Source: Candidatus Saccharimonadota bacterium
GTDB taxonomy: Bacteria > Patescibacteriota > Gracilibacteria > BD1-5 > UBA6164
DNA: 32,000 bases
Direction of reading: 5' to 3'
Assembly (NCBI GenBank): GCA_965227835.1
Contig: OZ245768.1
Span: forward strand, 780,001 to 812,000
Numbering within the stretch: position 1 is the stretch's first letter; the number at the start of each line of letters is the position of its first letter. Both the position numbers and the translations under genes were made by a program. The notes beneath the pieces are model-generated. The model saw only the letters and a list, made by a program, of their open reading frames with translations. It had not been told where the DNA came from and did no database searches. This document shows positions 1 through 32,000 of this stretch, piece by piece.

Positions 1-642
1 GAATGAATTATTTTGGTGAGATAATTGATTGAAGGATGATTTTAAACGAATATGGGAAGATTGCTGAAAAAGAGATTTTAAAAACACCATATATAAGAGA
101 AGAAATAAAAATTGATGAATTTATTATAATGCCAAATCATTTACATTTGATTGTTGTGATTGAAAATGGGGTAAATTTTGGGAATGTGGGGAATGACGGA
201 AATATATCCAATGTGGGGAATGTTTCAAACATGGGGAATGCGGGAAATGTATCCACCGTGAAAAATGTATCCACCATGCCAACCGTAGAACACAGGCCTG
301 CGTTCCCTACGGTTGGGACGTTCATCACGGTTGGGACGTTCACCACGGTTGGAACGTTCACCACAATCATCACAATCCCCCAATTCAATACAAAAAAATT
401 ACCAACAACAAAACCATTACACAAAAAACAAATTATCAAACACAATACAAAGAATAAAATCACAAATAACATTAAACATAAGAAAACAATTAAATGATTT
501 TACATTTAAATGGCAAAAATCATTCTTTGATAAAATTATACGAACAAAAGATCAATTAAATAAAACAAGAAAATACATTATAAACAATCCTTTAAAATGG
601 GAATTTGATGAGAATAACCACAAAAAAAGACCCTCTAATTAG
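1..642 (+). pseudogene. RAYT / IS200-like (Y1 HUH, COG1943-type) transposase-like gene. It is cut at the 5' end by the window edge and needs a +1 frame change.
   Basis: The frame starting at nt 3 reads NYFGEIIDG(TGA)RMILNEYGKIAEKEILKTPYIREEIKIDEFIIMPNHLHLIVVIENG, which contains the HUH motif HLH. The C-terminal family motif FKWQKSFFDKIIRTKDQLNKTRKYIINNPLKWEFDENN lies in the +1 frame and ends at TAG 640-642. That frame is open only from nt 289, so the shift falls between 289 and about 400, possibly at the A7 run near 395-401. The expected catalytic Tyr position (WQxxxY) reads FF. Confidence 0.6.
309..362 (+). repeat. 18-bp tandem repeat, 3 copies (acggttgggacgttca[t/c]c), in the GC-rich variable linker of the RAYT-like gene
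   Basis: The copies are at 309-326, 327-344 and 345-362, differing by 1-2 nt. Upstream, 177-280 also carries the reiterated motifs atgtggggaatg and aaatgtatccacc. Confidence 0.9.
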
Positions 643-663
643 AGAGCCTTTTTATATTTTATC

Positions 664-1548
664 TTACAAAATATTTGAAACATCAGAAGATTTAATTGGC
701 TTTTTCACGAATTGATTGGCACTTGAAAAAGATTGTATATTTTGCTTTCTTTCTCTATTTTTAAGAACATCAAGTCTAATCTCTTTTATCTTGTTCATAG
801 TATCCACGAAATGATCATATTTTTCAGCAATACCACAATAAATAACTCAAAGAGAATATTTACTACATGCTTTTGACTGCTCTATATTATGTTTATTCAA
901 AATCTCAAAACTCTTACAATCTTCATGCAAAGTCTTACTTTCAACTATAACTAAATTCTTTAAATTAACCTCACTTTGTTTAGGATTCCTCAAATTCTCC
1001 ATCCTTATTTGAAAATCAATAGTAAGCCTTTCTTCTCAAACCTTGGAAACAAGAGTTATCCTTTTGTATTTAGTCTTTATAGAAGGGCTTATCTTGGGAG
1101 CTTTTTTTCAATCATAAACAGACTGCCAAACTCATTCAAAAAATCTTTTCTTACCCTTAGTCATAACTCAATGTTCTTGACTGGGAAACTCATACCTATA
1201 TTTTCTAGTTATACCATCTGTCTTATGCTTATATTCAAAAAAAGCTAAATCAGAATCTTTGTATAATCTAGTTCTTATTTTTGTCCTAGAATTAACTCAA
1301 TCTTGATGATTTTTATAAAACAAATAATCAGGTGTATCCATATAAACATTATCATAATTAAAAACTCTTCTATCAGCTATTTCCAAAACTCTAAAATCTT
1401 TCTTAAAATCCTTCAATACCAACTCAAACTCAGAGTTTGTCATTAAAAATTTTCTATCTATTCTTTTTAAAAAACTTGCACTAGCATTTAGTTCAGTAAG
1501 AGTAAGTTTATCAAACTCTTTCAAACTAAAATTAAAAACTTTTTCCAT
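664..1548 (-). CDS. VTC (polyphosphate-polymerase-like / CYTH-like) domain protein
   Basis: ATG at 1548, TAA at 664-666, 294 aa with TGA=Gly. The pattern RIDRKFLM...FRVLEIADRRVFNYDNVYMDTPDYLFYKNHQDG..RTKIRTRLY...FFEYKHKTDGITRKYRY matches bacterial VTC-domain proteins. The standard-code track stops at the first TGA (1297). Confidence 0.6.
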
Positions 1549-1942
1549 TTTTATTTTTGTTTTTGTTAGGAATATAAAATATTTTGTGGAAAAATTTAAT
1601 TCTTTATTGATTAAAATTTTTTAACTAAACTTGAAAAAAGACATTAAAATAACTGCTATAGCAGACATCAAAATATAAATTTATCAAACAAAAGTTAAAA
1701 AGTTACTACAAGAATTTTGAAAAATATTTCTAAATATACTTTCTTTAAAGATATTCTATAGTAATTTTTTTAATTTTAAAGGGAAATAATAAACCTCTCT
1801 TTATCCCACTGATTTATGATATCATACTTAAAAAATACTGTCAAAAAAATAAGGAGAAAAAAATATTTTTCTCCTGAAGAAGTCTATAAAGCAGTGACAA
1901 ATAAAGCAAAAAATAAGTTAAAAAATTTTTTAAAAATGTATT

Positions 1943-2980
1943 CTAATCTTTAATTTCGTTTTCAATTATATTAAGTGGTTCATAAAACTTTTCTAGATTA
2001 AGTCAAATCTTTCTAAGATCCTTGTAGTCTATAAGTTTTTTTTCTAGTTTTATATGTAGATTTTCATCATCTCTTATAATATCACTTCAAAAATTATCTT
2101 TAAAATATTTAGCATTTTCCCGTTGATGATTTCAAGCACTATTTTTTAAAGGTATTATGATAGAGTGCAAACCAAAAATATTTTGTTCCCAGAGAGAAGA
2201 ACCTGCTCTAGTGATAACTATATCTGCTAGTTTTAATATTAATCACAATTCTCTAGGATGAAGAAACTCATAAGTTTTAACATTTTCAAAATTAGAAAAC
2301 TCTTGTTTTAAATGAGAATTTTTACTTCAAAGAATTATTTCAAAATCTAGGAAATCAAGTCTAGGTATAATTTTTAAAAGACCTTCTAAGATATTTTTCG
2401 ATCATTGACTTCATCAAATAAAAAGAACTTTCTGTTTTTGATTTTCTTCTAAATCCAAACTATCTATTGAATCTAGAAGATCAGGGTTTAATATTTGTCA
2501 TGATAGTATGTGCTTAGAACCGTCTATATTCTTATTATCAAAGCTATAAAATACTTTGTCTGCTATTTTGGAAACAATACTATTTGAAATCCCAGATACA
2601 GAATCTGATTCGTGTATTAAAAGTTTCTTTCTCATTAGTTTAGCTCAAATGGAAATGGGTAAAGAAACATATCATCATTTTGAAAAAACTATATCTATTT
2701 TGTATCTTTTGATATAAAACAAAGCTTGAATTATTCAAGTTAGATTTTTTAAAGGTTCATAAAAATTTCTAAAATCAAAATATCTTCTAAGTTTTCAGGC
2801 ACTTATGCAATAAAATTCTATATTTAGTTCCTTTGCTGTTTTTTCTTCTAAACTACCTTCTTCTCAAAACCATAAAAATTTATATTTATTACTATCTGAC
2901 AAATGATTATATAGGGAAACTAGAGGAAACACATGTCATCCAGTAGAGCCTCCAGTCAAGGCTATAGTTTTTTTTATCAT
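1943..2980 (-). CDS. murG: UDP-N-acetylglucosamine--N-acetylmuramyl-(pentapeptide)-pyrophosphoryl-undecaprenol GlcNAc transferase
   Basis: MIKKTIALTGGSTGGHVFPLVSLYN... is the GGTGGH motif, and ...IVITRAGSSLWEQNIFGLHSI is the C-terminal nucleotide-sugar motif. I checked the frame codon by codon: there is no TAA or TAG between 2980 and TAG 1943-1945, and several TGA fall in frame. Confidence 0.9.
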
Positions 2981-3152
2981 GGATGAAAAGTATTAAAAAA
3001 TATGTTTTGGGGATTAAATAGAAATTAAGTATTAGATAAATATCTAAACTTCATTATAAACAAAATAGGCAATAAATAAAATAAAAAATATTATCAAAAA
3101 ATTGCTTTTTTAATAAACTTGGATTTTGAAATATTAAAACTTTATAATTCAT

Positions 3153-3878
3153 ATGAAAGACCAAATAAAAAAAATATTTGAAGAGAATGATATAAAACTA
3201 AAAAAAGAAGAGCTAGAAAAGTTTGGGAGATTTTTAGAAATATTTATAGAGAAAAACTCTCAGATAAACTTGTCAGCTATAAGAGAACCAAGCTGAATAA
3301 TATTGAAACATTTTCTTGATTCAGTAATGCTAAATATATTTATAAATTTTGGGGAACAGCAAATACTAGATAATAGAAAGATAAAAATAGCTGATATAGG
3401 TACCTGATGATGATTTCCTTTAATTCCTTTGGCAATTACAAATGAAAAAATAGATTTTTTATGAATAGATAGTGTATGAAAAAAACTAAAAGCAATAGAT
3501 GAGTTTGTGATAGATTTATGAATAAAAAATATAAAAACTATAAATAAAAGAGCAGAAGATGTATGAAAAGATGAAAAATATAGAGAACAGTTTGATTTTG
3601 TAGTTAGTAGGTCAGTAGCATATCTGCCTACACTTTTAGAATATTCTATTCCCCTTTTGAAAAAGTGATGAATATTTTGTGCATACAAGCTAGATGATAA
3701 AGAAGAACTAAAATCATCAAAAAAAATACTAAAAAAACTACAAACAAAAATAATAAAAGTAAAGAATTATAAGATAAGCTGACAAAAAAGGGTTATAATT
3801 TTTATGGAAAAACTACAAAATACACCAAAGAACTATCCAAGAAAAGTATGAATCCCAAGCTTAAAACCCATCATATAA
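3153..3878 (+). CDS. rsmG: 16S rRNA (guanine527-N7)-methyltransferase
   Basis: MKDQIKKIFEEN...LEKFGRFLEIFIEKNSQINLSAIREP..ILKHFLDS, with the SAM-binding loop KIADIGTGGGFPLIPLA. The GGG of that loop is encoded by three consecutive TGA codons at 3405-3413. TAA at 3876-3878. Confidence 0.9.
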
Positions 3879-3954
3879 ATTTATGAATTTTAAGTATTTG
3901 ACCACTATATAAAAAAATATTAATCTTGAAAAGTGAAAAATAGAGAAATTTTTT

Positions 3955-3982
3955 TTGACTAGAAAAGCATTTTTTATATAAT
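3955..3982 (+). promoter_or_regulatory. Sigma70-type promoter upstream of rpsT (TTGACT-N16-TATAAT)
   Basis: TTGACT at 3955-3960 and TATAAT at 3977-3982, about 45 nt upstream of the rpsT ATG. Confidence 0.55.
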
Positions 3983-4027
3983 CACTTTCGTTTAAAACTA
4001 GGATATAAAAATTAAAACTATTAAATT

Positions 4028-4330
4028 ATGCCAATAATACAATCTGCAAAAAAACAATTAAGACAAAGCAAAAAGAAAAAAGCTAGAAATGATCATTTTA
4101 AAGCTCTTTTTACAAAAAGTAGAAAATCTTTTGAAAAAGCTATAAAAGAAAATGATTCAAAAAAAGCAAAAGAAATTTTTTTTAATAAAAAAAACAAAGA
4201 GGGAAAAACCGTTTCTTCATGATTGCAATCTATGATTGACAAGCTTTGTAAAAAAAATATTATACATTCCAATAATGCCTCTAGAAAGAAGTCTAAATAC
4301 TCTAATATGCTAAAATCTTTAAAGGCTTAG
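4028..4330 (+). CDS. rpsT: 30S ribosomal protein bS20
   Basis: MPIIQSAKKQLRQSKKKKARNDHF...IDKLCKKNIIHSNNASRKKSKYSNMLKSLKA. One in-frame TGA at 4223. TAG at 4328-4330. Confidence 0.9.
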
Positions 4331-4352
4331 GTTTTAAATTTTAAAAATTTTA

Positions 4353-4889
4353 ATGTCAAATAAGAAAAGATTATTAAATGATGAAATAAGAGCAAGCAGA
4401 GTTCAGGTTATAACTGAAGATTGAGAAAACTTAGGTAATATGAGTATGAATGAAGCTAGAGATTTAGCTTCAAAAAAGCAAATGGATATCATGGAGATGT
4501 GAAGAAATTGAGATTTAACAATAGTGAAAATACTTGATTATTGAAAATATCTCTACAGACAAAAGAAGCTAGACCAAAAAAATAAAAGTAAGTGAAAATC
4601 TCCTGATTTGAAAACAATAAGGATAACATTCAAGATTTGAGAACACGATTTGCAAACTAGAATAAAACAAGCAGTTAAATTTGCAGAACAATGAAATCCT
4701 CTCAAACTAAGTTTAATGCTTAGATGAAGAGAAAATTGTTATTGAGATTTGGCTCAAGAAAAAATGGAAACTTTTATAAATCTCTTGGGAGATTATTACA
4801 AGATAGATTCCCAAATAAAAAGGAATTGAAATATATTTGTAGCAATGTTGAAACCAAAACCTATATCTCAAAAAGATATAAAAAACTAA
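4353..4889 (+). CDS. infC: Translation initiation factor IF-3
   Basis: MSNKKRLLNDEIRASRVQVITEDG(TGA)ENLGNMSMNEARDLASKKQMDIMEM...LRGRE...IFVAMLKPK. It sits in the canonical infC-rpmI-rplT order. TAA at 4887-4889. Confidence 0.9.
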
Positions 4890-4915
4890 AAAATATTTAT
4901 TTAAAATAATTAAAG

Positions 4916-5110
4916 ATGTCACTAAAAACTAGAAGTTGAGTAAAAAAAAGAGTAAAAGTTACTTGATCAGGAAAAGTTAAATTCCAAAAGGCAGGTAAAA
5001 GACACTTGCTTATGAATAAAAATAGAAAAGCTAAAAGGGCTAATAAGTATGGATCTCAAGCATCTCCTAGTGAAGTAAAAAGAATATTAAGACAAATCCC
5101 TTATTTGTAG
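4916..5110 (+). CDS. rpmI: 50S ribosomal protein bL35
   Basis: MSLKTRSG(TGA)VKKRVKVTG(TGA)SGKVKFQKAGKRHLLMNKNRKAKR...; 64 aa; TAG at 5108-5110. Confidence 0.9.
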
Positions 5111-5218
5111 AATATTTTAGAATTTTATTATGAAATAACGAATTTTATAATAATTTAAAAAGTGGTAGTTATTTTTGAGAGTCTATTTTAGCAAAATATA
5201 TTATTTAATTTTATAAAA

Positions 5219-5563
5219 ATGGTTAGAGTTAAAAGAGGTACAATGACAAAAAAGAGACACAAGAAGCTTTTAAAGTCAACGAAAGGGTTTAGATTATTAA
5301 ATTCAAGAGTTTTTTCTAGAGCAAAAAATGCTTGGATGAAAGCATGATTAAATTCTTATATAGGTAGAAAAAAGAAGAAAAGAGATTTTAGGAGACTATG
5401 GAATGTTAGGATAAATAGTTCGGCAAGAGAAAATGGAACCACATATTCCAAATTAATTTCAGATATGTACAAAAAAAGAGTTAAGTTAAATAGAAAAGTT
5501 TTATCAAACTTAGCTATATCAAATCCAAATGTTTTTTCAAATATAGTTTCCTTTGTAAAGTAA
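5219..5563 (+). CDS. rplT: 50S ribosomal protein bL20
   Basis: MVRVKRGTMTKKRHKKLLKSTKGFR...RDFRRLWNVRINSSARENG..YSKLI; TAA at 5561-5563. Confidence 0.92.
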
Positions 5564-5583
5564 AAATTTAGTTTTTTAAAGTT

Positions 5584-5610
5584 AAAGCCCGTGCATTCTG
5601 CACGGGCTTT
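5584..5610. terminator. Bidirectional intrinsic terminator hairpin (aaagcccgtgca-ttc-tgcacgggcttt)
   Basis: A perfect GC-rich stem flanked by A-runs and T-runs. It lies between the convergent rplT (+) and secreted paralog 1 (-). It recurs almost identically at 6263-6290. Confidence 0.8.
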
Positions 5611-5617
5611 TGGTAGT

Positions 5618-6109
5618 TTAGGGGAATAACTGAAAAACGAAGTTTTTATAGGCTATTTCCCTTTCTGGAGAAGGTTGGTTGCTATAAATGAATTGATATT
5701 GTAAAAATGAAGGCATACTCTTATGGTTGCTTCTAGTAATTTCAAACAAATTACCAGAACTTGTTTCAGGAAGTGTAAAGGTTTTTTCAGGGAAATTTTG
5801 ATGATTTATTATTATATCCATTGAAAAAAAATTTACTTCACAACTATTAATAATATATCCTTTATAAACAAAACCACCATCCAAAGTTTCTTCGTATTCA
5901 AATATAATACAGTTAACTCCTGTCTCTATGTCTACGAAATGCCATTCTTTGACAGAACAAGGATTATTAGAATTCTCTATATCAACACAAATGGTTCCTT
6001 CAGAAACATCTCTAAATGCTTCATATGAAATATTCTGCTCTGAAGCAGATAATACAAACGATAGAGACAAAGAAATGATTGAAAGAACAACAGATGTAAA
6101 AATTTTCAT
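5618..6109 (-). CDS. Secreted four-cysteine protein, paralog 1 of a three-member family (function unknown)
   Basis: Intact 163-aa ORF with no TGA. It has the signal peptide MKIFTSVVLSIISLSLSFVLSAS/EQ, an AGGAG Shine-Dalgarno site 7 nt upstream, and the conserved motifs F.DIETG.NC and LFEI.RSN shared with 6236-6808 and 8400-8915. Confidence 0.8.
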   Translation of the reverse strand: MKIFTSVVLSIISLSLSFVLSASEQNISYEAFRDVSEGTICVDIENSNNPCSVKEWHFVDIETGVNCIIFEYEETLDGGFVYKGYIINSCEVNFFSMDIIINHQNFPEKTFTLPETSSGNLFEITRSNHKSMPSFLQYQFIYSNQPSPEREIAYKNFVFQLFP

Positions 6110-6145
6110 TTTAAACTCCTTTTTTGGAAAAAATTTTTTACCATA

Positions 6146-6216
6146 CTCTTCAGATATCTGAAAAGTATAAGGATTATAATAATATAAATTTAAAAGTCAA
6201 ATAAAAATTTTGACTT
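6146..6216 (-). promoter_or_regulatory. Promoter, operator and 5'-UTR hairpin module of paralog 1
   Basis: On the minus strand, TTGACT (6195-6200) and TATAAT (6173-6178) are separated by a 16-nt spacer. The -35 lies inside the inverted repeat AAGTCAAA-N7-TTTGACTT (6194-6216). The 5'-UTR palindrome ctcttcagatatctgaaaag is at 6146-6165. The module is near-identical at 6845-6915. Confidence 0.65.
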
Positions 6217-6235
6217 ATTTCAAATTTTGACTTTT

Positions 6236-6808
6236 TTATAAATTACAACTCTTTTTAAAATCAAAGCCCGTGCATTTTGCACGGGCTTTTAGAAAATTTA
6301 ATCAAATTTGTTCATAGAGGTTATTTTCTTCTACATCAAAAAGAATTTTTTCATAATCATCAAGTTCACTTGGAGAGGATTCATTGTAATAAAAAAATTC
6401 ATATAAAAGTATAGAATTTAAACCTCTAAAGTTAGATCTTTTAATTTCAAATAAACTATCAGAGCCTAATTCAGGAATTTTAAAAGTCTTTTTAGTCAAT
6501 TTTTGAGTAACAAGTTCATCTTTTTTTGTAATAGGTTTTTCACAACCATAAACATAATAATTATGAGTAAATATGTAATTTGATACAGTATCAATATTAA
6601 CTATTTTACAATTAAATCCTGTCTCTATATCTAAAAAAAGATATTTTTTACTATGGCATGAGGAAAGGTTTTTATCAAGAGAACAAATAATACTTTTTCC
6701 AGGAATTTCCCTAAATGCTTCATCTGAAATATTCTGCTCTGAAGCAGATAATCCAAAAGATAAAAACAAGGAAATGACCGAAAGAACAACAGATGTAAAA
6801 ATTTTCAT
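6236..6808 (-). CDS. Secreted four-cysteine protein, paralog 2. The position homologous to the stop is TGA, so under code 25 the ORF runs on to TAA 6236-6238.
   Basis: MKIFTSVVLSVISLFLSFGLSAS/EQNISDEAFREI... The first ~35 codons and ~110 nt upstream are near-identical to paralog 1 at the DNA level. The standard-code ORF is 6302-6808. The codon at 6302-6304 is TGA, after which 21 more sense codons cross the terminator hairpin. Confidence 0.7.
6263..6290. terminator. Intrinsic terminator hairpin, a copy of the 5584-5610 element
   Basis: aaagcccgtgcattttgcacgggctttt differs by 1 nt from the 5584 copy. It lies just downstream of the standard-code end of paralog 2. Confidence 0.75.
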
Positions 6809-6844
6809 TTTAAACTCCTTATTTTGAAAAAATTTTTTACCATA

Positions 6845-6915
6845 CTCTTCAGATATCTGAAAAGTATAAGGATTATAATAATATAAATTTAAAAGTCAAA
6901 TAAAAATTTTGACTT
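6845..6915 (-). promoter_or_regulatory. Promoter, operator and 5'-UTR hairpin module of paralog 2
   Basis: -35 at 6894-6899, -10 at 6872-6877, inverted repeat at 6893-6915, UTR palindrome at 6845-6864. This duplicates 6146-6216. Confidence 0.65.
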
Positions 6916-7101
6916 CTCTTAAATTTATAAAAAAATTGATTTTTATATATAAAAAATAGTTTAGGAGATAAAAAACTTTCGATAAATTTTAAATGAATAG
7001 AAGCCAAAAGTATAGAACATTTTAATAATTGTATCAATGAAATACTATACAAATGAAATATAGATGAAAATATACTGGAGTCTATAAGAAGATTTTCATA
7101 T

Positions 7102-8334
7102 ATGATTATATATCTTGTTGAAAAAAATCCGAAAGAATGGAAATCTAAAATTTCAGAAGATTTAAGGCATGACATTGTAAATATAACCTGAATTTTTAAT
7201 CAAGTCTACTATGGGTCTGCTATGAATAAAAAGAATTGAGAAATAACTGAAGAAGATAAAGAAAGAGTGGTTAATCTAGTTAGGGCATTAAAAGCTAGTA
7301 TAAATAATATATACATACTAAACTATTATATTGAAATATCCCAATGATACATTTCAGTTGGAACATATGAAAATAATTTAGTAAATTTATTTCATCCTTT
7401 AAAAGAAGGAGTTAATGAAAGTTGTGAAGTAGAAATAGAATCAAAATGAGATTTCCCTATTATAAGTAATTTTCCTTTTTCATATATTTATAATTTATTA
7501 AATAATATGATTAAAAATGCCTATAAGCATGGAGAAGCTAAAAAAGTAAAAATTATTTTTCATGTTTCTGAAAAAGAAACAAAAATAGAAATATCTGATA
7601 ATTGAAAATGAATAGATGAAAAAATTGTATGAGACATTTTTAAAAAATGATTTTCTGGAGGTTGAAGCACATGATTATGATTATCTTCTACCAGAGAAAT
7701 ATTAGATTTAATATGATGAAAAGTTGAAGTAGAAGCCAACTGATGAATAAACTGAATACTTCCCTACATACCAGAAATATCAAAAGATATATTAGAAATT
7801 AAGTCAGAAAAATATAAAAATTTAAACTGAAAAATATTAACAAAGAATAATAAAGAGGTTAATAGTTTAATTATAAAATCAATGGTAGAAAAAATATCTT
7901 GTGATCAGGAATACAAGAATGTTATTATCAATTTTTTTAATGATATTTTAGAAATTTGAACTTTAAATAATGTAATATTTTGTTTATATAGTATAATATT
8001 ATATATGATTGAAAAAAATGATAGAACAGAAAATAATGAAATTATTAGAGAAATTATTGAATATATTTTAGAGAACAGGTGAAAATACAATAAGATTAGA
8101 GAAAAATTATATTATATTATGCAAAAGTTAAACATTGATACTGATTTTGAACAATTTTATGAAGGTGATTATTTATATGACTTAATAATTAATAAACTTC
8201 AGAAAAAATATAATATAAATCTCCCATTTTCAATTCAAAAAATTACTAAAATTATAAATCAAGAGAGAAAAGAAAAAAAATGTAAGTGAGTAAAATTTAC
8301 TATCTTTATACCAAATAAATCTATATTTCATTAG
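7102..8334 (+). CDS. Soluble histidine-kinase-like protein (H-box + HATPase_c) with a C-terminal extension of about 190 aa. The N-terminus is uncertain.
   Basis: H-box-like SEDLRHDIVNITGIF; N-box NLLNNMIKNAYKHGEA; G1 ISDNG(TGA)KG(TGA)ID; G2 GFSGGGSTGLGLSSTREI, with many TGA=Gly codons. TAG at 8332-8334. The frame is open from 6931 and the upstream part looks coding, but there is no ATG, GTG or TTG before ATG 7102. No transmembrane segment is visible. Confidence 0.7.
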
Positions 8335-8363
8335 ATAATTTTTCTTGGGATTTTCATTAAAAT

Positions 8364-8395
8364 AAAGCCTACAAATCTTACGATTTGTAGGCTTT
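8364..8395. terminator. Bidirectional intrinsic terminator (aaagcctacaaatc-ttac-gatttgtaggcttt)
   Basis: A perfect 14-bp stem between the convergent HK-like gene (+) and paralog 3 (-). Confidence 0.8.
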
Positions 8396-8399
8396 CTGG

Positions 8400-8915
8400 T
8401 TATTCTATATAATAAGTAAAAAATTTATTATAAGTATCTTGTTTTAAAAATACTCCTCCATAATAAAAAATTTGATACCGAATAACCATAGGTTCAGTAG
8501 GTATTCTTATTATTCCAAACCAATTATAATGGTTTCCTTCATGAAGAACAAACTCTTTTCCAGTTAAATCAGATGAAGATTCTATTGTAGGTAAATTTTG
8601 AAAATCTTGTCCACATTCTTTAATTTCATATTCATGAAGAGAATAATTTGTAATATCTACAGTCAAAGTTCTGTTATTTATAATACAGAAAAAACCAGTA
8701 TCAATATCATAAAACTTATAAATAGTATCTGTCAGTGTCTGACCACAGGGAACTTCTATTTTAAGATCCCCTATATTATCTTGAAAAGGACAAGCATATA
8801 TAATTTTACTTATTTCACTAAATTCCTTTGCAGTAGTGCTACTTACTTCAGTAAACATTTCTGCATATGAGCCAAAAGAATATAAAAGTAAAACAATAGA
8901 AACAAGAATTTTCAT
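8400..8915 (-). CDS. Secreted four-cysteine protein, paralog 3
   Basis: Intact 171-aa ORF with no TGA. Signal peptide MKILVSIVLLLYSFGSYA/EM. It shares the four Cys positions and the motifs YDIDTGFFCII and IRYQIFYYG with paralogs 1 and 2. Confidence 0.8.
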   Translation of the reverse strand: MKILVSIVLLLYSFGSYAEMFTEVSSTTAKEFSEISKIIYACPFQDNIGDLKIEVPCGQTLTDTIYKFYDIDTGFFCIINNRTLTVDITNYSLHEYEIKECGQDFQNLPTIESSSDLTGKEFVLHEGNHYNWFGIIRIPTEPMVIRYQIFYYGGVFLKQDTYNKFFTYYIE

Positions 8916-8951
8916 TTTAAACTCCTTTTTTGAGAAAAATTTTTTATCACA

Positions 8952-9026
8952 CTTTTCAGATTGTAATCTGAAAAGTATAGTATTTATAATAATATAGAAC
9001 TGAAAGTCAAATTTAAATTTGACTTT
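8952..9026 (-). promoter_or_regulatory. Promoter, operator and 5'-UTR hairpin module of paralog 3
   Basis: Perfect 24-bp palindrome AAAGTCAAATTTAAATTTGACTTT (9003-9026) containing the -35 (9005-9010). The -10 is TATAAA (8983-8988). The UTR hairpin is cttttcagat-tgta-atctgaaaag (8952-8975). Confidence 0.65.
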
Positions 9027-9060
9027 ATGATTTTATTTTTATAATAAATATTAATTATTT

Positions 9061-10253
9061 TACCTGAATTAAACCCCGAAGTGCAATTTTTTAAATGAAC
9101 TTAAAGAAGAAAATATAGCATTAAGAAATTTTTTATTTTTGAGATTATAAAAAATTTTGTTATAATTCCAAATACAACATTAAGATTGTGAAAAGTGTGC
9201 TTGATTAGGGGAAATAAATCAAAGTATTTCTCTAGGAGTATTTGCTAATATATCGCAAATACTTTTTATTTTTTCATCACTTACATAATCAAATATAGTT
9301 CATTTAGGAAAAAATCTCCTGATAATCCTATTTAAATTCTCAATACTTCACTTCTGCCAAGAAGAATAAGGCTCACAAAAGTAAGTATCTATTCATATAT
9401 CATTTAATAAATAATGCTTAGCAAATTCCATTCAATTATCAAAAGTAACAGATTTAATTCATATATCATCTTTAACTCAAGCTATTAGATTAATTATATT
9501 TTCACTTGATTTATCTTTTATTTTAAAAATTTTAGGTAACCTAGTCTTTCTATCAACCAATGTAAGTATAGCTCATTTAAATCATTTTTTAGAAACAATT
9601 AAATCAGCTTCAATATGTCATTTTTCTTCTCTGTTATTTATTGTTTCAGGTCTATTTTTAATACTAACTCTATTTTTAATTTTCACTCTTTCTGTTTGTT
9701 GTTTTTTCTTTCTATAACCTTTATGTTTATATAATAATAGTTCTTTATATTTATTTCACATACCAGTTTCTAGCCAAGAATATATACTTGTATGGGAGAT
9801 ATGTTTCTTTTTATCTGTTTGAGTATTATTCCGTTTCTTAGCAATTGTTTTTGGGGACATTTGTATTTCTGTTATTGATAGTTGTTCTATTATGAAATTT
9901 TTCATATTAGTATTCATATTTATCTTCATTGATTGAGTTTTTGTTAACCATCGTCTTTGATATGATTTGATTTCTGCTTCTAGTGCTAAATATACTTTTT
10001 TATTGTTTCATCGTTTTTTTACTGAATTTCTGTATATCTCTCTGCTTATTGTTGATTCTGATCTTTTTAGTATTGATGCTATATCTTTTTTCTTTAATCA
10101 TTTATTTAAATGAAATTCAATACTTTCTCTCTCTTGGAATATTAATTGTCAGTACATATCTTATTATATTAGAAAATAATGTTATTACCCTACGGGGAAT
10201 ACTATATTTTCTTCTCTTTTAATTGCACTTCATTTCTTACTTTGGGTTAGGTA
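9061..10253 (-). mobile_element. IS30-family insertion sequence (about 1.19 kb) with imperfect terminal inverted repeats
   Basis: The left end tacctgaattaaaccccgaagtgcaatt (9061-9088) matches the reverse complement of the right end aattgcacttcatttcttactttgggttaggta (10221-10253). They share TACCT, AACCC and an exact GAAGTGCAATT core. The element encloses a DDE transposase gene. Confidence 0.75.
9180..10157 (-). CDS. IS30-family DDE transposase
   Basis: MYG(TGA)QLIFQERESIEFHLNKG(TGA)LKKKDIASILKRSESTISREIYRN...GHIEADLIV...LTLVDRKTRL...TFDNGMEFAKH...CEPYSSWQKGSIENLNRIIRRFFPKGT...ANTPREILGF. 325 aa, with about a dozen in-frame TGA. TAA at 9180-9182. Confidence 0.9.
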
Positions 10254-10264
10254 AATTATTTTTT

Positions 10265-11575
10265 ATGGAAAAATATAAATTAAGCATTGCATGAGGTTGA
10301 TCTGTTAAGAATTCTTCAATAACTCAAGCAAGAAAATCATTGGAGGAAAGTATAAGATCTGTAGACAAAACTACTCCCAGTATAGAAGAGTTGAGACAAG
10401 AACCTTTTAAAAAATGGAAAAGTTTTGTAAATTCATTAAAAAGTAATTGATTAAATAGAAACAAGAAGAATTTTTTAATTGTAGGTACTTGATGAACATT
10501 CCAGTCAAATCAAACAGAAAATTGAATAGCTCCTGATGGATGAACTTTGAAAGATTGTATAGATGCAATAAATATACCTTTAGAGGATTGAGTGAAAAAT
10601 ATACATATTCATGACCTGATAAATCTTGATTCTTCTCAAATGGAGCTTAACCATTGGAAATTTTTAGCTGAATGTTTAGATTATTTAGAAAAAGAAGCTT
10701 CTTGATATTATGATTGAATAATAGTAACACATGGTACAGATACTATGGCATATTGAGCATCTCTTATAACATATATGCTTTCTGGTTTCCCAAAACCAAT
10801 AATATTTACTTGAAGCCAAAAACCAGCAAGAATAGAATGAAGCGATGCAGGACCTCAGATGAATAGAGCAATAAAGTGACTACAATTATTATCTGCAAAT
10901 AATTGTCCATTAACAGTAATATGTTGTTGAGTAGCCGGTATAAATTCATTCTTCTCTAAAAAAGCATGAGATCATATAGAAAATGCTTTTCAATCATATG
11001 CAGATGATTATTTAACACCACCTGTTTTGGAATGAAGTTTATCTCAAGAAATTAATCAATACTATATTAGATATAGAAAAAATCATGCTAGTATGTATAA
11101 ACCATTTTTTGATTTAAAAGAGGATTGTTTTATATCTGAAATACCAAGTTTTGAAATATGAACAAATGAACTTATAAGTATAATTAGCAATACAAGGATA
11201 GGACTTATAAAAACTCTTTGAAGTGCTACTTGTAGAGATGATATAGCAAAGATTATAGTAGAAGCTACAGAAGCTTGAGTTTTATCACCAGTAATAGTAC
11301 CTCCTTTTGCAGATGCAACAATAGAACCTGGTACTTATGAAGCATGAGCTATATTATGAAAAACAATAGAAAGGGTACAATGAAGTATACCAAGTATAAT
11401 TATGAGTCCTGATGCAATAAGAGCAAAAATGATATTTGCTGCTAATTACACAAAAATTAATGAAAAAATTTACAAAAAAGAATTATTTGAGTGATACCAA
11501 ATAAGAAATTTTTTTAACTGTATATTATCAAATATAGCATCACAACCTGAATTTCCTTTTGGAAGAGATAAGTAG
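10265..11575 (+). CDS. L-asparaginase / glutaminase family protein (type I-like) with an N-terminal extension of about 70 aa
   Basis: FLIVGTGGTF carries the two Gly of TGGT as TGA TGA. Also present are IIVTHGTDTMAYGAS and FTGSQKP. 436 aa; TAG at 11573-11575. The ATG is only 12 nt from the right end of the IS30 element. Confidence 0.75.
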
Positions 11576-11603
11576 TAAAGATAGATAACTTTTACCAAAA
11601 AAT

Positions 11604-11630
11604 AAAAACAATACCAAAGGTATTGTTTTT
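11604..11630. terminator. Bidirectional intrinsic terminator (aaaaacaatacc-aaa-ggtattgttttt)
   Basis: A perfect 12-bp stem between the convergent asparaginase (+) and the PiT transporter (-). Confidence 0.7.
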
Positions 11631-11671
11631 TAATTATTTTTATTTAATAGTATATTATAAAAACTAAAAAT

Positions 11672-13111
11672 TTATCAAAAAAACCTAGAAAGGTATAATA
11701 TTACCAAGTAAGTTATAGAAGCTATAATTCAAGCAACTGGTAAAGTTACGACCCAAGAAAGTAAAATTCATTTTAGTTTTGATTTTTCTATAACTGATTT
11801 ATTTTTCCCTTCGTTTAATGTTAAATGCTGTCTATAAAGACCTATACCAAAAACTCAACCCAAAGCTATTTGAGTAGTGGAAACAGGCATTCACATAGCA
11901 GAAGCTATTATTACAGTTATAGCTGCTGATAAAGCTATACAATATGCCCTTATTTGATTAAGTTTTGTAATTTCATTTCAAACTGTTTTTATTAATCTAG
12001 ATCAAAAAACAGCCAATCATAAAGAAAGAAATAAAGCTCCCAGAATCATTATCCAAGAAGCTATTCAAACTTTTGAAGAAGTATCCATAATATCAATTCA
12101 TGAATTTTTCACAGAATCATAGACAGCTGCCAAAGGTCAAATAGCATTTGCTACATCATTTGAACCATGAGCAAAACTCAAAAGTGCTACAGCAAAAATT
12201 AGAGGTAAGTTAAATAATTTGTTGATAAACTTCTTTTTATCTTTGAAAAAAGAACTTTTTTGTTTTTTGAAATGGACTATAAGTAGTGCATAAGATAAAA
12301 ATCAAATCACACAAGAAACAAAAATGGCAGTGGTAGTAAAATCAAATCAATATGTATTTAAAAAATCCCTAGCAAAACCAAGTTTGTTTTTAAATCATTT
12401 AAGTATTAAATAAAGAGAAAAAACACAAATCATTATAGAAACATAGATAGGGACCCAAAGTTTTGCTGCTTCTCACCTATCCTGCTGATTTAATATATTT
12501 CTTCTAATAGATATAAATATAGCTATTGAGATAAAAGCTCCCATAAAAATAGCTACAATCCAAGCTAAAGCAACTTTTGAAACCATTCCCCAGTTTACTA
12601 TTGAGAGTCAGCTTGATGTAATTCAAGCTCATATCAAACCTCAAAATATAGCATGAGTAATAGAAACTGGAGCTTTAAAAAAAGTAGCTGTATTTACCCA
12701 GATAGCTGCTCAAAGTAAAGTAGCAAGCATTATAGCTATAAATTCTATTGAAGTTTTATCTATCATATTGGGATCAATTATTCAACCTTTTATGGTATCA
12801 ACTACATCTCATCAAGCTATAAGAGCTCAAGCAGCTTCAAAAATCATTGCTATTGTGATAGCTCATCAAAGAGTTAAAGCTTTGGCTCAAACTGCTGGTC
12901 ACATATTGTTTGCCACATCATTGGCTCATAGATTTATGGCCATATAAATAGCAAAAATTGTAGCAAGCATTAAATAAATATGAAGATTCTCATCTATACT
13001 TGGAAGTTCGAAGAAATAAACATATCCTATAAAAAATATACATGCCACAGCAAGAAGCACATATTTTAAATTTGAGATATATTCATTTTTTATATTTAAA
13101 GTTATTTTCAT
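11672..13111 (-). CDS. Inorganic phosphate transporter, PiT (PHO4) family
   Basis: It has two copies of the family signature: G(TGA)ANDVANNMG(TGA)PAVG and HGSNDVANAIG(TGA)PL. It is polytopic and hydrophobic, 479 aa. I read the frame through with no TAA or TAG. TAA at 11672-11674. Confidence 0.88.
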
Positions 13112-13467
13112 TTTTTGTATTTAGAATTTAAAGAAAAACTGAAGGGTCTGTAGCAAAATTAAAATTTATGAAAAAATAATCTTTTTTGCTAATTTTCACC
13201 AGAAAAATTTTTGTTTTTTAAAACTAAGAAAATAATACCATTTTTTTTTATGAAGTTAAAGAAAATCAAATTTACAACAAAAAAACTTATTGATAAAAAT
13301 AAATAATTTCTGAAATAAGTGTTAAATATAAAATATACTTTGAAAGAAAAATTTGGGTATCAAAAAAGAGTAAAATTCATTATATTATATTTTACTCTGT
13401 AATAATATTCTCTGTTCTTATATAAAGGTAAAAAATAAACTCTATAAAGTTCCCTATATGCTCTACT

Positions 13468-13550
13468 CCCCTCTCCTACCAAAAGGAGAGGGGCTGGTGG
13501 TGAGGTTTATAAGGAAATGGCTCTCAAGTGAGGTTTATAGGGAAAGGGTG
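13468..13550. repeat. GC-rich REP-like element: one hairpin plus two direct repeats
   Basis: Hairpin cccctctcc-taccaaaa-ggagagggg (13468-13493), followed by gtgaggtttata[a/g]gga(a)a[t/g]gg at 13500-13520 and 13528-13550. It is a sharp GC-rich island in AT-rich intergenic DNA. Confidence 0.6.
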
Positions 13551-13596
13551 GGATTAAGATGGCTAAAAAAGAGAATAAATATATTTCTCAATTATT

Positions 13597-14334
13597 CTAT
13601 TTTTTAAAACTTTCAAGTATTTCTTTTGCTATATCTTTTCATCAAAGACCAAAGGCTAAACCTCAAGCAATAGTAAGCATTGCTATAAATCAAGTTAAAA
13701 TAGTATCTATTATAGTTTGATCAACAAGCTTAGTATAGTTTAAAACAACTATAAGTGTGAAAAAAAGTATTATAACCTTAGCTCAAACAGCAAGTACTTT
13801 GGATAAAGATTCTTGTTTAGCTATATTCATAGAATGATATATTATATCATGTATAAAATTGGCAAACCTAATACCAAAAAATAAAACTATTATTCATATA
13901 AAAAGACTTGGTAGATAATTAAGTAAATCATCCAAAAAAGTCTCAACTTCATTTGTAAATTTAGTAACTGACCACCTAAAAAAAAGTAGGAATACATAAT
14001 AAGAAAAAGCCTTTCCTACGACTTGATCTATCTTTATTTTTTTACCAAAAACTTCACTAAATTTCTTTTTTGTTTTTTTGTTTTTTACATTTTGTTTGCT
14101 TGAATCATCTGTTTCAAACTCTATACTGAATTTATCAATAAGTTCCATTATTTTGAATTTTTTGAATAAAAATACAACAAACCTATAGATAAAAAGAGAT
14201 ATAATAAATCAAATAATAAGTATTATAATCGACCAAAATATATCTGGTCATTTTTCAATCAGAAAATCTTGCATACCTCAAAAAATTTGATCTTTTATCT
14301 TTAAACTGTTTTCTTTTACATTTAATTCTATCAT
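13597..14334 (-). CDS. Small multi-pass membrane protein resembling 'conserved TM helix' / MscS-associated proteins
   Basis: MIELNVKENSLKIKDQIFGG...; 245 aa. The C-terminal ...FIAMLTIAGGLAFGLGGKDIAKEILESFKK resembles the TM_helix repeat signature. TAG at 13597-13599. The start overlaps the ruvX stop by 1 nt. Confidence 0.45.
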
Positions 14335-14756
14335 TATTTCATATTATTAGATAAATAAGTTTCCAAAATAAGAGCAGCCGAAATAGCATCTTTTGGGAGA
14401 GGTTTATATTTTTTTCAAAAAGCAGATAAGATATTTTCAGCTTCAAAACTAGTAAACCTTTCATCAACTCCTATAATTTGGATTTTATTCTCTAGTTTTG
14501 ATTTTTTTCAAAATTTATTTTCAAGTTCTCTTTTAAACTCATTTGTTTTATTAAGCTGTATCTTATCTTTTCAATATAGATCATAAGGCAGTCATAATAT
14601 TATTTTGTCTATATCTATATGTTTTTGAAAATATTTTTGAAGTATTTCTATGATTTTTGTTCTTAAAACTACCTCTTTAGGGATAGCTACACCTTGAATT
14701 TCAAGAGCTATTCAACATTTTTTATCTCAATAATCTATTGCTATTGCTCTAGTCAT
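14334..14756 (-). CDS. ruvX: Holliday-junction-resolvase-like pre-16S rRNA nuclease YqgF/RuvX
   Basis: [10 protein letters not shown](TGA)DKKCG(TGA)IAL...ILG(TGA)LPYDLYG(TGA)K...IIGVDERFTSFEAE...AISAALILETYL; 140 aa. Confidence 0.85.
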
Positions 14757-15204
14757 TTTTTCTTTCTACAATTACAAACATTTTCGACATTGCATCTTTA
14801 CCAAGTTTCACAAAAAATTGACTCTCTCAGAGTTTTTTAATATGTCATCATGGTAGATCAATATTGCTTTTGGTTAAATCTAGCTTAAATAGTTTTTTTA
14901 TTTCTCCCAGTATATCTTTTTCTCATATTCATCAATAAACTTTTCAAGAGGAATCAGCTTTTAGCTTGAAATTTAGCTTTTGATTATTTAATTTTTCTGC
15001 TATACAGTGTCTATTTTCAAGTAGTTCCCTTCTATGATTTTCATTTCTTTTATTTTTTTCTATCATTTCTTCTTCTACTTTATCTGTGAGTTTAACTGCT
15101 AGGTTTTTAGGAAAGAGCATATTTTGTGCATAACCTGGTTTTACTTCTTTTATTTCACCTTTTTTTGCAACATGTAAAACATTTTCTAAAAAAAGTACTT
15201 TCAT
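14749..15204 (-). CDS. rplI: 50S ribosomal protein bL9
   Basis: [40 protein letters not shown]... continues through TGA codons to TAG 14749-14751, overlapping the ruvX start by 8 nt. Confidence 0.9.
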
Positions 15205-15470
15205 TTTTTTGATTAATTTTGTAAATTAAAAATATTATATTTATATAAAGATATAGTTCAATATGTTTTTAAGGAAAGGCTGAAGAATTCCTTAATTATA
15301 ATAAATAGCTTTTTATTGACATATAAATAAAAACATTTAATATATCTTAGTAAATTTGATAAACACAAAATTAAAAAATTATGATACAGGTAAATATTCA
15401 AGAAAATAATTACAATTTTTCTCAAGTAAAATATATAGTATATCAACTTTGAGAGTTGATAATAGATAAT

Positions 15471-16175
15471 ATGTTTAGTAATTTGAAAGTTCAAGAAAAA
15501 CCTTGAAAGGAAATTGTAACATGGTTAGATAAGGAAGTTGAGAAAGAAGCAAAAAAACTAATTAAAAGACATTACTGAAATGTGAATTTCGTGTGAGAAG
15601 AATTTTGAGAGGAAAATAATTGAAGTGAGATAACTTTTATAATAGATCCCATTGATTGAACAGAAAGTTTTGTAGATAGATCTTTTAACACAAGTATAAG
15701 TATTTGAATTTTGATATGATGAGTTATGGAGTATTGAATTGTTTATGATTTTATGAAAGGTTTTTTATATGAGTGAAAAACTAATCCATGCATATATTTT
15801 AGAAACAAAAAAGTACCTTTTTTAAGAGAGAATTATTCTGAAAAAACTAGAGTTTTAATAAGTGGTGGATGAGAAGAAATTGATGAATTACAGTATAAAA
15901 TTGGTAATAATAATGATTTAAAAGTTATAAGAAGATATTGATCTATAGCTTTACAATTAGTTGAAACATGAGCTTGAAATTATGATTCTTTTATAAGGGT
16001 TTGAAAAGTAGGATCTCGGGATATTGCTTGAGCAATGCCTTTTATAAAAGGGTTAGAAGATATAGTCATATTATCAAGAAAATGAGAAGAGTTTGATTTT
16101 AAAAACCCTGAAGATTGATTTATAGTGGTGAAAAAAACATTAAGAAAAGAAATTTTAAATACACTAGATTTATAA
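15471..16175 (+). CDS. Inositol monophosphatase family protein
   Basis: VG(TGA)EEFG(TGA)EE...ITFIIDPIDG(TGA)TESFV is the metal-binding motif, and ...SRDIAGAMPFIKG is the WD-x-AAG-like motif. 234 aa; TAA at 16173-16175. Confidence 0.8.
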
Positions 16176-16245
16176 TTTATTGGAAAATAGGAAACTCCTA
16201 AAAATTAAGGTTTTGCAGAAAAAACAGTATTTTTACTTCCTTCAA

Positions 16246-16266
16246 CAAAGAGGCTTTAGCTCTTTG
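16246..16266. repeat. Short palindromic hairpin repeat (caaagag-gctttag-ctctttg), the same family as the cluster at 19256-19395
   Basis: A 7-bp stem. The same stem sequence recurs four more times about 3 kb away. Confidence 0.6.
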
Positions 16267-16357
16267 CCATTGTAAATTAGTTTATTCTATAAAAAACTTA
16301 CACCTAGTAAAAAATAATCTTGCTTTCTATTTTCATATGAAAATTCAGACAATAAAA

Positions 16358-16380
16358 AAAGAAATGCGAAGCATTTCTTT
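16358..16380. terminator. Bidirectional intrinsic terminator (aaagaaatgc-gaa-gcatttcttt)
   Basis: Immediately 3' of the nusA stop (minus strand) and downstream of the IMPase gene (plus strand). Confidence 0.7.
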
Positions 16381-16381
16381 T

Positions 16382-17476
16382 TTATTCACTTTGTTCATTT
16401 TCATCATCAGAATTTGAATCTTCTTCTTCTTTATTCTCTTCTATAGATATTTTATAACCCGTAAGTTCACTTGCCAAATTTACATTTAATCATCATTTTC
16501 CCACTGCTTTAGCTCTTTCTCAAAAAGGAATATAAGCAACAACACTATCTTCTTCTGTTCAAGGAACAACTGCCAATACTTTTGCAGGAGATAAGGCTTT
16601 TTTTATAACTTCTTCAGCATTATCTATATTTGGTATTATATCTATTTTTTCACCAAAAAGCTCATCCATAACTTGCTTTACTCTAATTCATTTTTGACCT
16701 ATAAGAGTACCTACTGGATCTATTTCAGGAAAATTAGAGGAAACAAGCATTTTAGTTTTCACTCAAGCTTGTCTAACAACCTTATCTATTGAAACAACTC
16801 ATTCTTCTATTTCAGGGACAAATTCTTTAAAAATTTCAGCAACAAGTTCAGGTCTTTTTCTAGAAAGAGTAACCCTAGGAGCTCTTCCCTCTTCTTTCAT
16901 AACATCTGCGATTAAAACATACATTCTAGATCAAGGGGAATAATTATCTCTAGCAACCTGTTCAGCTTTTGGGAGAGGGATTTTATTATCTTTATGTTCA
17001 AAAACTACCTTTAATCAATCAGCCATATCTATTTTCATAGGTATTATTTGTCATTTGGAGTCTTTGAATATATCATATATCTTTTCTTTTTCGGTTTCTC
17101 AAATCTTTTGGATAATTACTTGTCTAGCAGCTTGAGATGCTATCCTTCAAAAGCTTTCAGCATTTTGTTCGTTTATAACATCATCAGTAACATCTATTTC
17201 TACTAAATCACCTTCTTCAAATCAATCAACTTCATCTATAGATATTTCTAGATAAGGATTTATAACTTCTTTTACAACTGTTTTTTCAAGATTTATTTCT
17301 ATAGATTCATTTTTTAAATCTAATTTTACATTTACTTCTTCATCTTTATTTCAGTAATCTTTTTTATAAGCTGTTTTTAAAGCAGCCTCTATTATTTCTA
17401 CCAATTTTTCTTTTGCTATTTTTTTCTCTGCACTAATCATAGAGATAGCAGTATCTATTTTTTTTATATCCAACAT
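16382..17476 (-). CDS. nusA: Transcription termination/antitermination factor NusA
   Basis: ...FG(TGA)RIASQAARQVIIQKIG.. ; S1 region PLPKAEQVARDNYSPG.RMYVLI ; RAPRVTLSRKRPELVAEIFKEFVPEIEEG(TGA)VV ; KH region IDPVGTLIGQKG(TGA)IRVKQVMDELFGEKIDII ; AVGKGGLNVNLASELTGYKISI. 364 aa. Confidence 0.92.
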
Positions 17477-17606
17477 AATACTTATTATTTAAATTTTAAA
17501 ACAATTCTTTAAAAGAAAATGAGAACCCGGGAATCCCCAAACTCTCATTTTTCTTGCACACGGAAGCATTTTAAATTTTTTTGATATAAATGCAAATTTT
17601 TGTGAT

Positions 17607-18296
17607 TTAAAGACCTTTATATTTAAATTTAGCAAATTTTTGTGAAAAAGAAGATTTTTCCTCAATTCTTTTTTCACTTATAGATTCAAGTCTTTCTAGA
17701 TATTTATTTTTTAGAACAAGTTCACTACTTGGTAGTTTTTCAATTAAATGTAAAATTTGGCTAGATAAAAATTGAAATCTACTTTCAGGTTCTGAAATTT
17801 CAGTGTTATCTAATATATCAAGTAAATTTTCAATTTTTCTACAAAGTACCTTTTGATACAACTCATAAATTGATTCTTTGAGTTTTCATAAAAAATCTTT
17901 TTCTTCTGCCCTTTCTATTAAGTCCCTTAAGTATTCATGAGAAATATTTTCTATAGAATCTTCATAGCTAAATAATACTCAGTGTAGCTCTTGAAAAAGT
18001 ATTTTTTCATATAAATCAGGAATTTGTTTTTTAATACTAGAAACTCCAACACCCTGTCTTTCTGCAATTTCACAATCTTCTTTAAATTTTTTATAATAAA
18101 AAGGAGAATAATTATTGTCTACTACTTTACATAATGATTCTTGAACTCTTTGATAAATTTTTTCTTTTTCAGAATCTGATGGAACTACAGTATGCACTGA
18201 GTATTTGGCTGCTATAATAGCTCTTTCAGCTCATGAATCTTTTTTTCCTTTTTTAGGATCAATTTCTAGTTTACCAGTATCGATACTTGTTGTCAT
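17607..18296 (-). CDS. Hypothetical protein (229 aa), helical and acidic. It occupies the position upstream of nusA where rimP is usual.
   Basis: Joining track ORFs 17979-18197 and 17607-17861 (same frame) through TGA codons gives one ORF from ATG 18296 to TAA 17607-17609. I recognise no family. A hairpin at 17516-17551 separates it from nusA. Confidence 0.55.
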
Positions 18297-18495
18297 ATAT
18301 ATTTAAATTAAAAAAGTAAAACTTTATTGCTTTTAAAATAATTTGTAGTAAAATTACAATAATTTATTTGGTTTTGTCAAATACAAATTACCGATTAAAA
18401 CAAAAAGTAAGAATATTTAAAAAAACAGTTTTTAAAAAAATTGATTAAATAAATTTTTTGAATATAAAAATAAATATTATTTTTAAGAAAAAATT

Positions 18496-19161
18496 ATGCA
18501 AAAATCATATATTCCCAAAGCTTCCCAAGAAGAGTTTTGTGATTGAATTAATCTATGTAGTGTAAGGAAATGAAAAGACTGAATCTCAAAAATTTGAATA
18601 AAAGATTTATCATGAAATATCAAGGAAGATATATTGGAAAATATTATAAATTCTGATACTTACAATTGAAAAGATATTGTTAGAGTTTATTCGTCATGAC
18701 ATGTTTTTTTAAGTGAAAACAAAGAGAATGTTTTTCTTGTTACAACAGAAAAAAATTGAAAAATTCAACATCAATTTACTTGATGAAGTCCACTAGAAGA
18801 AGAAAACAAAGAAGTTATATATCAAAAAGATTGAGTTTACAAATTTGACATTGAAAAAGTTAGGATAAATGCAAAAATTAGAACTAAAAATAGAACATGA
18901 GTTGATGTATTGGAAGACTACAACGAGAATCCTCTAGTTGATTGGGCACTTATGGAAAATGAAGAAAATTGAATAATATATTACAAACTTGTTTGCTTAA
19001 TGCATTTTGTAGTAAAGAAATATGAATGAATATTATCTTTTTCTTGAGAAGAATACACTATATGATGAAAATGGTATAAAATTGATGATTTACCAAATAT
19101 ACAATTGGTTGCACCAAATGCATATATTGTCAGCAAAGAAGCTTTAAAAATAATAAATTAA
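18496..19161 (+). CDS. Hypothetical protein (221 aa)
   Basis: ATG at 18496, TAA at 19159-19161. The frame is continuous with about 20 TGA=Gly codons. No recognisable motifs. Confidence 0.55.
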
Positions 19162-19255
19162 GGGAGCATCTAAAAAATTCATATTATTCTTTTTAAAAGA
19201 TTTCTAATCTTATTTAAGTAGGGGCTAATATTTTTCAAAAATCATTTTTATTTTT

Positions 19256-19395
19256 AGTAGACAAAGAGCTATTAGCTCTTTGATCTTATATCTTCGTCAA
19301 CAGAAGGCTTTAGCCTTTTGATTTTTAATAGACAAACAGCTAAAGCTCTTTGTCTATTAAAATTTCGTACAAAACTATGCTTTAGCTCTTTTTCT
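19256..19395. repeat. Cluster of four related hairpin repeats (CAAAGAGCT..AGCTCTTTG family)
   Basis: caaagagctattagctctttg (19262-19282), cagaaggctttagccttttg (19301-19320), the long hairpin taatagacaaacagctaaagctctttgtctatta (19328-19359), and gctttagctcttt (19379-19391). The lead-in ta[g/a]tagacaaa[g/c]agct is shared at 19256 and 19328. Confidence 0.7.
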
Positions 19396-19466
19396 TGTAA
19401 TAAATTTCTCTCTTTAAAAAAGTTCACTAGTTTATAAAAATGATATTTTTAGATTTACATATTATA

Positions 19467-19874
19467 TTATTTTGAAGAATAAGGATCATTCATAACTATT
19501 TCATAAATATTAGAAAAAAACTGAAAAATCTCTTTTTTAATTTTCGGATCTATATAATTTTCTCATAAATGTTTTTCCCAATTAGAAAGAATAGAATCTA
19601 GATGAGCCTCTAAAAGAATTTCTTGTGAATCATCATTTTTTCATGAAATGTTTATTTCTTTTCAGTGAGGAACAGGAAAGTCAGAAAGTTTACCATCTTT
19701 TATATAATGTTTTCAAAGTGCTCTTATAGCAGTTTTTTTATATTTTTGCCTTATTAAAAGGGCTTTTTTATGTAAATTAGGATAGTTTTTTGTATCTGCT
19801 TTTTCCAAAATCCTAAGTCAACTCAATGCTCAACCTAGAACTTCTTGAAAATAATTTTCAAGTGATGAATACAT
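19467..19874 (-). CDS. Hypothetical protein (135 aa)
   Basis: ATG at 19874, TAA at 19467-19469. MYSSLENYFQEVLGGALSG... is continuous with TGA=Gly. No family recognised. Confidence 0.5.
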
Positions 19875-19901
19875 AGAATATATGATTAAAATATTAAAAA
19901 A

Positions 19902-19994
19902 TGGAGGAAGGGAGGGGATTCGAACCCCCGGTACAGCAAAAACCATACACACGCTTTCCAAGCGTGCTCCTTAAACCACTCGAGACACCCTTCC
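19902..19994 (-). tRNA. tRNA-Ser (anticodon GGA) with a long variable arm and an encoded CCA
   Basis: The reverse complement is GGAAGGGTGTCTCGAGTGGTTTAAGGAGCACGCTTGGAAAGCGTGTGTATGGTTTTTGCTGTACCGGGGGTTCGAATCCCCTCCCTTCCTCCA. Acceptor GGAAGGG/CCCTTCC; anticodon stem CACGC/GCGTG with loop TTGGAAA; T-loop GTTCGAATC. Confidence 0.88.
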
Positions 19995-20145
19995 ACTAAA
20001 AATAAACTCAAGGATAACTAAATATAAACAATTTTTGAATACATTCAATTTTTTTGCTTCAAAAGAAAAACAGAGAAAAATTTATTGCTTTTTTAAGAAT
20101 AATAATTATAAAAGTATGAAATTGGCTTAAAAAATAATAATTAAA

Positions 20146-20787
20146 AGTGATTAATAGTATTAAAAAGATTAAACCAATAGTGCTTTTTTGACTCATATAT
20201 TCAAAGAGTGCCATTGCTGAAACAAAATTAAGTTGCGAGAAAATATTTGATTATGATAACACTAAACTCTATGAAGAAGATTTATGAAGATACCAAGAAA
20301 TAGTTGATAATTTTATTAGTATAAACGTTATAAAATTCAAAGAGTGATTCTTAAATATGTATTTTTCAATTGAAAATCAAAAATGATTTTTTATTGGTAA
20401 AAATTGAGATATAAAATACATATTTGATATATCATCTGGAAATTCTGGTTTGTGAGGATTAAATTTTGATACTCCAAAAAATATCATAATAGATAAATCA
20501 GAAAATAAGTGGCATCAATATGCAGTAGAATCAGATGAATGAAAGTTTGGAGAAATATGAAGTATTATACTAAGTTTATGAGAATTTTACCAGGACAAAG
20601 AGTGATTTTTTTGAATAGAAGGGCAGATATATCAAGTAAAAGAAAATAAATGAAAAAAATATATAAAGAGAAATAGTTGAAGAAACTATACTCTCCCATA
20701 TTGATGAAATTTATTTTCATCAATACATACTACGACAAATTATGGAATAAGAAGATTATGAGAAAGGGTGTCAAGTTGATGTATTAG
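20146..20787 (+). CDS. Hypothetical secreted protein (213 aa); probable GTG start
   Basis: (V/M)INSIKKIKPIVLFG(TGA)LIYSKSAIAE is a signal-peptide-like N-terminus. I read the frame codon by codon from 20146 to TAG 20785-20787, with many TGA=Gly. The stop codon lies inside the IS5 target-site duplication. Confidence 0.55.
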
Positions 20788-20788
20788 A

Positions 20789-21994
20789 GGGACCTCTGCA
20801 ATATTGTTGAAAAGAACAAGAAAAAAGTGATTTTGAATAAAAATCACTTTTTTTGAAGAATATATAAGATAATTTCTATGAATTATGCCTTTTTTTAGGT
20901 ATAATTTCCAAATTTAGGCACAATTCACCTATTAGAAAGCTATATATACCTCCTTGCCAATAGTTCAAAATTATAAATAGCACAAGATAAAAACCAGTGC
21001 ATAGCATTCTTAACTAATCATCTATATCTTGTTTTATAATTTCAATATTTAGCCTTTAAAATAGAAAAAGGATGTTCTACTCTTGCCCTAATAGTAGATT
21101 TAATTCTATTTTGTTCTTTTTGATAAGAAGTCAACGGATTATTTCTAGATCATCTTTCATTGAACTCTCACTTAATTCATAACTCATCTAAAAATTTTAT
21201 TTTATCTTTACTTATATAGGCACTATCTCAATATGCCTCTTCACTCTCATCTCAAGTAATTAAAGTATCAGATAATTGTGAATCATGTATCTTAGCTGTC
21301 GTATATGTTGTATTCATTACAAAGTCTCCTCTCTTTGTTGTTTCAATATGAGCTTTATATCAATGATAACTTCTTCAATTCTTCTTTGTAAAACTAGCTT
21401 CCTTATCTCTTGTATTTTCTCATTTATTATTCTTTCTTCATTTTGGTGATTCTATTATAGTACCATCTTGAATAAATCACTTTTCTACTGTAAATCACAT
21501 TTCAGCTAAAATAAATTGAGTCATTGTAAATATAGTTTCCTGACTTCAGTTTTCTGATAATTCATTTCTAAATCTACATATTGTTGTTTCATCTGGTATA
21601 TCTTTAGATTCAGATATTCATAGAAACTTTTGAAAGCTATTTCTGTCTCTTATTTGATCTTCTATTTCCGGATCTGATAATCCATATAGTCATTGAAGAA
21701 ATAGTATTTTTAACATTTTTTGTATTTCCATTCTTGGTCTTCAAACTCATCAATCTGATATTTCTCTAGATAAATTAATTTTATTTGATATTGATTCCCA
21801 TGGGACTACTTTATCTAATTTTGTTAGAAACTTTTCTGTTCTTGTAATTCATAACTCATTTTGGAAATAATTCAAAAATGTTTGTTGTTCTTTAAATGGT
21901 GACATAATCATTAAAAAAAAATTAAAATATTTATCATATTTTAATCTTTTTATTATATTTTTGTAATTTAAATCTATCTTTTTGCAGAGGTCCC
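20789..21994 (-). mobile_element. IS5-family insertion sequence (1206 bp) with 13-bp perfect inverted repeats and a 4-bp TAGA target duplication
   Basis: GGGACCTCTGCAA at 20789-20801 matches the reverse complement of ttgcagaggtccc at 21982-21994. It is flanked by TAGA at 20785-20788 and 21995-21998. Confidence 0.85.
20940..21905 (-). CDS. IS5-family DDE transposase
   Basis: MSPFKEQQTFLNYF...GGVGRPRMEIQKMLKILFLQGLYGLSDPEIEDQIRDRNSFQKFLG...PDETTICRFRNEL...IQDGTIIESP...YHGYKAHI...TTAKIHDS...YGDSAYIS...RARVEHPFSILKAKYG.YKTRYRGLVKN. 321 aa, many TGA=Gly. Confidence 0.9.
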
Positions 21995-22074
21995 TAGAAT
22001 TAGTCAAAAAGTTAATGACCTTGTTTCAATATGTAGAAATAAAATATGATTATTAATGACTTGAGATTAAAAAA

Positions 22075-22674
22075 CTATCAAATCTTTTTTATAACAGCAG
22101 GAATTATATCTTCAATATTTTCAATATCTTTTGGAATATCAAGCAAAGCCTTTTCTATAGAATTTTTATCATAACCCATATTGGATAAAGTTGAGATAAT
22201 ATTGTCTTTTAAACTTTTAGAAGTTTTTTGTGCTTCATCTTCTCATTTAAAGTCAGATATATAAGTATTTTTAACAAAATCTCTATCTTTAAGTTCAAGT
22301 ATTATTTTTTCTGCCATCTTTTTTCAAATTCATTTAATTCACTCTATAACTCTATTATCTCACAAAGATATAGCTTTTATCAAGTTGTCTCATCACAAAG
22401 AAAGCATATATATAGCAACTTTTCATCAAATTCAAGATATTTTTATAAGCTCTTCAAAAACTTGTTTGTCTCTCTTTTCCAAAAAACCAAAAAGACTTTG
22501 AGAATTTTCACTAATACTATGATATACATAAAAAGCATATGTAGAGTTTAAAGACAAACTAGACAATATATTATCACTTATAAAAAGATCATATCAGACT
22601 CAAGAACTTGTAAAAACAATTATTTTATTTGACTCTATATCAATTACCTCTCAGTATATATAAGAAATTATCAT
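22075..22674 (-). CDS. ruvA: Holliday junction branch-migration complex subunit RuvA
   Basis: MIISYIYG(TGA)EVIDIE...GVGYDLFIS...LFGFLEKRDKQVFEELIKISG(TGA)IG(TGA)G(TGA)KVAIYMLS...IKGIGKKMAEKIILELKDR. 199 aa. Confidence 0.88.
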
Positions 22675-22828
22675 ATTTTTAAATAATATATAATCTAAAT
22701 TAAATAAGTTAAATTTAGTATATTTAGCTTAATAAAAAAAGCAAAAATCATAATTGATTTAAAAAACAATAAAAATATAATAAAAAAACTTTAAACTATT
22801 CTAACAATAACAAACTAAACAAACAAAA

Positions 22829-25435
22829 ATGATAAATGAAATACTTACAAAAATATTTGGAGATCCAAGCGAAAAAAAAGTAAGAATGTATGAGAGAAAA
22901 ATAGAAGAAATAAAAAAATCAGAAGAAAAATTCTCCAATTTTTCAAAAGATGATATAAAAAAGAAAACTCTAGAATTCAAACAAAAGTTTGAATGATTAA
23001 ATTTTGAAAACTGAGAAGATAAAGAAAAAATAACGGATATACTAGAAGAAATAAAATACGATGCCTTTGCTCTAGTAAAAACAGCATGTAAACTAATATA
23101 TGAGAAAGAATTTGAACTAAAAGAAGGAAAAAAAATTATATGGAATATGATACCCTATGATGTGCAATTGGTTTGAGCTCTAGCCATACACGAATGAAAT
23201 ATAGCTGAAATGAAAACCTGAGAATGAAAAACCCTAGTAGCAACAATGCCTGCTTATTTAAATTCACTAACTTGAAACCCAGTACATATAGTAACAGTCA
23301 ATGATTATTTAGCTAAAAGAGACTCTGAAGAAATGTGAATACTCTATGAAACTCTATGACTTACAGTATCTTTTGTAACTCATGATCAATCAAAACAAGA
23401 AAAAAAAGAAAGCTATAAAAAAGATATAGTGTATGCAACAAATAATGAACTTGGTTTTGATTATTTGAGGGATAATATGGTTATAAAAAAAGAAGACAAA
23501 ACCCAATCAAAACTATTTTTCGCAATAATAGATGAAGTTGATTCTATATTGATAGATGAAGCGAGAACACCTCTTATAATATCAATGCCCGATAATGAGC
23601 CTACAAGTAAATATATACAATTCGCACAAATAGCTAAAATGCTTGAAAAAACAAAAGATTATAAAATAGATGAGAAACAGAAAACAGCAACTCTTACAGA
23701 AGAATGAATACTTAAAATAGAAAAATTATTAAATGTAGAAAACATATATGTGTCTGAAAACTACAATGACCTACATCATATAGAAAATGCTATAAAAGCT
23801 CAATGAGTATACATAAAAGACAAAGACTATATAGTATCAAATAATGAAGTAAACATAGTAGATGAACATACTTGAAGGGTACTTTCTGGAAGAAGATATA
23901 GTGATTGATTACACCAAGCTATTGAAGCAAAAGAATCAGTAGATATAAAACAAGAATCAAAAACACTTGCAAGCATTACATTTCAAAATTATTTTAGAAT
24001 GTATCAAAAACTTTCTTGAATGACTGGTACAGCTAAAACAGAAGAAGAAGAATTTTATAAAGTATACTGACTTGAAACATTAGTTATTCCAACAAATAAA
24101 CCGACAATCCGTGAAGATAGAGATGATTTATTGTTTAAGAATGAAAAAGGTAAGTTTGATTATACAGTAAAACTTATAAAAGAAATTAATGAAACAGGTA
24201 GACCTGTGCTTGTATGAACTGTATCTGTGGATAAATCTGAATATATAAGTGATATTTTGATGAGAAATAAAGTGAGACACAATGTTTTAAATGCCAAATA
24301 TCACGAAAAAGAAGCTGAAATAATAAGAGAAGCTGGGCAAAAATGAGCTGTAACCATAGCTACAAATATGGCATGAAGATGAACAGATATAAAACTATGA
24401 GAAGGAGTAGCTAAGCTTTGATGATTATTTATAATAGGTAGCGAAAAACACGAAACAAGAAGAATAGACAATCAGTTAAGATGAAGAGCTGGTAGACAGT
24501 GAGATCCATGAACTACACAATTTTTGGTATCTCCAAGTGATGATATTATGAGAATATTTGGATGAGATAAAATGTTTTGATTATTCAATTCTCCATTTTT
24601 TTCAAGCTTACCGGATGATGAACCTTTACCTAGCTGACAAAGAATGCTTACAAGCAAGATAACAAGTGTTCAAAAACAAGTGGAATGACACAATTTTGAT
24701 ATTAGAAAACATGTGCTTGAATATGATGATGTGATAAATAAGCATAGAGATGTAATTTATTATAAAAGAAATAAGATAATTGATAGTGAGAATATTGATG
24801 AGGATGTAAAAGAAATGATAAATTCTCAAGTAAAAAAGCTTGTAATTTCGCAGTACAGCAAAGACTATAATTTGGATAAAGAGAAGCTAATAGAAAGAGT
24901 TAATCAGTTTTTGGAGTCAGATGTAATAACAGACAAAAAAGAAATATATGATATTTGTTCCATAGAAACTGGTGAAGATTCTGCAAAATACATATCTGAT
25001 ATAGCAATGAGAGAATTTGAAAAAATAAAAGATAAAGCTTCATGAGAAGAAGAATTTTTTGAATTAGAAAGAAAGATAGTTTTATCTTCTATTGATGAGT
25101 TATGGATGAGGCATATTGATTCTATGAGTAGGCTAAGGGAAGATGTGGCATTTGAATGATATGCCCAAAGACAGCCTTTGATAGTGTACAAAGAGAAGGC
25201 ATATATGAAATTTGAAGAAATGCTTTGAGAGTTGGAGTATAAGATTACAAAGATAATTTTTGCACTTGATAAAAGTGAGAATATAGAAAATATAAGCAGT
25301 AGAAAGGAATCTGTTTTTGATTCACAGTATATAAATGTATGAGTAGCCTATGAAAGTAATCCCTTATTTGCAAAACCTAGAAAATCACAAAATAGAAGAC
25401 CTCCTAGTAAAAAGAAGAATAAAATAAGAGTTTAG
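22829..25435 (+). CDS. secA: Preprotein translocase ATPase SecA
   Basis: [18 protein letters not shown]...[38 protein letters not shown]. The two Gly of the Walker A GEGKT are TGA at 23219 and 23225. Also [34 protein letters not shown] and TFQNYFRMY. 868 aa; TAG at 25433-25435. Confidence 0.95.
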
Positions 25436-25495
25436 AAGTCTTTATATTTAATTTGATTCTGGACATATTATAAAAACAAAAAAATAAAAAATTAC

Positions 25496-25523
25496 TTGAC
25501 AAATTTTAAAATAAAGTTATAAT
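25496..25523 (+). promoter_or_regulatory. Consensus sigma70-type promoter (TTGACA-N16-TATAAT) for small membrane cassette 1
   Basis: TTGACA at 25496-25501 and TATAAT at 25518-25523, followed by the GGAGG Shine-Dalgarno site and ATG 25586. Confidence 0.6.
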
Positions 25524-25585
25524 GTTCCACGTAACTTTTAAAGTTATCAAATTTAGTTCTTTTAAATTTAAAATGGAGGAAAATT

Positions 25586-25981
25586 ATGGATACTCTTATA
25601 ATTCTATTTCTTATTGCTTGCTTGATTGTACCTATTATTATATATGAAATTGTGAACCATTTTCAAAAAGGAGGAAAAGAGAAAGAAAATATAGTAGAAG
25701 AAAAAAAAGATATAACAAATGAGGTAATGGGGGAAGACTCTAACAGTAGTTTTCATCCTAGCATCTTAATTCCAATAGGTTTTGTATTAGTTCTGGTTGC
25801 ACTTATGATTGGAGCTACACAAGGTCCTACTGCGTCTGAAAAAGGAAAAATAGTGGTATATTTCATATTAGGATATTTTGGTTTTGCTATTGGTGCTGCT
25901 GTTATATTAACAACCATATTTTTTTTTATTGAAAAAATAACAAAAAAAAGGGGGAAAGAAAAGCAAGCTCAAACATGCTAG
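25586..25981 (+). CDS. Small three-TM membrane protein (131 aa) ending ...KQAQTC; cassette 1
   Basis: Intact ORF with no TGA (11 Gly, all GGN) and a strong GGAGG Shine-Dalgarno site. It shares about 40 nt of 5' flank and about 80 nt of 3' end and terminator with the cassette at 26241. Confidence 0.7.
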   Translation: MDTLIILFLIACLIVPIIIYEIVNHFQKGGKEKENIVEEKKDITNEVMGEDSNSSFHPSILIPIGFVLVLVALMIGATQGPTASEKGKIVVYFILGYFGFAIGAAVILTTIFFFIEKITKKRGKEKQAQTC

Positions 25982-26011
25982 AAAAAACTCTAGTCATATA
26001 GAGCTTCAATC

Positions 26012-26045
26012 AAAGAAGGACTTCCTGCAAAGGAAGTCCTTTTTC
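26012..26045. terminator. Intrinsic terminator (aaggacttcct-gcaa-aggaagtcctt + T-run); a copy recurs at 27192-27225
   Basis: An 11-bp stem followed by ttttctttt. Confidence 0.75.
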
Positions 26046-26240
26046 TTTTCTAAATTTATTTATTGAGTATCTACACCATATGCACAATATGTTATGAACT
26101 CACACATAACGGTATTTTTTGACTTTGTTCATAAATCATTATAATCCTGATTACAATCTTATTTAACTTAATTTAAAGTAAATATGAATATAAATATATC
26201 ATAAATTTAGTTCTTTATAAATTTAAAACAGGAGGAAATT

Positions 26241-26543
26241 ATGAAAGACAAAACATTTCGGAAAAAAGTTTGTAGGTATTTAGAATGTATTTTTAAAACT
26301 CAGACAGTAGGTGTAATGCCTGGTTTAGTAACAGTTTTACATATCTGTTACCTATACTTTGAAGGTCTAGATTTGTCTCTAGGAAGTAAGATGTTTGTTG
26401 GTTGTTTACTAACTATGTTTTGTGTTTGGATTACATATATTGTTCTAAATTGGATTTTAGAAGATATAAAAAAGTTAGTAAAAGAAGACGAAAAAAGGGA
26501 AGAACAGAATCTCTATCAAGAGATAAAAGCTCAAACATGCTAG
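26241..26543 (+). CDS. Small two-TM membrane protein (100 aa) ending ...IKAQTC; cassette 2
   Basis: Intact ORF with no TGA and a GGAGG Shine-Dalgarno site. The last codons and the following 30 nt (gctcaaacatgctagaaaaaactctagtcatatagagcttca) are identical to cassette 1. Confidence 0.7.
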   Translation: MKDKTFRKKVCRYLECIFKTQTVGVMPGLVTVLHICYLYFEGLDLSLGSKMFVGCLLTMFCVWITYIVLNWILEDIKKLVKEDEKREEQNLYQEIKAQTC

Positions 26544-26570
26544 AAAAAACTCTAGTCATATAGAGCTTCA

Positions 26571-27188
26571 GTAAATATCTACCAGTAGAACTGGTAGCTT
26601 TAAATGGAAGCCCCTAGAAGGGGCTAAAATAGTTTTTACCAGTTTAAATCTAACTGATTTCCATCAATGGTTTTATCCTTATGTTGCTGATGTTGAACAT
26701 AATTTTTTATCATATCCAAGTCAAGTCAAACTGTACTTACATAGTATCATCTACTCCAGAAATTCTTCGAGTACAGTCATTTCTTCTTACTATGTTTGTT
26801 ATGAAGTATTATTGCACTCTTTCATTTCAATCTTCACAGAATTTCTGCAACAGAGTATTTTGGAGATATCCTCAAAACGAGATGAACATGATCTATCGTT
26901 ATATTTCATTTTAATATCTCAAAATCATATCTCTTTGCAAGTTCATGAAATGTGTCTCGTATATCTTTTCTAACTGATTGAAAAAGTATTTTTTTTCGGT
27001 ACTTTGGTACCACCACTATGTGGTAAGTGCAGTCCCAATTCACATGGGACTGCTTTGCGTATTTGTGGGACATATCTTTAAAAAGTTATTCCCCTCCTAG
27101 GTGCTTCCTAGAAGATTATACACAACTACCGGAACGGTAAAACCTCCACTACTCGCACCAGCAGAGCTGGTGGTTTAGTGTTGGATTA
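26571..27188 (-). mobile_element. IS200/IS605-family (IS200-type, tnpA only) insertion sequence, about 618 bp
   Basis: The boundaries come from comparison with the uninterrupted paralogous site at 26001-26020: ...gagcttca|atcaaagaagg versus ...gagcttca|[IS]|attaaagaagg. Subterminal hairpins are at 26581-26597, 26609-26625 and 27156-27172. No target duplication is seen, as expected for this family. Confidence 0.8.
26636..27073 (-). CDS. tnpA: IS200-family Y1 (HUH) transposase TnpA
   Basis: MSHKYAKQSHVNWDCTYHIVVVPKYRKKIL...ITIDHVHLVLRISPKYSVAEILG.LKG.SAI...KNFWSRGYYVSTVGLD, with the HUH motif HVH and the catalytic-Tyr motif RGYY. 145 aa; TGA=Gly is needed at several codons. Confidence 0.92.
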
Positions 27189-27191
27189 ATT

Positions 27192-27225
27192 AAAGAAGGA
27201 CTTCCTACAAAGGGAGTCCTTTTTC
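27192..27225. terminator. Intrinsic terminator, a copy of 26012-26045; also serves the convergent gyrA
   Basis: aaagaaggacttcctacaaagggagtcctttttctt lies 17 nt from the gyrA stop. Confidence 0.7.
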
Positions 27226-27241
27226 TTGTTCAAAGATTTTT

Positions 27242-29755
<2,514 letters not shown>

Positions 29756-30058
29756 AAAAAAAAATTAAATATTTAACATAATTTATTAAAGATACTCTCT
29801 AGAGTTTTAGTATTATAAATTTCAAAACAATAACCCTAAATAAAAAATCAGATTTCAATTCTCTATCTAGCACAAGAACTATTCTTAATATCACTCATAT
29901 TTTAGATTTAGAAATTTAGAACAGGTAATTAAAATTCATATAAAGGTATCTTTAATTTTGTTTTAGGAGTATATTAAAAACTTGTGTTTAATCAAGAAAA
30001 AATAGTAAAAAATCCGTAAAGTGTATAACACCTTTTGTGATGAAAAATTAAAAAACAT

Positions 30059-30086
30059 TTGACAATATTAATTTAATTAATATAAT
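30059..30086 (+). promoter_or_regulatory. Consensus sigma70-type promoter (TTGACA-N16-TATAAT) for the glycine-zipper gene
   Basis: TTGACA at 30059-30064 and TATAAT at 30081-30086. A small hairpin (cacata..tatgtg) and an AAGGAG Shine-Dalgarno site precede ATG 30141. Confidence 0.6.
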
Positions 30087-30140
30087 ACATATAGTGCACA
30101 TAAGTTTATGTGTATTTAGTCTACCAAAAAGGAGTAAATT

Positions 30141-30506
30141 ATGACTATATGTAAAAAAAGCCTAGCTATATCTGTCTTAGTAGCTATTCTATGCCATTTT
30201 CTATTCGCTTTACCTATAAGTTCCGAAGCACCAAAATTCTTCATATTTGTACATGATAATATTACAATACCTCTTTGGGTGTGTATAATTGGATGTGGAA
30301 TATTATTTGGGATTCCAGAAAAAAAATCTTCCTCAGATAATTTTAAATTGCTTCTGGGATTTATTCTTGGAGGAACCCTTGGATTTATTCTTGGAGGAAC
30401 CCTTGGATTTATTCTTGGAGGACCCCTTGGATTTATTCTTGGAGGAACCCTTGGATTTGTTCTTGGATTTATTCTTGGATGGTCTCTAGGAGAAAAATTT
30501 AATTAA
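30141..30506 (+). CDS. Small membrane protein (121 aa) with a signal/TM N-terminus and a tandem GFILGGTL glycine-zipper repeat
   Basis: MTICKKSLAISVLVAILCHFLFALPISSEA..., then (GFILGG[T/P]L)x4 followed by GFVL-GFIL-GWSL. It has 19 Gly codons and none is TGA. TAA at 30504-30506. Confidence 0.75.
   Translation: MTICKKSLAISVLVAILCHFLFALPISSEAPKFFIFVHDNITIPLWVCIIGCGILFGIPEKKSSSDNFKLLLGFILGGTLGFILGGTLGFILGGPLGFILGGTLGFVLGFILGWSLGEKFN
30357..30479 (+). repeat. 24-bp tandem repeat (ggatttattcttggaggaaccctt), 4 full copies plus degenerate 12-bp half units
   Basis: Units are at 30357, 30381, 30405 and 30429. They are in frame and encode the glycine zipper. The track ORF 30289-30489 is the out-of-frame reading of the same repeat. 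Confidence 0.9.
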
Positions 30507-30580
30507 GCAATAAGCTAACATTTAAAAATCCATAGGAATTATGATTAAATATTTTTTAACTTAGGTTTCAAAAGCTAGGC

Positions 30581-30614
30581 AAAGGACACAGTTGATAAAT
30601 CAACTGTGTCCTTT
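30581..30614 (+). terminator. Intrinsic terminator (aaaggacacagttga-taaa-tcaactgtgtccttt)
   Basis: A 15-bp perfect stem downstream of the glycine-zipper gene. Confidence 0.8.
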
Positions 30615-30714
30615 ATATTAAAATCTAAAAAAGACTTTTTTTCTTCAAAATATTAATTTTTCAATCCTTTATTAAATATAAAAAACACAAAAACTTTTTG
30701 AAAAAAACTTTTTT

Positions 30715-30947
30715 TAGTTAAAGTTAGTACTAATTAAAAGCATTTGAGTTTCGCTATCACGAAACAAGGCTGGAGAAAGAAAGTTTTTAATAAAAACAAG
30801 TAGAATCTCCCGAAGGTGAAATACTTCGTTAAAAAAATAAAATTGAGTACAAGCTTTTTGGTGGTAACTTCCAAAAATTAAGGAGAGATCTCTCAATAAC
30901 TTTGGACCTAAAAGCACACAAATTATATGTTTTTTGTGTGTTTTTTA
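30715..30947 (+). ncRNA. Candidate structured leader / cis-regulatory RNA ending in an intrinsic terminator directly upstream of the mazF-like gene. The class is not identified.
   Basis: No plausible ORF exists in any + frame. There are successive local hairpins: gtttcg/cgaaac (30747-30764), gttttt/aaaaac (30783-30797), cgaag/cttcg (30811-30828), tttttgg/ccaaaaa (30855-30877) and gagag/ctctc (30882-30894). The terminator cacacaaa/tttgtgtg plus T6 is at 30915-30947, followed 15 nt later by GAGGAGG and ATG 30971. Confidence 0.4.
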
Positions 30948-30970
30948 TTTTTTGATTTTGAGGAGGAAAA

Positions 30971-31390
30971 ATGAATTATGTAAATGAACTTAAAAATTGG
31001 TTTGAAGAAAAAATAAAGATAAATGAAAAATATATAAACTTTGAGTATAGGTATAAAAAGTGAGATATATGGTATGCAAATTTATGAATAAATATATGAA
31101 ATGAATTTAATAAAGTTAGGCCTGTATTGGTATTAACAAATAATAAATTTTCAAGATGAAATAACATTATAATAATACCAATTACAAGTTTAAAATCTGA
31201 AAAAAGAATACTAAACACAGATATAATAATTGATACAAAATTTGGTAAAAGACAAAGATCAATTATGAGAATTAACCATTTGAAAGATATTTCTAAAAAA
31301 AGACTTATAAAGAAAGTATGAAGAATAGATGATGATACTCTAAATAGACTGGGTATAAAATTAAAGCTATTGTTTGATATTAGAGAATAA
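30971..31390 (+). CDS. PemK/MazF-family endoribonuclease toxin-like protein (139 aa); no adjacent antitoxin gene recognised
   Basis: ...YKKG(TGA)DIWYANLG(TGA)INIG(TGA)NEFNKVRPVLVLTNNKF...IIIIPITSLKSEKR...RQRSIMRINHLKDISKKRLIKKVG. This is the G-D-I-W...G.E....RPvlVl...v.PiTS pattern of the family. TAA at 31388-31390. Confidence 0.75.
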
Positions 31391-31538
31391 AAAATGCCCT
31401 ACCAAATTGATAGGACTAGACTTCTTAGAGTCAAACAAAAATGAAAGCAAGAGCTTTCTAGTTCTCTTAGGAACAATGCAATTATAACACTTTTTACAAA
31501 AAAACAAAACTTTTTTAAATCTTAACTTTATTTTACCT

Positions 31539-32000
31539 ATGTTCCCAAAAGTAGACCCAAAACAATCTTTTCCAGAACTTGAAGAAGAAATATTGAAATT
31601 CTGGAAAAAAGAAAACATATTTGAAGAATCTATAGAAACTAGATCAAAAGATAATCCATATAGATTTTATGATTGACCTCCTTTCATAACAGGTACACCT
31701 CATTATTGAAGTCTTTTATCAAGTATATGCAAAGATGTAGTACCAAGATATTGGACTATGCAAGGTAAAAGATGTGAAAGAGTATGGGGATGGGATTGTC
31801 ACTGATTACCTATAGAAGAAAAAGTACAAAAAAAACTATGACTAGAATCAAACAAAGATATAGAAAAAGTATGAGTAGAAAAGTTTATACAAGAATGTTA
31901 TAGCTATACCAAAAATACATCAGCAGAATGGGAATGGTATGTGGATCATATTTGAAGATGGGTTGATTTCAAAAACTCATATAAAACAATGGATCAAGAT
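31539..32000 (+). CDS. ileS: Isoleucyl-tRNA synthetase (eukaryote-like type 2), 5' part; continues beyond the window
   Basis: [32 protein letters not shown]...YRFYDG(TGA)[11 protein letters not shown](TGA)[28 protein letters not shown](TGA)LPIE. Confidence 0.88.

Follow-up and report, generated by a model that had tools for sequence, protein, structure and literature searches.

The organism from which this 32-kb stretch of DNA (positions 1..32000, hereafter the window) derives almost certainly uses translation table 25 (probability about 0.97), in which UGA is an ordinary codon for glycine, here the principal one with a 72% share of all Gly codons, and only UAA and UAG terminate translation. 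UGA lies in frame throughout the conserved genes of the window and matches GGN in the rate at which it falls on glycine positions. The recoding itself is no novelty: it is textbook knowledge, listed as NCBI table 25 and established since 2013, as the preliminary description of this DNA, which read UGA as glycine across the whole window, had already recognized. Table 25, the code of Candidate Division SR1 and Gracilibacteria, reportedly goes back to Campbell in 2013, Rinke in 2013 and Hanke in 2014. It matters here because all other readings of the window hinge on it.

The window has a GC content of 26.2%, and ORF analysis finds sensible coding only when TGA is read as an amino acid. If TGA ends translation, stop-to-stop ORFs of 100 aa or more span 30% of the window and the longest has 210 aa; if it does not, stop-to-stop ORFs extend up to 874 aa. 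When TAA and TAG are the only stops, 31 genes covering 79% of the 32 kb emerge, among them full-length SecA, GyrA, NusA, MurG, RsmG, ribosomal proteins and others, and of the 30 complete genes 20 end in TAA and 10 in TAG. For the 868-aa SecA gene the table-11 ORF list offers no more than three plus-strand fragments of 40 aa or longer (55, 92 and 110 aa), accompanied by spurious antisense ORFs. Pfam domains were called on proteins in which TGA was masked as X, and were recovered despite the X at every TGA. The features of the window are as follows; hyphens in motifs set off the residues encoded by TGA.

664..1548, minus strand: VTC-domain protein, 6 TGA
1943..2980, minus strand: murG, 16 TGA, motif GGSTG-G-HVFP, CGG codon at 2120-2122
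3153..3878, plus strand: rsmG (GidB), 12 TGA
3405-3413, plus strand: RsmG SAM loop with three consecutive TGA (TGATGATGA), DIGT-GGG-FP versus E. coli DVGTGPGLP
4028-4330, plus strand: rpsT
4353-4889, plus strand: infC, 10 TGA
4916-5110, plus strand: rpmI
5219-5563, plus strand: rplT
5618-6109, 6236-6808 and 8400-8915, minus strand: three paralogous small secreted ORFs, TGA in 1 of 24 Gly codons in total
7102..8334, plus strand: HATPase_c (histidine-kinase-like) protein, 20 TGA, some in the G1/G2 boxes
9180..10157, minus strand: IS30-like transposase, TGA in 14 of 16 Gly codons
10265..11575, plus strand: asparaginase-family protein, 24 TGA
11672..13111, minus strand: PiT/PHO4 phosphate transporter, 29 TGA
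13597..14334, minus strand: membrane protein with MscS-type helix, 9 TGA
14334-14756, minus strand: ruvX
14749-15204, minus strand: rplI
15381..16175, plus strand: inositol-monophosphatase-family protein, 20 TGA, CGG codon at 16017-16019
16382..17476, minus strand: nusA, 14 TGA
19902..19994, minus strand: tRNA-Ser(GGA), the sole tRNA of the window
20940..21911, minus strand: IS5-type DDE transposase, TGA in 20 of 23 Gly codons
22075..22674, minus strand: ruvA, 14 TGA, some in the helix-hairpin-helix GIGxK motifs
22829..25435, plus strand: secA, 868 aa, 33 in-frame TGA
23219-23221 and 23225-23227, plus strand: TGA codons of SecA Walker A, EMKT-G-E-G-KT versus E. coli EMRTGEGKT
25586-25981 and 26241-26543, plus strand: two small membrane ORFs, TGA in 0 of 16 Gly codons
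26636..27073, minus strand: IS200-type Y1 transposase, TGA in 6 of 7 Gly codons
27242..29755, minus strand: gyrA, 837 aa, 37 in-frame TGA
29387-29389, 29378-29380 and 29366-29368, minus strand: TGA codons of the GyrA motif DGQ-G-NF-G-SMD-G-D
30971..31390, plus strand: MazF/PemK-type toxin, 5 TGA
31539..32000, plus strand: N-terminus of a class I aminoacyl-tRNA synthetase (IleRS-like), 6 TGA, continuing past the window edge

Read with table 11, all long genes are interrupted, as would be the case if the code were standard and the genes were pseudogenes, or if the assembly carried systematic G-to-T errors. The breaks, however, are exclusively TGA, as the preliminary description had said of the housekeeping genes: among the 6,772 codons of the 22 genes with Pfam support there are 310 TGA and not one TAA or TAG in frame, although the off-frames of the same genes are rich in both (TAA 380 + 298, TAG 266 + 162). 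This in-frame pattern is far above chance expectation. Moreover, TGA occurs at the same columns in independent assemblies of relatives, and protein conservation is intact over the full length. The chance that the code is standard is negligible.

Does TGA then encode glycine or tryptophan? UGA stands for Trp in table 4, the code of Mycoplasma and of some endosymbionts of insects (Mycoplasmatales, Hodgkinia, Zinderia, Nasuia and others). That system resembles the present one in having a reassigned UGA, an AT-rich reduced genome, RF2 loss as a proposed route and the same ORF structure, so that the ORFs obtained are identical. Furthermore, in a public protein collection the GyrA of this genome has W at all 37 TGA positions, and 99 of 119 related GyrA entries resemble table-4 translations. 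Since table-4 translation reproduces those entries exactly, the W in them is a choice of the pipeline.

The alignments point to glycine. When TGA was masked and the proteins were aligned with ten E. coli orthologues, the 133 TGA positions faced Gly in 75 cases, Ala in 14 and Ser in seven; neither Trp nor Cys was ever matched. In a control in which several classes of codon were masked jointly, TGA fell on Gly in 57% of cases (68/120), GGN on Gly in 71% and AGA on Arg in 54%; TGG, AGA, GAA and AAA behaved normally in the control alignment. GyrA was also compared with 99 diverse standard-code representatives (39-49% identity), for which the search query was the database copy with W at TGA, a conservative choice. 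Across these 99 sequences Gly makes up 69.8% of the residues in the TGA columns (n = 37) and 73.0% in the window's GGN columns, against a background of 6.8%. It is the majority residue at 31 of the 37 TGA columns and accounts for at least 90% at 16 of them, and none of the 37 has 5% Trp or more among these representatives. Most TGA columns of the window GyrA contain, across the 119 GyrA proteins from Gracilibacteria, only G, or W via table-4 translation of TGA, which means that TGA and GGN interchange; the sole true TGG column of the window GyrA has W in 117 of the 119. On a wider scale, Gly is the consensus at 836 of 899 TGA columns in 16 ortholog families assembled from 85 sources (84 related loci and the window). 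Finally, a table-4 reading would give the window proteome 5.1% Trp and 1.8% Gly, whereas table 25 gives 0.55% and 6.4%, and the E. coli orthologues have 1.1% and 7.2%. A tryptophan meaning for UGA is thus extremely improbable.

The preliminary description had excluded the Mycoplasma-type code and had proposed tallying the residues opposite TGA in ortholog alignments; the exclusion stands, and the tally with E. coli orthologues gave mainly Gly and never Trp. The motifs that it had cited are likewise present. In SecA Walker A (23219 and 23225), the RsmG SAM loop (3405-3413) and GyrA (29387, 29378 and 29366 on the minus strand) its TGA coordinates are correct and in frame. The G1 and G2 boxes of the HATPase_c protein, which has a Pfam match, read DN-G-K-G and G-ST-G-L-G-L with TGA as Gly. 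The T-G-G-T motif of the asparaginase-family protein (T-TGA-TGA-T) matches MGGT of a solved L-asparaginase, in which YD-TGA-I and FT-TGA-S correspond to YDGI and FTGS. In RuvA, GIGGK and GIGKK line up with GVGPK and GIGKK of the E. coli protein, respectively. With the proteins of this genome held in public collections as table-4 translations, about 5% of their residues are wrongly Trp, including catalytic glycines of Walker A, SAM-binding and helix-hairpin-helix motifs, and the error passes into structure prediction, homology searches and motif calls made on the stored entries.

The 119 nearest relatives of the window GyrA are 69-80% identical to it, and every named one is Candidatus Gracilibacteria, in agreement with the placement first proposed. 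The window SecA is 76% and 66% identical to that of loci with a Gracilibacteria-type tRNA-Gly(UCA). These comparisons support the view that the source belongs to the UGA-recoded Patescibacteria (NCBI Candidatus Gracilibacteria, BD1-5; GTDB class JAEDAM01). For BD1-5, proteomic proof of UGA = Gly is credited to Hanke 2014 (cited in PMC6851277), and Codetta inferred the same meaning for 13 of 15 Gracilibacteria species and for all 6 Absconditabacteria species examined (PMC8629427). The window shares several traits with table 25 (UGA as a glycine sense codon, UAA and UAG as the only stops, a small low-GC genome, heavy TGA use and Gracilibacteria relatives), and there is no difference in UGA itself. 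It does differ in degree: TGA makes up 64-72% of its Gly codons, versus a median of 37% among the 85 sources. The other difference, a CGG codon that hints at an extra change outside table 25, is taken up below.

By analogy with the lineage, a tRNA-Gly dedicated to UGA, its anticodon being UCA, would read this codon and would keep the Gly identity elements G1:C72, C2:G71, G3:C70 and U73; in this genome the tRNA would resemble GCGGGGGTAACATAAAAGAGTGAGTGTACTAAGGCTTCAACCC. UGA termination would have been lost along with release factor 2, and strong AT mutation pressure may then have pushed GGA to TGA until TGA prevailed. A tRNA(UCA) is absent from the 32-kb window according to ARAGORN, relaxed ARAGORN, Rfam and BLAST with 40-odd tRNA-Gly(UCA) of the lineage, and prfB is not among the genes annotated in the window. 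When 185,579 species genomes were scanned for tRNAs combining a GCG...CGCU acceptor stem with a UCA anticodon, at least 120 loci matched the pattern; among the matches listed, 96 have an ARAGORN-confirmed tRNA(UCA), of two sequence types, 84 of these 96 lie in loci below 45% GC, and most of the low-GC loci are labelled Gracilibacteria, Absconditabacteria, 'Peribacteria' or Patescibacteria. The decoding tRNA of the lineage has Gly acceptor identity, a further difference from table 4, but the Gly acceptor elements were built into the pattern, so their presence in the matches is no independent evidence. In 26 related genomes tRNA-Gly(UCA) adjoins the ortholog of the membrane protein gene at 13597-14334, which is not so in the window; in the closest related locus it lies downstream of ruvA, where the window has the IS5-type transposase (20940..21911). 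Both tRNA-bearing neighbourhoods are rearranged in the window, and conserved gene order did not lead to the tRNA.

A further possibility is that UGA has a dual role, mostly glycine but a stop at some gene ends, or that it is read through or decoded as selenocysteine without a dedicated tRNA. Termination at UGA is compatible with the sequence, because any ORF simply continues to the next TAA or TAG, and in the PiT and RuvA genes a TGA is directly followed by a stop. Such ends are nevertheless expected by chance in about 1.4 of 30 genes when TGA is 4.6% of codons. As for selenocysteine, TGA never falls on Cys in the E. coli alignment, and the only Rfam match of the window is the tRNA, so that no SECIS element was detected in it. 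The 33-37 UGA codons per gene in SecA and GyrA are beyond what readthrough could support. Finally, RF2 is missing from the lineage, prfB having gone undetected in all BD1-5 genomes available to a 2019 study (PMC6851277). A dual or readthrough role is very unlikely, and glycine as the sole meaning of UGA is the preferred reading.

Beyond table 25, the near-extinct CGG codon may have been captured for Trp in this genome; going by the codons and columns described here, we put the chances at about even. CGN codons number 10 in about 7,500 codons of the window. In the three closest relatives CGG does not occur among about 19,700 codons, and two of these relatives lack CGN altogether. Of the four CGG codons in the window, one falls on an invariant Trp, one lies in a variable column and two are uninformative. 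The first, in the inositol-monophosphatase-family gene (16017-16019), coincides with the invariant Trp in WDxAAG; all four of the known relatives from Gracilibacteria have TGG in this column, and SuhB of E. coli has W there. By comparison, none of 933 AGA, AGG, CGT and CGC codons in related genomes falls on a Trp column. The MurG column at 2120-2122, examined with solved structures and with six metagenome loci, leans aromatic (H, Q, F, F, R, Y, Y) but is variable, and hence uninformative on the meaning of CGG. Alternatively, CGG at 16017-16019 may have arisen from TGG by a lone missense mutation, or the base call may be wrong. No tRNA(CCG) was found in any related locus examined. To our knowledge, CGG = Trp in Gracilibacteria is in no official table and has never been demonstrated experimentally. 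All four CGA codons of the window are within IS elements and none was seen on a Trp column; CGA falls where IS200 transposases, going by the family motif, presumably have Arg. Absconditabacteria read CGA and CGG as Trp, and for some Gracilibacteria there is a Codetta prediction of CGG = Trp (Shulgina and Eddy 2021, PMC8629427). The window resembles the Absconditabacteria-type system in its nearly extinct CGN and in having one core-gene CGG on an invariant Trp, but differs in that the informative site is single and CGA is not seen on Trp columns. If true, capture of CGG for Trp would be a second, sense-codon reassignment on top of the UGA recoding.

Several small lineage-specific genes are nearly free of TGA, namely the secreted and small membrane ORFs listed above, and this is not predicted by a simple recoding model. 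High expression was considered as a cause and rejected, since the ribosomal proteins and IF3 have average TGA use. The TGA-poor ORFs have no PHROGs or Pfam match, and a search with one of them against 5.8 billion proteins returned only the query itself. The two membrane ORFs (25586-25981 and 26241-26543) have their C-termini and 3' flanks in common. Elsewhere in the window, a GC-rich hairpin at 13468-13493 occurs a single time.

The window has a GC content of 26.2%. When TGA is read as a stop, as in the standard code (table 11), only 30% of it lies in stop-to-stop ORFs of 100 aa or more, the longest being 210 aa; with TAA and TAG as the only stops, ORFs reach 874 aa. Thirty-one genes were defined under the latter rule, with TGA translated as X so that no amino acid was assumed. 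Despite this masking, Pfam matches were obtained for SecA, GyrA, NusA, MurG, RsmG, IF3, S20, L20, L9, RuvA and RuvX, for PiT transporter, asparaginase-family, inositol-monophosphatase-family, HATPase_c and VTC proteins, for the N-terminus of a class I aminoacyl-tRNA synthetase, and for three transposases and a MazF toxin; L35 was placed between IF3 and L20. Within the 22 genes with Pfam support (6,772 codons), TGA occurs in frame 310 times and TAA and TAG never, while their other two frames contain 380 and 298 TAA and 266 and 162 TAG. The preliminary description had called the standard-code ORF track misleading, and this was borne out in the SecA region, where the table-11 list offers eleven ORFs on the antisense strand and, on the plus strand, three fragments of 55, 92 and 110 aa. 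The TGA coordinates it gave were all exact and all in frame.

Could these genes be pseudogenes or products of assembly error? Decay or sequencing error would introduce TAA and TAG as well, and since neither occurs in frame both are disfavored; moreover, TGA is the sole interruption and its positions are common to independent assemblies of relatives, which excludes this explanation. Nor can selenocysteine or readthrough account for a codon that makes up 4.6% of all codons and aligns to glycine, and a stop function kept by UGA at some gene ends, though compatible with the sequence, is improbable and has nothing to support it.

The residue inserted was identified by aligning ten E. coli K-12 orthologs to the masked proteins. 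Glycine stood opposite 75 of 133 TGA positions, alanine opposite 14, serine opposite seven and tryptophan opposite none (background 6.9% Gly, 0.7% Trp). In a control run in which several codon classes were masked simultaneously, TGA fell on Gly in 57% of cases, the window's ordinary glycine codons (GGN) on Gly in 71%, and AGA on Arg in 54%. GyrA was analyzed in greater depth. An exhaustive representative search, with the database GyrA that carries W at the TGA sites as query (and hence biased against glycine), returned 150 proteins, of which 99 standard-code GyrA of 750–950 aa and 39–49% identity to the window GyrA were kept. Across these, the 37 TGA columns were 69.8% Gly and the 19 GGN columns 73.0% (background 6.8%); Gly held the majority in 31 of those 37 and exceeded 90% in 16, and Trp stayed below 5% in all 37. 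The motif readings are likewise borne out by alignment (TGA-encoded residues in brackets): EMKT[G]E[G]KT of SecA aligned to EMRTGEGKT of E. coli, DGQ[G]NF[G]SMD[G]D of GyrA to DGQGNFGSIDGD, DIGT[GGG]FP of RsmG to DVGTGPGLP and I[G]I[G]KK of RuvA to PGIGKK, and T[GG]T, YD[G]I and FT[G]S of the asparaginase-family protein to MGGT, YDGI and FTGS of a solved asparaginase. With UGA as Gly (table 25), TGA supplies 310 of 431 Gly codons (72%) and the window proteome has 6.4% Gly and 0.55% Trp; with UGA as Trp (table 4) the values would be 1.8% and 5.1%. Table 4 is contradicted by the alignments and is excluded. These comparisons show that UGA is translated in the window and that the residue is glycine; the original observation is thus confirmed and its interpretation supported, the recoding itself being already known.

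A search with the masked GyrA retrieved a database protein identical at every unmasked residue, with W at 37 of 37 TGA positions, and 119 further relatives (69–80% identity; all named ones are Candidatus Gracilibacteria). Ninety-nine of these contain about 4.1% W and 3.4% G, versus 0.8% W and 7.2% G in the other 20, and such entries were exactly reproduced by table-4 translation of fetched DNA. Similarly, 20 of the 21 Trp residues in the database entry for the phosphatase-family protein (264 aa) derive from TGA. The public entries P0001, P0121 and P0272 of the source genome, and 99 of the relatives' GyrA entries P0002–P0120, are therefore table-4 translations with Trp in place of Gly. Most window TGA columns hold only G and W among the 119 relatives, indicating that GGN and TGA interchange freely, and the sole true TGG column of GyrA is W in 117 of the 119. 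In 16 ortholog families assembled from the window and 84 related loci (85 sources), TGA fell on Gly-consensus columns in 836 of 899 cases and TGG on Trp in 112 of 127. The recoding matters here on two counts: everything else in the window has to be read through it, and the public protein entries of the source genome are mistranslated.

The window contains a single tRNA, Ser(GGA), and nothing similar to the lineage-type tRNA(UCA) was found within the 32 kb. One genome per species from 185,579 species was scanned for a pattern of tRNA shape combining a GCG...CGCU acceptor stem with a UCA anticodon. At least 120 loci matched; among those listed, 96 have an ARAGORN-confirmed tRNA(UCA), 84 of these being below 45% GC and mostly labelled Gracilibacteria, Absconditabacteria, 'Peribacteria' or Patescibacteria. 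The 24 listed loci without a confirmed tRNA have at least 45% GC, belong for the most part to unrelated phyla, and are probably chance matches. As the acceptor elements were part of the pattern, their presence is not independent evidence; the informative part is the restriction of matches, among those listed, to the UGA-recoded clade. The source genome is absent among the matches listed. Two forms of tRNA-Gly(UCA) recur in the listed loci (L008–L127): a Gracilibacteria type of 79 nt with encoded CCA and an unusual long D-loop (67 loci) and an Absconditabacteria type of 74 nt without CCA (25 loci). ARAGORN names both tRNA-SeC, and the 79-nt type often adjoins a gene for a small, basic, TGA-poor protein starting MANSHGL. 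prfB was undetected in every BD1-5 genome available at the time of an earlier study (PMC6851277), which also reports proteomic confirmation of UGA as Gly in that group. Of 15 Gracilibacteria species, Codetta assigned UGA to Gly in 13, and the other two have prfB and lack the UCA tRNA (PMC8629427). By analogy, we infer that tRNA-Gly(UCA) would be the decoder here and that RF2 would be absent.

Among the matches listed, the tRNA(UCA) adjoins an ortholog of window gene 13597–14334 in 26 loci and sits roughly 500 nt past ruvA in the closest, whose SecA is 76% identical; the corresponding spot in the window holds an IS5-type transposase and no such tRNA. The window's transposase genes are:

9180–10157, minus strand, intact IS30-like transposase
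20940–21911, minus strand, intact IS5-like transposase
26636–27073, minus strand, intact IS200-like transposase
3–509, plus strand, Y1-like remnant

TGA makes up 86–88% of Gly codons in the three intact genes, which marks them as adapted to, and confined to, hosts reading UGA as Gly. S20, IF3, L35, L20 and GyrA are contiguous and co-directional in the two closest relatives (L139, L140), whereas GyrA in the window (27242–29755) is 22 kb from the S20–L20 block (4028–5563) and on the opposite strand. This displacement, with the broken neighborhoods of the relatives' tRNA-Gly(UCA), suggests IS-driven rearrangement.

Glycine codon choice is bimodal. TGA accounts for 60–100% of Gly in most genes, and the following ORFs are TGA-poor:

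5618–6109, 6236–6808 and 8400–8915, minus strand, three paralogous secreted ORFs
25586–25981 and 26241–26543, plus strand, two small membrane ORFs

Combined, these five use TGA for one of 40 Gly codons, against a genome average of 64–72%. Four of them have 4–17 TGA triplets in the +2 frame, and GC3 is low as elsewhere. High expression is ruled out as the cause because ribosomal proteins are not TGA-poor. Across the window and 84 related loci such genes are rare yet over-represented: P<0.001 was reached by 8 of 283, where 0.3 were expected. Known phages of Gracilibacteria include some that keep TGA out of their reading frames and can be read under either code (PMC10746230); one possibility is that the TGA-poor ORFs were gained from such phage-like elements or from standard-code hosts. 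All five would give nearly the same product under the standard code, and a search of 5.8 billion proteins with one of them found no homolog but itself.

The 31 genes contain only ten CGN codons, and the three closest relatives have no CGG in about 19,700 codons, two lacking CGN altogether. When masked, the CGG at 16017–16019 (phosphatase-family gene 15381–16175, plus strand) aligns to the Trp of WDxAAG in E. coli SuhB, and each of the protein's four known Gracilibacteria relatives carries TGG at the matching site. Codetta reads CGG as Trp in Absconditabacteria and some Gracilibacteria (PMC8629427), which this CGG on an invariant Trp echoes. On Trp-consensus columns in related genomes, AGA, AGG, CGT and CGC occur in 0 of 933 cases, CGG in 3 of 21 and CGA in 4 of 75. 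The CGG of MurG is uninformative, its column holding H, Q, F, F, R, Y, Y across homologs from E. coli and six metagenome loci (seven in total) and T, T, K across solved structures; the remaining two, in an orphan gene and a transposase, are uninformative too. For this single site, codon capture for Trp and a missense change would have about even odds. The phosphatase-family gene lies between rplI and nusA in the window; in relatives (L129–L132) its neighbors are NAD-metabolism genes (NAD synthase, NAD kinase, NAPRTase, nucleotidyltransferase; the set differs by locus), which suggests an NAD(P)-related role.

Several repeats were also seen. A 24-bp tandem repeat (30357–30467; 4.6 copies, 96% identity) encodes GFILGGTL units in a Gly-rich membrane ORF (30141–30506, plus strand) whose Gly codons are GGN in 19 of 19 cases, and an 18-bp repeat (301–364; 3.6 copies) lies within the Y1-like ORF; both regions are higher in GC than their surroundings. 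A 71-bp tandem repeat (19245–19392; 2.1 copies, 78% identity) sits in the stretch of about 1 kb between genes 18496–19161 and 20147–20872, together with tRNA-Ser(GGA) and an unannotated ORF. Finally, a perfect, GC-rich 10-bp hairpin (13468–13493; CCCCTCTCCT-ACCAAA-AGGAGAGGGG) occurs once in the window, in an AT-rich spacer downstream of gene 13597–14334.

Follow-up and report, generated by a model that had tools for sequence, protein, structure and literature searches.

Evidence for a probable strain-variable tandem family of small, putatively exported proteins in a code-25 bacterium

Three neighbouring genes on the minus strand of a 32,000-nucleotide stretch of bacterial DNA (the window) possess very similar flanks and very different interiors, which raises the question of how this pattern arose and what kind of protein it affects. 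A sequence-only reading had described them as three genes of about 165 codons from a CPR lineage, each a self-contained cassette from promoter to terminator, and had proposed recombination or gene conversion between the cassettes, or diversifying selection, with a possible role in host interaction. The recoded genetic code, the true length of cas2 and the Shine-Dalgarno (SD)-led, TGA-free style of the cassettes are additions to that first reading. The genes (cas1, cas2 and cas3), their expression signals and a kinase-like gene among them are as follows.

5584-5610, minus strand: predicted intrinsic terminator hairpin of cas1, AAAGCCCGTGCA-GAA-TGCACGGGCTTT plus a T-rich tail (-20.7 kcal/mol, z -7.0)
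5618-6109, minus strand: cas1 coding sequence, 163 aa, stop TAA, no TGA codons, predicted signal peptide at about codons 1-23
6116-6121, minus strand: cas1 SD, AAGGAG, 6 nt ahead of the ATG
6143-6168, minus strand: cas1 5' UTR hairpin, AUACUUUUCAGAU/AUCUGAAGAGUAU; the 62-nt UTR folds at -14.8 kcal/mol, z -3.4
6173-6200, minus strand: cas1 promoter, TTGACT-16-TATAAT, 11/12 match
6194-6216, no strand: cas1 palindrome, AAGTCAAA-N7-TTTGACTT, overlapping the -35
6236-6808, minus strand: cas2 coding sequence in code 25, 190 aa; the homologous body stops at TGA 6302-6304
6263-6289, minus strand: predicted cas2 terminator hairpin, inside the code-25 frame of cas2 (-20.8 kcal/mol, z -6.0)
6815-6820, minus strand: cas2 SD, AAGGAG
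6842-6867, minus strand: cas2 5' UTR hairpin
6872-6899, minus strand: cas2 promoter, TTGACT-16-TATAAT, 11/12 match
6893-6915, no strand: cas2 upstream palindrome
7102-8334, plus strand: soluble histidine-kinase-like gene, H-box LRHDIVN, HATPase_c at residues 129-212, 20 TGA codons, no SD
8364-8395, no strand: predicted cas3 terminator, 14-bp stem, bidirectional with the kinase-like gene (-20.9 kcal/mol, z -8.1)
8400-8915, minus strand: cas3 coding sequence, 171 aa, stop TAA, no TGA codons
8922-8927, minus strand: cas3 SD, AAGGAG
8951-8976, minus strand: cas3 5' UTR hairpin, stem as in cas1 and cas2, loop 4 nt longer
8983-9010, minus strand: cas3 promoter, TTGACT-16-TATAAA
9004-9025, no strand: cas3 upstream palindrome, AAAGTCAAATTT/AAATTTGACTTT

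The number of ORFs of 100 aa or more in the window rose from 24 to 67 once TGA was read as sense. TGA was found at conserved glycine positions of SecA (Walker A MKTGEGKT, GRGTDI and RGRAGRQGDPG), GyrA (DGQGNFGS) and MurG (GGSTGGH). Judged from these codons, the genome is read as using code 25, that of Gracilibacteria and Absconditabacteria, and the earlier guess of a CPR lineage fits with this. The window contains no rRNA genes. With TGA as stop, the three minus-strand ORFs measure 163, 168 and 171 aa (5618-6109, 6302-6808 and 8400-8915). In code 25 the TGA found at 6302-6304, which is the only one within cas2, encodes glycine, and the product extends to 6236 and comprises 190 aa. The three paralogues are real; the length of about 165 aa does not apply to cas2. 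The C-terminal extension of cas2 crosses the terminator hairpin and contributes two extra cysteines.

The cas2 and cas3 proteins share 43% and 25% identity with cas1. All N-termini are composed of MK and a 15-aa hydrophobic segment (Kyte-Doolittle hydropathy 2.0-2.4) followed by SAS or SYA, with candidate cleavage after S-A-S in cas1 and cas2 and after S-Y-A in cas3, the next residue being E in each. No further hydrophobic segment was found past the N-terminus of cas1 to cas3 by Kyte-Doolittle analysis, and a lipobox cysteine is absent from the cleavage site, the first cysteine being residue 41-42. By these heuristic features all three proteins carry putative Sec (SPase I) signal peptides. Four cysteines are conserved in position across the paralogues (C41, C51, C67 and C90 in cas1; 42, 57, 77 and 101 in cas3) along with the motifs F-x-D-I-[ED]-T-G-x-x-C and [LI]-x-Y-[QE]-[FI]-[IF]-Y; signal peptide, cysteines and motifs had all been described before and were present in each copy. 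The AF2 model of cas1 is all-beta with a helical N-terminus (pLDDT 69), that of the mature part of cas3 is also all-beta (pLDDT 60), and the strand order matches between these two models of moderate confidence. The bodies contain no internal repeats.

Sequence, profile and fold searches gave no relatives of the cassette proteins, in agreement with the earlier statement that they belong to no known family. No homologue was detected among 5.8 billion clusters, 1.84 billion representatives, or in viral and metagenome scans, and none of the three proteins had a Pfam match at E <= 1. These searches revealed no homology to a characterised housekeeping family. Part of this orphan status may be a sampling effect, because the lineage is poorly sampled and the neighbouring kinase-like protein was likewise matched only through its HATPase domain, with no relatives outside it. 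Bacteriocin-like secreted toxins with polymorphic toxic domains, in which toxin-immunity arms races drive strain variation, would also be small exported cysteine-containing proteins with polymorphic bodies after a conserved leader, swapped between strains. However, PADLOC, Pfam and NCBIfam gave 0 matches, the fold search found no toxin fold, and no immunity-like small gene adjoins each cassette, and this explanation is considered improbable.

The claim of self-contained cassettes was supported, as each of them possesses a promoter of sigma-70 type, a hairpin at the 5' end of the mRNA, AAGGAG, signal-peptide codons, a variable body and a hairpin terminator. Each module motif occurs exactly 3 times in the window against 0 expected. 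The palindrome, a candidate operator, overlaps the -35 in all 3 cassettes and is found nowhere else in the window; its spacing is 7 or 6 nt, and an additional direct half-site is situated near the cas1 palindrome at 6222-6238. No regulator gene cognate to the palindrome was identified. For the 5' UTR hairpins of the three cassettes, computed folding energies lie around -14 to -16 kcal/mol (z -3.4 to -3.8). The computed terminator stems are 12-14 bp long (-20.7 to -20.9 kcal/mol, z -6 to -8) and are followed by T-runs (UUUAACUUU, UUUGAUUUU or UUUAUUUU), and as predicted folds they have the features of intrinsic (Rho-independent) terminators at the end of each cassette.

Comparison of cas1 and cas2 distinguished conserved flanks from a diverged core. 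The segments 5990-6227 and 6689-6926 are 91% identical across 238 nt, and the terminator regions 5573-5611 and 6252-6290 are 92% identical (89-92% for the terminators). Identities amount to 113/118 upstream, 77/84 in codons 1-28 and 228/399 in the remaining coding sequence (Fisher p = 1.4e-23). In percentage terms, identity is 94% between -118 and codon 28 but 57% for the body, and it climbs again to about 90% over the terminator. The sharp boundary proposed earlier thus exists, at about codon 28. Divergence is not uniform along the gene, since the sliding identity profile drops from at least 0.9 to 0.38-0.5 between 6009 and 5950 and recovers to 0.88 at the terminator. At identical residues the codon is also identical in 32/45 cases in the bodies, against 28.4 expected at saturation, and in 20/24 cases in the 5' arm, against 10.8 expected. 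The bodies are anciently diverged, and the 5' arm shared by cas1 and cas2 is recent. Diversifying selection on the mature domain, named in the first reading as another possible cause, would call for dN/dS above 1 at unsaturated divergence; the pN/pS between paralogues is 0.8-1.1, with the synonymous sites of the bodies saturated.

Such a pattern could also arise with no recombination, if regulatory constraint on operator, promoter, UTR structure and signal peptide preserved the 5' module while the mature domains drifted or diversified. The 5' non-coding module of cas3 is also conserved (82% identical against about 51% in the coding part), which points to functional constraint, and the UTR stem is retained despite a variable loop length. 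On the other hand, codons 1-28 of cas1 and cas2 are conserved at synonymous sites (pS 0.19 against 0.50 in the body, along with the 20/24 identical codons), and the terminator is shared together with its flanks. Clean breakpoints in a related strain, L001, further contradict strictly vertical divergence, and the cas2 body is far more alike between strains than are the neighbouring housekeeping genes. Constraint in place of recombination is therefore judged very improbable.

The strain evidence comprises one metagenome contig of L001 at about 3.4x coverage. In slot 1 of L001 a cas2-type body lies between cas1-type arms; the breakpoints fall at codon ~29 and immediately past the terminator, as expected if the cassettes recombine as had been suggested. 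It is cas1-like at 20/20 informative sites 5' of 6025, cas2-like at about 195/197 sites in the body, and cas1-like at all but one ambiguous of about 18 informative sites 3' of 5583, so that this single low-coverage contig shows the pattern 1...1/2...2/1...1 with switches at 6025 and 5583. A chimeric consensus is a less likely source of the mosaic, since L001 carries two distinct copies and the switch is confined to 25 nt. Between strains, pS is 0.02 in the cas2 body against 0.09-0.30 in six flanking housekeeping genes and an asparaginase-like gene (P = 3e-6); pN/pS between strains is 0.75, a value derived from about 9 changes (about 7 non-synonymous, 2 synonymous). Mosaic alleles and discordance between body and flanks, as they appear on one low-coverage contig, indicate gene conversion or cassette exchange. 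The cas3 body is deleted in L001 from the SD to codon ~158, while promoter and terminator remain, and the palindrome of this remnant carries symmetric changes (AAGGTCAAATTTAAATTTGACCTT).

The kinase-like gene, transcribed away from cas2 and towards cas3, is split by a frameshift in L001. A nearby IS30 transposase is the sole recombinase close by and is missing from L001. Elsewhere in the window, three other small envelope-protein genes share the coding style of the cassettes.

25586-25981, plus strand: orf131, small two-TM protein, SD-led, TGA-free class
26241-26543, plus strand: orf100, SD-led, TGA-free class
30141-30506, plus strand: orf121, SD-led, TGA-free class, signal-anchor plus GFILGGTL repeat

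The orf131 and orf100 genes are a further pair with shared flanks: they have some 40 nt of 5' UTR plus SD and an identical 44-nt 3' end in common, and their bodies are unrelated. The orf121 gene has 19 GGN codons and 0 TGA, a 12/12 promoter, AAGGAG and a strong terminator. Together with the cassettes these genes make up the SD-led, TGA-free, ATA-poor class in the window. In statistics drawn from 32 kb and about 33 genes, TGA accounts for 68-72% of glycine codons in native genes against 0/22-23 in the cassettes (p ~ 2e-13), a strong SD precedes 6/6 TGA-free genes against 1/27 others (p = 6e-6), and ATT is favoured over ATA relative to same-strand native genes (p = 7e-4 and 1e-3). The cassettes are thus written unlike the native genes in the window, with an SD ahead of each gene, no TGA(Gly) and few ATA(Ile) codons. 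At four-fold-degenerate third positions they equal same-strand native genes.

This style might reflect recent import of the cassettes and the other SD-led, TGA-free genes, not yet recoded, from a standard-code, SD-using, AT-rich donor (for instance a host bacterium or its phage or plasmid), with the conserved flanks being donor expression signals multiplied by duplication. Several features favour such an origin. TGA is absent from the bodies and the main glycine codon is GGA, as in AT-rich standard-code bacteria, whereas native genes use mostly TGA with residual GGT. The only TGA of cas2 is located where a stop would be expected, SD is confined to this class, ATA is rarer than in native genes, and the bodies act as horizontally mobile between strains. 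However, no homologue appeared in the cluster, representative, viral or metagenome searches given above, and the paralogue bodies are synonymously saturated. Mutational amelioration would be complete, because the composition at four-fold third positions is exactly that of native genes on the respective strand, yet TGA never arose. Native-style genes (rplT and the kinase gene with its 20 TGA codons) are interleaved with the cassettes, and members of the class occur at three separate places in the window. Import of both the genes and their flanks is accordingly regarded as unlikely. Since the four-fold sites conform in full to the strand bias of the region, the coding style seems more likely to stem from selection for translation independent of special decoders than from recent import. 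A plain account in terms of highly expressed genes is weak, because the ribosomal-protein genes have no SD and do not avoid ATA.

Taken together, the locus is best explained, with somewhat better than even confidence, as three independently transcribed genes forming a strain-variable tandem family in a code-25 bacterium of the Gracilibacteria or Absconditabacteria type; their products would be small, cysteine-containing, beta-rich proteins with predicted Sec export. Homology arms are provided by the conserved 5' module, roughly 200 nt long and reaching codon ~28, and by the terminator of 27 nt. On the evidence of the L001 contig, homologous recombination replaces the body between these arms from slot to slot and from strain to strain, and cassettes are additionally lost through deletion. 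We infer that the products are surface or host-interface proteins. They would be released from the cell or displayed on its surface and would act where it meets its host or competitors, a setting in which variability and presence/absence polymorphism could be advantageous.

Similar arrangements are found in several known systems. Neisseria pilE/pilS and Borrelia vlsE pair a single expression site with many silent cassettes that lack promoters. They resemble the present family in that variable segments are swapped between conserved flanks by homologous recombination, while all cas copies are complete expression units and tblastn found no silent copy in the window. The variable lipoproteins of Mycoplasma (vlp of M. 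hyorhinis, vsp of M. bovis and vpma of M. agalactiae) are encoded in tandem arrays with a near-identical 5' region and signal peptide and divergent mature regions. The cassettes share with them the tandem array, a conserved block of 5' UTR and signal peptide before a divergent mature region, a strain-dependent repertoire, and a small, AT-rich, host-dependent organism with recoded TGA. In vpma of M. agalactiae, repertoire variation occurs along with site-specific recombination (PMC2824730). Phase or antigen variation of this type, in which a hypermutable tract or site-specific recombinase turns genes ON and OFF, could thus be considered for the cassettes, with such strain-variable vpma repertoires as precedent. 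No such switching device was seen, however: promoters and UTRs have no homopolymer of at least 8 nt or tandem repeat, the A6T6 tract changes by at most one base, no tyrosine recombinase is adjacent, and the IS30 transposase does not occur in the other strain. The cas proteins, without a lipobox cysteine, are not lipoproteins, their bodies are repeat-free, every copy has its own complete promoter and terminator, and the genes avoid the recoded TGA codon. Mycoplasma-type switching is thus hardly probable; in the preferred reading, exchange proceeds by general homologous recombination via the arms.

The phytoplasma effectors with the SVM signal (Pfam PF12113), a motif carried by SAP11 and SAP54 (PMC8026896), likewise consist of a conserved Sec signal-peptide module fused to small secreted proteins that vary strongly; they occur in a bacterium that is reduced and host-dependent, and are effector candidates associated with mobile DNA. 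The cas proteins differ from them in having no PF12113 match, in conservation that reaches promoter, UTR and terminator, and in mature parts that are still homologous, with the same predicted fold and four cysteines. A hypervariable surface-protein locus in a Gracilibacterium, also a code-25 CPR genome, was read as diversifying pressure within a population (Sieber et al. 2019, PMC6851277), and local hypervariability of an extracellular-protein gene is common to both cases. The product of that locus is a single large protein containing a region of PTD 9-mer repeats, whereas the family described here consists of discrete small-gene cassettes with arms and repeat-free bodies.

The window has a GC content of about 25% and belongs to a contig of 1,489,121 bp. 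Under the standard code it contains 24 ORFs of at least 100 aa, while 67 are found when TGA is taken as a sense codon. In-frame TGA codons were found at conserved glycine positions in SecA (MKT-G-E-G-KT, NMA-G-R-G-TDI and R-G-RAGRQ-G-DP-G), GyrA (DGQ-G-NF-G-S) and MurG (GGSTG-G-H). As TGA occupies universally conserved glycines of several proteins, the organism uses code 25, in which TGA is read as glycine. To our knowledge, this code has been described solely from Gracilibacteria and Absconditabacteria. An Rfam scan of the window detected one tRNA and nothing else. Three paralogous genes for small four-cysteine proteins, cas1, cas2 and cas3, are located on the minus strand within 5584-9026.

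The cas genes (window positions)
5618-6109, minus strand: cas1, 163 aa
6302-6808, minus strand: cas2, 168 aa under the standard code; extended to TAA at 6236 under code 25, 190 aa
8400-8915, minus strand: cas3, 171 aa

The sequence-only reading had assigned about 165 aa to each protein, which holds for cas1 and cas3 and not for cas2. The terminal TGA of cas2 is a glycine codon in code 25 and is followed by 22 more codons up to the TAA at 6236, so the public protein record is accordingly of 190 aa. The resulting tail (6236-6304) is GLNFLKARAKCTGFDFKKSCNL, and its frame crosses the terminator hairpin of cas2 itself. On L001, a metagenome contig from a related strain, the equivalent read-through in slot 1 (the array position of cas1) gives a different 38-aa tail which overlaps the end of rplT. 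As the two tails differ, the tail is not conserved and is probably without function. The possibility that the cas ORFs are an artefact of standard-code reading was rejected on the evidence of their paralogy, the retained cysteines and their conservation in the second strain.

cas2 and cas3 show 43% and 25% identity to cas1. Four cysteines are found at conserved positions in all three proteins along with the common motifs F-x-D-I-[ED]-T-G-x-x-C and [LI]-x-Y-[QE]-[FI]-[IF]-Y, which agrees with their earlier description as related genes. Each N-terminus is composed of MK, 15 hydrophobic residues (Kyte-Doolittle 2.0-2.4) and then S-A-S or S-Y-A. By a heuristic test, these N-termini agree with Sec/SPase I signal peptides, in line with the cleavable signal peptide proposed before. 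Neither a lipobox nor any later hydrophobic segment was detected in the three proteins by Kyte-Doolittle and sequence check. AlphaFold2 models of cas1 (pLDDT 69, pTM 0.63) and mature cas3 (pLDDT 60) are all-beta with the same order, composed of 8-10 strands and one short helix. A T8 run (minus strand) is present at 5824-5831 within the coding region of cas1 (V-N-F-F-S). It is the sole homopolymer of at least 8 nt inside any cassette and a possible slippage site; L001 lacks the cas1 body, so variation in T8 length could not show there.

No match to the three cas proteins was found in Pfam, NCBIfam, PHROGs and PADLOC, and a sequence-profile search of PDB brought up nothing but zinc fingers, which matched the Y-x-C motif spuriously. 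When 5.8 billion protein clusters were searched by profile, the three proteins matched only themselves, to which a cluster look-up added two strain variants of cas2. Beyond these, complete HMMER searching of 1.84 billion representatives yielded just two proteins, both repetitive and unrelated. Foldseek comparison of the two models with PDB and BFVD gave TM scores of at most 0.33 and no hit with E < 1e-3, and no housekeeping family emerged. At the DNA level, the UTR palindrome gave four single chance matches in unrelated MAGs in a genome contig collection without the source genome. A search of metagenome contigs with the promoter pattern and the cas protein profile gave no match, and viral contigs searched with the protein profile and two DNA motifs gave only chance matches inside unrelated coding regions. 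Judged by these searches, the cas family is new, and the earlier statement that no known family could be recognised stands. The orphan status is to be read with caution, as the lineage is poorly sampled: even the neighbouring kinase-like protein has no relatives beyond its generic HATPase domain, and none at all for its C-terminal part of 200 aa.

This kinase-like gene (7102-8334, ORF open from 6931) is adjacent to the cassettes and divergent from cas2. Its product is soluble and resembles histidine kinases in having an H-box (LRHDIVN) and HATPase_c, and no response regulator gene was seen in the window. On L001 the gene is split by a frameshift, which may represent a pseudogene or an indel error of low coverage. 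An IS30-family transposase gene (9180-10157, region 9062-10352; HTH_38 and rve, 14 TGA codons) is situated between cas3 and an asparaginase-like gene. It is absent from L001, and the first ~30 codons of the asparaginase-like gene differ between the strains. Other mobile-element genes were noted from the sequence: a 145-aa ORF at 26636-27073, interpreted on visual inspection as a Y1 (IS200-type) transposase, a 323-aa ORF at 20940-21911 that resembles DDE transposases, and, at the window start (3-509), a Y1/RAYT-like N-terminus joined to a degenerate tail of GNV/TVGTF repeats.

All three cas genes share one expression module. A palindrome, AAGTCAAA-N6/7-TTTGACTT, overlaps the -35 element in each. 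The promoter is TTGACT-16-TATAAT in cas1 and cas2, while cas3 has TATAAA as -10. The predicted mRNA 5' end carries a perfect or near-perfect hairpin of 11-13 bp, and an A6T6 tract and an AAGGAG located 6 nt upstream of the ATG are found in every cassette. The stop codon is followed by a G+C-rich hairpin of 12-14 bp and a T-run. Every module motif is present exactly three times in the 32 kb, where zero occurrences are expected. Folding energies are -14.4 to -15.7 kcal/mol for the UTRs (z about -3.4 to -3.8) and about -21 kcal/mol for the terminators (z -6 to -8). The description of the cassettes as self-contained is thus confirmed at each gene, and the cas genes read as strongly signalled, monocistronic units with products predicted to be exported. 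In the UTR hairpin the stem is constant and the loop varies, by 4 nt from cas1/cas2 to cas3. This speaks for an RNA hairpin, probably one that stabilises the 5' end, rather than for a protein operator. The hairpin together with the Shine-Dalgarno site (SD) would provide high and robust expression. Promoters and terminators are not specific to the SD-led, TGA-free gene class described below, because the rpsT promoter matches 11/12 positions.

Comparison of cas1 and cas2 distinguished two conserved arms, the 5' module and the terminator, from a variable body. The 118 nt upstream are identical at 113 positions and codons 1-28 at 77/84, while the rest of the CDS is identical at only 228/399; identity is ~90% again at the terminator (Fisher p = 1.4e-23). 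In a 40-nt sliding window, identity is at least 0.9 from 6228 to ~6009, drops sharply to 0.38-0.5 by 5990-5950 and reaches 0.88 at 5614-5575. This is the conserved-flank, divergent-core pattern noticed originally, and the divergence is far from uniform. Against cas3, the non-coding module alone is conserved (82% vs ~51%). Among residues identical between paralogues in the bodies, 32/45 use the same codon against 28.4 expected at saturation; codon sharing is near saturation, which dates the bodies as old. For cas1 and cas2 over codons 1-28, 20/24 identical residues share the codon against 10.8 expected, an excess indicating recent homogenisation of the 5' arm. Paralogue dN/dS is 0.7-1.1, which is uninformative on positive selection given the saturation of synonymous sites.

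Two more proteins fall into the 90% cluster of cas2, both from L001 (8.9 kb, ENA), a contig collinear with the window between murG and the asparaginase-like gene. In slot 1, adjoining rplT, cas1-type arms flank a cas2-type body. At positions where cas1 and cas2 of the window differ, slot 1 follows cas1 at 20/20 sites 5' of 6025 (codon 29), cas2 at about 195/197 sites up to the terminator loop, and cas1 again 3' of 5583 (at all of ~18 sites but an ambiguous one). Between the strains, pS is 0.02 in the cas2 body and 0.09-0.30 in rplT, rpmI, infC, rpsT, rsmG, murG and the asparaginase-like gene (P = 3e-6). In slot 2, the position of cas2, promoter and UTR are far more diverged than the body, so bodies and arms differ in history. 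cas3 has lost the stretch between its SD and codon ~158 by deletion at an AAAA(C)AAG microhomology, and its promoter module, UTR and terminator remain (L001 1130-1340); this deletion, the mosaic and the pS contrast alike come from a single contig of ~3.4x coverage. Symmetric changes are present in the upstream palindrome of the remnant (AAGGTCAAATTTAAATTTGACCTT).

Within this one-contig comparison, the switches at 6025 and 5583 support the earlier suggestion of recombination between cassettes, and the locus is read accordingly in what follows. The mature-domain bodies are replaced by homologous recombination through the two arms, one of ~200 nt at the 5' side and one of 27 nt at the terminator, and the strains are polymorphic for cassette presence. 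The products may act extracellularly, at contact with a host or competitor, where variation would pay.

The cas genes also differ from the remaining (native) genes of the window in coding and initiation. TGA represents 68-72% of glycine codons in native genes and is absent from the 22-23 glycine codons of the homologous cas bodies (p ~ 2e-13; p ~ 3e-7 at the lower ribosomal-protein rate of 48%). ATA is dominant for isoleucine (62-70%) in native genes just as TGA is for glycine (~70%). No SD was found upstream of native genes whose starts are assured by their N-termini (rpsT, rpmI, rplT, secA, nusA, murG and gyrA), and native leaders, those of ribosomal-protein genes included, are composed of A/T only. 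A strong SD was found at seven window genes only: cas1, cas2, cas3, three further small ORFs (orf131, orf100 and orf121) and a PemK toxin gene.

Further SD-led, TGA-free genes (window positions)
25586-25981: orf131, 12/12 consensus promoter, small membrane protein
26241-26543: orf100, small membrane protein
30141-30506 (region 30059-30615): orf121, small signal-anchor protein with four to five GFILGGTL repeats

The first six of these seven are exactly the TGA-free genes of the window (SD association, Fisher p = 6e-6), and all of them encode small signal-peptide or membrane proteins. orf131 and orf100 form a second tandem cassette pair (25470-26640) with unrelated bodies. They have in common ~40 nt of 5' UTR with the SD and an identical 44-nt 3' end including the last five codons (AQTC*), and thus repeat the architecture of the cas locus. 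orf131 has no relatives among the 5.8 billion protein clusters. orf121 contains 19 GGN glycine codons and no TGA, a 12/12 promoter, AAGGAG and a 16-bp terminator, and shows a weak, sub-threshold resemblance to Bax1-I. The PemK/MazF-type toxin gene (30971-31390) combines a strong SD (AGGAGG) with native-style TGA (5/7 Gly); no obvious antitoxin ORF lies upstream, where 350 nt are non-coding and without an Rfam match.

Compared with same-strand native genes, the class of six favours ATT over ATA (p = 7e-4 and 1e-3). Strand bias was rejected as the source of this preference, as it is present within each strand, and so was the codon bias of highly expressed genes, as ribosomal-protein genes have no SD and do not avoid ATA. 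The cas ORFs were probably noticed at first because they are open in the standard code, an ascertainment bias of which the SD association and the second, unrelated gene set are independent. Recent import from a standard-code donor would also account for genes free of TGA. The four-fold-degenerate third positions of the class match those of same-strand native genes, so amelioration is complete at neutral sites while the two specially decoded codons are avoided, and selection is judged more likely than such import on these 32 kb. That selection maintains a second translational style in this code-25 genome, in which orphan envelope or secreted genes keep an SD, no UGA and few AUA, is in our estimate improbable. 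If true, such genes would be translated independently of the recoding tRNA-Gly(UCA) and the AUA decoder. One use of such independence might be a regulated programme, active for instance under shortage of, or attack on, the recoding or AUA tRNAs, or during phage interference with decoding. Another might be that the genes remain functional in standard-code cells, whether exchanged with a host bacterium or expressed in it, and the shared arms would then be docking sites for shuffling a portable gene pool. For code-25 bacteria, a literature search brought up no paper dealing with genes free of UGA or with the use of SDs.

Gracilibacteria and Absconditabacteria are episymbionts or predators, uncultured or barely cultured, and we know of no host-contact molecule from them. 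The locus gives a concrete strain-variable family of predicted exported proteins without known relatives. Structural and binding studies can rely on direct expression in E. coli, as the cas genes lack TGA. The locus is also a clear natural case of cassette replacement, in which promoter and signal peptide on one side and terminator on the other form the arms. It further hints that some genes of a recoded genome are kept standard-code-compatible and SD-dependent. If genome-wide, this would bear on how codon reassignment relates to gene exchange, to translation initiation and possibly to host or phage interactions.

As a general kind, exported proteins that vary behind a conserved module of expression signals and leader are known. 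In architecture, the cas locus works like the vlp, vsp and vpma families of mycoplasmas and the SVM-signal effectors of phytoplasmas. Unlike the mycoplasma families, the cas proteins have no lipobox and their locus has no hypermutable tract, tandem repeats or dedicated recombinase; unlike the SVM-signal effectors, they have no PF12113 match. Membership of either group fails on these differences. In contrast to pilE/pilS-type systems, each cas gene has a full set of expression signals of its own, and no silent or promoterless copies turned up in the window by tblastn. A hypervariable surface gene of a Gracilibacterium, which is single and repeat-based (Sieber et al., PMC6851277), is conceptually related to the cas cassettes. 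Among all these features, the SD-led, standard-code-compatible style within a code-25 genome is the most unusual aspect.

Follow-up and report, generated by a model that had tools for sequence, protein, structure and literature searches.

Some phages with Gracilibacteria and Absconditabacteria as their predicted hosts lack in-frame TGA throughout their genes (Liu, Jaffe, Chen, Bor and Banfield, 2023, mBio; PMC10746230). These code-11-compatible phages tolerate a terminal TGA that is followed by a later stop codon, and exchange with standard-code bacteria has been proposed for them; the integrated prophages of the same phyla in that study are all TGA-rich (PMC10746230). BD1-5 genomes are reported to lack prfB (PMC6851277). 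A further point of comparison comes from the Bacteroidia, which do without Shine-Dalgarno (SD) sites save for a few genes with a strong one, such as rpsU of Flavobacterium johnsoniae (PMC7797042, PMC13000453). TGA-free phages with predicted code-25 hosts are already known; what is new here is that TGA-free chromosomal cassettes are linked to SD sites.

Our data comprise a 32-kb window (26% GC), meaning the whole stretch of DNA that was analysed, and one 9-kb strain contig, L001, from an independent metagenome assembly. The window uses code 25, in which TGA encodes glycine. On translation, the MurG motif TGGSTGGH is correct with TGA read as Gly, GyrA, SecA and other conserved proteins are open only with TGA as a sense codon, and ORFs of at least 100 aa sum to 13,695 aa when TGA is read through and to 3,226 aa when it terminates. 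The sole tRNA gene present is tRNA-Ser(GGA); the window contains neither tRNA-Gly(UCA) nor prfB (RF2). The IS30 transposase has its closest homologs, at 54% and 69% identity, in Ca. Gracilibacteria MAGs.

Across 28 ordinary genes, TGA accounts for 356 of 508 Gly codons (70%; GGN, 152). An earlier note on this DNA had assumed about half, and the contrast it drew is thereby larger. It had also stated that ribosomal protein and IS genes use TGA freely. This stands for the transposases of the IS30 (14 of 16 Gly codons), IS5-like (20/23) and IS200-like (6/7) elements, all three without an SD, and needs qualifying for the ribosomal protein genes, at 11/23 against 345/485 elsewhere (71%; p = 0.03). 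Translation factor gene infC has TGA at 10 of its 12 Gly codons, and membrane proteins encoded at 11672-13111 and 13597-14334 also use it. The hypothetical gene cited as an example at 20146-20787 has to be replaced, there being no ORF at that position on the plus strand, which was the one examined; the gene is at 20357-20872. Two large reference genes are:

27242-29755, minus strand: gyrA, with TGA in 13 of its first 22 Gly codons, exactly as counted before
22829-25435: secA

Six genes depart from this background. Three encode secreted paralogs (p1, p2 and p3), laid out as follows.

5584-5610, minus strand: intrinsic terminator of p1, a 12-bp hairpin (-20.7 kcal/mol) beginning 7 nt past the TAA
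5618-6109, minus strand: p1 coding sequence, 163 aa, signal peptide, four conserved Cys; 6 GGN, 0 TGA; TAA stop
6116-6121, minus strand: p1 SD, AAGGAG
6116-6216, minus strand: p1 signals, with the operator-like palindrome AAGTCAAAATTTTTATTTGACTT overlapping the -35 element and a 5'UTR hairpin
6173-6200, minus strand: p1 promoter, TTGACT-16-TATAAT
6236-6304, minus strand: p2 read-through, TGA at 6302-6304 and then 22 code-25 codons to TAA at 6236-6238
6305-6808, minus strand: conserved coding part of p2, 168 aa; 6 GGN, 0 TGA
6815-6915, minus strand: p2 upstream region, with promoter (6872-6899), operator-like palindrome, 5'UTR hairpin and SD AAGGAG
8364-8395, minus strand: p3 terminator, 14-bp stem
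8400-8915, minus strand: p3 coding sequence, 171 aa, secreted; 10 GGN, 0 TGA, one CGG
8922-9025, minus strand: p3 signals, with the perfect palindrome AAGTCAAATTTAAATTTGACTT, TTGACT-16-TATAAA, 5'UTR hairpin and SD AAGGAG

The other three (m1, m2 and m3) encode small membrane proteins.

25496-25523, plus strand: m1 promoter, perfect consensus TTGACA-16-TATAAT
25496-25585, plus strand: m1 5' region, a leader common to m2, with SD GGAGG at 25575-25579
25586-25981, plus strand: m1 coding sequence, 131-aa membrane protein; 11 GGN, 0 TGA; TAG stop
25956-26061, plus strand: m1 3' module, comprising the last 5 codons, 3'UTR and terminator (26013-26044), common to m2
26119-26543, plus strand: m2 cassette, with promoter TTGACT-15-TATAAT (26119-26145) and SD AGGAGG (26230-26235)
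26241-26543, plus strand: m2 coding sequence, 100 aa; 5 GGN, 0 TGA, one CGG
26576-27187, minus strand: IS200-like element, inserted in the m2 3' module
26636-27073, minus strand: tnpA of the IS200-like element, TGA at 6/7 Gly codons and no SD
27188-27241: displaced copy of the m2 terminator
30059-30140, plus strand: m3 upstream region, perfect consensus TTGACA-16-TATAAT (30059-30086) and SD AAGGAG (30129-30134)
30141-30506, plus strand: m3 coding sequence, 121-aa membrane protein; 19 GGN (18 GGA), 0 TGA
30580-30615, plus strand: m3 terminator, 15-16-bp stem

Recounting gave the same Gly codons as the earlier note, namely 6, 6, 10, 11, 5 and 19 for p1, p2, p3, m1, m2 and m3, a sum of 57 with no TGA, and the difference from the other genes is significant at p = 2e-34. 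That this lies beyond chance was borne out: at a TGA rate of 0.70, 0.10 TGA-free genes are expected per 34 and 5-6 are observed, which answers the concern that the genes were picked post hoc for appearing intact under the standard code. Since the Gly codons of m3 come largely from a 24-nt tandem repeat encoding the glycine zipper GFILGGTL, the set holds about 45 independent Gly codons, for which zero TGA has P ~3e-24. Over all 854 codons of the six genes there is no in-frame TGA, against about 15 predicted from base composition alone.

A caveat concerns p2, whose description as a TGA-free gene spanning 6302-6808 holds for the conserved part. Under code 25 its ORF extends to 190 aa, with the TGA at 6302-6304 an in-frame Gly codon and the read-through crossing the terminator hairpin at 6263-6289. 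This TGA occupies the position homologous to the TAA of p1, 11 nt ahead of the hairpin (7 nt for p1), and is kept in both p2-type alleles of L001. We count this placement, and the fact that read-through would pass the terminator, in favour of the outside-pool reading given below.

Other codons are shifted in the same genes. ATA makes up 41% of Ile codons against 65% in other genes (p = 4e-6), and AGA 46% of Arg codons against 79% (p = 2e-4); beyond Gly, Ile and Arg, synonymous usage does not differ between cassettes and other genes. Comparison of the codon signature with the background, which the earlier note had proposed, was thus positive for Ile and Arg and negative for base composition: GC (0.26-0.34) and GC3 (0.11-0.22) fall inside the range of the other genes, so that a donor, if any, must be equally AT-rich. 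Between the strains we find one TGA/GGN change among ~98 aligned Gly codons, and by this measure turnover is slow.

The translation signals set the same genes apart. Within the window, a canonical SD precedes only the six cassette genes and a MazF gene; it is found at 0/25 other genes (Fisher p = 7.7e-6), among them ribosomal protein genes, infC, nusA, secA, gyrA, murG and the three IS transposases, and at 0/12 genes on two other Gracilibacteria MAG contigs. The MazF gene combines an SD with TGA and marks the limit of the correlation:

30960-31390, plus strand: MazF/PemK toxin gene, SD GAGGAGG; TGA at 5/7 Gly codons

It lies 460 bp from m3. Exact-consensus sigma-70 promoters occur seven times in the window, five of them upstream of cassette genes. 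The near-consensus promoter, SD and terminator attributed to each cassette gene were all found, each ORF also having a correctly spaced SD-ATG and a signal peptide or TM helices. Likewise, the argument that the pattern is no general effect of high expression or of being an accessory or IS gene is upheld, the transposases being TGA-rich and SD-less.

Both families combine conserved flanks with variable cores. In the p family the flanks are 82-100% identical and the cores 25-43% (p3 against p1, 25%); the upstream regions of p2 and p1 share 91-100% identity, and SD and leader have been conserved while the cores diverged. Alignment of the paralogs leaves 26 invariant columns including 3 Cys, and the AF2 model of p1 is predicted to be all-beta past the signal helix. 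Gly residues stand nearly all at non-conserved positions, and every allele and paralog is without in-frame TGA up to the p2 stop position. The palindrome over the -35 element is probably a repressor binding site. In m1 and m2, unrelated cores sit between a common leader and a common 3' module.

L001 carries p cassettes in the same housekeeping context. Its first slot holds a p2-type allele, in which identity is as low as 57-69% over a stretch delimited by the signal-peptide region and the terminator, and its p3 coding sequence is deleted with the p3 promoter and terminator retained. A compensatory change in the L001 promoter palindrome suggests integration into a local regulatory circuit. An IS30 element adjoins p3. 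Mobility alone, however, does not yield the signature, because the code-25-native IS elements are TGA-rich and SD-less. The search for homologs in phages and large protein sets came back negative outside the species: for the cassette proteins other than m2, none turned up in 5.8e9 proteins or, with HMMER, in 1.84e9 representatives (p1 matched only itself), IMG/VR, INPHARED phages and PLSDB plasmids held no relatives, and PHROGs, PADLOC and NCBIfam gave no homolog and no significant PHROG match. On these searches the cassette proteins are ORFans (m2 standing outside the large protein searches) and, with homologs confined to self and strain, no donor lineage is in hand. No phage or transfer genes lie beside the cassettes in the window, the neighbours being rplT, secA, gyrA and the like.

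Taken together, these features lead us to favour, with moderate confidence, a reading in which the six genes are accessory cassettes from a mobile gene pool that is standard-code, SD-using and code-neutral. Coding sequences and translation signals would have been shaped in such a pool, likely sources being code-neutral mobile DNA able to enter code-25 as well as standard-code cells, for instance TGA-free phages, or else DNA that an episymbiont-type lineage acquired from its bacterial host. In a Gracilibacteria-like chromosome, the genes would then have been installed and shuffled by homologous recombination, for which the promoter, leader and signal peptide served as one conserved flank and the 3'UTR with the terminator as the other. 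Donor-type traits (absence of in-frame TGA, GGA where TGA would be usual, a preference for ATT over ATA, the SD, the TGA stop of p2) may have been retained because amelioration from GGN to TGA is slow, because exchange keeps renewing them, or both. Transcription in the resident cell would proceed from very strong sigma-70 promoters, and the products would be envelope components, some of them small exported beta proteins with Cys residues and the others small membrane proteins. What the data show directly is the make-up of codons, SD sites, promoters and terminators, the lack of homologs, the arrangement of flanks and cores, and the variation between strains; origin outside the lineage, recombination as the mechanism and a role in the envelope are what we infer from them. 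Among the options that the earlier note listed, acquisition from a standard-code donor gains from the SD sites, the Ile and Arg codons, the p2 TGA stop position, the strain variability and the IS elements at two genes; that it was recent does not, there being no donor or homolog and a native GC, and selection stays alongside as an option. Against an outside pool stands the finding of Liu et al. that integrated prophages of these phyla are all TGA-rich, unlike the TGA-free source proposed; the want of homologs outside the species, the native GC and the lack of phage or transfer genes beside the cassettes weigh on the same side. Core divergence between near-constant flanks in the p family could equally fit in-situ diversifying selection avoiding TGA.

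Less probable, though a serious contender, is that the cassettes are rapidly evolving envelope genes of native origin, in which selection for translation independent of tRNA-Gly(UCA) maintains the SD and keeps TGA out. Decoding of UGA might be in short supply under some conditions, or be disrupted by stress, by a toxin that cleaves tRNA or by a phage that reinstates termination at UGA; a strong SD would then confer ribosome priority in an SD-less transcriptome, and the terminal TGA of p2 would act as a stall or a stop. Off-frame TGA is ordinary in the six genes (1.3% and 4.5% against 1.6% and 4.9% in other genes), so the avoidance acts at the level of translation, and alleles and paralogs are all TGA-free despite 25-43% identity. 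Lineage-restricted ORFans with native GC are what rapidly evolving native genes would give, and the SD and leader conserved across diverged cores, the compensatory palindrome change in L001 and the nearness of the MazF gene to m3 point the same way. In Mycobacterium tuberculosis, tRNA-cleaving MazF toxins reprogram the proteome codon-specifically. However, selection on UGA alone predicts neither the ATA and AGA shifts nor a TGA that coincides with the stop position of p2; TGA is in use in other membrane proteins and in highly expressed ribosomal protein genes, and the window bears no sign of conditional UGA decoding, MazF itself needing five TGA codons. Tentatively, code neutrality may itself be the selected property, giving portable cassettes (universal promoter, SD, TGA-free ORF, terminator and recombination flanks) that standard-code partner cells could exchange or express, or that stay translatable during a shutdown of UGA decoding, which a standard-code phage or a tRNA-targeting toxin may bring about.

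It is unlikely that selection for speed or accuracy at extreme expression, with high ribosome flux purging slow TGA, ATA and AGA, produced the pattern. These NNA codons are classically slow in other bacteria, the cassettes own the best promoters and, MazF excepted, all SDs of the window, and the ribosomal protein genes are modestly TGA-poor. Yet those genes lack the cassette-type shift (ATA 50-87%, AGA ~90%), infC is rich in TGA, and rpsT, with an equally good promoter (3955-3982), uses both TGA and ATA. Scored at the ribosomal protein rate, 0/45 still has P ~2e-13, and expression bias is typically graded where the avoidance here is complete. We regard as improbable, by analogy with T-DNA, that the cassettes were built for expression in a standard-code host or prey cell after DNA transfer. 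All signals that an ordinary bacterium needs are present and near-consensus, the resident genome seems to need neither the SD nor TGA avoidance, and the products are predicted to be small secreted or membrane-active proteins; however, the cassettes are scattered singly among housekeeping genes, near which there is neither transfer machinery nor an origin of transfer nor any border repeat, and the operator of the p family points to control by the resident cell. To our knowledge, T-DNA-like expression cassettes have no bacterium-to-bacterium precedent. Spurious ORFs, an assembly chimera or standard-code contamination are scarcely credible: the window, being AT-rich, does contain chance standard-code ORFs of 100-140 aa on the strand opposite real genes, and m2 has just 100 aa, but L001, the full set of signals at each ORF, the paralogy with its invariant columns and the native GC all speak against an artefact.

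With its all-or-none signal, a reassigned stop codon traces the setting in which a gene has evolved, and the SD serves as a second, independent tracer in an otherwise SD-less genome. If the preferred reading is correct and the cassettes stem from standard-code cells or code-neutral elements, genes enter the code-25 lineage and persist there, and their outside origin would give a handle on the hosts, donors and phages of Gracilibacteria-type episymbionts. If instead selection maintains the signature, they would form a class of genes, the first of its kind, set apart by not depending on the code of their own organism; this would matter for conflicts between phage and host over what a codon means, and for designing recoded, biocontained organisms. 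The coupling to SD raises the question of whether resident ribosomes use SD at all. For complete code-25 genomes, the prediction is that TGA-free genes will have an SD, be ORFans, lie between conserved modules and vary among strains.

Among known systems, the code-11-compatible phages are alike in having TGA-free genes with a code-25 host and the same reading in both codes. They are whole genomes linked by CRISPR spacers, whereas the cassettes are single chromosomal genes amid housekeeping genes, with no nearby phage genes or PHROG match; their backup stop is in close proximity, whereas that of p2, a single case, is 22 codons off and past the terminator; and the SD contrast is undescribed there. 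The Bacteroidia share an almost SD-less gene set with a handful of strong SDs, but the Flavobacterium SD gene encodes an autoregulated ribosomal protein and the SD genes here ORFan envelope proteins and a toxin. Gracilibacteria often lack bS21 (PMC9297842), and the sequestration mechanism may therefore not apply. Integron gene cassettes were considered and rejected, each gene having its own consensus promoter and Rho-independent terminator and the window no integrase.

Codon-defined regulons include the bldA/TTA system of Streptomyces and MazF-mt9 tRNA cleavage in M. tuberculosis. They too mark a gene set by the presence or absence of one switchable codon; with no sign of UGA-decoding regulation in the window, the analogy serves the selection alternative only. 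Phage morons resemble the cassettes as single small genes between unrelated genes, with their own strong promoter and intrinsic terminator, often encoding small membrane or secreted proteins; the cassettes differ in lying outside a prophage, beside housekeeping neighbours, and in forming families with conserved flanks and swapped cores. Finally, the amelioration model of Lawrence and Ochman matches the atypical Gly, Ile and Arg codon use, the IS association and the strain-variable presence. The cassettes depart from it in their ordinary GC and GC3 and lack of donor homologs, and in that their marker is a reassigned stop codon, all-or-none and coupled to an initiation signal, the SD, of which the resident genome makes no use.

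The window has a G+C content of 26%, and its summed open reading frames of at least 100 aa come to 13,695 aa when TGA is read as sense against 3,226 aa when it is read as a stop. Translation under table 25 (code 25, TGA read as glycine) gives textbook motifs, such as TGGSTGGH in MurG, along with GyrA, SecA, NusA, IF3 and ribosomal proteins. This gain in reading frames, together with the intact motifs, identifies TGA as a glycine codon in the window; prfB has been reported absent from BD1-5 genomes (PMC6851277). The nearest relatives of the IS30 transposase of the window, with 54% and 69% identity, belong to MAGs of Candidatus Gracilibacteria; in the scan of GTDB representative genomes for this transposase, every match was either a distant MAG contig of Gracilibacteria or an unrelated bacterium. 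The three secreted paralogs described below were located on a contig of 1,489,121 bp in NCBI and ENA. Our analysis drew on the 32-kb window and on a 9-kb contig of a related strain, L001, an independent metagenome assembly. At the gathering threshold, Rfam matched a tRNA-Ser in the window and nothing further; this includes the intergenic stretch 13440-13570, where two copies of GTGAGGTTTATARGGAAA come after a G+C-rich hairpin (CCCCTCTCCTACCAAAAGGAGAGGGG).

Against this background, six genes are free of in-frame TGA. They are listed here with two housekeeping genes of the same stretch:

5618-6109, minus strand, secreted paralog p1
6305-6808, minus strand, secreted paralog p2 (read-through in code 25 to 6236)
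8400-8915, minus strand, secreted paralog p3
22829-25435, secA
25586-25981, plus strand, small membrane protein gene m1
26241-26543, plus strand, small membrane protein gene m2
27242-29755, minus strand, gyrA
30141-30506, plus strand, small membrane protein gene m3

The earlier note had counted 6, 6, 10, 11, 5 and 19 glycine codons in p1 to p3 and m1 to m3, none of them TGA, and our recount is identical (57 glycine codons, 0 TGA). Its figure of 13 TGA among the first 22 glycine codons of gyrA was likewise exact, while its rough estimate of one half for the background was too low, the 28 other genes having 356 TGA against 152 GGN codons (70%). Because the six genes had been picked as intact-looking in the standard code, we computed the chance expectation over all 34 genes, which is 0.10 TGA-free genes against 5-6 observed. 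For about 45 independent glycine codons, counted with the 24-nt tandem repeat of m3 collapsed, P is ~3e-24, and it is still ~2e-13 at the TGA rate of the ribosomal protein genes (11/23). Base composition alone would predict about 15 in-frame TGA triplets where there are 0, while off-frame TGA is as frequent as in other genes; the avoidance is thus specific to the reading frame, which rules out a general avoidance of the trinucleotide. An effect of membrane or secreted proteins is also ruled out, with TGA at 60-70% in other membrane proteins. TGA avoidance in these genes is therefore real and highly non-random.

Codon choice differs in further respects. Glycine is written GGA in 63% of cases in the six genes and in 9% elsewhere, GGA standing where other genes have TGA. 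The ATA share of isoleucine codons is 41% against 65% (p = 4e-6) and the AGA share of arginine codons 46% against 79%, a shift that is absent from the ribosomal protein genes. For the remaining amino acids, GC and GC3, the six genes and the other genes of the window do not differ.

Two other genes of the window have unusual codon usage. At 3-509 (plus strand), a truncated IS200/RAYT-like tyrosine-transposase fragment with the HUH motif PNHLHLIV, followed by low-complexity GN/TVGTF repeats, has TGA in 2 and GGG in 8 of its 14 glycine codons, a GC of 33% and ATA at a share of 0.22; this may be one more acquired gene, or else a pseudogene. The hypothetical gene at 17607-18296 (minus strand) is intermediate (TGA in 3 of 8 glycine codons, ATA share 0.30, no Shine-Dalgarno site) and could be an acquired gene that is partly ameliorated. 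CGG, proposed to encode Trp in Absconditabacteria and some Gracilibacteria (PMC8629427), is rare in the window: ordinary genes have CGN at 9 of 7,595 codons, 3 of these being CGG. The CGG at 16017-16019, codon 213 of an inositol-monophosphatase-family gene (15381-16175), falls, when aligned to solved structures, on the Trp that is invariant in the 'WD' motif of IMPases, which hints that CGG may be decoded as Trp in this organism; the CGG of MurG falls at a variable position. The TGA-free genes contain 2 CGG in 854 codons, at residue 146 of p3 and at residue 7 of m2; the m2 residue lies in a basic stretch at the N-terminus, to which Arg is suited.

Unexpectedly, the same six genes stand apart in their Shine-Dalgarno (SD) sites, and this dichotomy strengthens the case for TGA avoidance. 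When the 20 nt 5' of each gene start and every AGGAG, GGAGG and GAGGA in the window were scanned, correctly spaced sites were found at the six TGA-free genes and at a MazF toxin gene (30971-31390), and at no other gene. The other 25 genes, including rpsT, rpmI, rplT, rplI, infC, nusA, secA, gyrA, murG and three IS transposases, have zero SD-like motifs (Fisher p = 7.7e-6 for SD against TGA-free status). Furthermore, two other MAG contigs from Gracilibacteria have no SD site at any of 12 genes, so that SD-less initiation looks like a property of the lineage. Despite its strong SD, the toxin gene (MazF/PemK, Pfam E = 8e-22) uses TGA in 5 of its 7 glycine codons; no obvious MazE antitoxin reading frame lies upstream, and the 340 nt 5' of it (30620-30960) contain hairpins with nothing credible in Rfam.

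Exact matches to TTGACW-N15-19-TATAAT number 7 in the window against 0.43 expected, five of them upstream of the TGA-free genes and one upstream of rpsT; the promoters of m1 and m3 are perfect (12/12). A pattern scan for promoter plus 5'UTR in JGI metagenomes and IMG/VR returned chance matches within coding regions only. A palindrome of 22-23 nt (AAGTCAAATTTAAATTTGACTT) overlies the -35 box in the promoter of each secreted paralog (6194-6216, 6893-6915 and 9004-9025, minus strand). In the L001 copy at p3 (about 1155-1180) it reads AAGGTCAAATTTAAATTTGACCTT, with both arms changed and the symmetry kept, and it looks like a candidate operator of a dimeric regulator.

The end of p2 bears on the question of origin. 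The earlier note had placed it at 6302, which does not hold under code 25: the TGA at 6302-6304 is in frame, and the reading frame runs 22 codons further to a TAA at 6236. This TGA lies 11 nt 5' of a 12-bp G+C-rich terminator hairpin, so that read-through would cross the terminator; the TAA of p1 lies 7 nt 5' of a near-identical hairpin. L001 has the identical TGA in both of its p2-type alleles, in one of which read-through enters rplT antisense. The hairpin position and the shared TGA indicate that this triplet marks the true end of the conserved protein. A standard-code stop would have this appearance once brought into a code-25 cell; one mutation from TAA to TGA is a possible alternative.

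Both families combine conserved flanks with divergent cores. Between p1 and p2, identity is 91-100% in two blocks, one running from the operator-like palindrome through promoter, 5'UTR hairpin and SD to the signal peptide, the other at the terminator; upstream of p3 it is still 82-86%, and the regions encoding the mature proteins diverge to near randomness. The m1 and m2 genes share a leader of ~35 nt and, once an IS200-like element is conceptually excised, ~95 nt of collinear sequence at the 3' end, comprising the final five codons, the 3'UTR and the terminator, with no similarity between their cores. The insertion point of the element falls precisely where the shared 3'UTR of m2 meets the terminator:

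26576-27187, IS200/IS605-type element with subterminal hairpins at both ends (tnpA at 26636-27073, minus strand)
27188-27241, displaced copy of the m2 terminator, now against the end of gyrA

Such an arrangement suggests that cores are exchanged by homologous recombination between standard flanks. Indeed, slot 1, the chromosomal site held by p1 in the window, carries a p2-type allele in L001, the swapped segment (5600-6055, 57-69% identity) having the signal-peptide region at one border and the terminator at the other. At p3 (8450-10352 against L001 1050-1252), L001 has lost most of the coding sequence and kept the promoter, 5'UTR, last 14 codons and terminator; it also lacks the neighbouring IS30 copy (9180-10157). 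Between the two strains, 849-8450 is a mosaic of 84% to 100% identity per 100 nt, a pattern as would be expected of a recombining population. Synonymous divergence between the strains is 0.02 for p2 against 0.11-0.30 for housekeeping and neighbouring genes; this is not specific evidence of recent cassette transfer, since a sliding window shows blocks of 99-100% in neighbouring genes too.

The encoded proteins appear to be confined to the species. The secreted paralogs (p2 43% and p3 25% identical to p1) have Sec-type signal peptides and 26 invariant columns, three of them Cys. An AF2 model of p1 predicts an all-beta fold (pLDDT 69), for which Foldseek found no match in the PDB (best TM 0.28). 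By sequence features, each of the m genes encodes a small membrane protein; that of m3 has a GFILGGTL glycine-zipper repeat. Among 5.8 billion proteins, the p family, m1 and m3 matched only themselves or the related strain. Exhaustive HMMER against 1.84 billion representatives gave no homolog of the p family outside the species, two weak HMM matches (P0006 and P0007) being dismissed as unrelated repetitive proteins. Nor did IMG/VR, INPHARED phages or PLSDB plasmids hold a homolog of the six proteins beyond the species, and no match passed the curated cut-offs in Pfam, PHROGs, PADLOC or NCBIfam. Queries for exact copies of the p1, p3, m1, m2 and m3 proteins turned up no record. The earlier note's suggestion of a standard-code donor thus found no donor or extra-species homolog, bacterial or phage, in the databases covered.

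Three independent features of a standard bacterium coincide on the six genes, namely the absence of in-frame TGA, SD sites and a generic AT-rich codon choice, in contrast to the rest of the window, including the IS elements in circulation among code-25 lineages. The explanation we favour, though about as likely to be wrong as right, is that a standard-code, SD-using gene pool shaped the cassettes, which would then have been installed and shuffled within the code-25 chromosome. The lack of a donor or homolog, the native GC and the absence of adjoining phage or transfer genes count against an outside pool, as does the finding that integrated prophages are TGA-rich (PMC10746230). The main rival, possible but doubtful, is that these are native, fast-evolving envelope genes kept UGA-independent by selection, with the SD giving priority. 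This would account for a TGA-free state that persists through deep paralog divergence and for the ORFan status, but leaves the ATA/AGA shift and the terminal TGA unexplained. Between L001 and the window there is only one TGA/GGA change in ~98 aligned glycine codons, a turnover slow enough for a TGA-free state to last long without selection. That code neutrality is a selected trait in its own right seems to us rather unlikely. Expression-linked codon bias is improbable, failing the comparison with the ribosomal protein genes, and cassettes designed for expression in a partner cell, which their portable anatomy would suit, are more improbable still, with no supporting machinery. An artefact is scarcely credible given the independent assembly of L001.

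For cassettes shaped in a standard-code pool, the closest parallel in the literature is provided by phages that lack in-frame TGA and whose predicted hosts are Gracilibacteria and Absconditabacteria, perhaps along with standard-code bacteria (PMC10746230). Code-neutral DNA tied to code-25 bacteria is thus already known, and so are accessory genes of atypical composition. The form seen here is that of single-gene cassettes in the chromosome, their recombination flanks conserved.

Follow-up and report, generated by a model that had tools for sequence, protein, structure and literature searches.

In the 32-kb stretch of DNA analysed here (the window), two small genes on the plus strand, ORF1 (25586-25981) and ORF2 (26241-26543), occupy the convergent gap between secA and gyrA (27242-29755, minus strand). 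Each belongs to a unit with its own promoter region, and the two units share a 5' module and a 3' module and are separated by about 100-150 nt of unique DNA; an insertion sequence lies inside the second 3' module. The genome uses genetic code 25, in which TGA is read as glycine, and in 21 solid genes of the window TGA makes up 73% of the Gly codons. An earlier note on this DNA overlooked the use of code 25, so that the transposase gene of the insertion sequence stayed hidden: with six in-frame TGA codons it is invisible under the standard code. The note was right that ORF1 and ORF2 are both free of TGA, which accounts for none of their 16 Gly codons (0/11 in ORF1, 0/5 in ORF2). Across six orphan secreted or membrane ORFs of the window, all with strong promoters and Shine-Dalgarno (SD) sites, only one Gly codon in 59 is TGA, compared with 278 of 392 in the housekeeping genes. 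Four further orphan ORFs in the window, all TGA-poor, repeat the layout of the two units (consensus promoter, 5' hairpin, SD site, ORF and terminator), with different sequences each time. The ORF1 and ORF2 units belong to this local class of orphan genes that carry promoter, SD site and terminator and avoid TGA almost wholly.

When syntenic relatives were sought through SecA, the best match had 52% identity, and gyrA adjoined secA in none of 80 loci. An antisense code-25 ORF of 141 aa (25492-25917, minus strand) was rejected as spurious; it runs antisense to a biased ORF, its composition is odd and it lacks signals.

Shared flanks and unrelated cores

Unit 1 has a promoter at 25496-25523 (plus strand; TTGACA-16 nt-TATAAT) that agrees with the sigma-70 consensus at 12 of 12 positions and is one of just two perfect matches in the window. 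For unit 2 we infer a likely promoter from the sequence at 26119-26145 (plus strand; TTGACT-15 nt-TATAAT), which does not appear in a standard scan because its spacer is short. The promoter regions of the two units are non-homologous. On the minus strand, an 11/12 promoter-like site inside ORF1 (25666->25637) points across the start codon and SD site of that gene.

Downstream of these promoters the leaders become alike. Copy 1 of the 5' module (25532-25585, plus strand) consists of a 5'-proximal hairpin (GUAACUU-UUA-AAGUUAU, 25531-25547), two AAATTT palindromes and, 7 nt ahead of the start codon ATG, the Shine-Dalgarno sequence GGAGGA. Copy 2 (26164-26240, plus strand) has the same blocks, with insertions of 3 nt and 17 nt close to the 5' hairpin and small indels around the SD site. 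The 14-mer AAATTTAGTTCTTT occurs exactly at 25549 and 26203 and at no other place in the window. Among the 31 gene leaders of the window this likeness is peculiar to the ORF1/ORF2 pair: the ORF2 leader aligns locally to that of ORF1 with a score of 65, and to the leaders of the 29 other genes with scores of 12-31. A shared 5' flank of about 40 nt, as first described, is indeed present, but it is too short a description: gapped homology runs further upstream, to TAACT..TTTAAAGT at 25532 and 26164 (a score reached by 23 of 2000 shuffles), giving a leader homology of ~40-55 nt that reaches the predicted start of the mRNA. The folds of the two 5' UTRs are weak, no better than those of shuffled sequences (z = 0.28 and -0.14).

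The 3' module is the more closely conserved of the two. Its first copy (25965-26061, plus strand) is an uninterrupted 97 nt made up of a hairpin, H1 (25965-26006), then an intrinsic terminator, the hairpin H2 (26013-26044), and a T-rich tail. In the second copy the first part (26527-26570, plus strand; H1 plus 2 nt) is the same as copy 1 at 44 of 44 nt, and the second part (27189-27241), with H2 and the tail, abuts the gyrA stop codon; H2 of this copy is a bidirectional terminator that serves gyrA as well. A block of 42 nt, GCTCAAACATGCTAGAAAAAACTCTAGTCATATAGAGCTTCA, has exactly two occurrences (25967-26008 and 26529-26570, 42/42 identical), and 100 shuffles produced none even when three mismatches were allowed. 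The terminator hairpins at 26012-26044 and 27192-27224 differ by one mismatch, with none expected by chance, and the extended 3' repeats have 90% identity over 58 nt (D1) and 83% over 54 nt (D2). Terminator calls were strong, 5 being found where 0.9 were expected. The module folds into a pair of hairpins (-39.1 kcal/mol, z = -6.3), and H1 folds as DNA too, on both strands; Rfam gave nothing near any gathering score. The 3' homology begins at AAGCTC, the foot of H1, and H1 takes in the last 4-5 codons together with the TAG stop. The stop codon is provided by the module, which has a second in-frame TAG three codons on and stops in two of three frames. The 5' block, the 3' block and the terminator hairpin all lie where the earlier note had placed them, and together they correspond to the predicted UTRs of two mRNAs, in an architecture that rests on consensus scans, with transcription start sites predicted near 25530 and 26152 and 3' ends predicted after H2.

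Both proteins end in AQTC, for which a role as a sorting or modification signal had been suggested. Our analysis weakens this suggestion. The peptide is the translation of the 5' arm of H1 in that reading frame, its four codons lie within the arm, and between the copies they are identical at every synonymous site, just as the non-coding remainder is. The position of these codons suggests that AQTC is probably a by-product of a module at the nucleotide level and not an independent peptide signal. The C-terminal tails are moreover predicted to be cytoplasmic from the hydropathy and charge pattern, ambiguously so in ORF2, where one transmembrane helix instead of two would put the tail outside the cell. 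Two copies give no covariation, and selection at the RNA level is inseparable in them from recent gene conversion or from a constraint on AQTC as a peptide.

The proteins between these flanks have little in common. ORF1 (131 aa) has hydrophobic helices at residues 1-27, 54-84 and 87-119 and a Lys-rich tail, which agrees with the three transmembrane segments counted before; ORF2 (100 aa) has a basic N-terminus and a Lys/Glu-rich tail, and its two reported segments are one strong (49-74) and one weaker (22-42). Single-sequence AlphaFold models are all-helical with low confidence (pLDDT 64 and 72), and in both the terminal transmembrane helix and the Lys/Glu-rich tail are modelled as one long helix. 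BLASTP gave no alignment of ORF1 with ORF2 at E<=100, the Smith-Waterman score was 29 compared with 25.9+-4.6 for shuffles, and the DNA cores scored below the shuffle mean. Directly beside the shared blocks the coding sequences were not significantly similar either: this holds for their first 60 nt and for the last 60 nt before the 3' block, where 687 of 3000 shuffles scored at least as high. We found no homologues of either protein in 5.8 billion proteins, none of ORF1 when HMMER was run in full against 1.84 billion representatives, no viral relatives by protein, and no record of either protein in an exact look-up on assembled contigs. Searches of Pfam, NCBIfam, PHROGs and PADLOC returned sub-threshold hydrophobic noise only (e.g. 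Yip1, 21.6 bits with a cut-off of 28.6) and no toxin or immunity domain. By these comparisons ORF1 and ORF2 are orphans and unrelated to each other. The likeness to polymorphic toxin/immunity loci that had been drawn finds no support in them, the two proteins having no common N-terminus and no such domain.

Might the two genes be old tandem paralogs, whose cores diverged under relaxed or diversifying selection and whose UTRs were kept alike by gene conversion, by selection or by both? The units are tandem and point the same way, a transmembrane helix followed by a Lys/Glu-rich tail closes both proteins, and small membrane proteins quickly lose detectable similarity. However, no residual similarity is left in the proteins, in the DNA or next to the blocks, the number of helices and the length differ, and the promoter regions are not homologous. 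Moreover, an identity of 44/44 nt that includes the loop and synonymous sites lies beside saturated cores, so that a very recent conversion would be needed even for paralogs. We consider this explanation improbable. It had been named, together with a lack of further cassettes, as what would refute the earlier reading. The idea of conserved ends around unrelated cores is supported: identity is ~96-100% in the 3' module and ~89% in the 5' module, with abrupt edges. Such sharp boundaries argue for mosaics instead of decayed paralogs, and on the sequence comparison the locus is a real mosaic, of small scale.

Hydrophobic proteins in tandem copies with conserved UTRs also recall type I toxin-antitoxin loci, in which the proteins would be toxins and the UTRs would be targeted by antisense or trans-acting antitoxin RNAs, and the antisense promoter-like site in ORF1 might be read in this way. 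However, ORF2 lacks such a site, no terminator follows the one in ORF1, and the proteins, with 100-131 aa and 2-3 helices, are far above the typical size of such toxins (usually < 60 aa). Neither Rfam nor PADLOC gave a match. We regard this as the least likely of all the explanations considered here.

An insertion sequence in the second 3' flank

The second 3' flank had been described as two separate pieces (26529-26570 and 27189-27225). The split is due to an IS200-family insertion: a 618-nt element at 26571-27188 (minus strand, with a boundary ambiguity of 1 nt) lies between H1 and H2 of copy 2, and when it is removed the flank halves rejoin into an uninterrupted 97-nt module. Its only gene, tnpA (26636-27073, minus strand), encodes a Y1 (HUH) transposase of 145 aa in which six of seven Gly codons are TGA. 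The product matches Pfam Y1_Tnp (E = 9.4e-35, 119.8 bits, cut-off 23) and NCBIfam transpos_IS200 (1.3e-39, 135.3 bits, cut-off 55); as a REP-associated transposase it reaches 35 bits, below the cut-off of 80. Both ends of the element have similar subterminal hairpins, CCAGCTCTGCTGG and CCAGTTCTACTGG (z = -3.6 and -3.4 for LE and RE). It has neither terminal inverted repeats nor a target-site duplication, and the flanks rejoin with an overlap of at most 1 nt. With its Y1 HUH TnpA and its subterminal hairpins, the element is by sequence a member of the IS200/IS605 family, whose features it shares also in being ~0.6 kb long, in carrying tnpA only and in using a short T-rich target: read on the top strand of the element, it sits 3' of TTAAT, and the insertion site of ISDra2 is TTGAT. 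The sole unusual trait is that tnpA is written in code 25. The empty site is predicted to read GAGCTTCAAT[T/C]AAAGAAGG.

It had also been stated that no integrase is present. Pfam, applied to 19 ORF products, likewise found no integrase or invertase in the window, but a transposase inside the flank itself had been missed. The same search found IS30-like and IS5-like transposases, and at 3-509 there is a fragment of a Y1-like ORF.

Another idea is that the 3' module is itself a small palindromic element, mobile or repeated (MITE-, REP- or RPE-like), which settled on separate occasions at the 3' ends of two unrelated genes. Each gene would thereby have gained a new C-terminus (AQTC-stop) as well as a terminator, and the 5' likeness would come from a second element or from common regulatory signals. 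In-frame insertion into genes is known for Rickettsia palindromic elements and Correia elements, and the module is a discrete unit of 97 nt that begins at a hairpin foot and contains stops in two of three frames. The IS200-family transposase and the Y1-like fragment in the region would fit as well. Yet both copies of the module lie at this one locus, the rest of the window contains no third, neither terminal inverted repeats nor target duplications border it, the tnpA scores as IS200 and not as REP-associated, and the shared 5' module is left unexplained. We think this origin quite unlikely, even more so than divergence from a tandem duplication.

Possible expression modules or exchangeable cassettes

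Our preferred explanation, to which we give a probability of roughly 0.5, is that the locus holds two adjacent autonomous, 'moron-like' units, in which unrelated orphan ORFs are embedded in common UTR expression modules and in which the second 3' flank was split by an IS. Each unit would comprise its own near-consensus sigma-70 promoter, one small helical membrane-protein ORF and a terminator. The common UTRs may act as expression and stability signals, with the 5' hairpin and SD protection on one side and protection by the 3' hairpin and termination on the other, and might also hold a common operator or a binding site for an sRNA or a protein. As the UTRs are common to both units, the two membrane proteins would be produced together. 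The recurrence of the same layout in the four other orphan ORFs supports the view that the flanks are expression modules. As to their origin, gradual divergence does not fit the sharp edges of homology, which suggest that the modules were copied onto, or kept around, different cores, possibly by recombination or gene conversion or by a duplication followed by replacement of the core. The intact IS200-family element would then have inserted between H1 and H2 of unit 2, leaving a 3' flank in three parts. Against this explanation we count the weak folds of the 5' UTRs, the 15-nt spacer in the promoter of unit 2 and the ambiguous topology of ORF2.

A more dynamic variant would make the locus a platform for cassette exchange, in which the modules serve as homology arms or recombination sites and cores are swapped in from a larger pool in the genome or the population. 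Swapping could then diversify membrane proteins, for example in immunity, receptor-blocking or surface functions. The abrupt boundaries and unrelated cores are as this idea predicts, and the modules, ~55 nt and 97 nt long, exceed the minimal length for RecA recombination. In addition, the 3' module is a hairpin-bounded unit directly after the ORF and in this respect formally attC-like, and an HUH transposase acting on single-stranded DNA lies at the foot of the H1 hairpin. However, there are two units only. The further cassettes bounded by these flanks that the earlier note had proposed to look for did not appear: neither flank has a third copy in the 32-kb window, and there were zero matches to a 25-mer of the 3' flank in GTDB representative genomes and JGI metagenomes or to a 21-mer in IMG/VR, collections that do not contain the source genome, and zero to a degenerate stem-only pattern in metagenomes and IMG/VR. 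No integrase or invertase accompanies the units, which differ from promoterless cassettes in that each has a promoter region of its own, not homologous to the other. Compared with the ends of the IS or with the rest of the window, the modules are no more similar than shuffles, and the IS has the look of an ordinary secondary insertion. Cassette exchange appears unlikely to us, though it comes before the other alternatives.

Considerably bolder, and in our opinion very unlikely, is the idea that ORF1 and ORF2 are members of a genome-wide set of 'code-agnostic' cassettes, exchangeable through fixed UTR modules and translatable in recoded and standard-code cells alike. Such cassettes would be free of TGA, depleted in ATA and AGA, and equipped with consensus sigma-70 promoters and SD sites that are mostly lacking in the organism's own genes. 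They might be exchanged by HUH enzymes that act on single-stranded DNA at the hairpin-bounded 3' site, and would stay translatable, for instance after transfer between the epibiont, its phages and its host.

Returning to the two units as carriers of common expression modules, the locus indicates that coding sequences on a bacterial chromosome can have whole 5' and 3' UTRs in common without being related, and that the conservation of a C-terminal peptide can be no more than the read-out of an RNA or DNA hairpin. Taken alone, the pair is a minor curiosity; it gains weight as a pointer to a class of TGA-poor genes. If the split in TGA usage were to hold genome-wide, it would point to a foreign or mobile gene pool fit for both codes in a recoded CPR bacterium, and it would bear on whether recoding isolates these organisms from gene flow. 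E. coli could serve directly as an expression host for functional tests of the genes, which are free of TGA.

Comparison with known systems

Variable surface-protein loci of Mycoplasma (vsp/vlp) resemble the locus in several ways: tandem genes with conserved leaders and divergent coding parts in a small, AT-rich, host-dependent genome. In ORF1 and ORF2, however, the conserved sequence breaks off at the ATG and does not return until 4-5 codons from the stop, and there is no shared signal peptide, no repeats, no site-specific recombinase and no phase-variation tract. Three secreted four-cysteine ORFs of the window do fit the vsp/vlp pattern. A paper on 'hypervariation' in a Gracilibacterium (PMC6851277) was set aside as irrelevant here; it concerns another genome (1.34-Mb) and a PTD-repeat gene.

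Cassettes of integrons, too, are unrelated and often orphan small ORFs, each followed by a conserved imperfect palindrome that starts directly at the ORF's end. The locus nevertheless differs from them, as the earlier note had also concluded. There is no IntI, the ends of the palindrome carry no RYYYAAC/GTTRRRY boxes (25956-26061), the palindrome overlaps the coding end and the stop codon, and the units, of which there are only two, have their own promoters and a unique spacer of 150 nt. The combination of a small protein, at least one transmembrane domain and a charged C-terminal tail, which is typical of holins, was found in both proteins but is generic to many membrane proteins; no endolysin or lysis cassette adjoins the units (their neighbours are secA, the IS200 tnpA and gyrA), and no holin family matched.

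In gene organisation the units resemble phage morons, which are single small ORFs with their own strong promoter and intrinsic terminator between unrelated essential genes, and whose product may be, as here, a small orphan membrane protein. In-frame TGA is avoided by ORF1 and ORF2 and likewise by the code-11-compatible phages whose predicted hosts are Gracilibacteria and Absconditabacteria (PMC10746230). The two units have promoters and terminators of their own by consensus scans, but they differ from morons in lying outside any recognisable prophage, between housekeeping neighbours, with no phage genes nearby and no PHROG matches above noise. To our knowledge, two units that share both UTRs are not a described feature of morons.

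The UTRs themselves can be compared with mRNA stabilisers such as the STAB-SD of Bacillus thuringiensis cryIIIA, the 3' 'positive retroregulator' hairpin of cry1A and the 5' hairpin of ompA. There is no sequence relationship, the 5' hairpins at our locus are weak, and a stabilising function is suggested here by position and folding. The arrangement is nonetheless the same, with a 5'-proximal hairpin and a strong SD-like element in the leader and stable hairpins at the 3' end. Modules of this kind act on RNA, are portable and work with unrelated coding sequences, and the flanks of ORF1 and ORF2 might be such modules.

Shared predicted transcript ends around unrelated cores

The two small membrane-protein genes, ORF1 (25586-25981, plus strand, 131 aa) and ORF2 (26241-26543, plus strand, 100 aa), lie between the convergent genes secA and gyrA in a window of 26% G+C that uses genetic code 25. 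Reading TGA as Gly yields long ORFs for SecA (22829-25435, plus), GyrA (27242-29755, minus) and about 20 other housekeeping genes, and TGA accounts for 318 of 438 Gly codons (73%) across 21 solid genes. Unit 1, the transcription unit of ORF1, has a perfect TTGACA-16-TATAAT promoter (25496-25523), one of just two 12/12 matches in the window; for unit 2 we read TTGACT-15-TATAAT (26119-26145) from the sequence. The surroundings of the hexamers and the spacers are non-homologous between the units. With gaps, leader homology reaches upstream to TAACT(TAA)TTTAAAGT at 25532 and 26164, almost to the predicted transcription starts, at a score that 23 of 2000 shuffles attain. Since the homology spans from a few bases past these predicted starts to the ATG, the common 5' block would be essentially 5' UTR. 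Its features are a small hairpin close to the 5' end, a pair of AAATTT palindromes spaced 15-16 nt apart, and GGAGGA. Although the alignment has gaps, the match is specific: no position other than 25549 and 26203 carries the 14-mer AAATTTAGTTCTTT exactly, and aligning the ORF2 leader with that of ORF1 scores 65, compared with 12-31 for the leaders of 29 further genes in the window. Within ORF1 we also noted an antisense 11/12 sigma-70 promoter-like site (25666 to 25637, minus strand) aimed across the start codon and Shine-Dalgarno (SD) site, with neither an ORF2 counterpart nor an obvious terminator.

At the other end, there are just two exact occurrences of the 42-mer GCTCAAACATGCTAGAAAAAACTCTAGTCATATAGAGCTTCA, at 25967-26008 and at 26529-26570, where chance predicts none even at 3 mismatches, and a terminator hairpin lies at two sites, 26012-26044 and 27192-27224. 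With a repeat finder, the two repeats grow to 58 nt (90% identity) and 54 nt (83% identity). Hence both shared flanks described in the earlier note, SD site and terminator included, are confirmed. The 3' homology sets in at AAGCTC (25965 and 26527), coinciding with the foot of hairpin H1 (AAGCUC...CUAGA-AAAAAC-UCUAG...GAGCUU), 3' of which follows H2, a G+C-rich intrinsic terminator of 12-14 bp. The folding energy of the entire module is -39.1 kcal/mol (z = -6.3), and H1 can form in DNA as well, whichever strand is taken. In copy 2, at ORF2, H2 is bidirectional and directly adjoins the gyrA stop codon. Because the codons GCU CAA ACA UGC and the UAG stop sit within H1, the C-terminal AQTC of both proteins is the translation of its 5' arm. 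AQTC had been proposed as a modification or sorting signal, and this is unsupported: all synonymous positions of its codons are identical between the ORFs, as is the non-coding remainder of the module, which is what a nucleotide-level module predicts, so that the identity lends a peptide signal no independent support.

Between these ends no similarity was found, as the earlier note had stated. BLASTP gave no alignment of the two proteins at E<=100, their Smith-Waterman score was 29 (shuffles 25.9+-4.6), and the DNA cores scored under the shuffle mean. The 60 coding nt directly upstream of the 3' block do not rise above shuffles (687/3000 attain the score) or control windows of other sequence (37/325), nor do the first 60 nt past the ATG rise above shuffles. 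Gradual divergence of full-length paralogs therefore fails to account for the pattern, with flanks about 89-100% identical abutting cores of random-level identity. So sharp a contrast would require that the modules were copied by recombination or conversion, or that a duplication was followed by core replacement. Old paralogs whose ends evolve in concert would retain near-identical flanks, but the cores align no better than shuffles, and we regard this as distinctly unlikely.

From hydropathy and charge, ORF1 is predicted to be N-out with three transmembrane helices and ORF2 N-in with two, provided that its weaker helix 22-42 spans the membrane; both C-terminal tails would be cytoplasmic. AlphaFold, run on single sequences, models both proteins as all-helical, at low confidence. 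In size and shape the products would suit holin-like, immunity-like or exclusion-like roles, though nothing specific points to any of these, and no family, phage or defence-system matches were found. It is most improbable that these are type I toxin-antitoxin-like loci.

An IS200 element in the second module

The ORF2 3' flank is in two pieces because a 618-nt insertion sequence (26571-27188, with 1-nt ambiguity) sits between them; the earlier note described a real feature accurately but missed this element. The gene on its minus strand contains six in-frame TGA codons and specifies a 145-aa transposase of the IS200/IS605 Y1 type (Pfam Y1_Tnp, E = 9.4e-35; NCBIfam transpos_IS200, 135 bits, cut-off 55) that falls short of the REP-associated model and whose motif FWSRGYYVSTVG is recovered only with TGA as Gly, not as Trp. 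Similar subterminal hairpins, CCAGCTCTGCTGG and CCAGTTCTACTGG, mark the two ends, and there is no target duplication. Once the element is excised in silico, the halves join into a continuous counterpart of the 97-nt module that follows ORF1. Read in the sense of the transposase gene, the sequence on the 5' side of the element is TTAAT (27189-27193); the matching uninterrupted site after ORF1 (26009-26013) is TTGAT, with a lone C/T difference at the insertion point. The element appears to be an ordinary secondary insertion, and the modules have no similarity to the IS ends. That the 3' module is itself a small mobile palindromic element we consider very unlikely.

IS30-like (HTH_38 + rve; 9180-10157, minus) and IS5/IS4-like (DDE_Tnp_1 + DUF772; 20940-21911, minus) transposase genes, both TGA-rich, bring three different IS families into 32 kb. 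The ORF at 3-509 (plus) has no Pfam match; its N-terminal ...MPNHLHLIVV... motif resembles a fragment of an HUH/Y1-transposase or RAYT-like protein, and low-complexity repeats (GNV and TVGTF) come after it.

Search for a cassette pool

Conserved ends with swapped cores had been taken to indicate cassette exchange by flanking homology. The mosaic nature stands; the exchange system is not supported. The 32-kb window holds no further copy of either module and, as noted earlier, encodes no integrase, nor an invertase. None turned up in GTDB representative genomes, JGI metagenomes or IMG/VR by exact 25-mer/21-mer scans, or in the metagenomes and IMG/VR by stem-only degenerate scans. Among 5.8 billion proteins ORF1 and ORF2 matched only themselves, each on a single 1,489,121-nt contig; a full HMMER pass with ORF1 over 1.84 billion representatives gave nothing credible, and no viral relatives were found for either. 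The lineage is sparsely sampled (best SecA match 52% identity) and the source genome is absent from the scanned DNA collections, so these negatives do not settle the genome-wide copy number. Cassette exchange is unsupported, and a true exchange platform seems unlikely. The best-supported reading, to which we give a probability of about one half, is two moron-like accessory transcription units whose portable UTR modules would serve both as common expression or stability signals, with AQTC a by-product of the nucleotide-level module and the IS200 element a later insertion.

A class of TGA-avoiding orphan ORFs

Four further ORFs resemble these units (5618-6109, 6236-6808 and 8400-8915, all minus; 30141-30506, plus). 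All six are small orphans that encode secreted or membrane proteins and have a strong SD. In the upstream regions of 31 window genes, most housekeeping genes have no SD at all; the motif occurs only at the TGA-poor orphans, the IS200 tnpA and a MazF-like gene. Consensus or near-consensus promoters precede four of the six (12/12 at 25496, for ORF1, and 30059; 11/12 at 6899 and 6200). A 5'-proximal hairpin folds stably at 6808, 6109 and 30141, is weaker at ORF1 and ORF2, and is visible in the 8400-8915 leader; downstream hairpin terminators are visible for all save 30141-30506. TGA provides 1 of 59 Gly codons in the six, compared with 278 of 392 for native genes (p = 3e-32). ATA (p = 4e-6) and AGA (p = 1e-5) are likewise depleted in the six, whose use of the other codon families cannot be told apart from that of native genes. 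The moderate interest of the locus comes chiefly from its tie to this TGA-avoiding, SD-bearing class in a recoded genome.

Several neighbours may be recorded here. The 121-aa membrane ORF behind the second perfect 12/12 promoter (30059-30506, plus) has tandem GFILGGTL repeats, 18 of 19 Gly codons as GGA and none as TGA, and a weak, sub-threshold Bax1-I match. The PemK/MazF-family toxin gene (30971-31390, plus; Pfam E = 7.7e-22) combines a strong SD with normal TGA usage. The three secreted four-cysteine proteins are true paralogs with leader and signal peptide in common, confined to the source contig; between their genes lies one for a protein of 410 aa that carries an ATPase domain of the histidine-kinase type (7102-8334, plus; HATPase_c, 3.3e-17).

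No phage-like genes adjoin the ORF1/ORF2 locus. TGA-avoiding, code-11-compatible phages are predicted to infect Gracilibacteria and Absconditabacteria (PMC10746230), and such phages might be one possible source of the TGA-poor class. Both ORFs end in an in-frame TAG pair, the second three codons on (TAG AAA AAA CTC TAG; 25979-25993 and 26541-26555), which recalls the clustered stop codons reported in code-11-compatible phages of code-25 hosts (PMC10746230).

Follow-up and report, generated by a model that had tools for sequence, protein, structure and literature searches.

Gene content of the locus

Near the 3' end of the window (the whole 32,000-nucleotide stretch of DNA analysed, positions 780001-812000 of a 1.49-Mb genome held in a single contig), a terminator-ended leader, a MazF/PemK-like gene and ileS follow one another on the + strand (Table 1), downstream of a preceding terminator at 30580-30615. 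The next gene after mazF is ileS, which is also the sole isoleucine-related gene downstream of the leader. A preliminary description of this DNA made no mention of ileS, the presence of which makes mazF a passenger of a synthetase operon. The host uses genetic code 25, in which TGA is read as glycine: the TGA codons of its GyrA fall at universally conserved glycine positions, and a tRNA-Gly(UCA) gene, which fits this reassignment, was found in the genome. The TGA codons of mazF likewise sit at conserved glycine positions, indicating that this gene evolved inside code-25 lineages.

Table 1. Features of the leader-mazF-ileS locus, in window coordinates.
Feature	Coordinates	Strand	Remarks
T-box(Ile) riboswitch leader, whole (predicted)	30736..30953	+	covariance model 146 bits, E 1.8e-27; conserved in 54/61 genomes of the order
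Ultrashort Stem I	30748..30765	+	6-bp hairpin with 6-nt end loop; read from sequence, with covariation
Stem II	30772..30810	+	conserved GAA / AGUA stretches, S-turn-like by motif only
Stem IIA and F-box-like 3' side	30811..30831	+	hairpin 30811-30828; helix 4, 97% paired
T-box sequence	30853..30866	+	helix A1 5' strand 30853-30858; bulge UGGU 30862-30865
Antiterminator helix A2 (predicted)	30870..30906	+	30870-30875 with 30901-30906; apical hairpin insert 30882-30894; from sequence
Intrinsic terminator	30910..30953	+	stem 30910/30913-30942; U tract to 30953
Shine-Dalgarno GAGGAGG for mazF	30960..30966	+	strong; outside the terminator; atypical for the host genome
MazF/PemK-like endoribonuclease gene (putative activity)	30971..31390	+	139 aa; five in-frame TGA=Gly codons; 28-aa N-terminal extension with helix
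mazF-ileS spacer	31391..31538	+	hairpins 31398-31414, 31419-31432, 31443-31458 and 31461-31474, then AT-rich block
5' part of ileS	31539..32000	+	full IleRS 1677 aa; extends past the window

The protein matches the Pfam family PemK_toxin (PF02452) at 7.7e-22, scoring 78 bits against a cut-off of 23.1. An AlphaFold model (pLDDT 84) places a helix at residues 3-19, followed by a MazF core. In a Foldseek comparison this model came closest to B. subtilis MazF (4mdx; TM 0.79, 30% identity), with S. aureus MazF also among the best. In an alignment with EndoA, Arg50, which is nearly invariant across the subfamily, falls on the arginine of the RP motif and Thr72/Ser73 on the IT; these residues correspond to what we take to be the catalytic arginine and Thr/Ser region of B. 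subtilis MazF. The protein would be expected to act as an RNase. Relatives sharing the N-terminal extension occur in 34 of the 204 genomes examined from the order, the closest being that of genome G024 (61% identity), and a W-F-x-x-K motif in the N-terminal helix is common to them. The possibility that the extension is a copied IleRS N-terminus was discarded, as this is true for two loci only (L104 and L117) and the W-F-x-x-K motif is subfamily-wide. Several of the N-extended copies adjoin genes whose N-termini resemble, by motif only, type I restriction-modification subunits or other aminoacyl-tRNA synthetases.

The preliminary description had reported a MazF/PemK-like gene with no antitoxin ORF upstream, and this was borne out, the toxin ORF being intact. 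Between 30615 and 30970, no + strand ORF of at least 25 aa was found, either with code 11 or with TGA read as sense, apart from one reading that starts at a TTG, crosses the terminator and continues in frame into mazF. Thus, at mazF the adjacent, co-oriented antitoxin gene of a type II system was not found. The second PemK gene of the genome encodes 113 aa without an N-terminal extension and has an 85-aa Phd/YefM-like ORF 9 nt upstream; the two are a normal toxin-antitoxin pair. Short PemK genes in the same sample similarly have RHH-like partners 4-6 nt upstream, and the N-extended MazF relatives have no conserved small upstream partner, with none seen in the sample from the order.

Downstream of mazF, a 43-codon ORF (31394-31525) had been put forward as a weak antitoxin candidate. 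We reject it because it overlies the four hairpins of the spacer, which are conserved by shape and not by codons, and because tblastn returned no protein-level relatives. The spacer is 75% identical to the stretch that follows mazF in G024, with the hairpin sequences changed and the stems kept; the significance of its folding is only z = -1.3, and the interval from mazF to ileS has no predicted + strand terminator. Also rejected as an antitoxin was a conserved acidic 77-aa protein encoded in the ileS operons of relatives: most of the loci that encode it have no MazF, and the present locus does not encode it.

A T-box leader specific for tRNA-Ile

The leader folds better than shuffled sequences (z = -2.97), forming Stem I, Stem II, Stem IIA, an A2 apical hairpin and a terminator stem with a U tract. 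This upholds the earlier view of a structured, terminator-ended leader, and the terminator coordinates given at that time (30915-30947) were close enough. The minus strand folds similarly (z = -2.9), but the conservation, the direction of the terminator and the order of the genes are compatible with the + strand alone, and a minus-strand RNA was ruled out. No promoter for the leader was confidently found.

The anatomy of the leader is that of a T-box with a greatly reduced Stem I. The candidate specifier, AUC (30756-30758), lies in the end loop of Stem I and is followed by an A (30759). Towards the 3' end, nucleotides 30910-30915 can serve either as the 3' strand of helix A1, paired with 30853-30858, or as part of the terminator stem, so that the two structures are mutually exclusive. 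The long Stem I, the specifier internal loop and the distal platform for the tRNA elbow are all absent, and the Stem I of relatives is likewise only 4-6 bp long with an end loop of 6-7 nt. From its conserved flanks, a K-turn at the base of Stem I is plausible. No hairpin that could represent Stem III lies between 30832 and 30852 in the window copy, and a hairpin at that position occurs in only about 8 of 81 copies from relatives. We also sought a partner for a IIA/B pseudoknot; none could be assigned in the window copy, and compensatory changes for such a IIB partner are seen only in GC-richer relatives.

Public models did not reveal this RNA. Scanning 29700-32000 against Rfam at E<=10 gave no match in the leader, and a search with RF00230 over the whole genome, again at E<=10, gave no match. 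In addition, the structure that RNAalifold returned on a first MAFFT alignment had to be set aside, as Stem I was missing from it and the specifier loop was base-paired to the T-box bulge. Because that structure was wrong, we used a hand-drawn structure instead, which was later backed by covariation. The resulting covariance model (R1) was built from nine copies. Among 61 genomes of the same order it found matches in 54, with 1-2 copies in each, and 81 copies were aligned. Double-sided changes were found in 17 of the 18 modelled base pairs, including all five modelled pairs of Stem I and nine of nine pairs in Stem II (helices 2 and 3, in which 90-98% of cells are paired). Overall, 93.5% of the alignment cells are paired, against 32-56% in controls with slid partners. 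An A2-equivalent helix of variable length is found in the copies of the 81-member set. Of the checks originally suggested for this leader, the Rfam search came back empty and covariation was found.

Further evidence comes from the positions that differ between copies. The sequence GGUGGNA is invariant in all 81, with N being U in copies that carry AUC and C in copies that carry GAC or AAC. The combinations found were AUC/UGGU (53 copies), AAC/UGGC (23), GAC/UGGC (4) and a single copy without a recognizable codon; there were no mixed cases. AUC is therefore present in the loop of 53 of the 54 UGGU copies, the exception being L091, which has no codon. The UGGU copies head strings of genes that end in ileS, and each of the UGGC copies lies before aspS. 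In wider samples, the model matches 39 of 151 genomes drawn from the class and 12 of 151 drawn from the phylum (both counts include the host genome, G000). Among these matches, genomes using the standard code have AUC before ileS, GAC before aspS and, in further classes of the phylum, GUC with UGGU before valS.

The same correspondence is seen within the host genome itself. A DNA search of this genome revealed a second copy of the leader (C1:410647-410862, 70% identical) directly before aspS, the gene for aspartyl-tRNA synthetase, and the covariance model matched exactly these two copies. The copy before mazF and ileS has AUC with UGGU, and the copy before aspS has GAC with UGGC. As called by ARAGORN, the tRNA-Ile of the host has anticodon GAU and discriminator A73, and its tRNA-Asp has anticodon GUC and discriminator G73; both copies thus satisfy codon-anticodon pairing and UGGN-NCCA pairing with their own tRNAs. 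The two copies are a natural swap experiment within one genome. Since the codon, the variable UGGN base and the synthetase gene agree, and since the RNA is conserved and covarying, its identity as a tRNA-Ile-sensing T-box riboswitch is, on these sequence grounds, very well supported. The riboswitch or attenuator layout that had been suspected here was correct, and the exclusion of a T-box by eye was mistaken; Stem I is very short, and public models miss this leader as well. Similarly, the idea of a novel cis-regulatory RNA gating a toxin survives in part: the RNA probably does gate the toxin gene, but as a T-box it is of a recognizable kind. It is a known kind of RNA in an undescribed variant, with class III-like decoding, a terminator as its output, no Stem III and no visibility to Rfam. 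A full-text literature search found no paper joining T-box riboswitches with CPR, Patescibacteria or Gracilibacteria.

These data also bear on whether the leader might instead be an RNA antitoxin (of type I or III) or a separate small RNA gene that neutralizes the MazF-like toxin. The layout does recall ToxIN, in that a structured RNA with its own terminator lies directly before a toxin that has no antitoxin gene. However, we found no tandem repeats in the leader, and the same RNA, with its codon and discriminator-pairing base swapped, precedes aspS in this genome and ileS, aspS or valS without any MazF in most relatives. Its variable positions follow the identity of the tRNA and not of the toxin. 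Furthermore, only 3 of 29 loci encoding N-extended MazF have a leader of this type upstream, and all three are ileS operons. The features of a type III system are therefore lacking, tandem repeats being absent and the RNA being common to toxin-free synthetase genes. We consider an RNA antitoxin, which had been raised previously, to be extremely improbable, and the alternative of a plain AT-rich untranslated region is unsupported on the same evidence.

Output of the switch and its probable coupling to mazF and ileS

We infer that the T-box would control mazF through tRNA-dependent read-through and that mazF and ileS would be co-transcribed. In this mechanism, the anticodon of uncharged tRNA-Ile(GAU) would pair with AUC while its free ACCA end pairs with the UGGU bulge. 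Binding would stabilize helix A1 and block the terminator, allowing polymerase to read into mazF and ileS. When tRNA-Ile is charged, the terminator would form and transcription would stop 18 nt before the start of mazF. With only about 18 nt between the U tract and the ATG of mazF, a separate promoter could not fit there. For ileS, an internal promoter is possible within the AT-rich block at 31481-31538, which contains 25 nt resembling the sequence that precedes the T-box. As there is no antitoxin gene, MazF would be held back chiefly by the T-box, expression would be coupled to isoleucine starvation, and MazF would be made alongside IleRS during isoleucine shortage. The explanation as a whole, with an isoleucine T-box, tRNA-dependent read-through into mazF and ileS, and mazF as an accessory cassette, is in our judgement highly probable.

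Several considerations count against this explanation: the empty Rfam T-box searches, the missing Stem III, the IIA/B pseudoknot that could not be assigned in this copy, the lack of a confidently predicted promoter for the leader, the possible internal promoter for ileS, and the small number of Ile operons with MazF-like genes. In addition, according to section 6.2 of a review (PMC7583486), transcriptional T-boxes generally require a long Stem I that binds the tRNA elbow, and the leader described here combines the lack of an elbow platform with a terminator as output. The class III ileS T-boxes of Actinobacteria, which have a specifier in the apical loop together with Stem II and IIA, are presented as mostly translational (PMC10482949). 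The leader could accordingly be imagined to act on translation by sequestering the Shine-Dalgarno sequence, as the decoding half matches this mostly translational class and section 6.2 of the review ties transcriptional switching to a long Stem I (PMC7583486), or else to be a decayed relic that no longer switches. However, the Shine-Dalgarno sequence of mazF lies 7 nt past the U tract and pairs with no part of the switch. A terminator hairpin with a U run after it was called in 81 of 81 copies (a few of these automatic calls look misplaced), and in most of them the 3' strand of A1 doubles as the 5' arm of this hairpin. A relic is difficult to reconcile with the strong purifying conservation and covariation across the order. 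We therefore regard either of these alternatives as very unlikely, and retain transcriptional read-through as the preferred reading.

The cargo between the T-box and ileS

Although the T-box is of a recognizable kind, what is new here is the cargo ahead of ileS. Within the DNA fetched, ileS lies downstream on the same strand in 47 of the 54 Ile T-box loci. It is immediately next to the T-box in only three of these 47, and in the other 44 there are 1-12 ORFs between them; the distance from T-box to ileS has a median of 1.3 kb and a maximum of 6.4 kb. The cargo includes the acidic 77-aa protein (19 loci), MazG, CYTH, NUDIX, NTPase_I-T, NYN and DUF559 proteins, as well as a serine hydrolase, Fic/DOC, membrane proteins and PemK. 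MazF-like genes are found in this zone in six genomes (the host genome G000 and G024, G032, G020, G031 and G095), and in G095, which belongs to another family, the order T-box-mazF-ileS recurs. No mazF was found in the two genomes of the same genus. In G024, from a different genus, mazF and the 3' hairpin spacer are shared as a unit that is flanked there by direct repeats. Since this unit is shared with G024 and mazF is absent from the two same-genus genomes, it is best read as a mobile cassette.

The patchy occurrence of mazF raises the question of its role. As MazF-like genes occur in only six of the Ile operons seen and are absent from the two genomes of the same genus, the pairing with the T-box may have arisen recently by chance and may not have been selected for any role. 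Under such a scheme the leader is still a T-box, but mazF would be a selfish or neutral insertion, perhaps tolerated because its product is weakly active, is self-inhibited by the N-terminal helix or is neutralized in trans, for instance by the Phd/YefM-like antitoxin encoded next to the second PemK gene. Consistent with this, mazF is scattered across genera and has a strong, foreign-looking Shine-Dalgarno sequence in a genome that hardly uses such sites: an SD-like 4-mer precedes 4.4% of long ORFs as against 5.7% of random positions, and a strong site of the GAGGAGG type is found at 1.6% of long ORFs. The sharing of mazF plus spacer with a different genus, between direct repeats, points in the same direction, as does the observation that within the order N-extended MazF is never accompanied by an antitoxin partner and the short proteins are. 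Conversely, the ORF is intact, with its catalytic region kept and its glycine codons those of code 25, and toxin-type genes (Fic/DOC and NYN) recur at the same place, hinting at selection for the location. We think it somewhat less than even that mazF has no role in the response to starvation. This alternative differs from our preferred explanation in its biological meaning and not in its mechanism.

A bolder proposal is that the stretch between the T-box and ileS is a dedicated capture site, which would place antitoxin-less toxins (MazF, Doc, NYN) and nucleotide house-cleaning enzymes (MazG, NUDIX, CYTH, ITPase) under the control of tRNA-Ile charging, with the T-box serving as the 'antitoxin' of MazF and the whole acting as a starvation regulon. 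Several signs are suggestive. For example, some cassettes begin with a copied ileS N-terminus, 3' hairpin elements are present, and in some genera the boundaries are marked by a 13-nt motif that is found nowhere else in the genome. This junction motif occurs in five genomes, only inside the ileS operon, and is absent from the genome studied here; that distribution ruled it out as a general promoter. On balance, we consider a dedicated capture site to be unlikely.

Several implications follow. First, what appeared to be a novel RNA or an RNA antitoxin becomes a recognizable mechanism, and the case shows why Rfam-based annotation overlooks such leaders. Second, an ultrashort Stem I is joined here to a terminator, a pairing that has been argued in the T-box field to be kinetically disfavoured; T-boxes of this kind are natural tests of the minimal RNA needed for co-transcriptional reading of a tRNA, and the presence of AUC/UGGU and GAC/UGGC in one genome offers a ready-made specificity experiment. 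Third, if true, the wiring of an antitoxin-less RNase of the MazF type to a sensor of uncharged tRNA would tie starvation directly to RNA cleavage. Finally, the variable cargo before ileS suggests that CPR bacteria add accessory genes to an essential operon induced by starvation in a way not described so far, and if the capture-site proposal were true, it would amount to a starvation regulon in organisms whose genomes are very small.

In comparison with known systems, the mazF product shares its fold and its active-site Arg and Thr/Ser with MazF/EndoA of the type II mazEF system of B. subtilis (4mdx, 1ne8). In contrast to mazEF, there is no adjacent antitoxin and there is an extra conserved N-terminal helix with the motif W-F-x-x-K; unlike an autoregulated toxin-antitoxin operon, the gene lies inside a synthetase operon that would be controlled by a riboswitch. 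Like class I T-boxes (the B. subtilis tyrS type; RF00230), the leader has an antiterminator and a terminator that cannot form together, a UGGN-NCCA pairing in which N changes in step with the discriminator base, a specifier in agreement with the synthetase under control, and a Stem II domain. Missing from it are the long Stem I, the specifier internal loop, the AG bulge, the distal loop and Stem III. The closest resemblance in decoding is to the class III ileS T-boxes of Nocardia farcinica and Mycobacterium (Sherwood, Grundy & Henkin 2015, as reviewed in PMC7583486 and PMC10482949). These similarly sense isoleucine tRNA, have a short Stem I that displays the specifier in its end loop and has no elbow-binding platform, have an S-turn-like GAA/AGUA in Stem II (here by motif) and a IIA with an F-box-like 3' side, and read the tRNA 3' end with UGGN. 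The present leader differs in that it ends in an intrinsic terminator plus U tract where the class III T-boxes sequester the Shine-Dalgarno sequence, Stem III is missing from this copy, the end loop measures 6-7 nt, the host belongs to a code-25 CPR lineage, and the same chassis has been re-specified for Asp, Asn and Val.

Cargo between the Ile T-box and ileS

The interval between the isoleucine-sensing T-box leader and ileS (30954-31538 in the window) is a variable cargo zone in the Ile T-box loci of relatives (L096-L122 and L046-L095), and 44 of 47 loci carry between 1 and 12 same-strand ORFs there. The families represented in these relatives include MazG, CYTH, NUDIX, NTPase_I-T, NYN, DUF559, Fic/DOC and PemK, together with a serine hydrolase and membrane proteins; a conserved acidic 77-aa protein of the zone gave no match in Pfam.

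In the window itself, the spacer between mazF and ileS (31391-31480) contains four small hairpins, whose sequences diverge among relatives while the stems are kept. The three hairpins nearest ileS (31419-31474) make up a motif found again downstream of mazF in the related genome G024 (L121), where the first of the four hairpins is replaced by one of unrelated sequence; in G004 (L102), this motif lies upstream of the operon's first gene. The spacer motif had no match in Rfam.

Junction motif and copied gene starts

A 13-nt motif, TGTCCGNAATGAC, followed by AAACTA, is confined to the T-box-ileS operon in each of five genomes, at one or two copies apiece; none was found elsewhere in these five genomes, and a reversed-pattern control gave zero matches. 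The genome of the window, G000, is without the motif. In G024 and G019, both copies belong to direct repeats of about 50-70 nt, which bracket the mazF cassette in the former and a tRNA-containing insert in the latter. The 13-nt motif may fold as a small hairpin whose loop is conserved. Just past it, inside the T-box-ileS operons of L082 and L108, putative class II tRNA-like genes begin (GGAAGGGTG..).

Furthermore, the first 8-24 codons of ileS (M..FPKVNPKQSF..) are copied at the start of several cassette genes directly 5' of ileS, and P0045, a MazF relative from the database, has an N-terminus resembling that of LeuRS. Because these proteins open with IleRS- or LeuRS-like N-termini, the data suggest that cassettes were inserted just inside the starts of aminoacyl-tRNA synthetase genes, duplicating the start region.

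Coordinates of features in G000, related genomes (G, with contig C) and fetched loci (L)
Feature	Location	Strand	Remark
13-nt motif	G024:C1:49233 and 49823
13-nt motif	G019:C1:417798 and 418722
13-nt motif	G003:C12:7840 and 8513
13-nt motif	G010:C16:13173 and 15304
13-nt motif	G026:C48:2191
Putative class II tRNA-like gene start	L082:2131-2200
Putative class II tRNA-like gene start	L108, about 2360	-
Cassette gene with copied ileS start	L104:4560-5012	-
Cassette gene with copied ileS start	L117:1562-1912	+
Cassette gene with copied ileS start	L056:1339-1860	+
Cassette gene with copied ileS start	L098		NYN-like
Spacer hairpins	window 31398-31414, 31419-31432, 31443-31458, 31461-31474
Second PemK toxin locus	G000:C1:173609-174217		L124:1225-1833

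T-box specificity and variation among relatives

The Stem IIA hairpin is wholly missing from five Ile T-box copies (L075, L078, L080, L081 and L083), and the Ile T-boxes without it include those of the same-genus genomes G001 and G002. Therefore, even Stem IIA is dispensable in some lineages.

Among the aspS T-boxes of the order (n=27; A2 alignment of T-box copies, aspS loci within L046-L095), the specifier is the Asn codon AAC in 23, and GAC occurs in only four, that of G000 among them. Such a distribution would be consistent with AspRS serving tRNA-Asn as well, through a putative indirect Asn pathway, in the majority of the genomes.

Two further members of the same family (f1, genus g18), G165 and G162, have additional AUC/UGGU T-boxes (L155 and L158, respectively) upstream of an ORF of about 412 aa whose N-terminus resembles threonine dehydratase (putative IlvA).

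Translation signals and a second PemK in G000

Across the whole genome, GGAG, GAGG or AGGA lies at -20 to -4 in 4.4% of 835 long ORFs versus 5.7% of random positions, a rough count that takes the first ATG of each ORF as its start codon; by this estimate, Shine-Dalgarno usage in G000 appears very low.

The same genome encodes a second PemK, of 113 aa and without the N-terminal extension of the window MazF. Directly downstream is a 200-aa ORF that, by motif only, may be Cas4-like, and 9 nt upstream of the toxin gene lies an 85-aa Phd/YefM-like ORF. This PemK and its Phd/YefM-like partner are a conventional toxin-antitoxin pair, in the same genome as the window MazF.
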